Assembly (NCBI GenBank): GCA_038236005.1
Contig: JBBSTI010000003.1
Span: 1 to 58,661 of the forward strand
Direction of reading: 5' to 3'
Origin: Mycobacteriales bacterium
GTDB taxonomy: Bacteria; Actinomycetota; Actinomycetes; Mycobacteriales; SCTD01
Length of the DNA stretch: 58,661 bases
This document shows, piece after piece, positions 1-58,661 of this stretch (position 1 is the first letter of the stretch; every line of letters starts with the position of its first letter). Both the position numbers and the translations under genes were made by a program. Under the pieces are notes generated by a model. The model made no database searches. It was not told the origin of the DNA and saw nothing but the letters and a program-made list of their open reading frames with translations.

Positions 1-129
1 CAGGGGAAAGGAGGCCGTGACCAGCGCCGCGAGATCGACGAGGCTCGTCTGCAGGTCGTCGACGTCGGCCTGCTGCGTCGCCGCGTCACGTCGCTCCGGG
101 GCCCGTGGACCCGGGATCCGTTCCGTCAT
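1..129 (-). CDS. 5' end of a gene running off the window; possibly a GAF-ANTAR domain protein
   Basis: GGGAG-N5-ATG at 129. The frame MTERIPGPRAPERRDAATQQADVDDLQTSLVDLAALVTASFPL is open to the edge and resembles the N-terminal helix of actinobacterial GAF-ANTAR proteins. The domains themselves are not visible. Confidence 0.4.
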   Translation of the reverse strand, partial: MTERIPGPRAPERRDAATQQADVDDLQTSLVDLAALVTASFPL

Positions 130-393
130 CACTGCTCCCGACGCGGCTGTGGAGGTCACCACCGTCCGACACGCCTGAGCGCCGGGTCGGTCGCGGGCTT
201 GTCCCCGAGACCTGTGCAACGAACCTTAACCCCGAGCGCGCTGGACGAACAAGGGGGCTCCACCGGGCGCGAGGCTCGGCGCTTCGCGGGTGAGGGTCTG
301 CCCCGCACGGTCAACGATCGCGTGCCGCTGCTCCGCGGAGGTCGCCGGACCAGGGCACGCACGCCTCGTCATGACCCGCTGAGCACGAACCCC

Positions 394-407
394 GGGTCTT
401 TGGTCCC
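394..407. promoter_or_regulatory. DosR/DevR-like palindromic box
   Basis: GGGTCTTTGGTCCC (GGGnC-N4-GnCCC) in a divergent intergenic region; the identical 14-mer occurs at 10996. Confidence 0.5.
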
Positions 408-523
408 GGGAGCAGGAGTCCATCGCCTCTGAACCGGCTGCACGGCCCGCGGGACAGTGACAGCCGTAGCAGTCGTAGCTCTGCTTGCCGGCCGAGGGCC
501 GCGCAGCGGGAGAGGAAAGCGTG

Positions 524-802
524 ATGAAGCACAAGACTCATCTGTATCTGATGGGCGGTCTCCTTTTCGTCGGGCTGCTGATGTTCACCGGCGGGAGCAG
601 CCTCCACGGCGGGGGAGGGTTGTTTCTGCTGGTTCTCCTCGGGGCCTGTCTGGCGATGCTGTTCTTCATGGTCCGGCTCATGGGCGGGATGAACGGGATG
701 AACGGGACCAGCGCGGAGCAGGACGCGCGTGGCCACCGGTCCCCGGATGCCGCAGACGGTGTCGAGAACGGCACGTCTCGCGATGACAGCCGCCGGCTCT
801 GA
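524..802 (+). CDS. small two-TM Met/Gly/His-rich membrane protein (DUF2933-like)
   Basis: GAGGA SD, two hydrophobic helices, then GACLAMLFFMVRLMGGMNGM. Confidence 0.6.
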   Translation: MKHKTHLYLMGGLLFVGLLMFTGGSSLHGGGGLFLLVLLGACLAMLFFMVRLMGGMNGMNGTSAEQDARGHRSPDAADGVENGTSRDDSRRL

Positions 803-902
803 GCACGGGTCGCGGACGAGTATCGCGAGGCCTGCAGGGGCCCGCGCACCCCAAAGATCCAGCCTTGCCGTGAGTCGGTCCAGACTTGGGGACCAGACAG
901 GG

Positions 903-1025
903 GTACAGTCCGCTCGCTGGGCATCAGCCGACCTGGGGCCGGACCGCCGCACATCGCCGCGTTCCGGGAGTCGTTCTCCCCGCCAGGTGTCGCCAGGAAG
1001 TGCCTCTGCCAAAGGCCGTCCGATG
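903..1025 (+). ncRNA. structured 5'-UTR element, copy 1 (with -10 box and start codon)
   Basis: TACAGT-N6-GCTGGGCATCAGCCGACCTGGGG...CGCCAGGTGTCGCCAGGAAGTGCCT...AAAGG-N7-ATG; conserved in five copies. Confidence 0.7.
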
Positions 1026-1700
1026 TTCCTTGCTCGTCTCCTGCGTTCGTTGCGCACCCCGTCCCTGCGGCTGGGCCGTCCAGCTCGGCGCCATCGGTAC
1101 GTCGGCGCGTCGCGCCGAGGCTTGTTCCTCGCGATGGGGCTGCTTCTCGCGATGAGTCTCACGTCCCCGCCGGCGTCGGCGCACGGCGGTGAGGAGGGCG
1201 TTCAGGAGGGCTACGTCTTCGTGCAGCAGGCGCTGGGGCATCTGGCTGCTGACCCGGGCCCGACCGGGGTTGCCGCGGCCGAGGCCAAGGTGCAGGAGAT
1301 GCTGAGCGGACCGGATCAGGACGGGGTGGACGTCGCGCTCGTGGATCAGGCGCAGCAGGCGCTGACCGCCGGCCGACCGGCCGTGGCGCAGCAGGCGCTG
1401 CAGGAGTCGATCGCCGAGGCGGTCAGTGAGCTCGACCCGGCCTTCGGGGAGCAGACAGGAACCACCGTGGTTGGTGAGCCACTGGCTGGACGCGGATCGC
1501 TGGGCGGGACCGACTGGACGCTCGGTGGCCTGTCGCTGCTGCTGCTCGCCGTCGGCGTCGGCCTGGCGGTGTGGTTCCGGCCGGCGGAGAACATGGCTCA
1601 GCTGCGCCGGCGCCTCAACGCGACCCCGGCGACCGGGACGGACGCCAGCACGACCTCTGAACGCTTGCCCCTTCATCCCCAGGACGGACCGCAGCCATGA
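1023..1700 (+). CDS. exported protein with C-terminal TM anchor
   Basis: Signal-like N-terminus ending ASA/HGGEEG and a C-terminal hydrophobic helix; ATGA overlap with cytochrome b. Confidence 0.7.
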   Translation: MFLARLLRSLRTPSLRLGRPARRHRYVGASRRGLFLAMGLLLAMSLTSPPASAHGGEEGVQEGYVFVQQALGHLAADPGPTGVAAAEAKVQEMLSGPDQDGVDVALVDQAQQALTAGRPAVAQQALQESIAEAVSELDPAFGEQTGTTVVGEPLAGRGSLGGTDWTLGGLSLLLLAVGVGLAVWFRPAENMAQLRRRLNATPATGTDASTTSERLPLHPQDGPQP

Positions 1701-2785
1701 CCCGCGTCGAGGAACGGCCCGTCTCGTCACCTCCGACCCGAACACGTCGAGCGCTGGACGTCATCGACGAACGACTCGGGATCAGGGCGCTGGAATACCC
1801 CGTGCCCGAGCACGGCAACAAGCTGGCGTGGAGCCTGGGCGGGGTGACGGCCGTGTCACTGCTCATCCTGATCGTCACCGGAGTCATCCTGGTGCAGTTC
1901 TACAACCCGGTGCCCGAGGCCGCGAACGACTCGGTGCGCAACCTGGTGACCGACGTCTGGGGCGGTGGTTTCGTCCGCGGGGTGCACTTCTGGGCCGCGC
2001 AGGCCATGTATGTCACCGCGGCGCTGCACATGCTCAGGGTGTTTCTCACCGGGTCCTACAAGCGGCCGCGTGAGGCGAACTGGTTGATCGGGGTGGCCAT
2101 GTTCGGCCTGGTGACCCTCGCCCTGTTCACCGGCACCGTGCTCAAGTGGGACCAGGAGGGGTTCGAGGCGCTCGGGCACAACCTGGAGATCGGGAAGTTG
2201 CTCGGCGGGGTCGGGTTCTGGTTCTCCCCGACCTTCGCGGAGAACGTGCCGATCCTGGTCCGGCTCTACAGCGCCCACGTCGTCGTCATCCCCGGCCTGA
2301 TCCTGGTTCTGGCCACGCTGCACGCGTTGCTGGTCAAGAAGCACAAGATCTCCCCGCACCCGGCGCTGCCCAGCGAGGGCTCCGGCGAGCAGGCCCCCGC
2401 GGCCGAGCCCACCGAGCCGTTCACCCACCACCTGCGCCGGATCAGCTCGTTCGGTCTGGCGTTGCTCGGCGGCATCGGCCTGTTGGCCGTGCTGCTCCCG
2501 CCCGGGCTCGGCGCCCGTCCGGTGGCTGGGATCGAGGTCACTGAGCCGCCCCTGAACTTCTGGTGGCTCTACACCCTGGAGAACTGGTTCGGGCTCAACG
2601 CCATCGTCTACGGCGAGGGGGTCTTTTTCGGACTGCTGGTCCTCATCCCGTTCATCGACCGCAACCCGGAACGCTTCTGGCGTCGCCGCCCGGTCGCCAT
2701 GGCACTGCTGGTGCTGTTCCTCGCGGCCGTCATCGTCTTGACGATCCTGCTGAAGTTCCTCACCCCCGAGGTCCACCTCGGATGA
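1697..2785 (+). CDS. cytochrome b/b6-family protein (PetB/QcrB-like)
   Basis: RGVHFW, LHMLRVFLTGSYKRPREANW and RLYSAHV...LHA motifs; four heme His present. Confidence 0.9.
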   Translation: MTRVEERPVSSPPTRTRRALDVIDERLGIRALEYPVPEHGNKLAWSLGGVTAVSLLILIVTGVILVQFYNPVPEAANDSVRNLVTDVWGGGFVRGVHFWAAQAMYVTAALHMLRVFLTGSYKRPREANWLIGVAMFGLVTLALFTGTVLKWDQEGFEALGHNLEIGKLLGGVGFWFSPTFAENVPILVRLYSAHVVVIPGLILVLATLHALLVKKHKISPHPALPSEGSGEQAPAAEPTEPFTHHLRRISSFGLALLGGIGLLAVLLPPGLGARPVAGIEVTEPPLNFWWLYTLENWFGLNAIVYGEGVFFGLLVLIPFIDRNPERFWRRRPVAMALLVLFLAAVIVLTILLKFLTPEVHLG

Positions 2786-3024
2786 GCAGCACCGAGCCAC
2801 GTCGAGCCCAGCCCAACGTCGCCCGAGCCCGACGCGCGCTCTGGGTCCTGATCAGCGTCGCCGTCCTGGCCCTGGGCTCGCTCGCCAGCGCCCTGACCAG
2901 GGCGCCCAGTGCGCTGACCGGGCTCACCGTCGCCGCGTCAGGTGTCCTGCTGCTGACCGCAACCCTCCTGGCGGCCCGCGTCATCGCAGCGCTGGAGCAG
3001 CGCCGGCGACGGGAGCCGGCGTGA
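2782..3024 (+). CDS. small two-TM membrane protein
   Basis: ATGA overlap with the cytochrome b stop; two hydrophobic segments. Confidence 0.65.
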   Translation: MSSTEPRRAQPNVARARRALWVLISVAVLALGSLASALTRAPSALTGLTVAASGVLLLTATLLAARVIAALEQRRRREPA

Positions 3025-3052
3025 ACACCGAACAACGCGGCGGAGGGCACTC

Positions 3053-3322
3053 ATGACGAACGGATCAGCAGCCACGACAAAGAGCATCGTCGAAGTAGGC
3101 GGGATGCTTTCGGCGCTGAGCGCGCGAGGAGTCGAGAAGCAGCTCAGAAAGCTACCGGGGATCGACAAGGCTGAGGTCAACTACGTCACCGGCAGCGCAA
3201 CCGTGACCCACGACAACCGGGTCAGCCTCGCGGACATCACAGCGAGGGTCCGGGCGTGCGGCTATCACTGCAGAGGTGAGCAGCTGCCGAAGCATGTGTG
3301 TGCGGCGGTCACCGATCAGTGA
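3053..3322 (+). CDS. HMA-fold protein lacking CxxC, with a C-terminal CGYHC...KHVC motif
   Basis: GGAGG SD; HMA pattern VEVGGMLSALSARGVEKQL..LPGI..AEVNY..GSATV. Confidence 0.75.
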   Translation: MTNGSAATTKSIVEVGGMLSALSARGVEKQLRKLPGIDKAEVNYVTGSATVTHDNRVSLADITARVRACGYHCRGEQLPKHVCAAVTDQ

Positions 3323-3405
3323 CGGCCAGATGGGCGACGGCCGGCTGGCCAGCTGGCCGGAGCTCCAGCCAGACGGGCGGACGATGAAGCTGCCGGAGGA
3401 GAGAG

Positions 3406-5865
3406 ATGAAAACTAGTGTGATCGAGGTCCCGGACAGGCTGTCTGTGCTGGACCTGGACGACGTTGAATCGCGGATCGGCTTGGTGCCGGGCGTCGAGAG
3501 CGTGACGATGGACCACGCTGCCAGAAGCGTCACGGTGCGGTACGACGACACCCTGCTCAAGGATGGCGACATCACGTCAGCCATGAACCAGGGCCAGGTC
3601 GAGCCCGGAACGGCCACCGAGAACAGCGACGGACCTCAGGGCGCATCCGGGCCGGACATGGCGCCCGGGACCGCGGCTCCGGCCGCGACGTTGGAAGCTG
3701 TCCCCACTTCCTCCGAGACGGACGATGCGCCTGCGACGCCCGGAGCCGCCACTGCCGGGGGCCACGCTGCGCCCGACGGCGCACCGGCGAAGTCAGCCGA
3801 GATGGCAGAGGAGATGGGTCACGGCGACGGCATGGACCTACCGACCATGGTCCGCAACATGCGTAATCGCTTCTGGATCGCCCTGGTGTTCAGCCTCCCG
3901 ATCCTGGTGTACGCCCCGATCGGTCTGTTCACGTCGCCCGCACCGCCCTTCGGTCTTGACCTGAACCTCTGGCTGTTCTTCTTCGCGACGGCGGCCGTCG
4001 TCTATCCGAGCTGGCCCTTCTTCGTCGCGGCCTGGCACGCGCTCAGGAACGGTGTGCTGAACATGGCGGTGCTGGTCGTGCTGTCCGTGGGCATCGGCTA
4101 CCTGTACAGCGTCGGAGCGACCTTCCTTTTCGACAGCGAGCAGTTCTACGAAGCCGTTGCCCTTCTGCTGATCTTCATCCTGCTTGGTCACTGGCTCGAG
4201 ATGCGCGCCCGCTCCGGGGCCTCGACCGCGATCACGGCGCTGATGGACCTGGCCCCGCCGAAGGCCAATGTCCTCCGGGCTGGAAAAGAGGTCGAGGTGT
4301 CGACCGCCGACGTGGTGGCCGGCGACATCGTGGTGATCCGACCGGGTAACAAGATCCCGGTCGACGGCACCGTCGAGCAGGGCGAGTCGCTGGTCGACGA
4401 GTCGATGCTCACCGGCGAGTCGATGCCGGTCCAGAAGAACCCTGGGGACACGGTGATCGGTGCGACGATCAACATCAGCGGCAGCTTCCGCTACGAGGCC
4501 ACCAAGGTGGGCGCCGACACCGCGCTGGCACAGATCGTGAATCTGGTGAAGCAGGCGCAGAACTCCAAGGCCCCGTCGCAGCTGCTCGCGGACAGAGCCG
4601 CCCAGTGGCTCGTCATCGCCGCGATCGTCATCGGTCTGGCAACGTTTTCGTTCTGGTTCTGGGGGACCGGAGAACCGCTGCTGTTCGCGGTGTCGCTGAC
4701 CATCACCGTCTTCGTCATCGCTTGCCCTGATGCCCTGGGGCTCGCCACGCCGATGGCGGTCATGATCGGCACCGGGATGGGCGCCTCCAACGGCATCCTG
4801 TTCAAGAATGCCTCCGCGCTGGAGGACGCCACCCGGCTCGACGCCATCGTTTTCGACAAGACCGGGACCCTCACCATCGGCAAGCCGCAGGTGGTGGAGA
4901 TGGTGACGGCAGAAGGGACCACGGACGACGCGCTGCTGCTCGCCGCCGCCGCTGTCGAACAGGGATCGGCCCACCCGCTCGCGCAGGCGATCCTCTCCCG
5001 AGCCTCGGAGCTCTCCGTCGTTGCGCCGACCGGGTTCAAGAGCATCAGCGGCATGGGCGCGCAAGCGCAAACTGCTGACGGCACCGTGTTTCTGGGCAAT
5101 CGCCTGCTCATGGACACGCAGAACCTCGAACTGGGGGCACTCGAGACCGAGGCCACCCGACTGCAGGACGAAGGCCGAACCGTGGTCCATGTCGCCCAGA
5201 ACGGTCTGGTCATCGGCCTCATCGCCATCGCGGACAAGGCGCGTCCGACCGCCAAGGCCGCCGTCGCCAAGCTGCGTGAGCGTGGTCTCGAGGTCATCAT
5301 GCTGACCGGCGACAACGCGGGCACCGCCAAGCGGATCGCCGCCGACCTCGGTATCGAGAGCGTTCTGGCCGACGTGCTACCGGGCCAGAAGGCAGACAAG
5401 GTCAAGGAGCTCCAAGCCACCGGCAAGAAGGTCGGGATGGTCGGCGACGGGGTCAACGATGCGCCGGCACTCACCCAGGCAGATGTTGGCTTCGCCATCG
5501 GCGCCGGAACGGACGTAGCGGTGGAGAGCGCCGACGTCGTGCTGATGAAGAGTGACCCGTACGACATCGTCGCCTCCATCGACCTGTCGAAGGTCACCCT
5601 GCGCAAGATGCACCAGAACCTCTCCTGGGCGGTGGGCTACAACGTGCTGGCGTTCCCGATCGCGGCCGGCGTCCTCTTCCCGTTCGTGATCAGCCCCGCG
5701 GTCGCCGCGCTGTCGATGTCGGGCAGCACCTTGATCGTCGCCGTCAACGCCCTGCTGATGAAGCGCACGAAGCTGGCGGCCAGGCCTGGGCCTGGCGAAC
5801 CGACGAACCAGGCAGCGGCCCCTGCAGCCGAGACCACGACGGCGGAGAGCGCGGCGGTTGTCTGA
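3406..5865 (+). CDS. heavy-metal (probably Cu) P1B-type ATPase, CPD variant
   Basis: [30 protein letters not shown] and MSGST motifs; degenerate N-terminal HMA. Confidence 0.92.
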
Positions 5866-6101
5866 GGAGGGCTCCTCGTCGCGGTGAATTCCTCACAGTC
5901 GTCCGGTCCAGAGCTCGGGTGCTGCTGCCATGACCTTTTCCGGAGGTTGACGATGCTTGGTGTCGAACGTGGCTCCTCCCGGTTCACCGTGTCGCGGCCG
6001 CTCGAGCTCCGCGCGGACGCGGTCCAGCTGATCTCGAGCCGGCCTGTGCCGGTGGCCGGACCAAACCCCGCCGAGGGCCCCGCCCACCTGGCGGGTGGGC
6101 G

Positions 6102-7121
6102 ATGACCGCATCACTCGCCCGCGGCGCGTCCCCGGCTCTGACGGGTCGGCCGTCACCGCTACGGATGCTGTGGATCACTGCGGCTCTGGGCACCTGCTTC
6201 CTGTTCATCAAGTGGGGGCTGCGCGACGCGCCGCTGTTGTGGTTCGCCGCCTTGCGGGCTCTGCTCGGCGGTGCCGCGCTGGCCGTCGTCGCTGGGTGGC
6301 AGCGCCGACCGCTGCCACCCACCCGCGGCGCTTGGGGCAAGATCACCATCCTCGGGCTGGTGAACGTCAGCCTTGCCTTCGCCGCCATGTTCGCGGGCGT
6401 GGCCGGGTTGGCCACCGGGGTCGCCGCGGTGCTGTCCAACGCCCAGCCGTTGTTGATCCTGCTGCCTGCGTGGTGGCTGTTCCGCGAACGCATCACCCTG
6501 CGGACGGGGGTGGCCCTGGTGGTCGGGTCCGGTGGTCTGCTGATGGTCGCGCTGCCTGGCGGCGGGGGCTCCGGGGCTCTGTTGTCTCTGCTGGCGGCGG
6601 CGGCGGTGACCACGGGAACGCTGATGGTGCGGACCTTGGGCGGTCTGGACGTGGTGGTGACCAGCGCAGCCCACCTGCTGGTCGGCGGGCTCGCACTGGG
6701 CGTCGTGGCCTGGGCTGTGGAAGGGCCCCCTGACATCGCGTGGACCCCCCGCTTCGTGCTCGTGCTCGCGTTCCTGGGACTGGTGGCCACCGCAGCGACC
6801 ACGTTGGCATGGTTCGTGGAGGCGCAGCGGTCAGCGTTGTCCTCACTCACCATGTGGATGTTCCTGATCCCCATCTTCGGCCTGCTGATCGGGATGGTCG
6901 TGCTCGGTGAACGACCGGGTGCCTGGACGGGAGCGGGCATCGTCCTGGTGCTCGTCGCGATGTGGGTGGCGCTCACCCATGGGTCCATCGCCGGCGCCGG
7001 GCCGCCCGGTGTTTTGTGCGCGGCATGCGTGCCCGACCCCGATCCCGACCTGGCCCGCCCGACCCATGATCCAACGATGGGCGGCTGGGCGACGCCCGGC
7101 CGTCAGAGGCCCCGTCTATGA
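6102..7121 (+). CDS. DMT/EamA family transporter
   Basis: About 10 TM helices in two repeats; APLLWFAALR, SNAQPL and LGER motifs. Confidence 0.85.
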   Translation: MTASLARGASPALTGRPSPLRMLWITAALGTCFLFIKWGLRDAPLLWFAALRALLGGAALAVVAGWQRRPLPPTRGAWGKITILGLVNVSLAFAAMFAGVAGLATGVAAVLSNAQPLLILLPAWWLFRERITLRTGVALVVGSGGLLMVALPGGGGSGALLSLLAAAAVTTGTLMVRTLGGLDVVVTSAAHLLVGGLALGVVAWAVEGPPDIAWTPRFVLVLAFLGLVATAATTLAWFVEAQRSALSSLTMWMFLIPIFGLLIGMVVLGERPGAWTGAGIVLVLVAMWVALTHGSIAGAGPPGVLCAACVPDPDPDLARPTHDPTMGGWATPGRQRPRL

Positions 7122-7210
7122 ATCGGCGTCGCGCCCTGGCCGAGCTCGGGCAGGTGGCTCGCCGAGAAGCGAGCTAGCCGCCGCTGCGTTCCGGGCCTGC
7201 GTTCACGAGA

Positions 7211-9739
7211 TCAGCTGGCGCGCTGCGGCTCGACCGGCATCTCGAGCGCCTGCGGTTGACCGCCTGAGGTGCCTTTGACGGGATCAAGGACGCGGTAGGC
7301 GAGGAGCTTGACGCGGTCGCTGGCGAGGGCCCAGACAAGCGCGTAGCCCCAGACGAACGCTGCCCACCCCCAACCGAGGGGCGTCATGAACAATCCGTAC
7401 ACGGCGATCAGGGTGGCGATCGCCTGCGTGCCGAGGACGGCAATGAGCAGGATCCCGGCGGGGCGGATCGACCAGAACGGCCCGCGGGTGCGGGCGAGGA
7501 AGATCGTGAGGTGCCCGGCGACGGACAGCAGCAGATACATCATGGTCTGCAACCGGGGGCGGTCGAGGCCGAAGACGAGGTCACCGAGCGAGAACAGTCC
7601 GAAGGCGGCGATCGGGCCGACAATGCCGAGCACGGTCGAGATGCCGAGCACCAGGCGCATGTTCCAGACCTCGGGCTCCATCCGATAGCGGACGTTGTCG
7701 TAGGCGATGGACAAGATCGCGCCGTCGTTGAGCAGCGCGAGCATGACGATCATGATGGCGGTGACCGGGTAGACGTTGTAGACCAGGATCGCCCCCGTGA
7801 TGAACAGCAGCACGCGCAGCGTCTCCGCGATGCGGTAGATCGCGTAGGAGTTCATCCGCGCGAAGATCTTGCGACTCTCCTGGATAGCGTCGATGATGAC
7901 CGACAGGCCCGGTGTGAGCAGCACGATCGCGGCCGCTGCGCGGGCGGCGTCGGTGGCACCGGAGACGGCGATGCCGCAGTCGGCCTTCTTCAAGGCCGGC
8001 GCGTCGTTGACGCCGTCACCGGTCATGCCGACGATGTGGCCGCGCTGTTGCAGCACCTCCACGATGTGGTACTTGTGCTCGGGGAAGACCTGCGCGAAGC
8101 CGTCTGCACCCTCGATGGACTCGGCGACGGCCGTGCTCTCCTGCTTGTTCACGTCGTCCAGACCGGCCGCATCCAGGATGTTCGCGCCCAGGCCGACCTT
8201 CTCGGCGGTTTCTCTCGCGATCGCGATCGCGTCGCCCGTGACCATCTTCACGCTCACGCCCATCGCGGCGGCGGCGGCGATGGTCGAAGCGGCATCCTCG
8301 CGTGGCGGGTCGAACAGCGGCAGCACGCCAAGGAACCGCCACCGTCCGTCGGGCTCGGCGCGGGCCACGCCCAACGCTCGAAAGCCCCGGGCGGCGAAGT
8401 CGTTGACAGCGGTGTCGACGGCCGAGGCGATCGTCGCTGCGTCGTCCGCCAGAGCGAGGATGACTTGCGGGGCGCCCTTGGTGACCGTGAACGTCGCCCC
8501 GTCGTTGCCGGTGACGGCGGCCTCGGTGCGCTTGGACACCGGATCGAACGGCTCGAAGTGGGTGACCGTGTATTCGTCCAGGTCCTTGGGGTCACTCATC
8601 CCGGACAGGACGGCGAGGTCGATGGGGTCGTTGTTGTCGGCTCGGGAGGCCAGCGCACCGGCGAGCACGACCGCGTCAGCGGTCCCGTCGCCGATGCTGA
8701 ACACCTCGCCTAGTGTCAGCGAGTTCTGGGTCAGCGTGCCGGTCTTGTCGGCGCACAGCACGTCCACGCCGGCGAGCTCCTCGATCGCCACGAGCTTGCT
8801 GACGATGGCCTTCTTTTTCGCCATCAGCCGGGCGCCGACCGCCATCGTCACCGATAGCACCGTGGGCAGCGCGACCGGGATCGCGGCGACGGTCAGCACC
8901 AGGGCGAACTGCAGCGTCGTCAGCAGCTCGTCGCCGCGTAGGAGCGACACCACCACGATCACGGTCACCAGCGCGACCGCGAGCACGATGAGGTAGTTGC
9001 CGATCGTCAGGACAGCCTTCTGGAAGTGGCTGACCGTGTGTGCGTCCTGCACGAGCTCGGCCGTCTTGCCGAAGTAGGTGTCGGTGCCGGTGGCGTAGAC
9101 CACGGCGCCGATCTCTCCCCGCCGTACGACCGAGCCGGAGAACACCGCGTCCCCGGCCTCAGAGGTCACCGGCAGCGACTCGCCGGTGAGGGCAGACTGG
9201 TCCACCTCGATCTCGTCGCCCTCCAGCAGCCGGGCGTCGGCGGGCACGATGTCACCGAGCCGCAGGCGGATGACGTCTCCGGGCACCAGCTCACGGGCAG
9301 CCGGTGTGGTCCACTCGCCGTCGCGTCTGACCCGGGCATTGACCGCCAGCTTGCCCTTCAACGCGTCGATGGCGTTGCCGGCCTGGCGTTCTTCGGTGAA
9401 GCCGACGACGGCATTAGCCAGAAGCAGCACCAGGATGATGAAAAAGTCGGCCCAGTGACCCACGGCGCCGGACAGGATCACCGCAATCTCGATCATCCAC
9501 GGGATCGGTCCCCAGAAGTAGGACAGGAATTTCAAGAGCGGGTTGGTCTTGTGCTCGGCCATCTCGTTCGGGCCGTACGTCGTCAGCCGCTCCGCCGCTT
9601 CGACCTGCGTGAGCCCGTCCCCCGAGCTGTCGAGCTGCTTCCATACCTCGACCATCGGTAGCGTTTTCAGGCCGTCTGGCGACGGTTGCTGATCCTGTGA
9701 CGACGGATTGTCCTGCACCTCGGTCGATCTTGTGGTCAT
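7211..9739 (-). CDS. plasma-membrane proton-efflux P-type ATPase (P3A, PMA1-like)
   Basis: YGPNE, FWGPIPWMIE, IPVALPTVLSVTMAVG, CADKTGTLT, FAQVFPEHK and LLNDG..LSIAYD motifs. Confidence 0.93.
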   Translation of the reverse strand: MTTRSTEVQDNPSSQDQQPSPDGLKTLPMVEVWKQLDSSGDGLTQVEAAERLTTYGPNEMAEHKTNPLLKFLSYFWGPIPWMIEIAVILSGAVGHWADFFIILVLLLANAVVGFTEERQAGNAIDALKGKLAVNARVRRDGEWTTPAARELVPGDVIRLRLGDIVPADARLLEGDEIEVDQSALTGESLPVTSEAGDAVFSGSVVRRGEIGAVVYATGTDTYFGKTAELVQDAHTVSHFQKAVLTIGNYLIVLAVALVTVIVVVSLLRGDELLTTLQFALVLTVAAIPVALPTVLSVTMAVGARLMAKKKAIVSKLVAIEELAGVDVLCADKTGTLTQNSLTLGEVFSIGDGTADAVVLAGALASRADNNDPIDLAVLSGMSDPKDLDEYTVTHFEPFDPVSKRTEAAVTGNDGATFTVTKGAPQVILALADDAATIASAVDTAVNDFAARGFRALGVARAEPDGRWRFLGVLPLFDPPREDAASTIAAAAAMGVSVKMVTGDAIAIARETAEKVGLGANILDAAGLDDVNKQESTAVAESIEGADGFAQVFPEHKYHIVEVLQQRGHIVGMTGDGVNDAPALKKADCGIAVSGATDAARAAAAIVLLTPGLSVIIDAIQESRKIFARMNSYAIYRIAETLRVLLFITGAILVYNVYPVTAIMIVMLALLNDGAILSIAYDNVRYRMEPEVWNMRLVLGISTVLGIVGPIAAFGLFSLGDLVFGLDRPRLQTMMYLLLSVAGHLTIFLARTRGPFWSIRPAGILLIAVLGTQAIATLIAVYGLFMTPLGWGWAAFVWGYALVWALASDRVKLLAYRVLDPVKGTSGGQPQALEMPVEPQRAS

Positions 9740-9864
9740 CAGACTCTTTCCCCCGCGCTGCGTCGCGGCGCGTGCTGTGCGAGCGGGCAGGGACTGAGCT
9801 GTTCGATCATGTCGTGACCGGACGACGGTCCGGATCGCTGCCAGATGGTGAGCAGACGTGGCAT
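9739..9864 (-). CDS. 41-aa leader ORF from element copy 2, coupled by TGATG to the H+-ATPase
   Basis: MPRLLTIWQRSGPSSGHDMIEQLSPCPLAQHAPRRSAGERV*; the TGA overlaps the ATPase ATG. Confidence 0.5.
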   Translation of the reverse strand: MPRLLTIWQRSGPSSGHDMIEQLSPCPLAQHAPRRSAGERV

Positions 9865-9988
9865 CGGGGGGCCTTGTCGGAGGCGCTTTCCTGGCGATAC
9901 CTGGCGGGGAGAGAACACCTCTCGAGAGCGCGGCCCAGAGGCGGCGATCCGACCCCAGGTCGGCTGATGCCCAGCGCGCTGACTGTAC
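9862..9988 (-). ncRNA. structured 5'-UTR element, copy 2
   Basis: TACAGT-N6-GCTGGGCATCAGCCGACCTGGGGTCGG...CGCCAGGTATCGCCAGGAAAGCGCCT...AAGG-N7-ATG. Confidence 0.7.
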
Positions 9989-10120
9989 GCGCCGCCGCCC
10001 TGTGGGTCGAGAGCCGGCTGCGCCCCTCGCGACGGGGCACCGTCAGGGCCGAGACACCGGGCCTGTCAGACATCCTCGAGCACGTTGACGCGGCTCCCGT
10101 GCGGAGCTGGGCGGGTCGGC

Positions 10121-10242
10121 GTACTTTCCCCTGCTGGGAATCAGCCCACCTGGGGTCGAAGCGTCGCTGAATCGCCGCGCTCCGTGAGAAGTTTCTCTAC
10201 CGTCAGGTTTCGCCGGGAAGTGCCTTTCTAAGGCCCGTCATG
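10121..10242 (+). ncRNA. structured 5'-UTR element, copy 3
   Basis: TACTTT-N5-GCTGGGAATCAGCCCACCTGGGGTCG...CGTCAGGTTTCGCCGGGAAGTGCCTT...AAGG-N6-ATG. Confidence 0.65.
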
Positions 10243-10635
10243 TCCCGTCACGTCCTCCGGGCAGAGAACCGCGACCAAGACGCCGGACCGGCCCGGCCAC
10301 CAAGCGCCAGCTCGCCCGCAGCGGGTCTGTCCGGGTCGTGTCGTACGTGCTTGAGCGCGCGCACCCCGCAGGCCAGCCCCGTGCCGCCGAGAAGCACCGG
10401 GCCTTCGGTCGGTCGGGCGACGTACGCAGGCGCGCCGATCAGCCGCGGCCGGCACCTGGCCGTCGCCGTCCGCGGCGATGTTCCCGCTCCTGCTGGTTTC
10501 GAGGAGCTGTACCTGCGTTTCGACCCGGTCCCGGGCACCGGGATGAGCTGTGCGTGGGCGTTCCCGACCGTGCACAGCACGGTCAACGTGGCTTCGGGCA
10601 GACCGGTCCGGCCACCAGCAAGGCATGGCTGGTGA
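10240..10635 (+). CDS. hypothetical protein starting at element copy 3
   Basis: The ATG is at the conserved position of the element; no recognisable domain. Confidence 0.3.
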   Translation: MSRHVLRAENRDQDAGPARPPSASSPAAGLSGSCRTCLSARTPQASPVPPRSTGPSVGRATYAGAPISRGRHLAVAVRGDVPAPAGFEELYLRFDPVPGTGMSCAWAFPTVHSTVNVASGRPVRPPARHGW

Positions 10636-10994
10636 ACCGGGCGGCCGAGCTGCTGCCTGGCTTCGCGGTCGGGTCCACCCGAGCCCCGACGCGGGCGATC
10701 GCTACAGCCGGGAGATGCGGGCCAGGTTCGGGCGTCACCATCGACAGCTGGGCGCCTTCTCCAGACTGATGGACCGACCACGAGTGGTCGAGGTGGCCGT
10801 GCGTGCCTGCGGAAACGACGAACGCCTTCTGCGACGTTTCCTGTCAGTCGGCCTCGGTGACGGCACCGTCGGCGTCGGCGACCTGGCCCGCTTTGCCGCC
10901 GCCATCCGTCCCCGGGTCAGGTGTCCCGGTGATGCGCCCGATCGAGCGCAGCTCCGTCCCCACGATCTCCACGTCGATGAGTCGGGTCGTCACC

Positions 10995-11010
10995 AGGGTC
11001 TTTGGTCCCT
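10995..11010. promoter_or_regulatory. DosR/DevR-like box
   Basis: AGGGTCTTTGGTCCCT, about 145 bp upstream of the ABC ATPase start. Confidence 0.5.
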
Positions 11011-11155
11011 TCGATGCGAGGCCATCGCCTCTGACCCCTCGTCGCCGTCCGAGGCACTGTGGCAGGAATCCGTGTGGAGCCGAATCATCGCCAGATGCTT
11101 GCGGGGCGTACCCAGCGAACAGGAGCTCGGCCATGAACCCGACCGGCAGGCGAGG

Positions 11156-11845
11156 ATGACCGCCCTGGTGACCACGGCCGTCACGACGGCGCCGGCCGAC
11201 GACGGTGCAAGCCAGCCGGTGCTGCAGGCGTCGGCCATCACCAAGGCCTATCGACGCGGCATCTGGCCACGACGCCGCACCGACCAGATCCTGACCGGCG
11301 CGGACCTCACCCTTCACCCCGGCGAGGTGGTCGGGCTGGTCGGGGAGAACGGCTCGGGCAAGTCCACCCTGATGAAGATCCTGGTCGGTGCCCTCGCCGC
11401 CGACGCAGGCACCGTCACCTACGGGGGCCGGCTGGGCTATTGCCCGCAGGAACCCTTGGTGTATCCGAGGCTGACGTGCAACGAGCACTTCGACCTGTTC
11501 GGCCGCGCCTACGCCATGACCGACGGGGCGACGGCCCAGTCTCGGCAGGAGATCTACGAGGCGCTCGGTTTCGACCGCTACGCCAACACCCGGGCCGATC
11601 AGCTCTCCGGCGGCACCCTGGCCAAGCTCAACCTCGGCCTGGCTCTGCTGCCGGACCCCGACCTGCTCCTGCTCGACGAACCCTCGGCCGGTTTCGACTG
11701 GGACACGTACCTCAAGTTCTGGGACCTGGTCGCGCAACGGCGCACGGCCGGCCGAGCGGTGCTGATCATCAGCCATTTCGTGGTCGACGAAGAGCGTTTC
11801 GACCGCATCGTGGCGGTGCGGCACGGCAAGACCGGACCGAAGTGA
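11156..11845 (+). CDS. ABC transporter ATP-binding protein
   Basis: GENGSGKS, LSGG, LLLLDEP and SH motifs; the start is uncertain. Confidence 0.9.
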   Translation: MTALVTTAVTTAPADDGASQPVLQASAITKAYRRGIWPRRRTDQILTGADLTLHPGEVVGLVGENGSGKSTLMKILVGALAADAGTVTYGGRLGYCPQEPLVYPRLTCNEHFDLFGRAYAMTDGATAQSRQEIYEALGFDRYANTRADQLSGGTLAKLNLGLALLPDPDLLLLDEPSAGFDWDTYLKFWDLVAQRRTAGRAVLIISHFVVDEERFDRIVAVRHGKTGPK

Positions 11846-13404
11846 CGACCCTGGTGCTGGTCCGCCGCTTCCTCACCGACTACGTCCGCAACCCGGTCAA
11901 CCTGCTCCTGCTGGGCCTGGTCCCCACCCTGTTCGTCGTCGTCGCGGGTGGTTCGCTGTCGGATTTCGCGGAGCTGCTCGGCGGTCCGTCCGGGTCCTCG
12001 GTGGAGACCGCAACCGCCGGCTGGGCCGCCGGGTTCCTGGCCGGCGTCGCGATGTACTTCCAGACCGCGGCCACACGTGACACCGATCGCAGACTGGTCA
12101 TCGCCGGCATCCCCGCCGCGCGCCTGGCCATGGCCCGGCTGCTCACCGGCGCGTGCCTGGCCCTGCTGGCTGCCACCACGGCCTTGATCGCTCTCGCCGC
12201 CCGCACCGGGATCGACTCGCCCGGGCGAGCCGTGGCCGGCACGCTGATGTTCGCCGTCATCTACGTGGCCATCGGGGCCGTGGTCGGATCGCTCGTCAGC
12301 TCACCGGTCAACGGCACCGTGATCGTCCTGTTCGTGTGGATGGTCGACGTGTTCTTCGGTCCCGCCATGGGCGCTGCCGACCGGCTCGCCACACGTGGGC
12401 TGCCCACGCACTTCGTCACCCTGTGGATGGTCGACCTGCCCTCCGGCCACGGCGGCCGGATCAGCGACCTGGGCTGGGCGCTGCTCACGACCGCCGTCGC
12501 GGCCGTCGTGGCCTGGGCCCTGGCCGCTGCGCGCAGCCGCACCGCGCACCGTAAGGTTCGTCGCGCCGTCCCCGGCTCCTGGGTCGAACAGGTCGGTGGC
12601 GCGTGGCGGGTCGCCTGGGAAGACGCCCGTCGCAACCCCGCCCTGTGGGTGCTGCTCGTTGTCGTCCCGGTGGTCTTCATCCTCGGCGCGACCGCGGTCA
12701 CCCCGAACGAACCCATCACCTTCTTCCTCACCGGGCCAGGTGGTCTGGTTGCCCATACTTTTCCGATGCCCGACGTGCACGCCGCGACGATGGCACCGAT
12801 CGCGATCGGCTCCCTGGCCGCACTGACCGGCCTGTTCACCGTGCTCGACAGCCGCGAGGGTGACCGTCGCGCCGCCCTCGCGGGGCTACGGCCCACCGCC
12901 CTGCTGAGCGCACGCCTCGGCGTGCTGGCACTGTTCATCCTTGGCGTCACCGCCGTCTCCCTGGCCACCACCGCCCTGGTCCTCGACGTCGAGAGCTGGC
13001 CGACCTACGCCGCAGCCAATCTGCTCATCGGCATCACCTACGGCCTGATCGGTGCGCTGCTCGCCCCGGTCTTCGGACGGGTCGGTGGCGTGTTCGTCGC
13101 TTTCCTGCTGCCGTTCCTGGAGCTGGGCATCGTGCAGAGCCCTCTGCTGCACGCCACGCCCACCGGGAGCTCGGTGTTCCTGCCCGGCTACGGGGGTTCC
13201 CGCGTCCTGCTGGACGGCGCGCTGCTGGACACCTTCGACGACTGGCTGCCGCTGCTCATCGGCCTGGCCTGGCTCGTGGTTCTCACAGTGGCCGTCACCG
13301 TGGCCTACCGGCACACCACCCGACCGTCGAGCACCCCACCGGCGACGGCCGTCTTGGTCCCGGCGGCCAGGCCCGTCGGTCACCGGGAGCACGCATCGCA
13401 CTGA
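11842..13404 (+). CDS. ABC-2 type permease with two fused halves
   Basis: GTGA overlap; about 12 TM helices with an internal duplication (RNP..L..L; D.R....G). Confidence 0.85.
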   Translation: MTTLVLVRRFLTDYVRNPVNLLLLGLVPTLFVVVAGGSLSDFAELLGGPSGSSVETATAGWAAGFLAGVAMYFQTAATRDTDRRLVIAGIPAARLAMARLLTGACLALLAATTALIALAARTGIDSPGRAVAGTLMFAVIYVAIGAVVGSLVSSPVNGTVIVLFVWMVDVFFGPAMGAADRLATRGLPTHFVTLWMVDLPSGHGGRISDLGWALLTTAVAAVVAWALAAARSRTAHRKVRRAVPGSWVEQVGGAWRVAWEDARRNPALWVLLVVVPVVFILGATAVTPNEPITFFLTGPGGLVAHTFPMPDVHAATMAPIAIGSLAALTGLFTVLDSREGDRRAALAGLRPTALLSARLGVLALFILGVTAVSLATTALVLDVESWPTYAAANLLIGITYGLIGALLAPVFGRVGGVFVAFLLPFLELGIVQSPLLHATPTGSSVFLPGYGGSRVLLDGALLDTFDDWLPLLIGLAWLVVLTVAVTVAYRHTTRPSSTPPATAVLVPAARPVGHREHASH

Positions 13405-13985
13405 CCCGGCGCACCCGATGGGTCGCGCTCCTGGACGCAGCGGATCGCGCGGGTGGGCTGGTCCGGCATGGTGAGCGGCCCTTCCTGCAGGCCAGCCTGG
13501 CTGACCGCCGTGCTGCCCTCAGCTCGCGTGACGCGCTCGAACGGCTCGACCGTGTCGGAGGTGTACGTTCAGCAGTGCTGATCGAATCAGCCAGTCGGGG
13601 AAGGGTTCGGCCGTCCGCCGCCGCACCCCAGGAGCAGCATCTGCTCTGTGTCCCTCACCTCGGGCACACACGGTCATGTGGGGTACCCATGACGACGCCG
13701 GGGCAGGCTGGTCCACCGGCAACCGAGCTGCGGGGAGCGATCCGCCCCGCACGTGGCCAGCGGCCAGCCGGGCAGGACGCGGCAGCGTGCCTGCGATGTT
13801 CGGCCTGTCCACCGGATCCGGGTGCCGGGTGAGCGAGCGCCTGGACGAGAGCGGGCCCCGCGCACGCGTCGGTCGCACGGTGGACATGGAGGCACCATCA
13901 GCCCCTCCTGGCCGCGACCGCCTCGGGCGTGGCGCGCCAGCGCTCCGGCCGTCGCGGAAGAGGCCTCGTGACACCCACCCCTGAC

Positions 13986-14033
13986 CCGACGCCGACCGAC
14001 ACCGACGCTGACCGACACCGACACCGACACCGA
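13986..14033 (+). repeat. CCGAC(A) simple tandem repeat upstream of phosphoketolase
   Basis: ccgacgccgaccgacaccgacgctgaccgacaccgacaccgacaccga. Confidence 0.7.
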
Positions 14034-14062
14034 ATCGCCACCTATCCCCGGCTGGAGCTGGC

Positions 14063-16495
14063 ATGACCCTTCCCGACGCGAGCGCATCGACCGCACCTGA
14101 CGCGACGAGCACGACACACCCGTTGTCTGACGAGGAGCTGGATCGACTGCATGCCTACTGGCGGGCGGCCAACTACGTGTCCGTCGGCCAGATCTACCTG
14201 CTGGACAACCCGTTGCTGCGCGAACCGCTGCGTCTGGAGCACGTCAAGCCCCGGCTGCTGGGCCACTGGGGCACGACGCCGGGGCTGAACCTGATCTATG
14301 CCCACCTGAACCGGGTGATCGTCGGGCGGGGTCTGGATGCGATGTATGTCATCGGGCCTGGGCACGGTGGACCGGGAATCGTGGCGAACGCCTATCTGGA
14401 GGGCACCTACACCGAGGTCTACCCGGAGATCAGCCGCGACGAGGCCGGGCTGCGCCGACTGTTCCGGCAGTTCTCCTTCCCCGGCGGAATCCCCAGCCAC
14501 GTCGCTCCGGAGACCCCCGGGTCGATCCACGAGGGCGGTGAGCTGGGCTACGCCCTCGCCCACGCCTACGGCGCCGCGTTCGACAACCCGGACCTGCTGG
14601 TGGCCTGCGTCGTCGGTGACGGAGAGGCCGAGACCGGACCGCTGGCCGCGAGCTGGCACTCCAACAAGTTTCTCGACCCGGTGCACGACGGCGCAGTCCT
14701 GCCGATCCTGCACCTGAACGGCTACAAGATCGCCAACCCCACCGTGCTCGCGCGGATCCCCGAGTCGGAGCTGATGTCGCTGCTGGAGGGCTACGGCCAC
14801 CGGCCGTATGTGGTGCGCGGAGACGACCCCGAGCAGGTCCACCAGGCGCTCGCCGCGGCGCTGGACGCCGCGACCTGCGAGATCGACCGCATCCAGCGCG
14901 CAGCCCGTCAGGACGGTGAGCAGCAACGGCCTCGCTGGCCGATGATCGTGCTGGCCACCCCCAAGGGCTGGACCGGCCCCAAGGAGGTCGACGGGCTCCC
15001 GACGGAGGGCACCTGGCGCTCGCACCAGGTGCCCTTGTCGAACCTGGCAGCAAACCCTGAGCACCTGCGCCAGCTCGAGGACTGGCTGCGCAGCTATCGG
15101 CCCGAGGAGCTGTTCGACGACGCCGGGGGCCTGGTCGCGGAGCTGGCCGCGCTCCCGCCGACCGGGACGGCCCGGATGAGCGCCAACCCGCACACCAACG
15201 GGGGAGCGTTGCTGCAGCCGCTAGATCTGCCGAGCTTTGCGGACTACGCCGTGACGGTCGACGCGCCGGCCACGGTGCAGCACGAGGCGACTCGGGTGCT
15301 GGGGACCTTCCTGCGCGACGTGATCCGGGACAACCCGCACAACTTCCGGCTGGTGGGACCCGACGAGACGCTCAGCAACCGGCTGGGAGCGGTCTTCGAG
15401 CAGACCGAAAGGGTGTGGCAGGCAGAGTCGCTGCCCACCGACGAGCACCTGGCCAGAGCGGGGCGGGTGATGGAGGTCCTCTCCGAGCACCTGTGCCAGG
15501 GTTGGTTGGAGGGCTATCTGCTGACCGGCCGGCACGGATTCTTCTCCTGCTACGAGGCGTTCGTCCACATCGTCGACTCGATGGTCAACCAGCATGCGAA
15601 GTGGCTCAAGGTCACCAACGGCATTGCCTGGCGTCAACCGATCGCGTCGCTGAACTACCTGCTCACGTCGCACGTGTGGCGTCAGGACCACAACGGCTTC
15701 TCCCACCAGGATCCCGGTTTCATCGATCATCTGGTCAACAAGAAGGCCGAGATCGTGCGGGTCTATCTGCCGCCGGACGCGAACACCCTGCTCTCGGTGG
15801 CTGACCACTGCTTGCGCAGCCGGCAGTACGTCAACCTGATCGTCGCCGGCAAGCAGCCGGCTCTGTCCTACCTGACCATGGAGGAGGCGGTGACCCACTG
15901 CACCCGCGGCCTGGGGATCTGGGCGTGGGCGAGCAACGACCAGGCTGACACCGGTGCCGGGCTGCCTGACGTCGTGCTGGCCTGCGCGGGAGACGTGCCG
16001 ACCCTGGAGACGCTCGCGGCGACCGCTCTGCTCCGCGAGCACCTGCCGGCGCTGCGGGTGCGGGTCGTCAACGTCGTGGACCTGATGCGGCTCGAGCCCG
16101 ACACCGAGCACCCGCACGGCCTGCCGGACACCGAGTTCGACGCGCTGTTCACCGCCGACCGTCCGGTCATCTTCGCCTACCACGGCTACCCGAGCCTCAT
16201 CCACCGGCTCACCTACCGACGCAACAACCATGCCAACATCCACGTCCGCGGCTACAAGGAGGAGGGGACCACCACCACGCCGTTCGACATCGTCATGCTC
16301 AACGACCTGGACCGTTTCCACCTGGTCATCGACGTCATCGACCGGGTCCCCGGGCTCGGCGCGGCGGCTGCTGAGCTGCGGCAGCGCATGGTCGATGCGC
16401 GGTTGCGGGCCCGCGTCTACACCCGGGCGCACGGCGAGGACGACCCGGCGATCCGCGACTGGACCTGGCCCTACCGCGATGAGCCCGCGGCATGA
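14063..16495 (+). CDS. xfp: phosphoketolase (Xfp family)
   Basis: [24 protein letters not shown] and [14 protein letters not shown] motifs. Confidence 0.96.
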
Positions 16496-17400
16496 ACCGG
16501 CGCCCTGCCCTGTCCGAGCTCGGGCTCTCGACGGGCAAGAAGACCCGGCTGCGCCGCATCCTGCACCATCACGGGCTGGGCAACGGCACCGCGATGTTCT
16601 TGCCGTACGACCAGGGCCTGGAGCACGGCCCCCGGGACTTCTTCGCCCATCCAGCCGCCGGCGACCCGTCCTACGTCGTGCGCCTGGCCGTGCAGGGTGG
16701 CTTCAACGGGGTGGCGCTGCAGGTCGGCAACGCCGAGAAGTTCTACGGCGACGTCGCCGGTGAGGTGCCGCTCATCCTCAAGCTCAACGGGCGCACCGAG
16801 CTGCCCTCGGCCGACGCCCCGTTCTCCCCGCTGAACGCCTCGGTCCGCGACGCGGTCCGGTTGGGCGCCGACGCGGTCGGTTACACGCTGTACGTCGGGT
16901 CCGCCCGTCAGGCCGAGGACCTCGCCCAGTTCCGGACCGTCCGGGAGGACGCCGAGGCGCACGGGATGCCGATCATCGTCTGGGCCTACCCCCGCGGCAG
17001 CGCGGTCCAGAACGCCGGTGGCCAGGACAGCTTCTACTCGATCGACTACGCCGCCCGCACCGCGGCCGAGCTCGGCGCCGACATCGTCAAGGTCAACTTT
17101 CCCGACCCGACCGCCACCCAGGGGGTGCCGGCCCCCTACGAACGTCCGTACAGCGTCCCCCAGGCGGTTGCGGCGGTGGTCGCGTCGGCCGGACGTGCCC
17201 AGGTGGTGTTCTCCGGAGGGACCAGGGCGGATGACGAGACGGTGCTGTCGCGCACCCGCGCGGCGATGGACGCCGGCGCGATCGGCGTGATCTACGGCCG
17301 CAACGTCTGGCAACGCGACCATGACGAGTCCCTGCGGTTCAGCAGCAAGATCGCGGACATCCTCGCCCGCTACCCGAGCCCCGGCCCTACCGCAGCGTGA
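16492..17400 (+). CDS. class I fructose-bisphosphate aldolase (DhnA/FbaB type)
   Basis: [25 protein letters not shown] (Schiff-base Lys) and GRNVWQ motifs. Confidence 0.9.
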
Positions 17401-20400
17401 CCGGCGGGGGAATGCCGGTCACCGGGCCGCTCCTGCGGGGCTACGAGGCGGTCATCTTCGCCCTGGACGGCGTGGTCATGCGCAATGAATCGCGGCACGC
17501 CGCGGCGCGGCAGCAGACGCTCGGCGAGGTGCAGCCGCCAGACCGCCGGCTGACGCGAACCGGGACCACGGCGTACCCCAGCGCGATCGATCTGCTGCAA
17601 CGGTTGCGCGCCGCGGGCATCGCGACCGCGCTGGTGACCACCAGCCGCGCCGGTGCCGCCGACCTGGACTCCGCGGGCGTGGGCGAGCTGTTCGACGTAC
17701 GCGTGGACGGCCACGAGACGCAGGGCCTCACGCTGCTCGAAGCACCTGACCCCGCCCTGCTCGTCGAGGCCGCCCGCCGACTCTCAGCGGACCCAGCAGG
17801 CTGCGTGGTGGTCGAGGACGCCGAGTCCGGGGTGCGGGCGGCGGTGGCGGGTGGGTTCGGCCTCGTGGTCGGGGTAGACCGGGTCGGCAACCGTGCCGGG
17901 CTGCTCGCCGCCGGCGCCCAGGTCGTCGTGGAGGATCTCGGGGCGTTGCACACGGACCGCCCGGTCCTCGACTCGGCCGCCCGATGGTGCGGCGGCGCAG
18001 CTCGCGAGGCAGACGACGCCTGGTTGCTCGGGTACGACGAGTTCGACCCGGCGCAGGAGGGAACCCGGGAAGCCTTGTGCACCCTGAGCAACGGCTACCT
18101 GGGGACGCGCGGCGCCGCGCCGGGCAGCTCCGCCGACGGCATCCACTACCCCGGCACCTACCTGGCGGGCGTCTACAACCGGCTGCACAGCGACATCGGT
18201 GGCCGCAGCGTCGAGACCGAGCACCTGGTCAACGCTCCTGACTGGGCCGCGCTCAGCCTGGGCCAGCCTGGCGCGCCGCCCTACCTGCCCGGCTCGACGC
18301 AGCTGATCAGCTTCACCCAGCAGCTGGACCTGCGCCGCGCGGTCCTGACCCGCGTCTGCCGCTACCGCGACGAGGCCGGTCGCACCACCAGGGTGAGCAC
18401 ACGCTCCCTGGTGCACCTGACGCGCCAGCACCTGGCCCTGCTGGAGACCACGGTCGAGGCCGAAGACTGGTCCGGACCGTTGCTGGTGCGTTCCGGCGTC
18501 GACGGACGGGTGTCCAACGGCAACGTCACCGACGACCGGCTGCTGAACGGCAATCATCTTCGGCCGGTCAGTGCCCGACAGACCGGTCCGGAGACCGTGC
18601 TGCTGGAGGTGGTCACCAGCCAGTCGCAGGTGCATCTCGCCTTGGCCTCCCGCACCAGCCTGCGGGACGGCGGCGGCGTCGTCTTGGACGCACGAGCCCA
18701 GGACCCCGCGGGGACGAAGAATATCCGCGCGCCGCGTCGGTTGCTCCTGGAGGAGCCGGGACAGGTGGGCCAGGAGTTCACGCTGGCCCTGCAGGCCGGG
18801 TGCCCGGTGACGATCGAGAAGCTGGTGGCGGTGACGACCTCCCGCGACCGGGCCCTCTCGACCGCGGCGCTGTCCGCGGTCGCTCTGGTGGAGGGTGCCC
18901 CCACCGCCGCTGAGCTGGTCCGTTCGCACCAGTCGGCCTGGGAACGGGCGTGGCAGCGGTTCGCGGTCGAGATCCGTGCGGGTCAGCGACAGTCGCTCGC
19001 GCTGAACCTCAACACCTTCCACGTGCTGCAGACGGTGGCGTCGGTCGGGCCGGACTCGGACGCCGGCGTGCCCCCACGAGGCTTGCACGGTGAGGGCTAC
19101 CGAGGACACATCTTCTGGGACGAGATGTTCGTCTATCCGATGGTGACCCTACGGCGACCAGAGCTGACGCGCGCACTGCTGCGCTACCGCTACCGGAGAC
19201 TCGGTGCCGCCAGGTCCGCCGCCACCGACGCCGGGTGGGACGGGGCGATGTTTCCCTGGCAGAGCGGCAGCGAGGGACGCGAGGAGACGCCCGACGAGCT
19301 GTTCAACCCGCGTAGCGAACGCTGGATGGCAGACAACTCCCACCGGCAGCGACACGTCGGACTAGCCATCGCCTACGGAGCCTGGCAGTACTACCAGGCC
19401 ACCGCAGACATCGACTTCCTTCGCGACGAGGGGGCTGAGCTGATGGTCGAGATCACCCGGTTCTTCGCGAGCCTGGCCACCTATGACGCGACCGACGACC
19501 GCTTCGACATCACCGGGGTGATGGGGCCGGACGAGTTTCACGACGGCAACCCGCAGACCCCCGGCTCGGGACTGCGCAACAACGCCTACACGAACGTCAT
19601 GCTCGCCTGGTCCATCCGACGGACCTTGCAGGTGCTGGATCTGCTGGTGGACGCCGACTGCGGCCCGCTGGAGGACCGGTTGGCGCTGCGGCCCGGCGAA
19701 CGGGAACGCTGGAGCCGGATCCGTCATCGCCTGCGGGTGCCGTTCCATGCCGACGGAGTCATCAGTCAGTTCGAAGGCTACGAGCAGCTGGCGGAGCTCG
19801 ACTGGGTCGGCTACCGAAACAGGTATGGCGACCTCGGACGCCTCGACCTGATCCTGGCCGCCGAGAACGGCAGCACCAACGACTACCGGCTCGCCAAGCA
19901 AGCCGACGCTCTGATGCTGTTCTACCTGTTCTCGGCTGAGGAGCTACGTGAGCTGCTGGCCCCGATGGGCTATCCGCTCCCGGCCGAGTCCATCCTGCGG
20001 ACCGTCGAGTTCTACCTCGCCCGCACCACGCACGGTTCCACCCTGAGCCGGCTCGTGCACTCGTGGGTGCTCGCCCGCAGCGATCGGCACCGTTCCTGGT
20101 CCCTGTTCGCCCGGGCCTTGGACAGCGACCTCGTCGACATCCAGGGCGGCACCACCCGCGAAGGCGTGCACCTCGGTGCCATGGCCGGCACCGTCGACAT
20201 GGTCCTGCGCTGCTATGCCGGTCTGGAGATCCGTGACGACGTGTTGTGGCTGCACCCGGCGCTGCCGCCCGAGCTGCCCCGCACCGCCTTCGAGATCGTC
20301 TACCGAGGCCAACCGATCAACATCGACCTGACCCGGGACCACGTGTCGCTGACGTTGCGCTCCTGCACCGCAGAGCCCATCACCGTGTGCGTCGAAGGTC

Positions 20401-20507
20401 GCACCAGTGTGCTCGCGCCCGGAGAGGTCCACGTGGTCACCCTGACACCGGACCGTCGATCAGGACCGGCCGCGTCCCACCTGCGCACCCCGGCTCCGTC
20501 TCGCTAG
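17397..20507 (+). CDS. beta-phosphoglucomutase-like HAD domain fused to GH65 glycoside phosphorylase/hydrolase
   Basis: VVVEDA HAD motif; GH65 motifs NGYLGTRG, GHIFWDE, GPDEFH, KQAD, HGSTLS and GVHLGAMAG. Confidence 0.9.
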   Translation: MTGGGMPVTGPLLRGYEAVIFALDGVVMRNESRHAAARQQTLGEVQPPDRRLTRTGTTAYPSAIDLLQRLRAAGIATALVTTSRAGAADLDSAGVGELFDVRVDGHETQGLTLLEAPDPALLVEAARRLSADPAGCVVVEDAESGVRAAVAGGFGLVVGVDRVGNRAGLLAAGAQVVVEDLGALHTDRPVLDSAARWCGGAAREADDAWLLGYDEFDPAQEGTREALCTLSNGYLGTRGAAPGSSADGIHYPGTYLAGVYNRLHSDIGGRSVETEHLVNAPDWAALSLGQPGAPPYLPGSTQLISFTQQLDLRRAVLTRVCRYRDEAGRTTRVSTRSLVHLTRQHLALLETTVEAEDWSGPLLVRSGVDGRVSNGNVTDDRLLNGNHLRPVSARQTGPETVLLEVVTSQSQVHLALASRTSLRDGGGVVLDARAQDPAGTKNIRAPRRLLLEEPGQVGQEFTLALQAGCPVTIEKLVAVTTSRDRALSTAALSAVALVEGAPTAAELVRSHQSAWERAWQRFAVEIRAGQRQSLALNLNTFHVLQTVASVGPDSDAGVPPRGLHGEGYRGHIFWDEMFVYPMVTLRRPELTRALLRYRYRRLGAARSAATDAGWDGAMFPWQSGSEGREETPDELFNPRSERWMADNSHRQRHVGLAIAYGAWQYYQATADIDFLRDEGAELMVEITRFFASLATYDATDDRFDITGVMGPDEFHDGNPQTPGSGLRNNAYTNVMLAWSIRRTLQVLDLLVDADCGPLEDRLALRPGERERWSRIRHRLRVPFHADGVISQFEGYEQLAELDWVGYRNRYGDLGRLDLILAAENGSTNDYRLAKQADALMLFYLFSAEELRELLAPMGYPLPAESILRTVEFYLARTTHGSTLSRLVHSWVLARSDRHRSWSLFARALDSDLVDIQGGTTREGVHLGAMAGTVDMVLRCYAGLEIRDDVLWLHPALPPELPRTAFEIVYRGQPINIDLTRDHVSLTLRSCTAEPITVCVEGRTSVLAPGEVHVVTLTPDRRSGPAASHLRTPAPSR

Positions 20508-21175
20508 GCCGCGTCCACTGCTGACGAGCCCTCTCGCCGTCGACAGGCCTGCATCGGACCGCTGAAGTGGACGTAGACCAGAAGGCTCAGGACCGCGGCG
20601 TAGAAGCACCACACCGACACGAAAGTCTTGATCGAGACGACAGCTGCGACGACGGCCAGAACAAAGGCCAGCACCCCGAACACCTTGATGCACCAGTGGC
20701 TCGAGAAGAGCCCGCTGATGCAGGTCGCCGTCAGATATCCGACGAGCACTGCGGCGAGGTAGAAGTGCGGTGAGTCGTACGCGACGCTGTCCCCTCTGAC
20801 CCTCGCGGTCACCGGGAAGCGCACGATGAAGAAGAGCAGGTACAGCCCTACGGACAGCCCGAGGACGACGAAGGCGCTGAGCACCCTTCTCCGCCAGATC
20901 CGAGGCTCCACCAGCAAAATCGCGAAGGGTATGAGGATGGGCCACACCACGTGGGAAAACATGGAGTAGAGGTAGGTCGCCCACGTCTGCAGCACGGGCA
21001 GGTCGCGGCCCAGGCTCACCCATACGGCCCCTTCCGTGATCTGCTGCAGGCCGAAGAGCAGCGGGACCAACGCAAGGGGCAGCTCGCGCGCGCCCCTCGA
21101 CTTTCGCAGGGTGAGCACTCCCACCACGGCGAGGGTCGTGCCGGCCGTGAAGCTGGCGGTCGGCGAGAAACACAT
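20504..21175 (-). CDS. multi-TM membrane protein with MCFS.TASF N-terminus (DUF6629-like)
   Basis: GGAAGGA SD; QQITEG..W and SVWCF.AA motifs; about 7 TM helices. Confidence 0.75.
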   Translation of the reverse strand: MCFSPTASFTAGTTLAVVGVLTLRKSRGARELPLALVPLLFGLQQITEGAVWVSLGRDLPVLQTWATYLYSMFSHVVWPILIPFAILLVEPRIWRRRVLSAFVVLGLSVGLYLLFFIVRFPVTARVRGDSVAYDSPHFYLAAVLVGYLTATCISGLFSSHWCIKVFGVLAFVLAVVAAVVSIKTFVSVWCFYAAVLSLLVYVHFSGPMQACRRREGSSAVDAA

Positions 21176-21262
21176 GTTTCGATTCCTTCCGCAACCGTCA
21201 GCGGGAGCTCAGGTTCAGAGGACCCGGCCGGCCCTTTCTCCTGCACACCTGCTCGGTCGCCC

Positions 21263-22636
21263 TCACATGTCCATGGTTTGGTCTGGGCGGGTGTGCGAGT
21301 GCATGAAGAGTCGCTCGCCGAGAACGATGAGCAGGATGCCGCCGCCGGCGGCGTACAGGCTGAGGGCGTCGGCGGAGGCCTTGACCCAGACGAAGGCGCC
21401 GAGCACCACGAGGTCGAGGACGATGGCAGTCACGACGATGGCTGGCTTGAACGCCACGCGGGTCCGAAGGTGGCGAAGCAGACCCCAATGGATGGCGATG
21501 TCCATCAGGAGGTAGTAGATCGCACCGAGGGCCGCGATGCGGCGCAGGTCCAACGTCGCGGTCAGGGCCATGGCGAACGCGACGGTGTAGACGGTGGCGT
21601 GGATGCGCACGCCGCCGGGCATGGCGAAGTGGCGGTGCGGGACCTGCTTGAGGTGGGTGAGCATGCCGAGCATGCGGGAGGCGGCGAACACGCTGGCCAT
21701 GACCCCGGAGGCCGTCGCGACCACGGCCAGCACCACGGTGAACCAGACGCCACTGTCACCGAACGCCGGTCGGGCCGCCTCGGCGAGGGAGAAGTCCTCG
21801 GCGGCGATGATCTCCGGGAGGGTGAGGTTTCCGGCCACGGCAGCCGCGATGGCCAGGTAGACGACACTGCAGATGGCTAGCGAGATCATGATGGCCCGGC
21901 CGGTGTTGCGATGCGGATCGACGATCTCGCCGCCGCTGTTCGCGACCGTGGTGAACCCCTTGTAGGCAAGGATGGCCAGGGCGACCGCGGCCAAGAAGCC
22001 CTCGGGCGAGACGTCGATGCCCGCGCTGGCTGTGCCGTTGGTGAAGTTGGCGGCCTCGACCAACCACAGACCGGCGACGGCGAACAGCCCGAGACCAAGA
22101 ATTTTGATCGCGGCCATGAATCGTTGCGAGGCCTGGACGGCCTTGTTACCGGCGATGATGACGACGAACGCGGCGGCGAGAAGTCCGACCCCCAGGGCGG
22201 GCACCCAGAACGCAGCCGGCTCCAGACCGATGATCTGCAGCACGTACGACCCGAAGGTGCGGGCTACCAGGCTCTCGCTGATCACCATCGAGACATACAT
22301 GAGGATCGCGAACACCCCGGCTGTCGTGCCGGGACCGTACTGCTCACGGAGAAACACCGCGATGCCCCCCGAAGACGGGTAGACACCAGCGAGCTTGACG
22401 TAGGAGTAGGCACTGAACCCGACCACGATCGCAGCGACGACGAACGCGAACGGGAACAGGTCGCCGGCGAGACGAGCGGTCTGACCGGTGAGAGCGAAGA
22501 TTCCGGCGCCGATCATCACACCGGTCCCGAGCGCTACCGCCCCCGACAGGCTCAGGCTGCCCGGTACGTCCTCGGGCGACTGCTCATCGGTCGCACCGGG
22601 ACCGTCCTGCCTGTCAGCCACGTTGTTCAGCAGCAC
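21263..22636 (-). CDS. APC-family amino acid permease
   Basis: GVMIGAGIF, PSSGG and AYKGF motifs, 12 TM helices. The start may be the GTG at 22621. Confidence 0.9.
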   Translation of the reverse strand: MLLNNVADRQDGPGATDEQSPEDVPGSLSLSGAVALGTGVMIGAGIFALTGQTARLAGDLFPFAFVVAAIVVGFSAYSYVKLAGVYPSSGGIAVFLREQYGPGTTAGVFAILMYVSMVISESLVARTFGSYVLQIIGLEPAAFWVPALGVGLLAAAFVVIIAGNKAVQASQRFMAAIKILGLGLFAVAGLWLVEAANFTNGTASAGIDVSPEGFLAAVALAILAYKGFTTVANSGGEIVDPHRNTGRAIMISLAICSVVYLAIAAAVAGNLTLPEIIAAEDFSLAEAARPAFGDSGVWFTVVLAVVATASGVMASVFAASRMLGMLTHLKQVPHRHFAMPGGVRIHATVYTVAFAMALTATLDLRRIAALGAIYYLLMDIAIHWGLLRHLRTRVAFKPAIVVTAIVLDLVVLGAFVWVKASADALSLYAAGGGILLIVLGERLFMHSHTRPDQTMDM

Positions 22637-22730
22637 GTCGCAGCGGTGAGCAGCAGCGAGCCGCGGCGGTCATCGACCCGGTCCACGCGTCGCGAGACCC
22701 ACCAGGTGGGGGCCAACAGAGAGGCAGCAT
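22614..22730 (-). CDS. 38-aa leader ORF from element copy 4, overlapping the permease start
   Basis: MLPLCWPPPGGSRDAWTGSMTAAARCCSPLRRAAEQRG*; the stop lies within GTGGCTGA at the candidate permease GTG (22621). Confidence 0.4.
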   Translation of the reverse strand: MLPLCWPPPGGSRDAWTGSMTAAARCCSPLRRAAEQRG

Positions 22731-22847
22731 CGATCAGCCTTGGAATCGCACTTCCTGGTGGCACCTGGCGGAGAAGGATATTAAGAGCGCGGCCTTACGG
22801 CGGCGCTCCGACCCCAGGTCGGCTGATGCCCAGCGAGCAAACCGTAC
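22728..22847 (-). ncRNA. structured 5'-UTR element, copy 4
   Basis: TACGGT-N6-GCTGGGCATCAGCCGACCTGGGGTCGGAGCGCCGCCGTAAGGCCGCGCTC...CGCCAGGTGCCACCAGGAAGTGC...AAGG-N7-ATG; GTAA (GNRA) tetraloop. Confidence 0.7.
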
Positions 22848-22892
22848 GCGCACCGGCCACGATCGGCAAAGAACGAACCAGCCGCGAGCCGT

Positions 22893-22906
22893 AGGACCTT
22901 TGGCAC
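22893..22906. promoter_or_regulatory. imperfect DosR/DevR-like box
   Basis: AGGACCTTTGGCAC in the divergent permease/ATPase promoter region. Confidence 0.35.
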
Positions 22907-23066
22907 TAGGCAGCGGCACTTGCGACTGTGAGCATAGGTAGGCAGGGCCACTGCCGGGACTGGAGCCAGCATGAGCATCTGTCACGGGCTGTGACGAGTT
23001 CCCGTCACGTACCAAGGTTTCGGGGAGCAGCGCCAAGATCGTCCAAGCTTCGATGAAAGGTGACTC

Positions 23067-25832
23067 ATGAGCGGTAGCGACGTACTGGTCGTTGTTGGTG
23101 CCATGTTCTTGACCGGCCTCTTGGGGTGGTTCTTCTTCGGCCCGAAGAAGTCCCGGCGGGCTGATCTCGATGGCGGCGTGCAGAGCATCCGGGTGACGGT
23201 GAAGGGCGGGTACAGCCCGGACGTCATCCAGGTCACGCGTGGGGTGCCCGTTCGGCTGCTGTTCGACCGGCAGGAGTCCGGGGACTGCTCCTCACGCGTG
23301 GTCCTGCCCGACTTTCAGATCAATCAGCCGTTGCCGGCGTATGCCACCACGGCGGTCGACTTTGTTCCCGAACAAGCCGGGGACTATGAGTTTGCCTGCG
23401 GGATGAACATGATCCGTGGCCGGCTGCAGGTCGTGCAGGGTGACGGACCCAGCCGTGCCGCCTCGGTCGGGGTTGCTGCAGCGAGCGGGGACGGCGCTGC
23501 GGAGCCGGTGCCGACCGACCCGGACGGGCCGTCTGGAGCCGCAGACCCGGTGGGTGCGCTCGCCGGCGTGGACACGGCGGAAGCCGAGGAACGGGAGCGC
23601 AAGGCCGAGATCTCGGACCTGACCCGACGGGTGGTCTCCGGTGCGGTGCTCACGGCGCCGGTCCTGTTCGCGGTCATGCTGGTGGAGTTCTTCGGGGCCG
23701 CCTGGATGCCGGCACTGCTGACGGATCGCTGGTTCCAGCTGGCGCTGATCACACCGGTGATGTTCTACACCGGCTGGCCCATCCACCGCAGCGGGTGGCT
23801 GGCGATGTCGCACCGCACCGCGGACATGAACTCCCTGATCACGTTGGGCACGATCGCGGCGTACGGCTACAGCCTGGTGGTGACGTTCGTCCCGACGGCG
23901 CTGCCTGCCAGCGTCCAGGCGGTCTACTACGAGGCCGTCGGGGTGATCATCACCTTGATCCTGCTCGGACGGCTGTTCGAGACCAAGGCCAAGGCCGGCA
24001 CCGGTGAGGCGATCCGCACGCTGATCGGGCTGCAGCCCCGTACGGCCCGGGTCGTCCGCGACGGCCAGGAGGTAGAGGTGGACATCGACGACGTCCTGGT
24101 GGCCGACGTCGTGGTGGTGCGGCCCGGTGAGAAGCTGCCGGTGGACGGCCAGGTCGTCGAAGGCCGCTCCGCGGTCGACGAGTCGATGGTCACCGGCGAG
24201 CCGATCCCGGTGGTCAAGACCCCCGGAGACATCGTCATCGGGGCCACGATCAACCAGACCGGGTCTTTCCGCTACGAGGCCACCAAGATCGGCGCAGACA
24301 CCATGCTCGCGCAGATCATCAAGCTGGTCCGTCAGGCACAGGGTTCCAAGGCCCCGATCCAGCGCCTTGCCGACCAGGTCTCCAGCTTCTTCGTCCCGGC
24401 CGTGATCGGCCTGGCGATCTGGACCTTCGTGGTGTGGACGCTGCTCGGACCCTCGCCGGCGTTCATCTTCGCCCTCGTCGCGGCCGTGTCCGTGCTCGTG
24501 ATCGCCTGCCCGTGCGCGCTCGGACTGGCGACCCCGTTGTCGATCACGGTCGGCACCGGCAAGGGCGCGACTGCCGGCATCCTGATCCGCTCCGCGGAGG
24601 CCCTGGAGACCGCGCACAAGCTTGACACGATCGTGCTCGACAAGACCGGCACGATCACCGAGGGCACTCCGGCCCTCACCGACGTCCTGCCGGTCACCGG
24701 CTTCACCGCCGACGAGGTCCTGGCGCTGGTGGCCTCGGTCGAGGCTTCCTCCGAGCACCCGCTGGCCACGGCGATCGTCGCGGGGGCTCGGCAACGCACG
24801 CTGACCTTCCCGCCGGCCACCGCTTTCGACTCGATCACCGGTCAGGGCGTGCGTGCCCTGGTCGGTGGCAGGGAGGTGCTGGTCGGCAACCGGCGACTGC
24901 TGGCCGCTGCTGGCATCGACGACGACCCCCTCAGCGCGGACAGCGAGCGGCTCGCCGCAGACGGCAAGACCCCCATGCTGGTCGCCGTCGACGGGCGCGC
25001 CGCCGCAGTCATCGGGGTCGCCGACACCGTCAAGGCCGGCTCGGCCGGGGCGGTGGCCGCCCTGCACGCCCGGGGCATCGAGGTGGTCATGATGACCGGT
25101 GACAACCGGTTGACCGCCACCGCGATCGCCCGCCAGGTCGGCATCCGGCGGGTCCTGGCCGAGGTGATGCCAGAGCACAAGGCCGCAGAGGTTCGGCGGC
25201 TGCAGGCCGAAGGGCGGGTCGTCGGCATGGTCGGCGACGGCATCAACGACGCCCCCGCCTTGGCCCAGGCCGACGTCGGCTCCGCCATCGGCACCGGCAC
25301 GGACGTCGCCATCGAGTCCTCCGACCTCACCCTGATCTCCGGCGCCCTCTCCGGCCTGGTGACCGCCATCGACCTGTCCCGGGCCACCATGCGCAACATC
25401 CGGCAGAACCTGGTGTTCGCGTTCCTCTACAACGGGATCGGCATCCCGATCGCTGCCGGTGTGCTCTACCCGTCGTTCGGCATCACGCTGAGCCCGATGA
25501 TCGCAGCGGGCGCCATGGCGCTGTCGTCTCTTTCCGTCGTCGCGAACGCCAACCGGCTGCGCGGCTTCACCCCCACCGTCATCCCTGACAACGTCCGAGC
25601 GGAAGCCACCGACCCGGTGGTGGAGATCGGGCACGACGAACCGAAGGAGAACCTCATGGCCCACGAGACACAGCTGGTGACCGATCCGGTTTGCGGCATG
25701 AGCATCGACCCGGAGGCTGCGGCCAGCAGCACCGAGCACGCCGGCCAGACCTACTACTTCTGTTCCCCGAGCTGCGCCCAGACTTTTGCCGCGGACCCCG
25801 AAGCGCAGACCTCGGCAGCCAGGGCCACCTGA
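23067..25832 (+). CDS. Cu+ P1B-1 ATPase with an N-terminal CupA-like cupredoxin and a C-terminal YHS domain
   Basis: GGYSP..GDC..FACGMNM; CPC, DKTGT, YN and MALSS motifs; DPVCGM..YYFCS..C. Confidence 0.93.
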
Positions 25833-25846
25833 CCTGCGCCTCGATT

Positions 25847-25875
25847 CCTGCCCTGGACGTCGCGATCGGGGCAGG
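25847..25875. terminator. GC hairpin between convergent genes
   Basis: CCTGCCC-N15-GGGCAGG; no U tract. Confidence 0.35.
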
Positions 25876-25908
25876 TTCCTCTGCCAGGTGTCAGGGTGGA
25901 TAGCGCGA

Positions 25909-26343
25909 CTACGTCCTCTCTGGTGAGTCGACGGAGGAGGGATAGGGATACAGGTAGCTGGCGCCCCAATAGGGTTCGTAGCCGTAGTGGTCAAAGACGC
26001 TGGCGTGGTAGGGCCGGTTGTCGACGAGGTCGGGGGCGTAGCCCGGGCTCGAAGCGACCCGGTCGCCTGACTGGTCGATCTCGACGTCTTGCTCGGTGAT
26101 CTTCGTGACGGCGTCGACGGGGATGAGCGTCTTCGTCCTCCCGAACCCGAGGACCCCGCCGTGCTCGACGAGCAGGAACCGGATCTTGCTCTCCTGGTCG
26201 TCGACGAGCAGGTCAGACACCGTGCCGAGACGGATGCCGTCCTTGTCCCTCACGGTGCGGCCGCGGACGTCGTTGGCCGGTCCGTCGACCGTCATGCCGC
26301 GGTCGCCCAGGGTGTAGATGGTGGCGTTGTCGTGGAGAGTCAT
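25909..26343 (-). CDS. PRC-barrel domain protein
   Basis: DVRGRTVRDKDG..LGTVSDLLVD...RFLLVEHGG.LGFG and YGY.PYW motifs. Confidence 0.88.
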   Translation of the reverse strand: MTLHDNATIYTLGDRGMTVDGPANDVRGRTVRDKDGIRLGTVSDLLVDDQESKIRFLLVEHGGVLGFGRTKTLIPVDAVTKITEQDVEIDQSGDRVASSPGYAPDLVDNRPYHASVFDHYGYEPYWGASYLYPYPSSVDSPERT

Positions 26344-26411
26344 GGCTCCGGGTCCTTCACGGTGGTGGGTCGGTGGAGTTCCTGTGGGCGGTCGTCGGTG
26401 GGCAAGCCCGC

Positions 26412-27467
26412 TCAGAGCGGAGCTCCCGTGGTGCGCAGTCCCTCACGGGGTCGGGTTGTCGCGCTCGGGTCCTCGAGGTGCTCGGCGATCAGGTGCGCGC
26501 ACCACTCGCCGTGGCTGAGCGGCAACAGGTGCGTCCCGCCCGCGTAGGTCCGGTGCCGCACGGAGGAGTGGGCCGCGGCGAACTGTGCCGCTCGCCCGGG
26601 AACCGGTACGGGGTCGCGACCGCCCTCGGCCAGGGTGACCGGCGTTCCGGCCGCACCGAGACGGAGCAGCGCCGGCTCCCACTCCGCGGTGTGAAGCAGG
26701 CCGCTGAGAGAGCCGCGGAAGGAGTCCCACGTGTGCTGCACCCCAGCGAGGGCGACCGGGAGAGGCAGGTCCGGCCGCACCGCAACCGCGACCCAGCCCG
26801 CCGCTCGGCGGTGCGCGCACACCCACCGGCAGAGCATCTTCGGGATCGGTCCGTCACCGACCAGGATGGCCTCGGTCGGCCCCATCAAGGCGACCCGCGC
26901 ATCAGCCTCCGCGGCGTCGCGGTACAAGGCTCCGCACAGCGTGGTCACTCCAAGGACCCGCTCGGGGTGGCGTGCGGCGAACCGGAGAGCCAGCGGCCCG
27001 CCCATCGAGTGTCCCGCGACGATCAGGGGCTCGGCGTCAAGACCCAGCGCCGCCAACATCGCATCCAGGGCATCGAGGTGGCCCTCTCCGGTCACCGGGT
27101 CCGACGTCACCAGCGAGCCGCCGAACCCCAGCAGGTCCGGTACGACGACCCAGGCAGATTCGCCGAGCCGATCGAACGCCGCACCGAAGCTGCTGCCGGA
27201 CGAGATCATGCCGTGCAGCAGCAGCACGACCGGCCCCCCAGATCCGAACGTACGCACCTGCAGCGGGCCCGCCTGCACGGAACCACCCGCGCCGGCCCGC
27301 CACCGGCGCACCGTCGGAGACCGCAGGTGGGCGAGCCCCCACGCCCCGGTCAGCAACGCGCTGACCATCCCGACCGCGGCCCACGGACCCGCGACGCCGG
27401 TCGACCGGACCGGGCCAGGCCCACGGGCTCGTCCCGACACCGTCCGTACGCGTGGGCTCCCGCTCAT
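26412..27467 (-). CDS. alpha/beta-fold hydrolase
   Basis: LLHG, PDLLGFG, GHSMG nucleophile elbow, Asp (GRDP) and His (THLLP). Confidence 0.85.
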   Translation of the reverse strand: MSGSPRVRTVSGRARGPGPVRSTGVAGPWAAVGMVSALLTGAWGLAHLRSPTVRRWRAGAGGSVQAGPLQVRTFGSGGPVVLLLHGMISSGSSFGAAFDRLGESAWVVVPDLLGFGGSLVTSDPVTGEGHLDALDAMLAALGLDAEPLIVAGHSMGGPLALRFAARHPERVLGVTTLCGALYRDAAEADARVALMGPTEAILVGDGPIPKMLCRWVCAHRRAAGWVAVAVRPDLPLPVALAGVQHTWDSFRGSLSGLLHTAEWEPALLRLGAAGTPVTLAEGGRDPVPVPGRAAQFAAAHSSVRHRTYAGGTHLLPLSHGEWCAHLIAEHLEDPSATTRPREGLRTTGAPL

Positions 27468-27639
27468 GTCCCTACCGTCGCACCGGCAGGACCGGACGTC
27501 ACCTGCCGGAGGACCCGCGACCGGGGGCACATGGTCCCGAGCGGGCTCGCGACCTACAGGCGGCGGGCCGCGACCTCCCGACGCTGACACCCGCCGGGTC
27601 GACCATGAGTCCGCGAGCAGGCAGGTCTCGGACCGGGAC

Positions 27640-29310
27640 GTGGTAGACCTCGCAACGCAGGTGCCCAGCAAGCTCAGCAGACCTCGGGCCGAGCCTGTCC
27701 GATCGTGTGCAGCGAGGAGGTTGCTGATCATCACAGACCCGCGCCGGTCCCTGCGGCAGTTCCGGCGGGCGACGCAGATCGCCACGATCCTGTGGGCGAG
27801 CGGATTCCGGTGGTTGGTGGCCGCTCTGGGCCTGCAGGTCTGCGTCGACATCGGCTGTCGTCTGCTGTGCTTCGGACACCTACGTCAGTGCCATCACCAC
27901 GTCGAGATGGACCTGCCGCTGCCGGACCGGATGCGCCGTGCGGTGGAGGCGCTGGGACCGACGTTCGTCAAGATCGGGCAGATCGTTGCGATGCGCCCGG
28001 ACTATGTGCCGATCGAGTACGCGTTGGCGCTGCGGCAGCTGCAGAACCACGCCGAGCCGTTCGGGTCCGAGTCAGCGCGGCAGATGGTCGAGGCCGAGCT
28101 CGGCCACCCGTTGGACGAGCTGTTCGCCGACTTCGAACCGGAACCGTTCGCGGCCGCGTCGCTGGCGCAGGTCCACCGGGCCACGCTCCCGGACGGACGG
28201 CGTGTCGCGGTGAAGATCCAGCGTCCCGGGGCGGAACGTCAGATGCGCGACGACCTCGACCTGCTCGCGTTGCTCGCCCGACGGCTCGAGCGCCGCGCTC
28301 CGCAGGTTCTGGGCTTTCGTCCGACGGCCTTGGTTGCTGATCTGCGGGAGACCACGCTGCGCGAGCTGGACTTCCGGGAGGAGGCCCGGACCTGCGAGAG
28401 GGTCGGTGCGTTCTTCGCCGGACGTGCGGACATCGTCATTCCGTGGGTCGACGCCGACCGCACCACCAGACGTGTCCTGACGATGGAGTTCGTCGAAGGC
28501 GTTTCACCTGCTCCCGCGACCGCTCTGCGGGAGCAGGGTCTTGACGTCGACCTGCTGCTCAACGCCGGTGCGCGGGCCATGCTCGATCAGCTCTTCACCC
28601 TGGGCATTTTTCACGCGGACCCGCACCCCGGCAACCTGCTGTTCCTGCCCGGTGACCGGGTGGCCTTTCTCGACTTCGGCATGTTCGGGCGTCTCAACGC
28701 GCGCAACCGCCGCCGGCTGGCCCTGATGGTGTGGGCCCTGGTGCAGGGGGACTTCGACGTCGTCGCGGGCCAGCTCCTCGGCTTCGCCACCCTGGGCCCT
28801 GGCGCCGACCCCGACGCCTTCCGCGACGCGTTCGACGACGTGGTGCAGGACTGGTATGCGGGCAAGGGCAACTCGTCGATCGCGCACCTGCTGGTGCGCG
28901 AGCTCGGGATCGGCGCACGGTTCGGCATCGTGTTCCCCCGCGATCTCGTTCTCGTCGCCCGCGCCCTCGTCGGGCTCGAGGCGACGACCACGCTGGTGGT
29001 CCCGGAGCGTTCGTTCCAACAGCTGCTGGAACCGCTCGTCGACAACGTCCGCGGTGCGGTGCTCCCGCACGGGGCGCAGCTCAAGGACATCGTGATGCAG
29101 CACCGGTACGAATACCTCCAGCTCGCGCTCGAGCTGCCCGATCTGCTGCCCGACCTCGCCCGACGGGTGCTGGGGGACAGCCAGACGCCCGGTGACCTGC
29201 TGCCCGGGAAGACGAAGGACCGGCTGTCTCCGGGCTGGCTCCTGCTCGCGGCTGCCACCGGGGCCGCAGCCGGGCGCCTGGCCGCAGCAAAGACCCGCGG
29301 GCGGGCCTGA
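27640..29310 (+). CDS. ABC1/AarF/UbiB-family kinase
   Basis: LGPTFVKIGQ, AAASLAQVH, VAVKIQRPG, FHADPHPGN and DFG motifs; the start is uncertain. Confidence 0.9.
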   Translation: MVDLATQVPSKLSRPRAEPVRSCAARRLLIITDPRRSLRQFRRATQIATILWASGFRWLVAALGLQVCVDIGCRLLCFGHLRQCHHHVEMDLPLPDRMRRAVEALGPTFVKIGQIVAMRPDYVPIEYALALRQLQNHAEPFGSESARQMVEAELGHPLDELFADFEPEPFAAASLAQVHRATLPDGRRVAVKIQRPGAERQMRDDLDLLALLARRLERRAPQVLGFRPTALVADLRETTLRELDFREEARTCERVGAFFAGRADIVIPWVDADRTTRRVLTMEFVEGVSPAPATALREQGLDVDLLLNAGARAMLDQLFTLGIFHADPHPGNLLFLPGDRVAFLDFGMFGRLNARNRRRLALMVWALVQGDFDVVAGQLLGFATLGPGADPDAFRDAFDDVVQDWYAGKGNSSIAHLLVRELGIGARFGIVFPRDLVLVARALVGLEATTTLVVPERSFQQLLEPLVDNVRGAVLPHGAQLKDIVMQHRYEYLQLALELPDLLPDLARRVLGDSQTPGDLLPGKTKDRLSPGWLLLAAATGAAAGRLAAAKTRGRA

Positions 29311-29402
29311 TCGCCCTGACCAGGTCGCTGATGCTCCTCAACCTGCGAGCAGCAGGGGTAGACAGCCCGCATTCCTACCGACCCAGCGATGAGGAGGCTG
29401 AC

Positions 29403-29519
29403 ATGGCGAATCGGATCACCACGGACCTGGTCCGCGGCGTGACGGTGCAAGATTTGTCGTCCGACCCGGCCAGCCGACAGCCGTTCGGCGAAGAGATGCC
29501 CGACGAAGGTGCGCGGTGA
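29403..29519 (+). CDS. 38-aa small ORF coupled to zwf
   Basis: GAGGAGG SD; GTGA overlap with the zwf start. Confidence 0.45.
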
Positions 29520-30970
29520 GCCCGCCGGCGGCGGATGCGCTGGTGCTGTTCGGCGTGTCCGGTGACCTGGCGCACCGCAAGCTGCTGCCCGCTCTCTACG
29601 GACTGGCCGTCCGGGGACTGCTCGATATGCCCGTGCTGGGCGTGTCGGCCGGCGACTGGGACGACGCGGCGCTGGCGGAGCACACCGCTACCGCGATCAC
29701 CGCAGCCCGGCCGGACGCCGATGAGCAGGTGGTGGCCGACCTGACGAGCCGGTTGCACATGGTCGCGGGGGACTACCGCGATCCGGCCACGTTCGAGAAG
29801 CTGGCGCAGCGTTGCGCCGAGCTGGGGGTTCGTCATGCCGTGCACTACCTGGCCATCCCGCCGGATCTGGCCGGCACGGTCATCGGGGGCCTGGCTCAGG
29901 CGGGGCTGAACCGCGGCGCCCGGGTGGTGCTGGAAAAGCCGTTCGGCCGCGACCTCGCCTCGGCGCAGCGGCTGAACGAGACCGTTCGGCAGGCGTTCGA
30001 CGAGTCGTCGATCTTCCGGATCGACCATTACCTCGGCAAGGAGTCGGTGGAGAACCTGCTGGTGTTCCGGTTCGCGAACTCGCTGCTGGAACCGGTGTGG
30101 AACCGTCGCTACGTCTCGCAGGTGCAGATCACCATGGCCGAGACCATCGGGGTGTCTGGTCGCGGCGGGTTCTACGAGGGCGTGGGTGCGGTCCGCGACG
30201 TGGTGCAGAACCACCTGCTGCAGGTGCTGGCGCTGCTGGCGATGGAGCCACCGGTCAGCGCTGACGCCGCCGCGCTGCGCGATGAGAAGGCGAAAGTCCT
30301 GACCGCGATCCAGCCGGTGAGCTCGGCAGACTGTGTGTTCGGGCAGTACAACGGCTATCGCGACGAACCGGGCGTGGCCGCCGACTCCTCGGTCGAGACC
30401 TACGCCGCGCTGCGTCTCCACATCGACACCTGGCGCTGGGCCGGGGTGCCGTTCGTGCTACGTGCCGGCAAACGGCTGGCGGCCACCGCGCTGGAAGCGG
30501 TGGTGGAGCTCCAGGCCCCGCCCCGGCTGCTGTTCGTCCCGCACGCCGCGGCGCCGGAGCCGAACCTGCTGCGGTTCCGGCTCGGCGTCGATGACGGGGT
30601 CACCATGACGCTGCAGGCCAAGAGGCCCGGCGAACAGCTGCACACCCGCTCCGTCGACCTCGATGTGGACTTTCCCGTCGCGCTGGGAGCTCGCCACGAC
30701 GCCTATGAACGGCTGCTCGCCGACGCGTTGGTGGGGGATACGTCACGCTTCGCCCGTAATGACGCCGTCGAGCAGGCCTGGCGCATCGTGCAACCGCTTT
30801 TCGACGATCCGCCACCGGTCAGCAGCTATGAGCCCGGCACCTGGGGACCCGAGCAAGCCAGCCGGATCACCCCGGCCGGATGGCATTCCGTCCAGCTCCA
30901 CCACCAGCATTCCGCCGCGCACCGGGCGGCCACGCCAGCGCCCCCACCGGGAAAGACGGCGCATCAGTGA
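29516..30970 (+). CDS. zwf: glucose-6-phosphate 1-dehydrogenase
   Basis: [20 protein letters not shown] and RDVVQNH motifs. Confidence 0.96.
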
Positions 30971-30986
30971 GATCCTCCCGGTCTGC

Positions 30987-31022
30987 GGGTCTTTCGGCCC
31001 ACGGTGTCGGTCAGAAGGTCCC
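30987..31022. promoter_or_regulatory. tandem DosR/DevR-like boxes
   Basis: GGGTCTTTCGGCCC and GGTCAGAAGGTCCC, 22 bp centre to centre. Confidence 0.5.
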
Positions 31023-31253
31023 TGGTCCCGGTGATGGCGACGGTGGTCGGCACAGCGGCACAGCGGCACAGCGCTCCGAGCACCGACGCTGGGCCACGGG
31101 CGCCCGTCCAGCCGGGGACCGCTGGCTGGCGGCGAAGACGGGCAGCCGATGAGCGTGATCCGGCGGCACGCCAGGGCTGGCGCGTGAACTGCGCCGTCGT
31201 CGTCGTCGACGACGACGGCGGGCTGGTCGCCCCCCCGATCCAGCAGCGCCACG

Positions 31254-32020
31254 ATGCGCCGCACCCGGATCGGTGTGATGGGCGTTGCGGCGCTGCTCCT
31301 GACTGAGGCTCGTGGGCGCGCCAGCACGGCCACGGACCGCCGCCCGACCTTCCCGTCGACCTGCTGGTGCGCCCACCCGCCGGGATTCCCTTCGTCGGCC
31401 GCCCGTACCGTCTCGCGGCGCTCGGCGACTCCGGCATGAGCGGGGTCGGAGCCGGCGACCTCGACGGTGTGTTGTCGGGACAGGTGGCGCAGCGCCTCGC
31501 CGTAGCCCTCGACAGGTCGGTCCACGTGACCAGCTCTGCGCGGGCCGGGGCGCGCACCGCCGATGTCCTACGCGAGCACGTTCCGCGACTCACGGCGGCT
31601 GACGGTGTGGTCCTGCTGGTGGGGACCAACGACTTCGTGCACCGGACCCCGCTGCCCGTCCTGCGCAGGCAGACCGCCGCGCTGCTCGATGCGTTGGTCG
31701 CAGCCGGCGCGCCCGTGACGATGTCAAGCCTGCCGGAGTTCCGGGCGATGCGCCTGCTGCCCCGTCCGCTGCGCGACACCGTGTCGGCATACGCGCGCGT
31801 GATCAACGCGATGCAGCGTGGACAGGCCGCGTCGCGCCCGACCGTCCAGCTGGTCGACGTGCGCCGACACGCCGGTCCTGCGTTTCTGCGCCAGCCCGCC
31901 GCCATGAGCGCGGACGGCTTCCACCCGTCCCGTCTCGGCTACGCGCTCATCGCGGACGCGCTCGCTCCCGTGGTTGCTGCGACGAGCAGGGCCCCGATAG
32001 TGACAGACGTCTCCTCCTGA
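31254..32020 (+). pseudogene. SGNH/GDSL hydrolase with an apparent 1-nt frameshift near 31314
   Basis: The N-terminal anchor MRRTRIGVMGVAALLLTEAR is in one frame. The catalytic part (GDS, GTND, DGFHP) is in another frame that has a stop at 31306. Confidence 0.65.
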
Positions 32021-32103
32021 GGAGGACCTCCGCCTCTACTACGTCGCGTAGGCGTGGGTCAGTCTTACTGTGTACCGCCGCCGGCGATCTGAAGGAGCAT
32101 CCG

Positions 32104-32313
32104 ATGAACATGGGCATGAAACCCCGCCACCTGGTCCTAGCCGCTGTCGGTGTCGGTGCCCTCTATGCGCTCGGCGTCTCAGCAGGGACCTTGATCTTCG
32201 TGGTCGCGCTGGCTTACATGGCCTCCATGCACCTCGGCCACCGCGGCGGTCACGGCGGTGACGGCGGGCAGCTGCCGAGCAAGCTGTCGTCCCGTCGCCC
32301 CGGCAAGCAATGA
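32104..32313 (+). CDS. small two-TM His/Gly-tailed membrane protein (DUF2933-like)
   Basis: AAGGAG SD; YMASMHLGHRGGHGG; same architecture as 524..802. Confidence 0.6.
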   Translation: MNMGMKPRHLVLAAVGVGALYALGVSAGTLIFVVALAYMASMHLGHRGGHGGDGGQLPSKLSSRRPGKQ

Positions 32314-32363
32314 TCTGGCTGTAGCTGGCATCAACATCGCGCAAGAGCGGAAACGCCGGATGC

Positions 32364-32467
32364 GCATCAGCCGACCTGGGTCGAAGCGCCGCCTCGGTCG
32401 CGCTCCGCGAGTCTCCCTCTCTGCCAGGTGTCGCCAGGAAGTGCCTTTTTCAAAGGCCCCCCGGATC
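32364..32467 (+). ncRNA. structured 5'-UTR element, copy 5 (lacks the -10 box and the ATG)
   Basis: GCATCAGCCGACCTGGGTCGAAGCGCCGC...TGCCAGGTGTCGCCAGGAAGTGCCTTT-TTC-AAAGGC; ends in GGATC instead of GATG. Confidence 0.6.
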
Positions 32468-32478
32468 CCCCGCACGCT

Positions 32479-32515
32479 GTTGCTCCCGTCGTGGTTGCTC
32501 CCGTCGTGGTTGCTC
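32479..32515 (+). repeat. 15-bp tandem repeat, about 2.5 copies
   Basis: GTTGCTCCCGTCGTG twice, then GTTGCTC. Confidence 0.8.
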
Positions 32516-32732
32516 ACGAGGTGCAACGCAGCCACACGGTCCCGCCTGGCCTCTGCACCCGCGACGCCAGCCCGCGTCTGCGGCTCCTGCAGCAACGGCC
32601 CGCCACCGGTCCTCTTCGGCGCCACACCCTGCCCTGCTGCAGCACAGAGGCCGAGCGTTTGCCGGTGGAAGACACGACGTGACAGCGGCACGTGTTCGGC
32701 GAACGTCCCATCCCGAGAATCGAGACCGTCCC

Positions 32733-32987
32733 ATGATCCTCCTCCTCTGCTTGCTCCTCGCCTGGACGCTCTATCGCGTCTTCTGGCCGCTCCAGGCCTC
32801 AACGGCCGGCCTACGTGCCAGCACTGTGGGGGGCGCAAAGCAGCCGCGGAGCGGGACCCCACGGACTGGCGCGAGGCTCGACGATGTCGCTCCCTACCCA
32901 GCCTGGACCGCGCTGGACGACCATCAGCTGACGAGGCTCCTGATCAGCTCCGCCCCGCGACCGCCGAGCGAAGAGGACCGCCTCTGA
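32733..32987 (+). CDS. small single-TM protein
   Basis: Hydrophobic N-terminus; WTALDDHQLTRLL C-terminal motif. Confidence 0.5.
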   Translation: MILLLCLLLAWTLYRVFWPLQASTAGLRASTVGGAKQPRSGTPRTGARLDDVAPYPAWTALDDHQLTRLLISSAPRPPSEEDRL

Positions 32988-33184
32988 TGACCAGCAGGCA
33001 ACGGGCCGGAAACGGTGTGGCGAGGGTGCCCGGTCCTCGTCGGCCTGCGCCAGATCGTGACGCAGCGCCTGCTCTCGGGCGACCCGCGAGGTGCGACCGT
33101 CTGATCCCGGCGTGCAGGCACATCCCCCTGAGACCGGCGGTCAGCAGACCCGCTCGGGCCCACCAACGCTAGGAGACGATCCTC

Positions 33185-33634
33185 ATGACCACTCACGACA
33201 ATGCCACGCTCTATGCCCTCGGCGACCGGGGTCAGACCGTCGACGGATCCGCCAACGATGTCCGTGGTCGGCAGGTGAAAGACCATGCCGGCAAAGCGAT
33301 CGGCAAGGTGGCTGACCTGATTGTCGACGACCAGGACAAGAAGGTCCGCTTCCTGCTCGTCGATCACGGGGGCTTCCTCGGCTTCGGTGGGACCCACACC
33401 ATGATCCCGGTGGACGCTGTGTCCGACGTCACTCACGACGAGGTCGTCATCGACCAGTCTTGCGACCGGATCGCGTCAGCACCCGGCTACGCCCCGGACC
33501 TCATCGACGACCGGCCCTACCAGGCCCAGCTCTACAGCCACTACGGCTACACGCCCTACTGGGGGCTGGGCTATGCCGGTCCCCTCTTCATGCAGGCTGC
33601 GGACTGGGGACCGGACCGAGGCGACCGTCGATGA
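33185..33634 (+). CDS. PRC-barrel domain protein, paralogue of 25909..26343
   Basis: AGGAG SD; colinear with the first copy. Confidence 0.88.
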   Translation: MTTHDNATLYALGDRGQTVDGSANDVRGRQVKDHAGKAIGKVADLIVDDQDKKVRFLLVDHGGFLGFGGTHTMIPVDAVSDVTHDEVVIDQSCDRIASAPGYAPDLIDDRPYQAQLYSHYGYTPYWGLGYAGPLFMQAADWGPDRGDRR

Positions 33635-33779
33635 CCACCACCTCCGACGAGGAAGCGACGTCCGCCGTTGTTCTCGGCAGACTGGTTCCAGAAGAATGGC
33701 CGCGGCCACCGAGTCTGGCCGTGCGTATTCTGCGCCCGCATCACCGCTGTCGGACAGGCTGAGGACCACCGACCGGCCG

Positions 33780-34667
33780 TCACAGAGCCGAGTGCTGCGG
33801 ATGTCCCTGGTCAGCCGCGTAGGCGGCAAGCGTCTCCGGCACGGTCTGGCCGGTGTTCCCGTACTGGGTGCACAGGAGCTCGGCAAAGTCCTCCAGCGCA
33901 CGGTTCAGCAGGTTGGCCGCCAGCCGAAGGTCGCCGACCTGGCCGCTGGCGCCGACCCGGCCGAGCTCCGCCGCATACGTGAGCATCGCAGCGAGCGAGG
34001 CGTTCGGGTCGAGGTCGCGAAAATAGTAGGTCTCGGAGTACTGGCGCAGGTCGACCCCTGCCTGGATGACGTCCCCGGCCAGGCTCTCCACGATGGCCGG
34101 GAGCAGGGTGGAGCTCTGCACGTGCAGGCTCGAGACCACGTCGGTGCGCTGCAGCGCCGACAGGCGGAGCGCGAGCACCCTTCTGCGCGTGAGCGCCGGA
34201 TAGATCTGCAGGATCCAGGACACCGCGACGGTCAGGAGCGCAAATCCGAAGAGTGCTTGCAGCGGATTGACGATCCGCATGAGCTCCGAGGTCGGCACGA
34301 TGTCGCCGAAACCGAGGGTCGACAAGCTGACCATCGACAGGTAGAGAGCGTCCAGGATCCTCCCGCCAGGGTCTGGGACGGGTCCGGACGTGTACGAGAA
34401 ACCCGTCGGTATGGACGGCCAGTAGAGCAGCGCCCACCCGAGCACCGTCAGGATGCCCCACAGGACGATGATGGACAGCAACGCCAAGGGTCCGGACAGT
34501 CGCGAGAACCGTCCTCGGCCGCCCCTGCGCCCGGTGAGCCGCCAGGTGGCACGTAGCACCAGGCTGCTCAGCTCTCCCTGCCCCTCGGGATGGCCCAGGG
34601 TGTGGAACATGTCGCGCAGCACGAGCAGGACGAGCAGGGTGCCGGCACCCGCTGCCAACCACGCCAC
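33780..34667 (-). CDS. potassium channel family protein
   Basis: ALYLSMVSLSTLGFGDIVP selectivity-filter-like motif flanked by TM helices. Confidence 0.85.
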   Translation of the reverse strand: MAWLAAGAGTLLVLLVLRDMFHTLGHPEGQGELSSLVLRATWRLTGRRGGRGRFSRLSGPLALLSIIVLWGILTVLGWALLYWPSIPTGFSYTSGPVPDPGGRILDALYLSMVSLSTLGFGDIVPTSELMRIVNPLQALFGFALLTVAVSWILQIYPALTRRRVLALRLSALQRTDVVSSLHVQSSTLLPAIVESLAGDVIQAGVDLRQYSETYYFRDLDPNASLAAMLTYAAELGRVGASGQVGDLRLAANLLNRALEDFAELLCTQYGNTGQTVPETLAAYAADQGHPQHSAL

Positions 34668-34837
34668 GTCTACCCCCCAGCAACGATGCTTCCGGTCCTC
34701 GGCCGTCTCGTCAGAAAACTAGTCGGGCGACCACGACGGCGGCTCGGCTGATCCACGGTCAGCCAGGCTGACGACCTGCGGTGACCCTGGGGCGAGCGAC
34801 GGATGGGCCAGCAAGACGGCCCCGACGAGGTTATGGA

Positions 34838-34856
34838 CGTACCCCTAGGGGGTACG
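34838..34856. promoter_or_regulatory. CsoR/RicR-type operator
   Basis: CGTACCCC-TAG-GGGGTACG palindrome overlapping a TACGGT -10 box upstream of csoR-copZA. Confidence 0.85.
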
Positions 34857-34870
34857 GTTGGCACGTGCCC

Positions 34871-35049
34871 ATGTCCCCGACGCCCACCTCGGCCGCTGAC
34901 TCCGCGACCCCTCCGGGTGATGCCGAGACCAGGGCTCAGCAGCTTGCCCGGATCCGGCGGGTCGAAGGGTCGGAGGGTCGAAGGGTCGAAGGGTCGAGGC
35001 CAAGCTCGCCGAGGCGAGCACGGCGATCGCTCGGCTCGTACGTTCCTGA
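34871..35049 (+). pseudogene. csoR: internally deleted, frameshifted CsoR-family copper repressor
   Basis: The N-part QQLARIRRVEG and the out-of-frame C-part VEAKLAEASTAIARLVRS* are joined by five 8-bp repeats; the Cys/His core is absent. Confidence 0.8.
34959..34998 (+). repeat. 8-bp tandem repeat GGGTCGAA, five copies
   Basis: GGGTCGAA GGGTCGGA GGGTCGAA GGGTCGAA GGGTCGAG. Confidence 0.9.
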
Positions 35050-35077
35050 ACCATCACTCCACGAGAGGAAGATCCCG

Positions 35078-35278
35078 ATGAGCACCACAGACACCTACAG
35101 CGTGACCGGCATGACCTGCGGGCACTGCGTGAGCTCGGTGACCGAGGAGGTCAGCGAGCTGGCCGGCGTGACCGACGTCTCGATCGACCTGGCGAACGGC
35201 ACGGTGACGGTGACCGGCGAGACCACCGAGGACGCGGTGCGCGGCGCGGTGGAATCGGCCGGCTACCAGCTGGTCTGA
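35078..35278 (+). CDS. copZ: copper chaperone
   Basis: GMTCGHC; 66-aa HMA domain; GAGGA SD. Confidence 0.93.
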   Translation: MSTTDTYSVTGMTCGHCVSSVTEEVSELAGVTDVSIDLANGTVTVTGETTEDAVRGAVESAGYQLV

Positions 35279-35347
35279 CCGGCCCGACCTGAGCTGACCG
35301 TCCGACCCGAACAACCGCACCGCGCCCGAGGCCCATCGGAGGACCCC

Positions 35348-37558
35348 TTGACCATCACCGACGCAGAGCAGCGCACGACGCTGACGATCTCCGGCATGAC
35401 GTGCGCGTCCTGCGCCAACCGGATCGAGCGCAAGCTCAACAAGCTCGAAGGCGTGACAGCGACGGTCAACTATGCGACCGAGCAAGCCAGCGTGACGTAC
35501 GAGGCAGGCGTGACCACCGACACGCTGCTCGACACGGTGACGGCGGCCGGCTACGCGGCAACCCTGCCCGAGCCGGTGTCGCTCAGCGGCGCCTCGGGGT
35601 CCGGGGAACCGGCCACCGCCGAGGACCCGATCGCCGGGCTGCGCCAGCGGCTCGTGGTCAGTGCGCTCCTGGGCCTGCCGGTGCTGCTGCTCAGCATGAT
35701 CCCGCCGCTGCAGTTCAATCACTGGCAGTGGCTGGCGCTCACCCTGGCGAGCCCGGTGCTGGTCTGGGGCGGGCTGCCGTTCCACCGGGCCGCCTGGACC
35801 AACGCCCGGCACGGCGCGGCCACGATGGACACCCTGATCAGCCTGGGGACGATCAGCGCCTACCTGTGGTCGCTCTACGCCCTGTTCCTCGGCGACGCGG
35901 GACGCGAGAACATGACCATGCCGTTCGCGTTCACGATCACCCGTGACCGGGCGCACGACGAGATCTATCTCGAGGTCGCCGCCGTCGTGACGGTCTTCCT
36001 TCTGGCCGGACGCTACTTCGAGGCCCGGGCCAAGACCCGGTCCGGCTCTGCGCTCAAAGCACTGCTCGATCTCGGGGCCAAGGACGTCGCGGTCCTGGAC
36101 CAGGACGGCCGGGAACGGCGCGTACCGGTAGCAGAGCTGGCAGTGGGGGACACCTTCGTCGTCCGCCCGGGGGAGAAGGTCGCCACCGACGGCGAGGTGA
36201 TCGACGGGGCCAGCGCGGTCGACGCCAGCATGCTGACCGGTGAGAGCGTCCCGGTCGAGGTGGCGCCCGGAGACGCGGTGGCCGGCGCGACGATCAACGT
36301 CGGCGGCCGGCTGACCGTTCGCGCCACCAGGGTGGGCAGCGACACCGCGCTCGCCCAGATCGCGCGCCTGGTGACCGAGGCGCAGAGCGGCAAGGCCCAG
36401 GTGCAGCGGCTCGCCGACCGGGTCAGCGGGATCTTCGTCCCGATCGTCCTGGTGCTCGCGGTCGGGACGCTCGCGGTCTGGCTGCTGGCCGGGGGGACCG
36501 CGACGCAGGCGTTCACCGCCGCGGTCGCGGTGCTCATCGTGGCCTGCCCGTGCGCGCTCGGACTCGCTACTCCTACCGCTCTGCTGGTGGGCACCGGGCG
36601 GGGCGCGCAGCTCGGGATCCTGCTCAAGGGGCCCGAGGTGCTGGAGCAGACCCGACGGGTGGACACCGTCGTGCTCGACAAGACCGGCACCGTGACCACG
36701 GGGGACATGACCTTGCTGGACGTGCTCGGCGACCGTTCGGTGCTGTCGCTCGCTGCGGCGGTGGAGTCAGCATCAGCGCACCCGGTCGCCCGGGCGATCG
36801 CCGGGCAGGGGCCGTGGGAGCCGGTCCAAGACTTCGTGAGCCACGACGGGCTCGGGGTGTCCGGGACCGTGCAGGGGCGGTCCGTGGCGGTCGGTCGGCC
36901 GTCGCTGGTCGGGGCCCTCGGTGCGCTGCAGGAGGGGTTCGACGGGGCGCAGGACCGTGGCCTCACCCCGGTCGTGGTGGCCGTGGACGGTGAGGTGCAA
37001 GCCGTGCTCGTGGTGGGTGACGCGGTCAAGGAGTCCAGTGCCAAGGCGGTCGCGGACCTTCGGGCGCTCGGGCTGCGACCGGTGCTGCTGACCGGCGACA
37101 ACCAGAGTGCGGCCCGCGCCGTGGCCGCGCAGGTGGGCATCGAGGACGTGCTTGCCGACGTGCTGCCCGCCGACAAGGTCGCCGAGGTACGCCGGCTGCA
37201 GGCCGAAGGCCGGGTGGTCGCCATGGTGGGCGACGGCGTCAACGACGCGGCCGCCCTGGCGCAGGCCGACCTAGGGATCGCGATCGGCACCGGCGCCGAC
37301 GCCGCGATCCAGGCGAGCGATCTGACCCTGGTGAGCGGGGACCTGCGGACCGCCGCCGACGCCGTGCGGCTGTCGCGACGCACCCTCGGGGTCATCAAGG
37401 GCAACCTGTTCTGGGCCTTCGCCTACAACGTCGCGGCACTGCCGCTGGCCGCGCTCGGGCTGCTCAACCCGCTCATCGCAGGTGGAGCCATGGCGCTGTC
37501 CAGCGTGTTTGTCGTGAGCAACTCGCTGCGGCTGCGTTCGTTCCGCTCAGCCGTCTGA
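35348..37558 (+). CDS. copA: Cu+-exporting P1B-1 ATPase
   Basis: GMTCASC, CPC, DKTGT, YN and MALSS motifs. Confidence 0.93.
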
Positions 37559-37688
37559 GCCCTTCGTGCTCGCCCCCGGGACGGCCCTGCTGGCCAGTCA
37601 GACGTCGTCCCGGACGGGCCGGCCGAGCACCCGGCAGGTCCGATCGCCCCGCGTCGCCGACGTCGCTACGAGGTCTTACGCTGAGCCC

Positions 37689-38327
37689 GTGAGATTTCCG
37701 AGGTCTGCGCTGCTGAGCTGCGCAGTCATCGCCCTGACGGGCTGCACGTCGGCGACACCGGCAGTCGTCCCACAGGCCGGCGCGCTGGCATCCGGGCAGA
37801 AGGATCTGGAGTCGCAGGCGTTGGCAGGACTGGCCGTTCGCAGCTGTGACGCCAGGCCCATCGGTCCCGATCTTCAGGGCCTTCCCGGCACGGCCCTGCC
37901 CTGTCTGGGCGTCGGGGCCGCGCGGGTCGTGTCGCAGGGTGACGGCCGACCCAGCGTGGTCAACCTCTGGGCGTCGTGGTGCCCCCCCTGCCTGCGCGAG
38001 ATGCCCCTGCTCGAGCAGGTCTTCCAGGACAGCGCCGGGCAGGTCTCCTTCGTCGGTGTCAACACCGAGGACGAGCGGGCCTCCGCGGCCGGGCTGCTGG
38101 ACTTCACCGGGGTCACCTACGAGCAGCGTGAAGACCCTGACGGCCGCGTCAAGGCGGCCCTGCGCGCGCTGGGGCTGCCGGTCACGGTCGTCTACGACGC
38201 CGACGGCCGTGAGGTGGACCGGCGCTTCGGCGAGATCAAGGACGGTTGGCTCCAGGACACGCTTGCCAAGGCCGGTGTCCAGATCTCGGCGACGCCGAGC
38301 GCGACGCCGACACCCGGCACGGGCTGA
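37689..38327 (+). CDS. TlpA-like thiol-disulfide oxidoreductase lipoprotein
   Basis: Lipobox LTGC; NLWASWCPPC and GLP motifs. Confidence 0.88.
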   Translation: MRFPRSALLSCAVIALTGCTSATPAVVPQAGALASGQKDLESQALAGLAVRSCDARPIGPDLQGLPGTALPCLGVGAARVVSQGDGRPSVVNLWASWCPPCLREMPLLEQVFQDSAGQVSFVGVNTEDERASAAGLLDFTGVTYEQREDPDGRVKAALRALGLPVTVVYDADGREVDRRFGEIKDGWLQDTLAKAGVQISATPSATPTPGTG

Positions 38328-38329
38328 GC

Positions 38330-39163
38330 ATGGCGCTTTCTGACCTGATCGTCGACGGTCCGTTGCTGGTGGCAGGTTCGCTGGCCGTGGTGGCCGGCAT
38401 CGTCTCGTTCCTGTCCCCGTGCAGCCTTCCGCTCGTGCCCGGCTACCTGTCCTACGTCGGCGGGCTCGCCGGCGCGCAGGCCAGCCAGCCCAGCCGGGCG
38501 CAGACCCTCGCCACCGTCGGAGCGGGAGCGGCGGGGGAGCCGGAACCGACCCCCTCGCACGCCAGGTCCGACGGACGTGCGACGCGCCGGGTGGTGCTCG
38601 GTGCCGTGCTGTTCGTCCTGGGCTTCTCCGCGGTGTTCACGGCGTACGGGGCGGCGGCGGGCGCGATCGGCGCGGTCCTGTACGACCAGGGCCGGGTCTT
38701 GACCATCGTGCTGGGCAGCCTCACCATCGTCTTGGGACTGGTCTTTGCTGACGTGCTGCACCTGCCGGGAGCCAGCGCGACAGCGCGCCTGAGCTGGCGG
38801 CCGGCCGCCGGGCTGGGCGGCGCCCCGCTCCTGGGGGCGTTGTTCGCGATCGGGTGGACACCGTGCATCGGCCCGACCCTGGCGGCGGTGCTCTCGTTGT
38901 CCGCGGACAGCGCCACCGTCGGTCGTGGTGCGTTGCTCGCCTTCCTTTACAGCATGGGCCTCGGCCTACCGTTCGTGGCCGTCGCAGCGTCGTTCTCGCG
39001 GGCGATGGACCGGCTCGCCGTCGTCCGGCGGCACGCCCGCACGGTGATGCGCCTGGGCGGGGCGTTGCTCGTGCTGATCGGGCTGCTGCAGGTCAGCGGG
39101 GTGTGGGGCGACTGGCTCAACGCCATGCGAGCGTGGGTCGGCGCCTACGGGACGCTGCTGTAG
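38330..39163 (+). CDS. ccdA: CcdA/DsbD-family membrane reductant transporter
   Basis: SFLSPC.LPLVPGY and GWTPCIGP motifs. Confidence 0.92.
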   Translation: MALSDLIVDGPLLVAGSLAVVAGIVSFLSPCSLPLVPGYLSYVGGLAGAQASQPSRAQTLATVGAGAAGEPEPTPSHARSDGRATRRVVLGAVLFVLGFSAVFTAYGAAAGAIGAVLYDQGRVLTIVLGSLTIVLGLVFADVLHLPGASATARLSWRPAAGLGGAPLLGALFAIGWTPCIGPTLAAVLSLSADSATVGRGALLAFLYSMGLGLPFVAVAASFSRAMDRLAVVRRHARTVMRLGGALLVLIGLLQVSGVWGDWLNAMRAWVGAYGTLL

Positions 39164-39302
39164 CCCTGCCCGACAGCGCCACGACCGGTCGAGCAGCGCA
39201 ACCCTCCGACGCGCCCGCGTCCTGAGCCGCCATCGACCGACCGGCTGGCCCGCACCATCGCTGAGGTCGCCCTCTTGACCACCCCTGGACGCAGAGGGCC
39301 GC

Positions 39303-39683
39303 TCAGCCGGTCGCGACGGCCAACGAGGCCGTCATACCGGCCTCGGTGTGGCCGGGGACGGTGCAGTCCAGCGCTATCGGGCGACCGGCCGAGACCTGCA
39401 ACCGCAGGACCTCGCGGGCCCCGGGGGAGAGCACTGCGGTGGCACCGAGGACCCTGCCGTCCTGGCGCAGACGCACGTCGTGCGCGGCGCTGCCGGCATT
39501 GGTGACCGTCACCTCGACCTGGCCTGGAGCCAGGGTGCCGGCGGACAGCTGCAGGCGGTATTCCGACAGGCCGATGCGCAGCTGGCTGACGGGAGGTCCA
39601 TCGGGCGGTGCGACGGCAGCCGGGCCGGCCGAGCACCCGGCCAGCGCCACGGCCAGCAGCGCCCCCGCTCCGGTGCGCCTCAC
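39303..39683 (-). CDS. cupredoxin (type 1 copper) lipoprotein
   Basis: Lipobox LAGC; AHD...CTVPGHTEAGM; GTGA overlap with ccmH. Confidence 0.85.
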   Translation of the reverse strand: MRRTGAGALLAVALAGCSAGPAAVAPPDGPPVSQLRIGLSEYRLQLSAGTLAPGQVEVTVTNAGSAAHDVRLRQDGRVLGATAVLSPGAREVLRLQVSAGRPIALDCTVPGHTEAGMTASLAVATG

Positions 39684-40924
39684 CGTCCCACCAGCAGGCT
39701 GCGCACCCCAGGTGCGGTCGGCGCGTCCGGTGCGAGCTGCAGGAAGCGACGCAGGGTCTTGGTCGACTCCGGGGCGCCGGTCTTGTCCTGCGCCAGGCCG
39801 AGCAGCAGCAGCGTGTCTGGATCGTCCGGGAACTTGGCCCCCAGGGCGGCCAGCACCGGCAGCGCCTCGCGGGGGCTGCCGGCCCGCACCAGCACACCGG
39901 CCCGCAGCAGCGCGACATCGTCGGCACCCGGTTCCAGGGCGAGGGCCTTGTCGTACGCCGCGAGCGCCTCGGTGAACTGGCCCGTCCCGTCGTAGGCGCG
40001 GCCCAGCGCGACCCACGCCCGCGCGTCTGTCGGCCGCTGCGCCGTGGCGGCTGCGAGCTCGCCCAGCCGGGGGGCGGCACGCTGCTGCGGCGCGCTCCCG
40101 GGCAGGTCGCCGGTGGGCAGGTCGTTCACGCCGCGGGTCCGGGCACCTGCCGCCAGCGCGACCCCGGCCGTGAGCACCAGGACCGCCGTGGTCACCGCCG
40201 CGAGGGACCGGCGGGGGAGCGTCCGACCGGGGCCGGTGCTCGGGCGTACGCGCGCCGTGCGGGTCAGGTATCGGCGGTAGGCCGCTCCCAGGCGCGCCTC
40301 GGCCCGGCGCAGCGCGGCGTCGTCGGTGACGTCGTCCTGGCCGACCGCCCGGCGCACCAGAAGCGCCTCTCGCAAGGCCTCGCCAGCAGGGCTGTCGTCG
40401 GGATCGAGCTCACCGCAGCCGAACGCTTGCAGGGCCTGCGTGGCGTCGCCGTCCGCGTCGGTGTCCGGGACCCGGCCAGCAGCCATCGCGGGTGCCCGGT
40501 CGCGGGTCGCCCGGGCCCGTCGGACCCACCGCCAGGCCAGGCCGGCTGCTGCGGGCAACGCCAGCACCGGGATCAGCCACACGAGCAGACCGGGACCCCG
40601 GGTCTGCGGACTGAGCAGGATGAACGGCCCGTAGCGGTCCACGAAGTATTGCCGGACCTGGTCGGGCGTGCGTCCCTGCGAGAGCTGCTGCTCGACGATG
40701 GCCCGCGAGCCGGTGGCCAGCACCGACGGGCTGTCCTTGATCGACAGGCCCTGACAGGTCGGGCAGCGGATCGTCGCGGACACCGCATCGGCCCGCTGCT
40801 GGGGGCTCGGCGTGCCGTCGCCGCTGGCTCGGGCCAGACCGACACCGGCCAGGGCAAGAACCGCCACGAGGATCGCCGCCGCCGCCCAACGTCGGGCCAC
40901 GGGCCCGTGGGGACCGGCGGTCAC
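39680..40924 (-). CDS. ccmH: CcmH fused to a TPR (CycH/CcmI-like) domain
   Basis: IRCPTCQG, YFVDRYG..ILL.P and C-terminal TPRs. Confidence 0.88.
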   Translation of the reverse strand: MTAGPHGPVARRWAAAAILVAVLALAGVGLARASGDGTPSPQQRADAVSATIRCPTCQGLSIKDSPSVLATGSRAIVEQQLSQGRTPDQVRQYFVDRYGPFILLSPQTRGPGLLVWLIPVLALPAAAGLAWRWVRRARATRDRAPAMAAGRVPDTDADGDATQALQAFGCGELDPDDSPAGEALREALLVRRAVGQDDVTDDAALRRAEARLGAAYRRYLTRTARVRPSTGPGRTLPRRSLAAVTTAVLVLTAGVALAAGARTRGVNDLPTGDLPGSAPQQRAAPRLGELAAATAQRPTDARAWVALGRAYDGTGQFTEALAAYDKALALEPGADDVALLRAGVLVRAGSPREALPVLAALGAKFPDDPDTLLLLGLAQDKTGAPESTKTLRRFLQLAPDAPTAPGVRSLLVGR

Positions 40925-41511
40925 GGTGTGACGGGCCCGGTCAGCAACGGAACGACGTTGTCCTGGATCCACGCGGCGTCGAGCTCGCCGACCGCCTTCG
41001 CCACGATCGTGCCGTCCCGGTTCACCAGGTAGGTCTCCGGCAGAGCGAACGTGCCCCAGTCGACGGCGCGGCGGCCGTCGGGGTCCATGACGCTGGGCCA
41101 CGGCGCCTGGCCGTAGCGCTCCAGGAACGCCCTGGCCGTCTTCGGCTCGTCCCGGACGTTGATCCCGACCATCTCGAGCCCTCTGGGAGCGAGCTGCTCG
41201 TAGGTCGAGACCAGCAGCGGCTGCTCGCGTTGGCAGGGGATGCACCAGGACGCCCATACGTTGACGACGACGACCTCCCCGCGCCACTGCCCCAGGTCGA
41301 AGGAGCCGCCCCGCAGCAGCGGCCCGGCCAGCGGCGGCGCCGGGCGGTCCAGCAGCACCGAACGGGTCGGTGCGGGACCCCCGAGCCGGCTGGCCAGCAC
41401 GGTGCCGACCAGTGCGACGACGGCGAGCAGGACCAGCGCACGCGTCGTTCGCCGGCGGCGCCCGCCGGCCGGGACCGGCCGGTCCGGGACGGCGTCGAGC
41501 ACCCCGGTCAC
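40921..41511 (-). CDS. ccmG: CcmG/DsbE thioredoxin
   Basis: TM anchor; NVWASWCIPC and PETY motifs; operon position. Confidence 0.85.
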   Translation of the reverse strand: MTGVLDAVPDRPVPAGGRRRRTTRALVLLAVVALVGTVLASRLGGPAPTRSVLLDRPAPPLAGPLLRGGSFDLGQWRGEVVVVNVWASWCIPCQREQPLLVSTYEQLAPRGLEMVGINVRDEPKTARAFLERYGQAPWPSVMDPDGRRAVDWGTFALPETYLVNRDGTIVAKAVGELDAAWIQDNVVPLLTGPVTP

Positions 41512-43523
41512 GCGGTGACCGACTCGCGGCTCGGGGCCTCCGCCGGGGGCGACGCACCTTCCGGCTCGTCGGGGCGTCGGCGGGACCGTGGCCAGACCGC
41601 TAGGACGGCGCCCGAGACCATGACACCCACCGACAGCCACAGCCACAGCACGAGCGGGTTGACGGCCAGGCGCACCGTCGCGACAGACTGCGCCGCGTCG
41701 ATCTCGGTCAGCACCAGGTAGGCGTCCTCGGTGAGCCCGGTCCGCACCGAGGGCGTGCCGATCGACTGCTGCAGGCTCGGGTAGTTGCTCAGGGCGGGTT
41801 GGTAGACCCCGACGTCTCGGCCGTCCCGCCGCAGCCGCAGGTCGGCGACGACGGAGTCGCGGCGGTCGGTCGGGACGCTGCGCACCCCTTCCAGGGTGGC
41901 TGTCCAGCTGCCGACAGCGATGGTCTGGCCGACGACAAGGGGCTTCGTCGCCGAGGTGGAGTAGGTCGAGGAGGCTGCCACCGCGACGGTCGCGAGCACG
42001 AACCCCAGGTGCACCAGCAGCCCGCCGTAGGTGCGCCGCTGCTGACGCAGGGTCCGGCCGGTCGCGACCAGCGCGCTGGACCGGGTCACGCTCCGGGCGC
42101 GCAGGACGTCCAGGACGACCCTGGTGCCGGTCGCCACGACGACGAAGGCGGCCAGCCCGAAGGTCAGCAGCGCACTCACCCCCCGCAGGCCGGTCACGCC
42201 GAGCAGGCCGGTCACGAGCAGCCCCGCCGCCGCGGCGGGGATGAGCCGGCGTCCGAGCTGCGGCCCGTACGCGCGCCCCCACGGCAGCAGCGGTCCGATG
42301 CCCATGAGAAGCACGACCAGCAGCGCGAGCGGGACGGCCATCCGGTTGAAGTAAGGGGCCCCGACGCTCAGTCGGTCCCCGGTGACGGCCTCCACCAGCA
42401 GCGGGAAGACCGTCCCGAGCAGGATCGTGAAGGCCAGGCCTGCGAGCAGCAGGTTGTTGCCCAGGAACGCGGTCTCCCGGGACAGGGCGGGCAGCAGGGC
42501 GTCCTCGTCGCGCAGCCGGTCCGAGCGCCACACGAACAGGGCGCCGACCGCGAGCAGGACCAGGATCAGGTAGACGAGCAGGACAGGTCCGATCGCGGAC
42601 TGGCTGAACGCGTGGACGCTCTGGATGACGCCGCTGCGGGTGAGGAACGTCCCGAACAGCACCAGCAGGAAGGTCGACACCGCGAGCACGAGGTTCCACA
42701 GCCGCAGCGTGGCCCGCCGCTTCTGCACCATCACCGAGTGCAGCAGAGCGGTGGAGGTGAGCCAGGGCAGGATCGAGACGTTCTCGACCGGGTCCCAGCC
42801 CCAGTAGCCCCCCCAGCCGAGCACCTCGTAGGCCCACCAGCCGCCCATCACCACGCCGGCGGTCAGGAACGTCCAGGCGACGAGCGTCCAGGTGCGGACG
42901 ACCGCCACCCAGGCGGGTCCGGTGCGTCCGGTGATCAGGGCGGCGACGGCGTACGCGAAGGGCACGGTCAGCCCGATGTAGCCGAGGTAGAGCAGCGGCG
43001 GGTGCACGCCCATCAGCGGGTGGTCCTGCAGCAGCGGGTTCGGCCCCGGGCCGTCGGCCGGCACGGGGGTGACCCGGTCGAAGGCGTTGCCGGCGAACAG
43101 CGCGAGACCGAAGAAGAAGGCGCCGATCGAGGACAGCACCGACATCGCCCAGGGGTGCAGGTCCCCGGCGCGGGGGTGCACCCGCACCATCGCGACGACG
43201 GTCACCCCGGTGAGCACGAGCAGCCACAGCAGCAGCGAGCCCTCCAGGGCCGCCCACAGGCTGATCACCGTGTAGTAGGTGGGGACGGCGCGTCCGCCGT
43301 TCTCGGCGACGTAGCGGACGGCGAAGTCGTGCTGGACCAGGGCGTTGACCATCGCGATCACGGTGACCATGGACGCGAGCAGGGCGCCCTGCGTCGCGAA
43401 GCGGGCCTGCCGCGCAGCGGTCGAACCCGGCCCGCGCCGAGCGGCCATCGCCCACCAGAAGGTGGCGGCGGCGGTCAGCAGCAAGCCGGCGGTCAGCCCC
43501 GCGGGCCCGAGCAGATATCTCAC
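41508..43523 (-). CDS. ccmF: heme lyase CcmF
   Basis: HPPLLYLGY, WGGYWGWDPVEN and SVHAF motifs. Confidence 0.95.
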   Translation of the reverse strand: MRYLLGPAGLTAGLLLTAAATFWWAMAARRGPGSTAARQARFATQGALLASMVTVIAMVNALVQHDFAVRYVAENGGRAVPTYYTVISLWAALEGSLLLWLLVLTGVTVVAMVRVHPRAGDLHPWAMSVLSSIGAFFFGLALFAGNAFDRVTPVPADGPGPNPLLQDHPLMGVHPPLLYLGYIGLTVPFAYAVAALITGRTGPAWVAVVRTWTLVAWTFLTAGVVMGGWWAYEVLGWGGYWGWDPVENVSILPWLTSTALLHSVMVQKRRATLRLWNLVLAVSTFLLVLFGTFLTRSGVIQSVHAFSQSAIGPVLLVYLILVLLAVGALFVWRSDRLRDEDALLPALSRETAFLGNNLLLAGLAFTILLGTVFPLLVEAVTGDRLSVGAPYFNRMAVPLALLVVLLMGIGPLLPWGRAYGPQLGRRLIPAAAAGLLVTGLLGVTGLRGVSALLTFGLAAFVVVATGTRVVLDVLRARSVTRSSALVATGRTLRQQRRTYGGLLVHLGFVLATVAVAASSTYSTSATKPLVVGQTIAVGSWTATLEGVRSVPTDRRDSVVADLRLRRDGRDVGVYQPALSNYPSLQQSIGTPSVRTGLTEDAYLVLTEIDAAQSVATVRLAVNPLVLWLWLSVGVMVSGAVLAVWPRSRRRPDEPEGASPPAEAPSRESVTA

Positions 43524-43996
43524 GAGCCACCTGCGATCGCGGCCGCGGGGGTGCCGTTCTTGGGCATGCTGTCGTCGGGAGCCCGGTACTCGTTGCTGTG
43601 CTTCACCAGCAGCAGGTCTGAGCGGAAGACGCCATCGGTGCCCCAGACGCCTTCGACGAGCGCGCCCTGGCCCTCCTGGAACACGCCCCGGGGCTGCCCG
43701 CTGTTGACGACCCGGACGTCCTGGACGCCGTCGGACAGCATGAACGACACACCGTCGGCGGTGCGGGACACCGAGGCCGGCAGCACGAGGCCACCCAGAC
43801 GCAGGCGCTCACCGTGCAGGCCCGGGTCGGCCACCAGCTCGCTGGTCGTCTTGTAGTACACGACGTTGCCCTGCAGGCCGGCACCCGCCAGCACCCCCAC
43901 CGCGACCAGGACGACCACCGCGACGAGCAGCAGACGCCAGGGAAGCCGTCGACGTGCCGCACCGGGCTGGTCGGTACCGGTGTCCAGGGCAGTCAT
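43520..43996 (-). CDS. ccmE: heme chaperone CcmE
   Basis: RLGGLV, F.EGQG..VEG and KHSNEY (HxxxY) motifs. Confidence 0.92.
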   Translation of the reverse strand: MTALDTGTDQPGAARRRLPWRLLLVAVVVLVAVGVLAGAGLQGNVVYYKTTSELVADPGLHGERLRLGGLVLPASVSRTADGVSFMLSDGVQDVRVVNSGQPRGVFQEGQGALVEGVWGTDGVFRSDLLLVKHSNEYRAPDDSMPKNGTPAAAIAGGS

Positions 43997-44094
43997 CGCT
44001 GGTCCTGCCGGCTGGGCCGGCTCCACGCGAAGTAGCCGATCCAGGTGCCGGCCGTGAGCAGGTAGCCGGCGACGACCCATCCCCAGCCCGTCAC
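43993..44094 (-). CDS. ccmD: 33-aa CcmD-like protein (not in the ORF track)
   Basis: MTGWGWVVAGYLLTAGTWIGYFAWSRPSRQDQR*; GTGA and ATGA overlaps with ccmC and ccmE. Confidence 0.7.
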   Translation of the reverse strand: MTGWGWVVAGYLLTAGTWIGYFAWSRPSRQDQR

Positions 44095-44834
44095 GACGAC
44101 GACCGGCTCAGGGCGACGAGCGGCGCTCCAGCGGGTGCCGAGGAGGCAGGCTCGTCAGCAGCGGGACCGTCACAGATCGCGAGCTCACGGACCCGTCGGC
44201 GCAGGACGAGCCAACCTGCCAGCGTGAAGGCGATGACGGCCAGCAGGAGTGCAGCAGCCATCCGTCCGTCCATCGGCGCGGGGTTCGGCGAGAGCACGGA
44301 CGCGGGCTGGTGCAGGGTCCGCCACCACACGACCGAGAAGTGGACGACGGGAACGTTGACGAAGCCGACGATCCCGAGGGCGGCGGCTCGCCGCGCCCCG
44401 ATGCCGCGGTCGTCGCTCAGGCCGCGGACGCTCAGGTAGCCGGCGTAGACCAGCAGCAGGACCGTGGTCGTCACCAGTCGCGGGTCCCAGACCCACCAGG
44501 TACCCCAGACGGGGCGTCCCCACAGGCTGCCGAGCACGATCGCCAGGGCGGTCATCCCGACCCCCAGCTCCCCGGCGGCCTGCGCCCGGCGGTCCCAGCG
44601 CAGATCCCGGGTGATCAGGTAGGCGACGCTCGCGACCAGGACGATCGCGAAGCACGCGTACGCGAGCCAGGCAGCAGGCACGTGGAGGTACATCAGCCGC
44701 TGCGCCTGCCCTTGGACGGCGTCCGGGGGGGCGACCACCAGTGCGAGGGCCAGGGCGACGGCCGACGTGGCCGCGGTGGTCGCGGCGAGCACGCGGTCCG
44801 AGAGCCTCGCCCCGGTCGTTCTCAGCTCAGTCAC
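44091..44834 (-). CDS. ccmC: heme exporter CcmC
   Basis: YLHVP, WGRPVWGTWWVWDPRL and WRTLHQ motifs. Confidence 0.94.
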   Translation of the reverse strand: MTELRTTGARLSDRVLAATTAATSAVALALALVVAPPDAVQGQAQRLMYLHVPAAWLAYACFAIVLVASVAYLITRDLRWDRRAQAAGELGVGMTALAIVLGSLWGRPVWGTWWVWDPRLVTTTVLLLVYAGYLSVRGLSDDRGIGARRAAALGIVGFVNVPVVHFSVVWWRTLHQPASVLSPNPAPMDGRMAAALLLAVIAFTLAGWLVLRRRVRELAICDGPAADEPASSAPAGAPLVALSRSSS

Positions 44835-44840
44835 TTCGGG

Positions 44841-45560
44841 CTACTCCTCGAGCAGTGCAGGAAAGACCGCCCACGAGGCGGTCAGCAGGACGGTGGCGTA
44901 CAAGGCCATCATGACGGCCCACGGCCCGGCTGGCACCGCGGGAGTGCTCAGCTGGGTGCCGGCCAGCAGGGCGGGCAGGCCTGCAGGCAGCAGCAGGGCC
45001 GACAACAGGCCGCGTCGGCGGACCCCGGTGGACACCAGCACTCCCAGCACCGTAGCCACCGAGGCCAGGGCCAGCGTGCCGAAGACACCCGCCCACAGCG
45101 CCGTCAGGGGGGGCGGCGCGTCGAACAGGACCAGGACGGCCACCGAGGCCAACGACCAGGTGATGATCAGGGCGGCCCAGGTGGCCAGCAGCTTGCCGGC
45201 GAACAAGGCTCCCGGGCTCGTGAGGGCCCTCAGCGTGTCCCAGCTGTCCTCGGCGACCTCCGCGCCGGCGACCGATCGGGCGACCACCACCGCGGCCACC
45301 AGCACGGCCAGCCAGGTGGTGCCCCCGGCGGTGCGGGCCAGCGTCAGCGGGGCGGGACCGAAGGCCAGTCCCGCGAGCACGACGAAGGCGCCGACGAAGG
45401 GGATCGTCGTGACCGTGACCTCGCGCCCGGCCCGTTCGACCGCCCACTCCCTGCGCAGCACGGCCACGGTCTGCGCGGTCCGGCTGGTCGGCCGCGCCCA
45501 GACAGGGGGATGAACGAGGGAGGCGCCCTGCCCGGGCGACCCCGCTGGTCTCATGCCCAC
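44841..45560 (-). CDS. ccmB: heme exporter CcmB
   Basis: Six TM helices; E.AED...L; position between ccmA and ccmC. Confidence 0.75.
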   Translation of the reverse strand: MGMRPAGSPGQGASLVHPPVWARPTSRTAQTVAVLRREWAVERAGREVTVTTIPFVGAFVVLAGLAFGPAPLTLARTAGGTTWLAVLVAAVVVARSVAGAEVAEDSWDTLRALTSPGALFAGKLLATWAALIITWSLASVAVLVLFDAPPPLTALWAGVFGTLALASVATVLGVLVSTGVRRRGLLSALLLPAGLPALLAGTQLSTPAVPAGPWAVMMALYATVLLTASWAVFPALLEE

Positions 45561-45608
45561 AGGTTACCGGCGACGGCCCGCCCGGTCACCGCGCAAGACC
45601 GGGTCGCG

Positions 45609-46253
45609 CTACGTCGCCAGAACCAGGCGATGCCCCTCGAAGCCCAGGTGCAGGTCTGCCTCCGGGAGCAGCCGCGCGGGCTGGTGGGTGGCGACCAGCG
45701 TCGCGCACCCGGCCCCGCGCAAGGCCCGCAGGATGTCGATGAGGTCGCCCACCCCCCGCTCGTCCAGCACGGCGGTCGGCTCGTCCAGGCAGAGAACGGC
45801 TGGTCCGACGGCCCAGGCGACGGCCAGCGTGACCCGCACCCGCTCACCGGCGGACAGGCTTCCGACCCGCCGGGACTCCCAGCCCTGCAGGCCGACCAGC
45901 GCGAGCGCTGCGGCTGTGTGCTCGCGGCGCCCGGCGAGACCCGCGACGGCTTCGACGGCGTCAAAGACCGTCTGCGCGCTGCGCACGCCTGAGCCCCCGC
46001 GTACATACAGCGCGCGGCCGGCGCAGCGACGTGTCCCGGTCGAGGGCCTCAGCAGACCCGCGGCGAGCCGCAGCAGAGTGGTCTTGCCCGAACCGTTCGC
46101 ACCGGTCACCACCGTGGTGGTCGCGGCGGCGAGCTGCAGGTCCACCGGTGCCCACACAGGCCGTCCCCCTTGCCGGCGCGTCACGCCCGTGAGCTCCAGG
46201 ACGGCGGGTTCGTCGGCCCCCCTCGGCGCGGGGACGCTTGCTTCGCCGCTCAC
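45609..46253 (-). CDS. ccmA: ABC ATPase CcmA
   Basis: GANGSGKT, LSAGE, LDEP and ATH motifs. Confidence 0.85.
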   Translation of the reverse strand: MSGEASVPAPRGADEPAVLELTGVTRRQGGRPVWAPVDLQLAAATTTVVTGANGSGKTTLLRLAAGLLRPSTGTRRCAGRALYVRGGSGVRSAQTVFDAVEAVAGLAGRREHTAAALALVGLQGWESRRVGSLSAGERVRVTLAVAWAVGPAVLCLDEPTAVLDERGVGDLIDILRALRGAGCATLVATHQPARLLPEADLHLGFEGHRLVLAT

Positions 46254-46338
46254 CGGCCGACCGTACGCTCCTCACCGAGCCCCAGCCCTGTCCCGGACGC
46301 AGACCCGGGTGGAACGTGCGTGGCTGCCCTGGCGTTAC

Positions 46339-46374
46339 GACGAGTCACAGAGCACTGACGAGTCGCAGAGCACT
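46339..46374 (+). repeat. 18-bp direct repeat (two copies) in the ccmA/DUF3105 divergent region
   Basis: GACGAGTCACAGAGCACT GACGAGTCGCAGAGCACT. Confidence 0.8.
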
Positions 46375-46393
46375 ATCGAGGAGAGTTCGCATC

Positions 46394-47035
46394 GTGAGCA
46401 AGCAACGCACCCGGACGGGCGGTCGAGGCACGCCCGTTCCGATCGCCAAGCCGTTTCCGTGGGGCACCGTGGTCGGAGGCTCAGCGCTCGGCCTCGTGCT
46501 CGTCGGCGTCCTCGGCTACGCCGTGCTCAACACCGGCTCGGCGGCTCCCAACCCCTTGCGCGACGCGGACAGCGCCATCAGCGGGGTGACCGTGGCCGAA
46601 ACGGCGCCGAGCCGGGACCACAAGCCGGGATCGCTGACCTACGACGGCACACCGTCCTACGGCGGGGACCACAACAGCGTCTGGTCCACCTGCACCGGCA
46701 ACGTCTACACCGAGCCGATCCCAGAGGAGAACGCGACGCACTCCCTGGAGCACGGTGCGGTGTGGGTGACCTACCGCCCGGACCTGCCTGCCGACGAGGT
46801 GGCCGCGCTCCGCAAGCAGGTCGACGGGATCGACTACCGGCTCATGAGCCCCTTCCCGGGGCTTCCGAGCGCGATCAGCCTGCAGGCCTGGGGTCGCCAG
46901 CTGAGCCTCGACAGCGCGACCGACCCGCGCCTGGATACCTTCTTGCAGAAATACACCAGCGGGCCGCAGACGCCTGAGCGGGGTGCCGCTTGCTCGGGCG
47001 GCACCACCGCCACGGTCACGAAGCCGGCCGGCTGA
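46394..47035 (+). CDS. DUF3105-family membrane-anchored protein
   Basis: GGDH..W..C, HSLEHGAVW, AWG and PERGAAC motifs. Confidence 0.85.
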   Translation: MSKQRTRTGGRGTPVPIAKPFPWGTVVGGSALGLVLVGVLGYAVLNTGSAAPNPLRDADSAISGVTVAETAPSRDHKPGSLTYDGTPSYGGDHNSVWSTCTGNVYTEPIPEENATHSLEHGAVWVTYRPDLPADEVAALRKQVDGIDYRLMSPFPGLPSAISLQAWGRQLSLDSATDPRLDTFLQKYTSGPQTPERGAACSGGTTATVTKPAG

Positions 47036-47275
47036 CCACGATCGGTGATGCCGCCACATGCCACGCCGGGAGACCGACGTCGGCTGAGGGCGCTCTGCGC
47101 CGACACCGTCCTTGTGCAGCAGGGGCAGGGCAGCAGGTTCTTCGTGAGTCGTCGGTCATCGGCGTGCGGTGCGCCGAGGCTGCCGGGTGACGGGCAGCGC
47201 ACCTGCGGGACGTAGTCCGCTGGGACGTGACGGTTCAGGCAGGACGCCGTGTACGGGGCTCGCTACGGTTCGGCG

Positions 47276-47605
47276 ATGACCGTGCCACCGTCGTCGGGCG
47301 ACCGAGAACCAAGGACTGGGCAACCCCGGTCCACCAGACGCGCGCTACCGACGACTCAGCCGCGACGGGCTCTTGCCGTCCTGGTGGCCTATCTCGTGGC
47401 TGTCGCCGCGGTCGCCGCCGGGCTGCTCGTCGCCGCCGCCCCACCGATGGCGCTGCTCCTGACTCTCGCTTGGGCACTGCTGCTTCTCGTGCCCCTTGCC
47501 GTGCTGCTGCCGACCCCGCGCCCGGACGGGGAGGAACCGGCGAAGAACGTGCGGCCGGTCCTGCAGCGTCCGGGCAGCCGCCCCGGGCCGTCCGAGGGGG
47601 CTTGA
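47276..47605 (+). CDS. small two-TM membrane protein
   Basis: Two long hydrophobic segments. Confidence 0.5.
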   Translation: MTVPPSSGDREPRTGQPRSTRRALPTTQPRRALAVLVAYLVAVAAVAAGLLVAAAPPMALLLTLAWALLLLVPLAVLLPTPRPDGEEPAKNVRPVLQRPGSRPGPSEGA

Positions 47606-47641
47606 CATCCACAGGTCGACCCGTGACCGCGTCGGTCCTTC

Positions 47642-49234
47642 GTGACGCCCGCACCCTCTCCTGACGGCGAAGGACCGGTACCCGTGGTCGATCGGCGGCC
47701 GAACGCCCTTGGCGGCGGCCCTCAGGTCCGTCCGGCGTTCGCCGCGATCCTCGCGGTCCTGGCCGGCGGCGCGTGGGCGCTGGCCGCGCCGCCCCGAGGC
47801 TGGTGGCCGCTGCTGTCGGTCGGGGCCGGCCTGCTCGCGGTGGCTCTGGCTCGCCGGCGGGCACGGCAGCGGCTCCTGCTGGGCGCGCTGTGCGGCGCGG
47901 TGCTGTACGGCTCGACGCTGCCGTGGCTGGTGGACTTCAGCCCGCCCGGCTACGTCGCCATGACGTTGCTCGAGACCGGTCTGCTGGCGCTGGCCGCGGT
48001 GGTGACCTTCCGCTGGTGGGCGCTGCCCGCTGCGCTGGTGCTGCTGGAGGCCGTGCAGGCCCGGGTCCCTTTCGGGGGGTTCCCGCTGCCGGGGCTCGTC
48101 TACTCCCAACCGGACGGTCCGCTCGCGCTCGCGGCACCGCTCGGCGGTGGCTTGCTGGTGGTCGGAGCCGCGGTCGCCGCGGGCACCGGACTGGCCGCGC
48201 TGTTCCTGCTGCCGACCGTCCGCACGCGGGCAGCTGCGGCCGTGACCGCCGCGCTGCTGACCGGGCTGCCGGTGGTCGGCGGCTGGGCGGTCACGACGAC
48301 GGCATCGGCCGGGACGCTCGACGCTGTCGTGGTCCAGGGCGGCGGGCCGCGGGGGACCAGGGCGGTGTTCACCGATCCCGACGAGGTGACCGCCCGGCAC
48401 CTCGCCGTCCTGGACGGTGTCACCGGGTCGCCGGACCTGGTGCTGCTGCCCGAGGGCGTGGTGGTCGAGGACGCGCCCCTCTCGGCGACCGCCCGCAGCC
48501 GGGAGCTGGCGCGGTACGCGGTCGCGCTCGGGACCTCTCTGGTCGTGGGTGTGGTCGAGGACGAGCCGGACGGCTTTCGGAACGCGGCTGTCGCTTACGG
48601 CCCGGACGGCGCGATCGTAGGCCGGTACGAGAAGGAGCACCGCGTCCCGTTCGGTGAGTACATCCCGGCCCGCGGTCTGCTGTCGCGACTGACCGACGCG
48701 ACCAGCCTGGTCCCGAAAGACGCCATCGTCGGCGAGGGCACGGCCCGGCTCGGGCTGGCGTCAGCCCCGGTCGGTGTCGTGATCTCCTTCGAGGTGTTCT
48801 TCGCCGACCGGGTCCGTGAGGCGGTCCGGGCAGGCGGGCAGCTGGTCCTGGTGCCGACCAACGCGTCGTCCTACGTGGGCGACGAGGTGCCGGCCACCGA
48901 GCTCGCTGCCGCTCGGCTGCGGGCCCGTGAGTTCGACCGGACGGTGCTGCAGGCCGCGCCGACCGGATACTCCGCGATCGTCCTGCCGGACGGCGAGGTG
49001 CTGGCCCGCACCGAGCTCGGGGCCGCCGCCCTGCTGCGCGCCCAGGTCCCGCTGCGCACCGGCCTCACGCCGTTCGCGCGCACCGGCGACGCGCCCACGC
49101 TGACCGTCGCCGGCCTGATCGTCCTGCTCGCGCTGTTTCGAGCCCGCACCGCGGGGCCACCGCGCGGCACCCGGCTCGGGCGTCGGGGTCGTCGTCCTCA
49201 CCGCGGTGCAACCTCGCGTAGGTTGCTCCCGTGA
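47642..49234 (+). CDS. lnt: apolipoprotein N-acyltransferase (Ser in place of the catalytic Cys)
   Basis: PFGGFP, LLPE, YEK...VPFGEY, ISFE and TGYSA motifs. Confidence 0.9.
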   Translation: MTPAPSPDGEGPVPVVDRRPNALGGGPQVRPAFAAILAVLAGGAWALAAPPRGWWPLLSVGAGLLAVALARRRARQRLLLGALCGAVLYGSTLPWLVDFSPPGYVAMTLLETGLLALAAVVTFRWWALPAALVLLEAVQARVPFGGFPLPGLVYSQPDGPLALAAPLGGGLLVVGAAVAAGTGLAALFLLPTVRTRAAAAVTAALLTGLPVVGGWAVTTTASAGTLDAVVVQGGGPRGTRAVFTDPDEVTARHLAVLDGVTGSPDLVLLPEGVVVEDAPLSATARSRELARYAVALGTSLVVGVVEDEPDGFRNAAVAYGPDGAIVGRYEKEHRVPFGEYIPARGLLSRLTDATSLVPKDAIVGEGTARLGLASAPVGVVISFEVFFADRVREAVRAGGQLVLVPTNASSYVGDEVPATELAAARLRAREFDRTVLQAAPTGYSAIVLPDGEVLARTELGAAALLRAQVPLRTGLTPFARTGDAPTLTVAGLIVLLALFRARTAGPPRGTRLGRRGRRPHRGATSRRLLP

Positions 49235-49420
49235 TCGCGTGCTGAGATGTGCGAGCAGCCCGCGCTGCGCCGGAGCCATGGTGACCGGCCGCATCGGCAG
49301 CCAGGCGGCAAACAGGCCTTCTCAGATCCGTCTGACGTGGCGGGACCCCTCCCGCCACGTCACGTCCGACGAGCTGTGCCGGTGACGGGCCGTCCCGTCT
49401 CCCAGGGCGAGCGATACCTC

Positions 49421-50416
49421 GTGACGCGTCGAGCCTTGTTCGTCGGCGGTGCGGCAGTGCTCACCGGGTGCGCCGCGGACCCGACCCCCGAGGTGCCGTC
49501 GAAGAACAGGGTCACCGGCTCTTCGACGCCACCGAGCTCCCCACGACCTGTCTCCCCGCCCCCGGTCCCAGCCCCTTACGTCGCCCCACCCGGTACCGAG
49601 CTCGTGACGTTCAAGCAGACGGCCGGGCGCTTCGCCGAGGCCCTGGCCACCTCTGACATCTCGGAGGCGTTCCTACCGCCGGTCGGCTACGTCGGTTCGG
49701 TCGCCGAGCTGAGCCAGGTCTCCACGGAGCTGCGCGCCCCCGACCAGTGGTCGCGCGGTACGGCCGAGTTCGTCCAGTACGGGGGCCTGACGCCGGTGTC
49801 GGCACGAGCGGTGTCGGGTGTCGCCATCGTCGTCCTGCGCCAGGTGCTGCTGTCGCCGGAAGGGGGCAGCACCGTTGTGCGGCGCACCCTGGACCTGCGT
49901 CTGCGCCGAGACGCTCAGGGATGGCGCGTCACGGCTGTGGGGTCGGTGGGCGGCAACCCGGTCGAACGACCGGCGCAGCTGTCGGCCGCGGCACGCGAGG
50001 TGCTCGGTGACGAGCGGATCGAGCTCACAGACACCAACCGTTGGGACATCTACTCCGGTCAGACCAACGAACCGCTGCTCGCGACGCTGACGCAGCTCGC
50101 ACAGGTGGCCCGACTGCGGGTGACCGTCCTCAAGACCGGCCACCCGCGCATGGTCGTTGACGGCCGTGCCGCGCCACCGGTCAGCGCTCACTTCCTGGGC
50201 AACGCGGTCGACATCAACAGCCTCGACGGGGTGCCCGTCGCACAGGCCGAGCCTGCTGTGGTCAGCGCCGCGGTGACCGCCGCCGTGAGATCGGCGCTGG
50301 TGGCGCAGGTCGGCACGCCGAACGGGTTCGACCTCGACGGGCGTGGTCGTCGCACCTTCAGCAACCTCGTGCACGCCGACCATCTGCACGTGGCCGTCCG
50401 CGGCGGAGGTTCCTGA
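49421..50416 (+). CDS. putative Tat lipoprotein with an M15-like zinc peptidase motif
   Basis: TRRALF..LTGC; SAH..GNAVD...HADHLHV. Confidence 0.65.
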   Translation: MTRRALFVGGAAVLTGCAADPTPEVPSKNRVTGSSTPPSSPRPVSPPPVPAPYVAPPGTELVTFKQTAGRFAEALATSDISEAFLPPVGYVGSVAELSQVSTELRAPDQWSRGTAEFVQYGGLTPVSARAVSGVAIVVLRQVLLSPEGGSTVVRRTLDLRLRRDAQGWRVTAVGSVGGNPVERPAQLSAAAREVLGDERIELTDTNRWDIYSGQTNEPLLATLTQLAQVARLRVTVLKTGHPRMVVDGRAAPPVSAHFLGNAVDINSLDGVPVAQAEPAVVSAAVTAAVRSALVAQVGTPNGFDLDGRGRRTFSNLVHADHLHVAVRGGGS

Positions 50417-50514
50417 GGGGTCGCCGTTCAGGCGTGCGCGCAGGCCGCCCGGCGGCCGACAAGGGGTGGTGACGTCCCGATCGCCGGCGCGTCGGGCAGC
50501 CTTCCAGCCCGTAT

Positions 50515-50533
50515 CTACTACTGTTCGTAGTAG
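50515..50533. promoter_or_regulatory. BlaI-type operator
   Basis: CTACTAC-TGTTC-GTAGTAG overlapping the AGGAGG SD of the GNAT gene. Confidence 0.8.
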
Positions 50534-50541
50534 GAGGTCGG

Positions 50542-51213
50542 ATGAATAATGCTCAAGCGGGAGACCCACGCGGGTCGGCGGTCCGGCTTGTCCGCGACGC
50601 CGGTTCCGCCGACGTCGTCGCCACCGCGGACCTGCACGTCCGTGAGCTGTCCGACGGTCTGTTCCCTGGTCTCGGCGTTCGCTTCATGCGCGCCTACCAC
50701 GCCACCTTCGTGGACAGCCCGCATGCCGTTGCCCTGGTCGCGGTCACCGATGGGCAGGTGCAGGGCATGCTCTTGGCCGTCGTGGACCCCGCGGCCCACG
50801 GGAGCGTGACCGTGCGCCGATTCGGACCTCGGCTGCTTCTCGCCGGCGCGCTGGCGCTGAGCGTGCGGCCACGCCTGCTGACGCTGTTCCTGCAGACCCG
50901 GTTGCGCCGCTACGCACGGGCATTGTGGCGTCGGCGGAACGCGACCCCGGACAGCAACAACGGGGACGCATCGTGGGCGGTGCTGTCGCACCTCGCGGTC
51001 GAGCCCGTCCGCCGCGGCCGCGGTGACGGCGCCGCGCTGGTGGAAGCACTGCATGCCAGGCTGACCGAGACCGCGGTCTCGGGGGTGGTGCTGGTGACGG
51101 CACCGGACGGGCCTGGCTCGCAGTTCTACCGACGCATCGGCTATGTCGAGGACGGGCAGGTGGTCGGGGCCGACCGCAAGCACTGGGTCCGCTACCGCCG
51201 GCGCCTGGACTGA
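50542..51213 (+). CDS. GNAT N-acetyltransferase
   Basis: LAVEP..RGRG.G..L and FYRRIGY motifs. Confidence 0.85.
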   Translation: MNNAQAGDPRGSAVRLVRDAGSADVVATADLHVRELSDGLFPGLGVRFMRAYHATFVDSPHAVALVAVTDGQVQGMLLAVVDPAAHGSVTVRRFGPRLLLAGALALSVRPRLLTLFLQTRLRRYARALWRRRNATPDSNNGDASWAVLSHLAVEPVRRGRGDGAALVEALHARLTETAVSGVVLVTAPDGPGSQFYRRIGYVEDGQVVGADRKHWVRYRRRLD

Positions 51214-51354
51214 GCCGCGAGCCCCTAGCGCAGCCGCAGGGTATCTTGGGTTCGAGCTGACCGGCTCGAGCGGCACCGGCAGCTGAGCTGCCGGACGCGA
51301 GCCCGACCCCGACGGTGGCAGCGTCGAGCCCCGACACCGGCAGGAGGCAGACGC

Positions 51355-51723
51355 GTGCCGAGGTTCGGCGATCTTGAGAACGCCGTCATGGACCTGCTCT
51401 GGTCTGCATCGGTCCCGTTGACGGTGCGTGAGGTCAAACAGGCCTTCGCCGACGAGCGACCCCTGGCCTACACCACTTTCCAGACGGTGCTGGACCGGCT
51501 GGCCGGCAAAGGCCTGCTGACGCGCACGCAGCAGGGCAAGGCGAACGGCTACCTCCCGACCTGCACCCGAGCGGATCACACCGCAGCGGTGATGCAGGAG
51601 GCACTGCTCGAGGCCGGGGACGCCCGCGGAGCGCTGCTGCGGTTCGTCGAAAGCATCGACGACGAGCAGCACCAGGCCCTGACCGCGGCACTCGCGCTTC
51701 GCGGCCATCCTCGGGCCGAGTAG
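51355..51723 (+). CDS. blaI: BlaI/MecI/CopY-family repressor
   Basis: GDLE.AVMD.LW and LAYTT..TVLDRL..KG motifs. Confidence 0.9.
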   Translation: MPRFGDLENAVMDLLWSASVPLTVREVKQAFADERPLAYTTFQTVLDRLAGKGLLTRTQQGKANGYLPTCTRADHTAAVMQEALLEAGDARGALLRFVESIDDEQHQALTAALALRGHPRAE

Positions 51724-51726
51724 CCG

Positions 51727-52662
51727 GTGCTCGCCGCCCTGGCCGTGCTCGGCTACACCCTGTCCGTCACGCTCCTGGGCCCCGGGCTGATCGTCCGCCG
51801 GGCCTGGGCGTCGAGCTGGCCACGGCTCGGTCTGGTGATGTGCCAGGCCGTCGCGGCGACCACCGTGAGCGGGCTGATGCTCCTGGCAGCCATGCTGGCC
51901 GTCTCCGTGCAGCACCTGAGATTCGATCTGGGCCATCTGCTGCACGCATGCGCTCTGGCGGTCTCGGACGCGGTGCGGCACCCGGACGGCGTGTCACCCC
52001 TCGCGCTGGGACTGCTCGCCCTCGGCCTGCTCAGCCATGTCGGCCGTACTGCGTTCCGGACGACGTCGGCCAGCCGGGCGTCACGGCGTCGGCACCGCGA
52101 GGGGCTCGCCCTGATCTCGCGTCCTTCCGCCGGCCACGGCTTCGTGCTGGTGCCCTCGTGCGAGCCGTTCGCCTACTGCCTCCCGGGTCGCGGCGGCCAG
52201 ATCATCGTCTCGACAGCGACAACCTCGCTGTTGAGCACCGAGGAGCTCGCGGCGGTGCTCGCCCACGAGCGCGCCCACCTGCACGGCCACCACCATCATC
52301 TGGTCACGTTGACGCAGATCCTGGCCAAGGCACTACCGGTGTCCCCGATCAGGTCGCTCGCCGACGAGGTGGAACACCTGGTCGAGCTGGCTGCGGACGA
52401 CCGCGCCTGCCGCGGCTCAGAGCGCGGCGATCTGCTGTCGGCGCTCGTCCGGTTGTCCGTGGCGCCCCCGCCCGGACCTGCCCTGGCAGCAAGCGGCGGC
52501 TCCACCGTGGCGAGGGCGCTCCGCCTCGCCGCGCCCAGCCCGGAGAATCCCGGCGTGCGCGGCGCCGTGACACTGCTGACGGCAGCAGTCCTCGTCGTGC
52601 TGCCCTGGACGGCCGGGGCAGCCACGGTCTTTCTTGCTGCGGCCGGGCGATGCTCGTCCTGA
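51727..52662 (+). CDS. M56 (BlaR-like) zinc metallopeptidase
   Basis: AYCLPG, HERAH and E.AADD motifs; adjacent to blaI. Confidence 0.88.
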   Translation: MLAALAVLGYTLSVTLLGPGLIVRRAWASSWPRLGLVMCQAVAATTVSGLMLLAAMLAVSVQHLRFDLGHLLHACALAVSDAVRHPDGVSPLALGLLALGLLSHVGRTAFRTTSASRASRRRHREGLALISRPSAGHGFVLVPSCEPFAYCLPGRGGQIIVSTATTSLLSTEELAAVLAHERAHLHGHHHHLVTLTQILAKALPVSPIRSLADEVEHLVELAADDRACRGSERGDLLSALVRLSVAPPPGPALAASGGSTVARALRLAAPSPENPGVRGAVTLLTAAVLVVLPWTAGAATVFLAAAGRCSS

Positions 52663-52692
52663 GGCCTCAGCCGGTGCCCGGGGCCGGACCGT

Positions 52693-53973
52693 TCAGGCGA
52701 TCAGCAGAGCGACAAGAGACCCGAGCAGGACCAGGACGCTGAGGACCAGTGCGGCCCGACGCCCGGCCGACGTCCGGCGCGGCTCGTTGCGCAGCGGGAA
52801 CAGCAGCTGCCGGCCCAGCGTGTAGGAGGCGACGGCGGCGGCCGTCACCGCACCCGCCGGTCGGTCGAGGCCAGCGAGCAGGAGTCCCAGGGCGAGAACG
52901 GCAGCCGCCAGAGCGAGCGCCGCCTCGTAGAGCTGAACCGGCAGCCGACGCACTCCGACTGTCCGATCGGAGGACCACAGCCCGAAGGCCGAGCTGGTGG
53001 GCCGGCCGGCGCAGCAGCCGCCCAACCAGCAGCCGGGTCGCGCGAGAGCCATCGCGAACAGGACACCGGGCGCAGTCTGGTCGATCAGGCGCGCCACCGG
53101 AACGTCTGCAGCGAGGGCAAGCAGGGCCAGGGCGGCGAAGGCTCCGATCAGGAAGCCCTGGATGCACGTTCCTGCCCCGGCGAACTGACGGAGCCTCATC
53201 CGGTGCTGGACCATGTAGTAGGCCTTGGCCGACAGGTAGCCGACCACGGTCGAGGTGACGCCGATGCCGACCGCGGTGCTGACGTCGTCACCGCCACGCC
53301 GTACGAGCAGCGCCTGGACCGTCAGCGCCAGCACGACCCCGAGCAGCACGAGCAGCAGCCAGGCGAACGGGCGGACACCAGGCGCACGGATCAGCGGGTA
53401 GAACCGGCTCGTCATCGACTGCTCCTGCACCTGCTCGTCCGGCGAGGACGGCAGGGGGTCGACCGGTTCGCCCTGGACGTGCCAGGTGCCCTGGGGTAGC
53501 CCAACCACCCGGGTGGAGAGGGCGACGCGGCCCGCTCCGGGGGGCAGGGTGGGCACAGACATCTCTCGGTAGAAGTCGGGCGGCGCCGAGGGTGCGGCAC
53601 CGTCGCGGCGCCCGGTGAACCGGATCTTCGTGGGTGACGGTCCCGGCTCGTCCGGGACCGTCAGCCAGTAGGTCGCCATGAGCCCGTAGAGCAAGGGCCC
53701 CTCTTCCGCACCCTCGCCGACCTCCGTCGCAGGAGAATCCGCCGGCTCTCGGACCGTCGCAGGTCCTGCTGGCGTGGGAGCCGGCACGCCGACGGCCTCA
53801 GCAGGCTCGGCGGCCGGGCCCTGGGAGGGGACCGCTCTGCGCGCCGCCACGCCCGCGGGACGGCCCGTGTGCGTCAGACCCTGGCTGCGCGCCTGCTGGA
53901 GCAGCAGGGCCGTGGCATCCACCTCTGGTGACGCTGTCCGAGCGGGCTTGCGACGGTTCTTGCTTGCAGACAT
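52693..53973 (-). CDS. lgt: Lgt-family prolipoprotein diacylglyceryl transferase with a long N-terminal extension
   Basis: AGGAGG SD; ARPGCWLGGCC.G and PVQLYE motifs. Confidence 0.75.
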   Translation of the reverse strand: MSASKNRRKPARTASPEVDATALLLQQARSQGLTHTGRPAGVAARRAVPSQGPAAEPAEAVGVPAPTPAGPATVREPADSPATEVGEGAEEGPLLYGLMATYWLTVPDEPGPSPTKIRFTGRRDGAAPSAPPDFYREMSVPTLPPGAGRVALSTRVVGLPQGTWHVQGEPVDPLPSSPDEQVQEQSMTSRFYPLIRAPGVRPFAWLLLVLLGVVLALTVQALLVRRGGDDVSTAVGIGVTSTVVGYLSAKAYYMVQHRMRLRQFAGAGTCIQGFLIGAFAALALLALAADVPVARLIDQTAPGVLFAMALARPGCWLGGCCAGRPTSSAFGLWSSDRTVGVRRLPVQLYEAALALAAAVLALGLLLAGLDRPAGAVTAAAVASYTLGRQLLFPLRNEPRRTSAGRRAALVLSVLVLLGSLVALLIA

Positions 53974-54076
53974 TCCTGAGCCTCCTGACATCCCGGCCGC
54001 AGCTTTTCGGGGGGCCGCGGCACCGGGGGACGATGGGCATCGTCGCCGAACGGCACGAAGGAGCAGCGAACGAGCC

Positions 54077-54099
54077 ACCTACTACTTTACGTCGTAGGT
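54077..54099. promoter_or_regulatory. BlaI-type operator upstream of lgt
   Basis: ACCTACTAC-TTTAC-GTCGTAGGT. Confidence 0.75.
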
Positions 54100-54310
54100 A
54101 GCGTCCTGCCAACCCGCCCGGGCTCGAGCCCCGGGTTGGTCCCGCCGGGACCCCTCCTCATCGCTCCGGCGGCGGATCGCGGAGTAGCCGATGCTTCCAT
54201 CCGGAGCCCGTGCGGCGACGCGACCGGGACAGCACCGCTCCTCTCGCAGGCGGTCAGTGGCTCTGGCCCCGTGCCTCACGTCGCCGTTCGCCGACCGCCA
54301 GGCAGCGGCG

Positions 54311-56911
54311 TCAGCGCCGCCCCACGACCTTGCGTGGTTGCCAGGTGACGATCCGGTAGCTGAGGGCCGCCTTGACGGTGGTGAAGGCGATCCCGTCGTA
54401 GACGACCCCGAACGGTGCGACCTGGGTGCCCGCGGGCTTCCTGCCGTTGCCGGCCAGCGTGACCTCGAACTCGGCCACCTCGCCGGGCAGCACGCTGGCA
54501 GCTCCTGCGCGAGAGACGTTGCGGGTCACCGTGCCGCCGCGGTCGGCCGACGGCCACGCAGGTGCGCGCATCGCCCGTGCGTCACCTTCAGCCGCGGACC
54601 GGACGAGGCCGTTGAGCGGCCACTCGCGGCTGCCGGTGTTGCGCACCTGGAAGCGGGTGGTCGCCGTGCCGTTGCTCGGAACGTTGACGCGTGCGGCGGT
54701 GGCGACCAGCTCGCCGGCGATCGGCGGGGCGGCGTTCGGGCCGGTCCTGCCGCCGGAACCGTTGCCTGGCCCGATCACCCGGTAGGCGACGTCGACCGTG
54801 ACGTCGGTGAAAGCGACCGAGTCGAAGACGACACCGAACCGTTCCCGGTAGGAACCGGCCGGCCGGTTGTTGCCCGCAAGGGTGATGTCGAACCGGGCGA
54901 CGTCACCGGGCTCGACCGTCTCCGCACCAGGTCGGGACAGGTTGGCGTCGACCGTGCCGGGGCGGTTCGCCGACAGCCAGCTCGGGCCGTACGAGGGGTT
55001 GCCGGCCGTCAGCGACGTGGACCGGACCAGGCCGCCGACCGGCCAGGCGCGGGTGCCGGTGTTCTGCACGCTGAACGTGGTCTGCACGGCGCCGCCGGAG
55101 GGCACGTCGACCGAACGGGCGGGGGTGGTGACCCGCGCCTTGACCGCCGGGGCCCCGACGATGCGGAACGTCACCGCGGCCTTGACGTCGGTGAAGGACA
55201 CCCCGTCCCAGACCACGCCGAACGTCTCGTTGTAGGTGACCGGTGCCCGGCCGTTGCCGTTGATGCGGATGTCGAGCTGGGCGAGCTCGCCCGGCCCGAT
55301 CGTCGTGGCGCCGGCCCGGCTGACGTTCGCCGCGACGGATCCGGGCCGGTTCGGGTTCAGCCAGCCCTTGGCGCCGGACGGGTCGCCCGGCGAGAGCGAT
55401 GCCGAGCGGACGATCCCGCCGACCGGCCAGGCTCGGCTCCCGGTGTTGCGGACGATCATCCCGGTGAGCGCGGACCCGTCCTGCGGTACGTCGACCTGCG
55501 CCGGGGCTGACACCAAGGTAGCGACGACGTCGGACGCGGAGACCTGGGTCGGGGGAGGCGTGATGACCGGCGGGGGAGTGACCGGCGGGGGCGTCATCGG
55601 CGGCGGAACGACGGGCCCGGGAGCTGCGCCGAGAGCGACGTCGACGGTGCGGCAGTTGAGGCTGCCATCGGTGCCGGGTCCGATGTTCTGCAGGTCGAGA
55701 CAGACCTCGTGCTGGCCGCGCGACAGACCCGGGATCGTCAGCTCGAGGCCGTGGTTGTTCCCGACGGTCGGGTAATAGCTGCCGACGTCCACCCGGGCCT
55801 TGTCGGCGACCACCGTCGGCAGCGCGGTGCCGTCGACGATCGGTCGCACGCTGATCGGTCGGGTCAACGCGTCGGCGTCGAGGCCCCAGCCGGTGACTTT
55901 CACGCCGGCCGACGTCGACTCGATGCTGTCGAAGGCGCCGAACGGCTGGGTGGGGTAGGGGAACAGCCGCTGCCACTCGATCTTGCCGAACACCCCGGTC
56001 TGCGGCAGGTTCTGGCTCGCCTGGAACCGAGCGACGAAGGCCGCCGTGTCGGGGCCGTAATAGCCGTCGACCGGGGTGGCCAGCACCCCGGCCTGGACGA
56101 TCTTGACGACGTCCCCGCTGGAGCCCTTCCGCAGGACCGTGCTCTCGTACGGCGCACGCCTACGGATGTTCTCCGGGCTGGGGGTCGGGACCGGGAGCGG
56201 CCGCGCCCTCGGCCCGTAGTCGACCGGGGCCACCGTTCCGTCCCAGAAGGACGTGGCCTTCTTCGCGCCGTTCCAACCGAACGACATGTGTATGTGTCTG
56301 GTATGCGGGTTGGGTCCGCTGTAAGGCTGCCAGCCCTTCTCGGGCGCGTACGCCTTCCAGATCTTCCGGTTGTAGACCATGTACATGAGCCCGGTGCGGC
56401 GGGCCATGGCGTATTTGTTGCCGTTCTTGTCGGTGGCCAACAGCCACCGGAGCATGGCCTCGGAGTCGGCCAGGTCCTGCGGATCCGTCGAGTCCACCGC
56501 CCAGTCGAACGCCCGGCCTTCCTTGTGCTCGCTCGTGCCACCGATGCCGCAGTCGCGAACGATCCCGAGGCTGCCGGTACGCGGATAGGTCTTGAGGAGC
56601 AGGTCGCGGAAGGCGACTATCCCGGGCTTGGCGCTCGGGCTGCAGGTCGACTGACCGACGAAGGGCTGCAGCGACTCGATACCGACCGGCAGGTTGGACG
56701 GCGTCGAGGGCGCGGGCGGGGCGTCCGTGGCGGCGGGTGCTGACGGCGCGGCCGACGCCCCGCCGACGAACAGTCCGACCGACATGGCGGACGTGGCCAG
56801 CAGGGTGGTGCCCGCCGTCGTCAGCTCGGCGGCTCTCGACCGGAGCCGGGCCGAGCGAACCTCGCCGTCTGTCGCAGTAGTTCGGGCAGTGCTCAAGGGC
56901 GTGCTCGTCAC
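54311..56911 (-). CDS. secreted cell-wall protein: M15-like zinc domain, peptidoglycan-binding domain, Pro linker, three Ig-like repeats
   Basis: GGAG SD; SEH.EGRAFD...HTRHIH; L..GSSG..V..VQ..DG.YGP.T..V..FQ; three NTG.R.WP repeats. Confidence 0.8.
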   Translation of the reverse strand: MTSTPLSTARTTATDGEVRSARLRSRAAELTTAGTTLLATSAMSVGLFVGGASAAPSAPAATDAPPAPSTPSNLPVGIESLQPFVGQSTCSPSAKPGIVAFRDLLLKTYPRTGSLGIVRDCGIGGTSEHKEGRAFDWAVDSTDPQDLADSEAMLRWLLATDKNGNKYAMARRTGLMYMVYNRKIWKAYAPEKGWQPYSGPNPHTRHIHMSFGWNGAKKATSFWDGTVAPVDYGPRARPLPVPTPSPENIRRRAPYESTVLRKGSSGDVVKIVQAGVLATPVDGYYGPDTAAFVARFQASQNLPQTGVFGKIEWQRLFPYPTQPFGAFDSIESTSAGVKVTGWGLDADALTRPISVRPIVDGTALPTVVADKARVDVGSYYPTVGNNHGLELTIPGLSRGQHEVCLDLQNIGPGTDGSLNCRTVDVALGAAPGPVVPPPMTPPPVTPPPVITPPPTQVSASDVVATLVSAPAQVDVPQDGSALTGMIVRNTGSRAWPVGGIVRSASLSPGDPSGAKGWLNPNRPGSVAANVSRAGATTIGPGELAQLDIRINGNGRAPVTYNETFGVVWDGVSFTDVKAAVTFRIVGAPAVKARVTTPARSVDVPSGGAVQTTFSVQNTGTRAWPVGGLVRSTSLTAGNPSYGPSWLSANRPGTVDANLSRPGAETVEPGDVARFDITLAGNNRPAGSYRERFGVVFDSVAFTDVTVDVAYRVIGPGNGSGGRTGPNAAPPIAGELVATAARVNVPSNGTATTRFQVRNTGSREWPLNGLVRSAAEGDARAMRAPAWPSADRGGTVTRNVSRAGAASVLPGEVAEFEVTLAGNGRKPAGTQVAPFGVVYDGIAFTTVKAALSYRIVTWQPRKVVGRR

Positions 56912-57442
56912 GGGCTCTCCGGTGCGGTGTCCTGCAGCCTGAGGCCGCTGTGGGGGTCCTGCAGCTGCGCCTCGCAGCTTGTCGGGTGGTCTCGCCGAGG
57001 TCGTCTCTGGTTGGGGTTCGGCCATAAAGGCCGGCGACTTGAACCCCGCGTCCATGCGTCGGCTCTCGGGCAGTGTGACGCAACAGTCCCAGGATGAACA
57101 GGGGTCCCGGCAGACTCGTGCACCCCACGCGTACCAGCACGCGGGCTCAATCGTGACGAAACGACGGATCGACCGGCGTGTCATGACTTAGTTCGTCCCC
57201 TGACGAGTCGGGGGCTGACCTGGGTCCGACGGCCCAGCTGCACGCGCTGCCGCGCCACACCCTGACCGTCCGTTCGCGCCCTGCCCGGCGCGCCGTCACA
57301 AGCGCGGGGTGCCGCCGGAGCGACCCTCTGGTCCTCAACGACGCGCGCCACGCCCGGGTGCTCGGCGCGGGTGCTCCGAGCGTGAAGAACATCTCCCTCC
57401 ACAGCGGCGGACGCTCGCCCCGCCAACTGACCGGCGAGGCAG

Positions 57443-58147
57443 CTAGCCGGTGGCGCCTGCCCGCGTCAAGGCCTGGACCATGGCGTCATACCCGTTGTCC
57501 CTAGCGTGCTGCAAGGGCGTCACGTTGTCGAGATCAGCGATGCTCGGATCGGCGCCTGCCTCGAGCAGCATGGTGACGATCTGGGTGTGGTCTCGATCTC
57601 CGCCACCTAGAACAATCGCCTCGAGCAGTGCGGTCCAACCGTAGGAGTTGACCCGGTCGATGCGGTCCGTCTCCGCAGTTCCCAGCAGGATCCGAACGAT
57701 GTCGACATTGCCTGCGTCCGACGCGTGGATCAGCCCGGTGCCACCCTGCTGATCGCTCACAAGTGGGTCGGCGCCCTGGTCCAGCAACCATTCCAGGAAG
57801 GACACGTCGCCCGTCGCCGTGACGATCAGGTACGGGTTCTGTCCGCTGGCATCGGGAGCGTCGATGTCTGCGCCTGCGGCCGCCAAGCGCTTGGCGCGCT
57901 CGAGGTCACCCGCTCGTGCGGCATCGAGGAGCCGACCGTCCGCAAGGGCTGTCGGGGCCGCCCGCATGGTGGCCGGGCTCGACGGCTGGACAGGGCTCGT
58001 CGACGGACCTGCCGCCGGCGTCGTCCGTTCGCTGACACCGCACGCCGCCGCACCCAGCAACAGGGGCACGAGGACGACTGCGCTGGCACGCTCCGGTCGG
58101 GTCGCCCCCTTCGCAGGAGCCGGCCGGGCCCACGGCGACGCATCCAT
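57443..58147 (-). CDS. ankyrin-repeat putative lipoprotein
   Basis: LLGAAAC; ankyrin repeats GWTALLEA..G and LLEAGADP...TPLQHA. Confidence 0.85.
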   Translation of the reverse strand: MDASPWARPAPAKGATRPERASAVVLVPLLLGAAACGVSERTTPAAGPSTSPVQPSSPATMRAAPTALADGRLLDAARAGDLERAKRLAAAGADIDAPDASGQNPYLIVTATGDVSFLEWLLDQGADPLVSDQQGGTGLIHASDAGNVDIVRILLGTAETDRIDRVNSYGWTALLEAIVLGGGDRDHTQIVTMLLEAGADPSIADLDNVTPLQHARDNGYDAMVQALTRAGATG

Positions 58148-58562
58148 CTGCCGAGCATAAATGTCTGGCGTCGTCTGATCCCAGGGAACGACGCCGTGGC
58201 TACGTCCGGAGTCAGTCGCCAGTCTGGTTTGCGCGTCTGCGCGTCTGCGTGGCGCCTGCGCGCCTGACGGCTGGCCCGGGCGAGACAGATCACGACCATG
58301 AGCAACCCAGAACGAGCGGTGATCTGCGTCGTGGGGCGCCGAGGCTCGAGCTCTCGGCTACCTGGGCGTCTACGTCGTGCGTCACACACCCGTGCTCGCC
58401 CCGACCACCGGGATCGAGCCACCGTGAAGCGTCACCCCTGCTCAGAGGGGGTCTTGGCACACGCTTCGTGGGTCGCCGTCGACGTCGTGAGCCAAAAGAC
58501 GCCCCGTACGCCCCTCAGGTATGGCACAGTTCTGTCACCAGTTCGACATACATGCCGCCGGA

Positions 58563-58661
58563 ACGCCGAGTCCCGCCCCCGGACGGCATGCCCTTGACCT
58601 TGAGGGCGGGAGCGGGGGACCCACAGGTTCCTCGGGCAGGCCGTCAGGGCTGCCCTCGGGG
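58563..58661 (+). ncRNA. c-di-AMP (ydaO/yuaA) riboswitch, 5' part, cut by the window edge
   Basis: ACGCCGAGTCCCGCCC...GGGCGGGAGCGGGGGACCCA...CTCGGGG matches the actinobacterial pattern, including the TCCCGCCC/GGGCGGGA stem. Confidence 0.75.

Follow-up and report, generated by a model that had tools for sequence, protein, structure and literature searches.

A five-copy leader RNA unmatched in Rfam 15 and its genomic linkage to one GAF-ANTAR protein subfamily

Results

We found a family of structured leader RNAs, unmatched in Rfam 15, whose members lie after promoters and before start codons; the new result is the genomic linkage of this family to a single subfamily of proteins with GAF and ANTAR domains. 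Five copies of the ~115-nt element were confirmed in the window (the whole 58.7-kb stretch of DNA analyzed), all within 32 kb. The original prediction had listed five copies of a ~120-nt element at essentially the same positions, always oriented toward the downstream gene, and this orientation holds for every copy. Its consensus was also right, with TACNNT, 5 to 6 nt, GCTGGG...CAGCC, ACCTGG paired with CCAGGT, GCCGC...GCCGC, tandem CCAGG, and then GCCT...AAGGC followed after 5 to 6 nt by ATG. The element folds into a 5' hairpin (P1), a three-way junction (P2/P3/P4), and a hairpin covering the Shine-Dalgarno (SD) sequence. P1 reads GCUG-RGNNN-CAGC, and the junction is closed by P2. The long P3 contains an invariant GCCGC/GYYGC helix that includes a pyrimidine-pyrimidine mismatch; P4 is a short GAGC/GCUC hairpin. 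The copies are laid out as follows.

Copy 1, 915-1029, + strand (121.7 bits with the R1 model, 99.8 bits with R2): -10 box TACAGT 904-909; P1 916-928; P2 931-938 with 980-988; P3 939-967; P4 968-979; SD hairpin 996-1021; ATG 1023-1025
Copy 2, 9858-9976, - strand: -10 box TACAGT 9987-9982; P1 9975-9963; P2 9960-9953 with 9907-9899; P3 9952-9922; P4 9921-9908; SD hairpin 9891-9866; ATG 9864-9862
Copy 3, 10132-10247, + strand, divergent from copy 2: -10 box TACTTT 10122-10127; P1 10133-10145; P2 10148-10155 with 10200-10208; P3 10156-10185; P4 10186-10199; SD hairpin 10216-10239; ATG 10240-10242
Copy 4, 22724-22835, - strand: -35 TTGCCG 22869-22864, -10 TACGGT 22846-22841, 17-nt spacer; P1 22834-22822; P2 22819-22812 with 22771-22763; P3 22811-22782; P4 hairpin absent; SD hairpin 22755-22732; ATG 22730-22728
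Copy 5, 32358-32470, + strand: probably decayed

Copies 1 to 4 begin 5 to 7 nt after a TANNNT -10 box and end in an SD-covering hairpin just before the start codon. Copy 5 looks decayed: a TANNNT box is missing upstream, P1 is altered (GAUG.. in place of GCUG..; GAUGCGCAUCAGC), and the SD hairpin, though retained, is not followed by a start codon (GGATCC versus CGATGC at the usual ATG/GTG site). As had been predicted, P4 is lost in copy 4 and reduced in copy 5; it is weak in copy 1 as well. Across the whole 3.42-Mb assembly, strong matches were limited to the five window copies (89 to 96 bits with nhmmer, 103 to 122 bits with the covariance model), and a diverged sixth copy was found on another contig (G000:C99:8865-8981, - strand; 35.8 bits with R1 and 54 with R2). 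The window copies share a mean identity of 73%, compared with 60% among the G016 copies and 65% among the G031 copies.

The fold is supported by comparison with homologues. Building a covariance model and searching for homologues, as had been proposed, gave 52 distinct sequences in which 22 of the 30 modeled pairs show compensatory changes (217 cells; 18/30 on the first 18 sequences). Compensatory changes preserve the predicted P2, P3, P4, and SD-hairpin pairings in other genomes. Paired cells made up 87.7% of the 52-sequence alignment, compared with 34 to 46% when the partners were slid by 1 to 3 columns, and none of 500 shuffles matched the observed values. In an alignment-independent comparison of native with cross-sequence duplex energies, P2 reached a z of -11.8, P3 of -11.0, and the anti-SD/SD pairing of -5.7. 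P4, which lies outside the model, folds as a hairpin of at least 3 bp in 49/52 sequences. The many G-U pairs fix the strand, so that the constraint acts on RNA. P1 is nearly constant (for instance, GC in 49 and GU in 3) and has a single compensatory A-U; its loop is 5 nt long in 41/52 sequences and has a near-invariant G (48/52), and the mismatch columns of P3 are pyrimidine-pyrimidine in all 52. Single-sequence folding energies of the five copies were no better than those of shuffles (z of +0.4 to +1.1; -1.1 for copy 4), and the case for the structure therefore rests on the comparison of homologues.

The element had also been proposed to act as a switch through competing partners of CCUGG. 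Complementarity of the 5' P2 strand to the linker holding the second CCAGG gave a z of -1.9, barely over the cross-sequence controls and against -11.8 for P2, and the second CCAGG is absent from many homologues. The local CCGACC/GGUCGG hairpin is confined to window-type copies, since GGUCGG supplies the 5' half of P3 and covaries. Among 66 comparisons, only P2, P3, and anti-SD/SD rose above the cross-sequence controls, with the best other pairs at z of -2.5 to -1.9. Neither a covarying alternative helix, nor a covarying helix joining the conserved domain to the SD hairpin, nor covarying loop-loop or loop-linker complementarity was found in these sequences. Because no covarying alternative helix emerged, the switch reading is weakly supported.

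Upstream, a TTGACA-like -35 plus a TANNNT or CANNNT -10 stands at a fixed 5 to 7 nt before P1 in most of 35 regions. By script, 43 of the 51 elements with enough flank had an SD-like motif 3 to 13 nt ahead of a start codon, a rough count because the script at times picked an internal GTG. Behind the window copies lie the following genes.

1023-1700, + strand: 225-aa secreted-looking unknown protein, behind copy 1
1697-2785, + strand: cytochrome b (Pfam), copy 1 operon (1023..5865)
2957-3322, + strand: HMA protein (Pfam), copy 1 operon
3406-5865, + strand: P1B-type ATPase (Pfam), copy 1 operon
9864-9739, - strand: 41-codon leader ORF, behind copy 2
7211-9739, - strand: P-type cation ATPase (Pfam E1-E2_ATPase, Cation_ATPase_N), behind copy 2
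10240-10635, + strand: 131-aa ORF without a Pfam match, behind copy 3
10550-11845, + strand: ABC ATPase (Pfam), behind copy 3
within 11440-13404, + strand: ABC-2 membrane protein (Pfam), behind copy 3
22730-22614, - strand: 38-codon leader ORF, behind copy 4, overlapping the GTG start of the permease (22636)
21263-22636, - strand: APC amino-acid permease (Pfam), behind copy 4
20504-21175, - strand: DUF6629 (Pfam), after the APC permease, behind copy 4
33185-33634: PRC-barrel protein, the next convincing gene after copy 5

The TGA of the copy 2 leader ORF shares its A with the ATG of the P-type ATPase at 9739 (...GTCTGATGACC...). Pfam thus agreed with the gene calls made previously, with the correction that copies 2 and 4 first meet short ORFs overlapping the start of the main gene. 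The operon of copy 1 has an orthologous arrangement in L008, with the same leader in front.

No model of Rfam 15 (4,227 models) matched anywhere in the window at the gathering threshold, and two sub-regions searched at E<=10 gave chance matches alone (10 to 16 bits, eukaryotic or archaeal families). With the covariance model, homologues turned up in 24 genomes, all from the same class. RNA-positive genomes numbered 13/78 in the family, 9/151 in the order, and 6/151 in the class samples (the window genome, G000, is counted in each), and none of 150 other genomes in a phylum sample matched. Orthologous copies are kept before orthologous genes in different genera, and copies of the SPFH type are 78 to 96% identical across four genomes. 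The element had been described as heading ion/metal transport operons; this describes the window, but not the family as a whole, in which the commonest downstream genes outside the window encode SPFH/Band 7 with YflT, phosphoketolase, acetate kinase, PRC-barrel proteins, GAF-SpoIIE phosphatases, and others.

A Pfam search of the neighboring genes revealed GAF_2+ANTAR proteins, and in most RNA-carrying genomes, genes for one subfamily of these adjoin an element or lie between two. In L017, L025, L027, L029, L033, L175, and L180, the same ~245-aa protein is flanked by a divergent pair of elements; in L181 and L042, it adjoins single elements. A GAF-ANTAR gene was present within the ±1.5-kb locus of 29/52 elements; as a scale for this linkage, there are 6 ANTAR genes in the 3.4 Mb of G000. 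For the other 23/52 elements, no ANTAR gene lies that close, as is expected for members of a regulon, yet this is not support for one. Among the 78 family genomes, 16 encode an orthologue with at least 54% identity; of the 13 RNA-positive ones, 11 do. Outside the family, 10/11 RNA-positive genomes hold an orthologue with at least 51% identity. Starting from the protein, we found an RNA match beside the orthologue in 12/12 loci, in a second set clearly in 3/5 and marginally in 1 more, and in the order sample in 9/14, the remaining 5/14 being without an RNA match. These matches are mostly divergent from the orthologue and ~100 to 400 nt away.

In G001, which belongs to the window's own genus, two tandem GAF-ANTAR genes end 84 nt before the element. 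In L205, the GAF-ANTAR gene stands immediately behind an element, which makes it a possible target as well. On the other hand, G059 carries the RNA without a GAF-ANTAR orthologue, and no close orthologue was found in the window genome (best match 35% identical, on contig C39), whose assembly is only 82% complete, so that a missing orthologue is not absence. The six ANTAR loci of the window genome have no element nearby (best match 12 bits, E of 0.86), and there is no ANTAR gene inside the window. The linkage is thus one of other carrier genomes, not of the five window copies.

Discussion

The original prediction of a cis-regulator holds up as far as a structured, promoter-proximal 5' leader RNA is concerned, and its SD/start-codon end fits control of translation; the switch is weakly supported, and the ion/metal theme describes the window, not the family. 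It had allowed for a response to an ion, pH, or a metabolite, or for binding of a protein, and the adjacency of GAF+ANTAR genes in most carrier genomes favors the last. Our preferred reading, which we regard as fairly probable, is that the leader RNA is a non-canonical ANTAR target gating translation of a regulon for stress, dormancy, and ion transport; the leader probably controls whether the messages of the five operons, which form part of an actinobacterial island of stress and ion-transport genes, get translated.

According to this model, the element would form the 5' leader of each mRNA, with transcription starting a few bases past a housekeeping-type promoter. The first ~90 nt would fold into the P1 hairpin and then the three-way junction, a putative binding site of a GAF+ANTAR RNA-binding regulator whose GAF domain may sense some stress or redox signal. 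In a second module, an anti-SD strand would cover the SD sequence 5 to 8 nt ahead of the start codon, which belongs either to the first gene or to a short, coupled leader ORF, and whether the leader is bound or unbound would decide if the ribosome can open this hairpin. Binding of the leader by the protein is our inference, as are the signal and whether control works by repression or activation; a gene inherited together with the island would show the same genomic linkage as a regulator. It counts against the model that no covarying helix was found between the conserved domain and the SD hairpin, through which binding could act on the ribosome-binding site. If true, the model would place SPFH/YflT, PRC-barrel proteins, phosphoketolase/acetate kinase, P-type ATPases, cytochrome b, and ABC and APC transporters in one post-transcriptional regulon.

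A true riboswitch, in which P1 and the three-way junction would bind a small molecule or ion and so alter access to the SD sequence, strikes us as unlikely. The ligand could be a stress-related nucleotide, a metal, or protons at a C-C mismatch, and the GAF-ANTAR gene would be a mere member of the island, as might be suggested by the presence of the RNA without an orthologue in the window genome and G059, and by L205, where that gene itself stands behind the element. The compact, strongly conserved domain has covarying stems and invariant nucleotides like known aptamers, the many copies per genome stand before varied genes of a common theme, the SD hairpin could serve as the expression platform, and no Rfam family matches. 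However, no covarying alternative pairing ties such an aptamer to the SD hairpin, and much of the invariance lies in helices (GCUG/CAGC, GCCGC/GYYGC, and GAGC/GCUC) with very short junction strands, which is commoner for protein sites. The recurrent tight adjacency to a gene for an RNA-binding protein would have to be a coincidence, and the broad stress regulon points to no obvious single metabolite.

We give still less credence to a ligand-independent leader, that is, a 5' stabilizer or ribosome stand-by site combined with an SD hairpin opened by heat, or else a site bound by another trans factor (an sRNA, RNase, or protein). Hairpins at the 5' end generally protect mRNAs, and P1 occupies just this position; the SD hairpin forms a module of its own, and genes of heat or stress type (YflT, SPFH) lie downstream. 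A stabilizer or thermometer would nevertheless not need an invariant three-way junction or a Y-Y mismatch conserved across families, the covarying loop complementarity sought in the alignment was not found, and the ANTAR linkage would be left unexplained. A DNA-level feature, whether a repressor operator over the transcription start (the GCTG-N5-CAGC palindrome) or a MITE spread in the island, is very improbable. P1 hardly varies, and the window copies are clustered and more alike than those of G016 or G031, as such a feature might predict, but P2 to P5 covary with G-U pairs that are meaningful only in RNA of a given strand, every copy lies a fixed distance behind a promoter and faces a start codon, and the conservation before orthologous genes spans genera. 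Similarity among copies does not extend beyond the -10 box on one side and the start codon on the other, and neither terminal inverted repeats nor target duplications were seen in the element alignments. The lack of terminal repeats, the gene-directed orientation, and the RNA-level covariation led us to reject a mobile repeat, and the DNA-level reading is largely refuted. As had been predicted, the element is not a protein repeat either.

The preferred reading, an ANTAR target, can be set against what is known of such sites. In published work, ANTAR domains recognize hairpin loops and are able to repress mycobacterial translation (10.1101/660928; PMC8164766; PMC8934654), and actinobacterial ANTAR targets reportedly act close to the RBS, at the level of translation (PMC8164766; 10.1101/660928). 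Like these cis-acting leaders, whose regulator is often encoded alongside, the element is closely linked to a GAF+ANTAR gene (though not in the window genome) and ends at an SD hairpin, and its P1 loop G recalls the flipped-out loop G that is described as the key contact in the EutV complex (PMC8934654). Canonical ANTAR targets are dual hexaloop hairpins bound by EutV, AmiR, NasR, and mycobacterial Rv1626-type regulators, and have been defined as two tandem stem-loops with a linker of 2 to 25 nt (PMC8164766). The element lacks such a tandem hexaloop pair; its conserved ~90 nt form one hairpin followed by a three-way junction, in which a mismatched helix is invariant, hexaloops with the canonical A at position 1 and G at position 4 (A1/G4) occur in P1 of 3/52, P3 of 0/52, and P4 of 1/52 sequences, and its SD hairpin is a separate module. 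Whereas the stems of canonical targets are sequence independent, the sequence conservation of the element sits in its stems.

Like translational junction riboswitches such as those for purines and TPP, the element has a promoter-proximal, covarying multi-helix domain in the 5' UTR, an SD-occluding structure, and several copies per genome before functionally related genes. It differs from them in having no Rfam match, no detected mutually exclusive pairing, and very short junction strands. Ribosomal-protein leaders, PyrR sites, and the RAT sites of BglG/LicT combine a structured leader with a dedicated RNA-binding regulator; their proteins, folds, and gene sets differ from those described here, and Rfam matched none of them to the element. 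Protein-binding leaders use conserved helices and internal mismatches as recognition features, and in this the element is alike.

Five copies of a leader RNA in one genome

By reading and aligning all five places at which the original prediction had put a shared element, we confirmed a unit of about 115 nt (copies 1 to 5). The alignment has 57 invariant columns, long invariant blocks, and a mean column identity of 71%, and the flanking sequence, 5' of a TACNNT box and 3' of the start codon, is unalignable. In the whole assembly of the window's genome (G000; 3.42 Mb, 227 contigs, GC 72%), an nhmmer search with the five-copy profile returned copies 1 to 5 at 89 to 96 bits plus one weak extra match, and a covariance model (R1) found them at 103 to 122 bits together with a diverged sixth copy on contig C99. 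The five strong copies are confined to 32 kb of one contig. The original prediction could match the element to no familiar RNA family, and the whole window had no match in Rfam 15 at gathering thresholds, and at E ≤ 10 the regions 850-1100 and 9800-10300 gave only chance matches of 10 to 16 bits. Hammerhead and other small ribozymes were considered, with no Rfam match. Single-sequence folding showed no thermodynamic significance.

The genes downstream of each window copy, and two further island genes, are as follows, as identified with Pfam.

Copy 1: a 225-aa uncharacterised protein (signal-like N-terminus), cytochrome b, an HMA protein, and a P1B ATPase
Copy 2: a 41-codon ORF, its TGA overlapping the ATG of a Cation_ATPase_N-type P-ATPase
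Copy 3, divergent from copy 2: a 131-aa uncharacterised ORF, then ABC and ABC-2 genes
Copy 4: a 38-codon ORF overlapping the GTG of an APC permease, then DUF6629
Copy 5: no -10 box, an altered P1 (the 5' hairpin), and no start codon at the site of the other copies' ATG; a PRC-barrel gene lies about 700 nt downstream
23067-25832, + strand: a second P1B ATPase, which carries a cupredoxin-like domain at its N-terminus and a YHS domain at its C-terminus
25909-26343, - strand: a second PRC-barrel gene

We regard copy 5 as decayed because it lacks the -10 box and the start codon and has an altered P1. Immediately 3' of it, at 32479-32515, is a perfect 15-bp tandem repeat, GTTGCTCCCGTCGTG, in 2.5 copies. 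No element precedes the P1B ATPase at 23067-25832 or the PRC-barrel gene at 25909-26343. Pfam also identified a phosphoketolase, a DeoC aldolase, a GH65+HAD protein, an ABC1 kinase, G6PD, and an ion channel, which complete an island gene set that we take to resemble actinobacterial dormancy and general-stress sets.

Two further features of the window were seen. A small glycine-rich membrane protein (MKHKTHLYLMGG..., 485-802, + strand) has relatives carrying MNHNKYSYLM.. (L172:12567-12878 and L179:873-1124, both - strand), and it recurs beside P1B ATPases in such islands. At 41508-46253 (- strand) lies a System-I cytochrome c maturation cluster (CcmF, CcmE, CcmC-like, CcmB, and an ABC ATPase), adjoining DsbD_TM and a thioredoxin-like gene. 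Actinobacteria usually use System II, and the cluster could be atypical or point to transfer, to be read with the assembly's estimated contamination of 4.6%.

Distribution and covariation of the element

The original prediction had proposed a covariance-model search of actinobacterial genomes, and among relatives R1 gave weaker matches in 8 of 61 genomes. With a second model, R2, built from the 18 sequences of alignment A3, 13 of 78 family genomes proved to carry the element, in up to 12 copies that are often clustered, as did 9 of the 151 genomes sampled from the order and 6 of the 151 from the class, each count including G000; a phylum-wide sample of 150 other genomes had no match. Several of the matches are in genomes that are complete or nearly so, such as G336 and G106. 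These large RNA searches used strict filters under which weak members are missed. The pattern GCTGRNNNNCAGCN{16,19}GYCGCN{3,9}GYYGC, searched against 596 Gb of contigs, yielded at least 80 loci, with one weak covariance-model match among the 80 listed (30.6 bits, E 0.003), and is too loose for a collection of that size. The window copies and a homologue, L008, form one subtype with pairwise identities of 68 to 80%.

The consensus fold consists of P1, a three-way junction (P2, P3, and P4), and a Shine-Dalgarno (SD) hairpin (P5). In A3, P2 changes in a compensatory manner (ACCUGG/CCAGGU versus CCCGG/CCGGG versus GUCGGG/CCCGAC), and P3 and P5 show the same kind of change. The covariation expected by the original prediction was borne out in a larger alignment (A5, 52 distinct sequences), with compensatory changes at 22 of 30 modelled pairs in 217 cells. 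In A5, 87.7% of the cells are paired, versus 34 to 46% with slid partners, and none of 500 shuffles matched any observed covariation measure. Because A5 was fitted to the model, we added a test that uses column ranges only and compares the duplex energies of own and swapped strands. P2 (z = -11.8), P3 (-11.0), and the anti-SD/SD pairing (-5.7) stood out, and nothing else did.

The 5' part of the consensus reads (U)GCUG-RGNNN-CAGCC-R-[P2 5']-RN-[P3 5']-GCCGC-loop (3 to 13 nt), and the 3' part GYYGC-[P3 3']-GAGC-loop-GCUC-A-CCGC-[P2 3'], followed by a linker, the anti-SD strand, a loop, the SD, and a start codon 5 to 8 nt on. P1 is near-invariant, with G-U tolerated and one A-U replacement, and P4, which lies outside the model, forms a hairpin of at least 3 bp in 49 of 52 sequences. 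At the centre of GCCGC/GYYGC, a pyrimidine faces a pyrimidine in all 52.

Promoters, start codons, and downstream genes

In the 60 nt upstream of 35 elements, most have a TTGACA-like -35 box, a spacer of 16 to 18 nt, and a -10 box (TANNNT or CANNNT). Since the -10 box ends 5 to 7 nt before P1, the RNA probably starts at or just before P1. An SD-like motif precedes the start codon in 43 of 51 elements, a rough count by a script that picks premature GTGs in several sequences. The element is an RNA that forms a promoter-proximal leader with an SD hairpin at its end, and Rfam lacks it.

The start codon next to the SD belongs either to the main gene or to a short ORF. In copies 2 and 4 it opens short ORFs, not the transporter genes: one of 41 codons (9739-9864, - strand; GC3 only 0.73), ending in TGATG on the ATPase ATG, and one of 38 codons (22614-22730, - strand; GC3 only 0.61), ending 20 nt past the permease GTG. 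Many homologues have a short ORF of 8 to 60 codons after the element, often overlapping the main start, such as the 8-codon ORF that overlaps the phosphoketolase start at loci L030 and L021. These arrangements suggest translational coupling of the short ORFs to the main genes.

The original description of the element as heading ion and metal transport operons holds for the window, whose subtype, including L008, precedes ion, metal, and transport operons, but not for the family as a whole. Outside the window, the first recognisable downstream gene is SPFH/Band 7 for nine elements (one by Pfam, the others by near-identical N-termini), often followed by YflT and a P-type ATPase. Other elements are followed by phosphoketolase (three), acetate kinase (one), P-type ATPase, or cytochrome b operons, or by genes for PRC-barrel, YflT, DUF4389, and DUF6629 proteins, GAF-SpoIIE phosphatases, a HisKA_3 kinase, an SDR, a pyridine-nucleotide disulfide oxidoreductase, an MCRA-family protein, ABC ATPases, and an alpha/beta hydrolase. 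The common theme of the family is stress, dormancy, and the envelope.

Association with a GAF-ANTAR gene

An ORF of about 245 aa, which Pfam identifies as GAF_2+ANTAR, recurs beside elements in two different families. The elements frequently occur in divergent pairs about 0.9 to 2.3 kb apart, and the GAF-ANTAR gene lies between such pairs at seven loci (L017, L025, L027, L029, L033, L175, and L180) and adjoins single elements at two (L181 and L042). A recurrent order is an SPFH operon, a leftward element, GAF-ANTAR, a rightward element, and a small protein or YflT. At L181:5315-5548 and L027:1610-1843 (both + strand), in two genomes of different families, a protein of about 77 aa directly follows the element right of GAF-ANTAR; the two share a ...YARE.S.G.WQVKVH.P... 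stretch, and the L181 protein has no Pfam match.

The orthologue search of the family was bimodal, with at least 54% identity in 16 of 78 genomes and at most 46% in the others. Eleven of the 13 RNA-positive family genomes have an orthologue at or above 54%; the exceptions, G000 and G001, belong to the window's genus, and both assemblies are incomplete. When the five genomes with an orthologue and no RNA call were re-examined, three had weak RNA matches in the same divergent position (18.6 to 24 bits), one had a marginal match (E 0.078), and one locus was cut by a contig end. An RNA match adjoins the orthologue at 12 of 12 loci, clearly at 3 of 5, and at 9 of 14 loci of the order sample. Among the RNA-positive genomes outside the family, 10 of 11 have an orthologue of at least 51% identity, which in 9 of those 10 lies within 4 kb of an element. 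With a seven-protein profile, 29 of 52 elements were found to have a GAF-ANTAR ORF within ±1.5 kb. Since G000 has six ANTAR genes in 3.4 Mb, we estimate that well under 1% of random 3-kb stretches would contain one.

In the G000 assembly, which lacks about 18% of the genome, we found no close orthologue, no element near any of the six ANTAR loci, and, with the seven-protein profile, no ANTAR gene in the window. In G001, the element lies 84 nt past the end of two GAF-ANTAR genes in tandem, which are more diverged. One G000 contig (G000:C12:1-1137; loci L183 and L206) starts within an ANTAR domain, the gene being cut, and continues with a GAF-containing open frame; this tandem arrangement resembles that of G001, at about 35% identity, and has no element within 1.6 kb. 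A PDB sequence search with the orthologue matched only the NasR ANTAR domain (4akk, E 0.0023).

Weighing the possible roles of the leader

The element very probably represents a genuine family of cis-regulatory leader RNAs, and we consider a DNA-level or mobile repeat highly improbable. A DosR-like DNA palindrome in CCGACC..GGTCGG was dropped as a candidate, as it is not preserved in homologues.

For the role of the leader, we lean modestly toward a putative target of the GAF-ANTAR regulator acting on translation. A direct riboswitch seems unlikely, and other ligand-independent or other-factor roles somewhat more so. The original prediction had proposed a switch through competing CCUGG partners, which found little support: the P2 5' strand against the linker with the second CCAGG reached only z = -1.9, and the second CCNGG is missing from many homologues. 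Across all pairs of loops and strands (66 comparisons), covarying complementarity beyond the known helices gave best z values of -2.5 to -1.9. A search for pseudoknots and kissing loops among the P1, P3, P4, and P5 loops, J4/2, the linker, and the tail found only the known P5 extension, some values of the loop-loop duplex-energy table being artefacts of infeasible duplexes. The SD hairpin acts like a module of its own.

Two other pairings were rejected. The P1 loop GGCAU can pair with AUGCC at the start codon in single-sequence folds of the window copies; we dropped this as a family feature because only 12 of 52 P1 loops end in CAU. An alternation of GGUGA after P2 between UCACC (P4 3' strand and J4/2) and CACC before AUG gave z = -0.4 for the linker with P4.

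It seems about an even chance that the leaders are a second class of ANTAR-responsive RNA, with a structure unrelated to that of the first. A dedicated GAF-ANTAR sensor would read them, and the two would together form a post-transcriptional stress and dormancy regulon in Actinomycetes. The RNA of this class would be a leader of about 90 nt with a hairpin and a three-way junction, in which the invariant GCCGC/GYYGC helix has two-fold symmetry about its pyrimidine-pyrimidine mismatch. The proposed regulon would comprise SPFH/YflT, PRC-barrel, phosphoketolase-acetate kinase, GH65, P-type ATPases, and transporters. A multi-copy covarying leader linked to one GAF-ANTAR subfamily offers a concrete protein-RNA pair and, if the proposal is true, it would provide the first RNA target and regulon for the commonest yet target-less actinobacterial ANTAR architecture and widen the RNA-recognition range of the domain. 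A translation-level regulon of stress, dormancy, and ion-homeostasis genes behind housekeeping-type promoters would be a layer that transcriptomics would miss. Should the protein link fail, the leader would still represent a riboswitch-like family, one that is undescribed and whose conserved Y-Y mismatch is unusual. In both cases the RNA family is new and merits entry in RNA databases.

Comparison with known ANTAR targets

To our knowledge, the hexaloop hairpin is the only known ANTAR recognition motif. In the available portion of PMC8164766, ANTAR targets are described as two stem-loops with hexaloops (A1, G4) and a linker of 2 to 25 nt, and many actinobacterial targets overlap the RBS. The accessible text of PMC8934654 gives one hexaloop as the minimal site, with G4 flipping out onto a tyrosine and with sequence-independent stem contacts. 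The available part of bioRxiv 10.1101/660928 reports GAF-ANTAR as the most frequent ANTAR architecture of actinobacteria, mycobacteria included, and describes its RNA targets and signals as uncharacterised, with individual systems remaining to be studied.

Our literature searches found no description of the leader motif; the supplementary tables of PMC8164766, which according to the part available list about 1228 predicted actinobacterial ANTAR RNAs, might hold overlapping sites, a point that matters for whether the family is new. Nothing was found joining a riboswitch motif with SPFH and Actinobacteria, a structured noncoding RNA candidate with P-type ATPase, or ANTAR with "three-way junction," and nothing relevant on PRC-barrel/YflT/SPFH/phosphoketolase. 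Compared with the known ANTAR targets, the leader fits neither the definition by two hexaloop stem-loops nor that by a minimal single hexaloop. Its P1 is nevertheless, like the minimal ANTAR site, a small hairpin with a near-invariant loop G.
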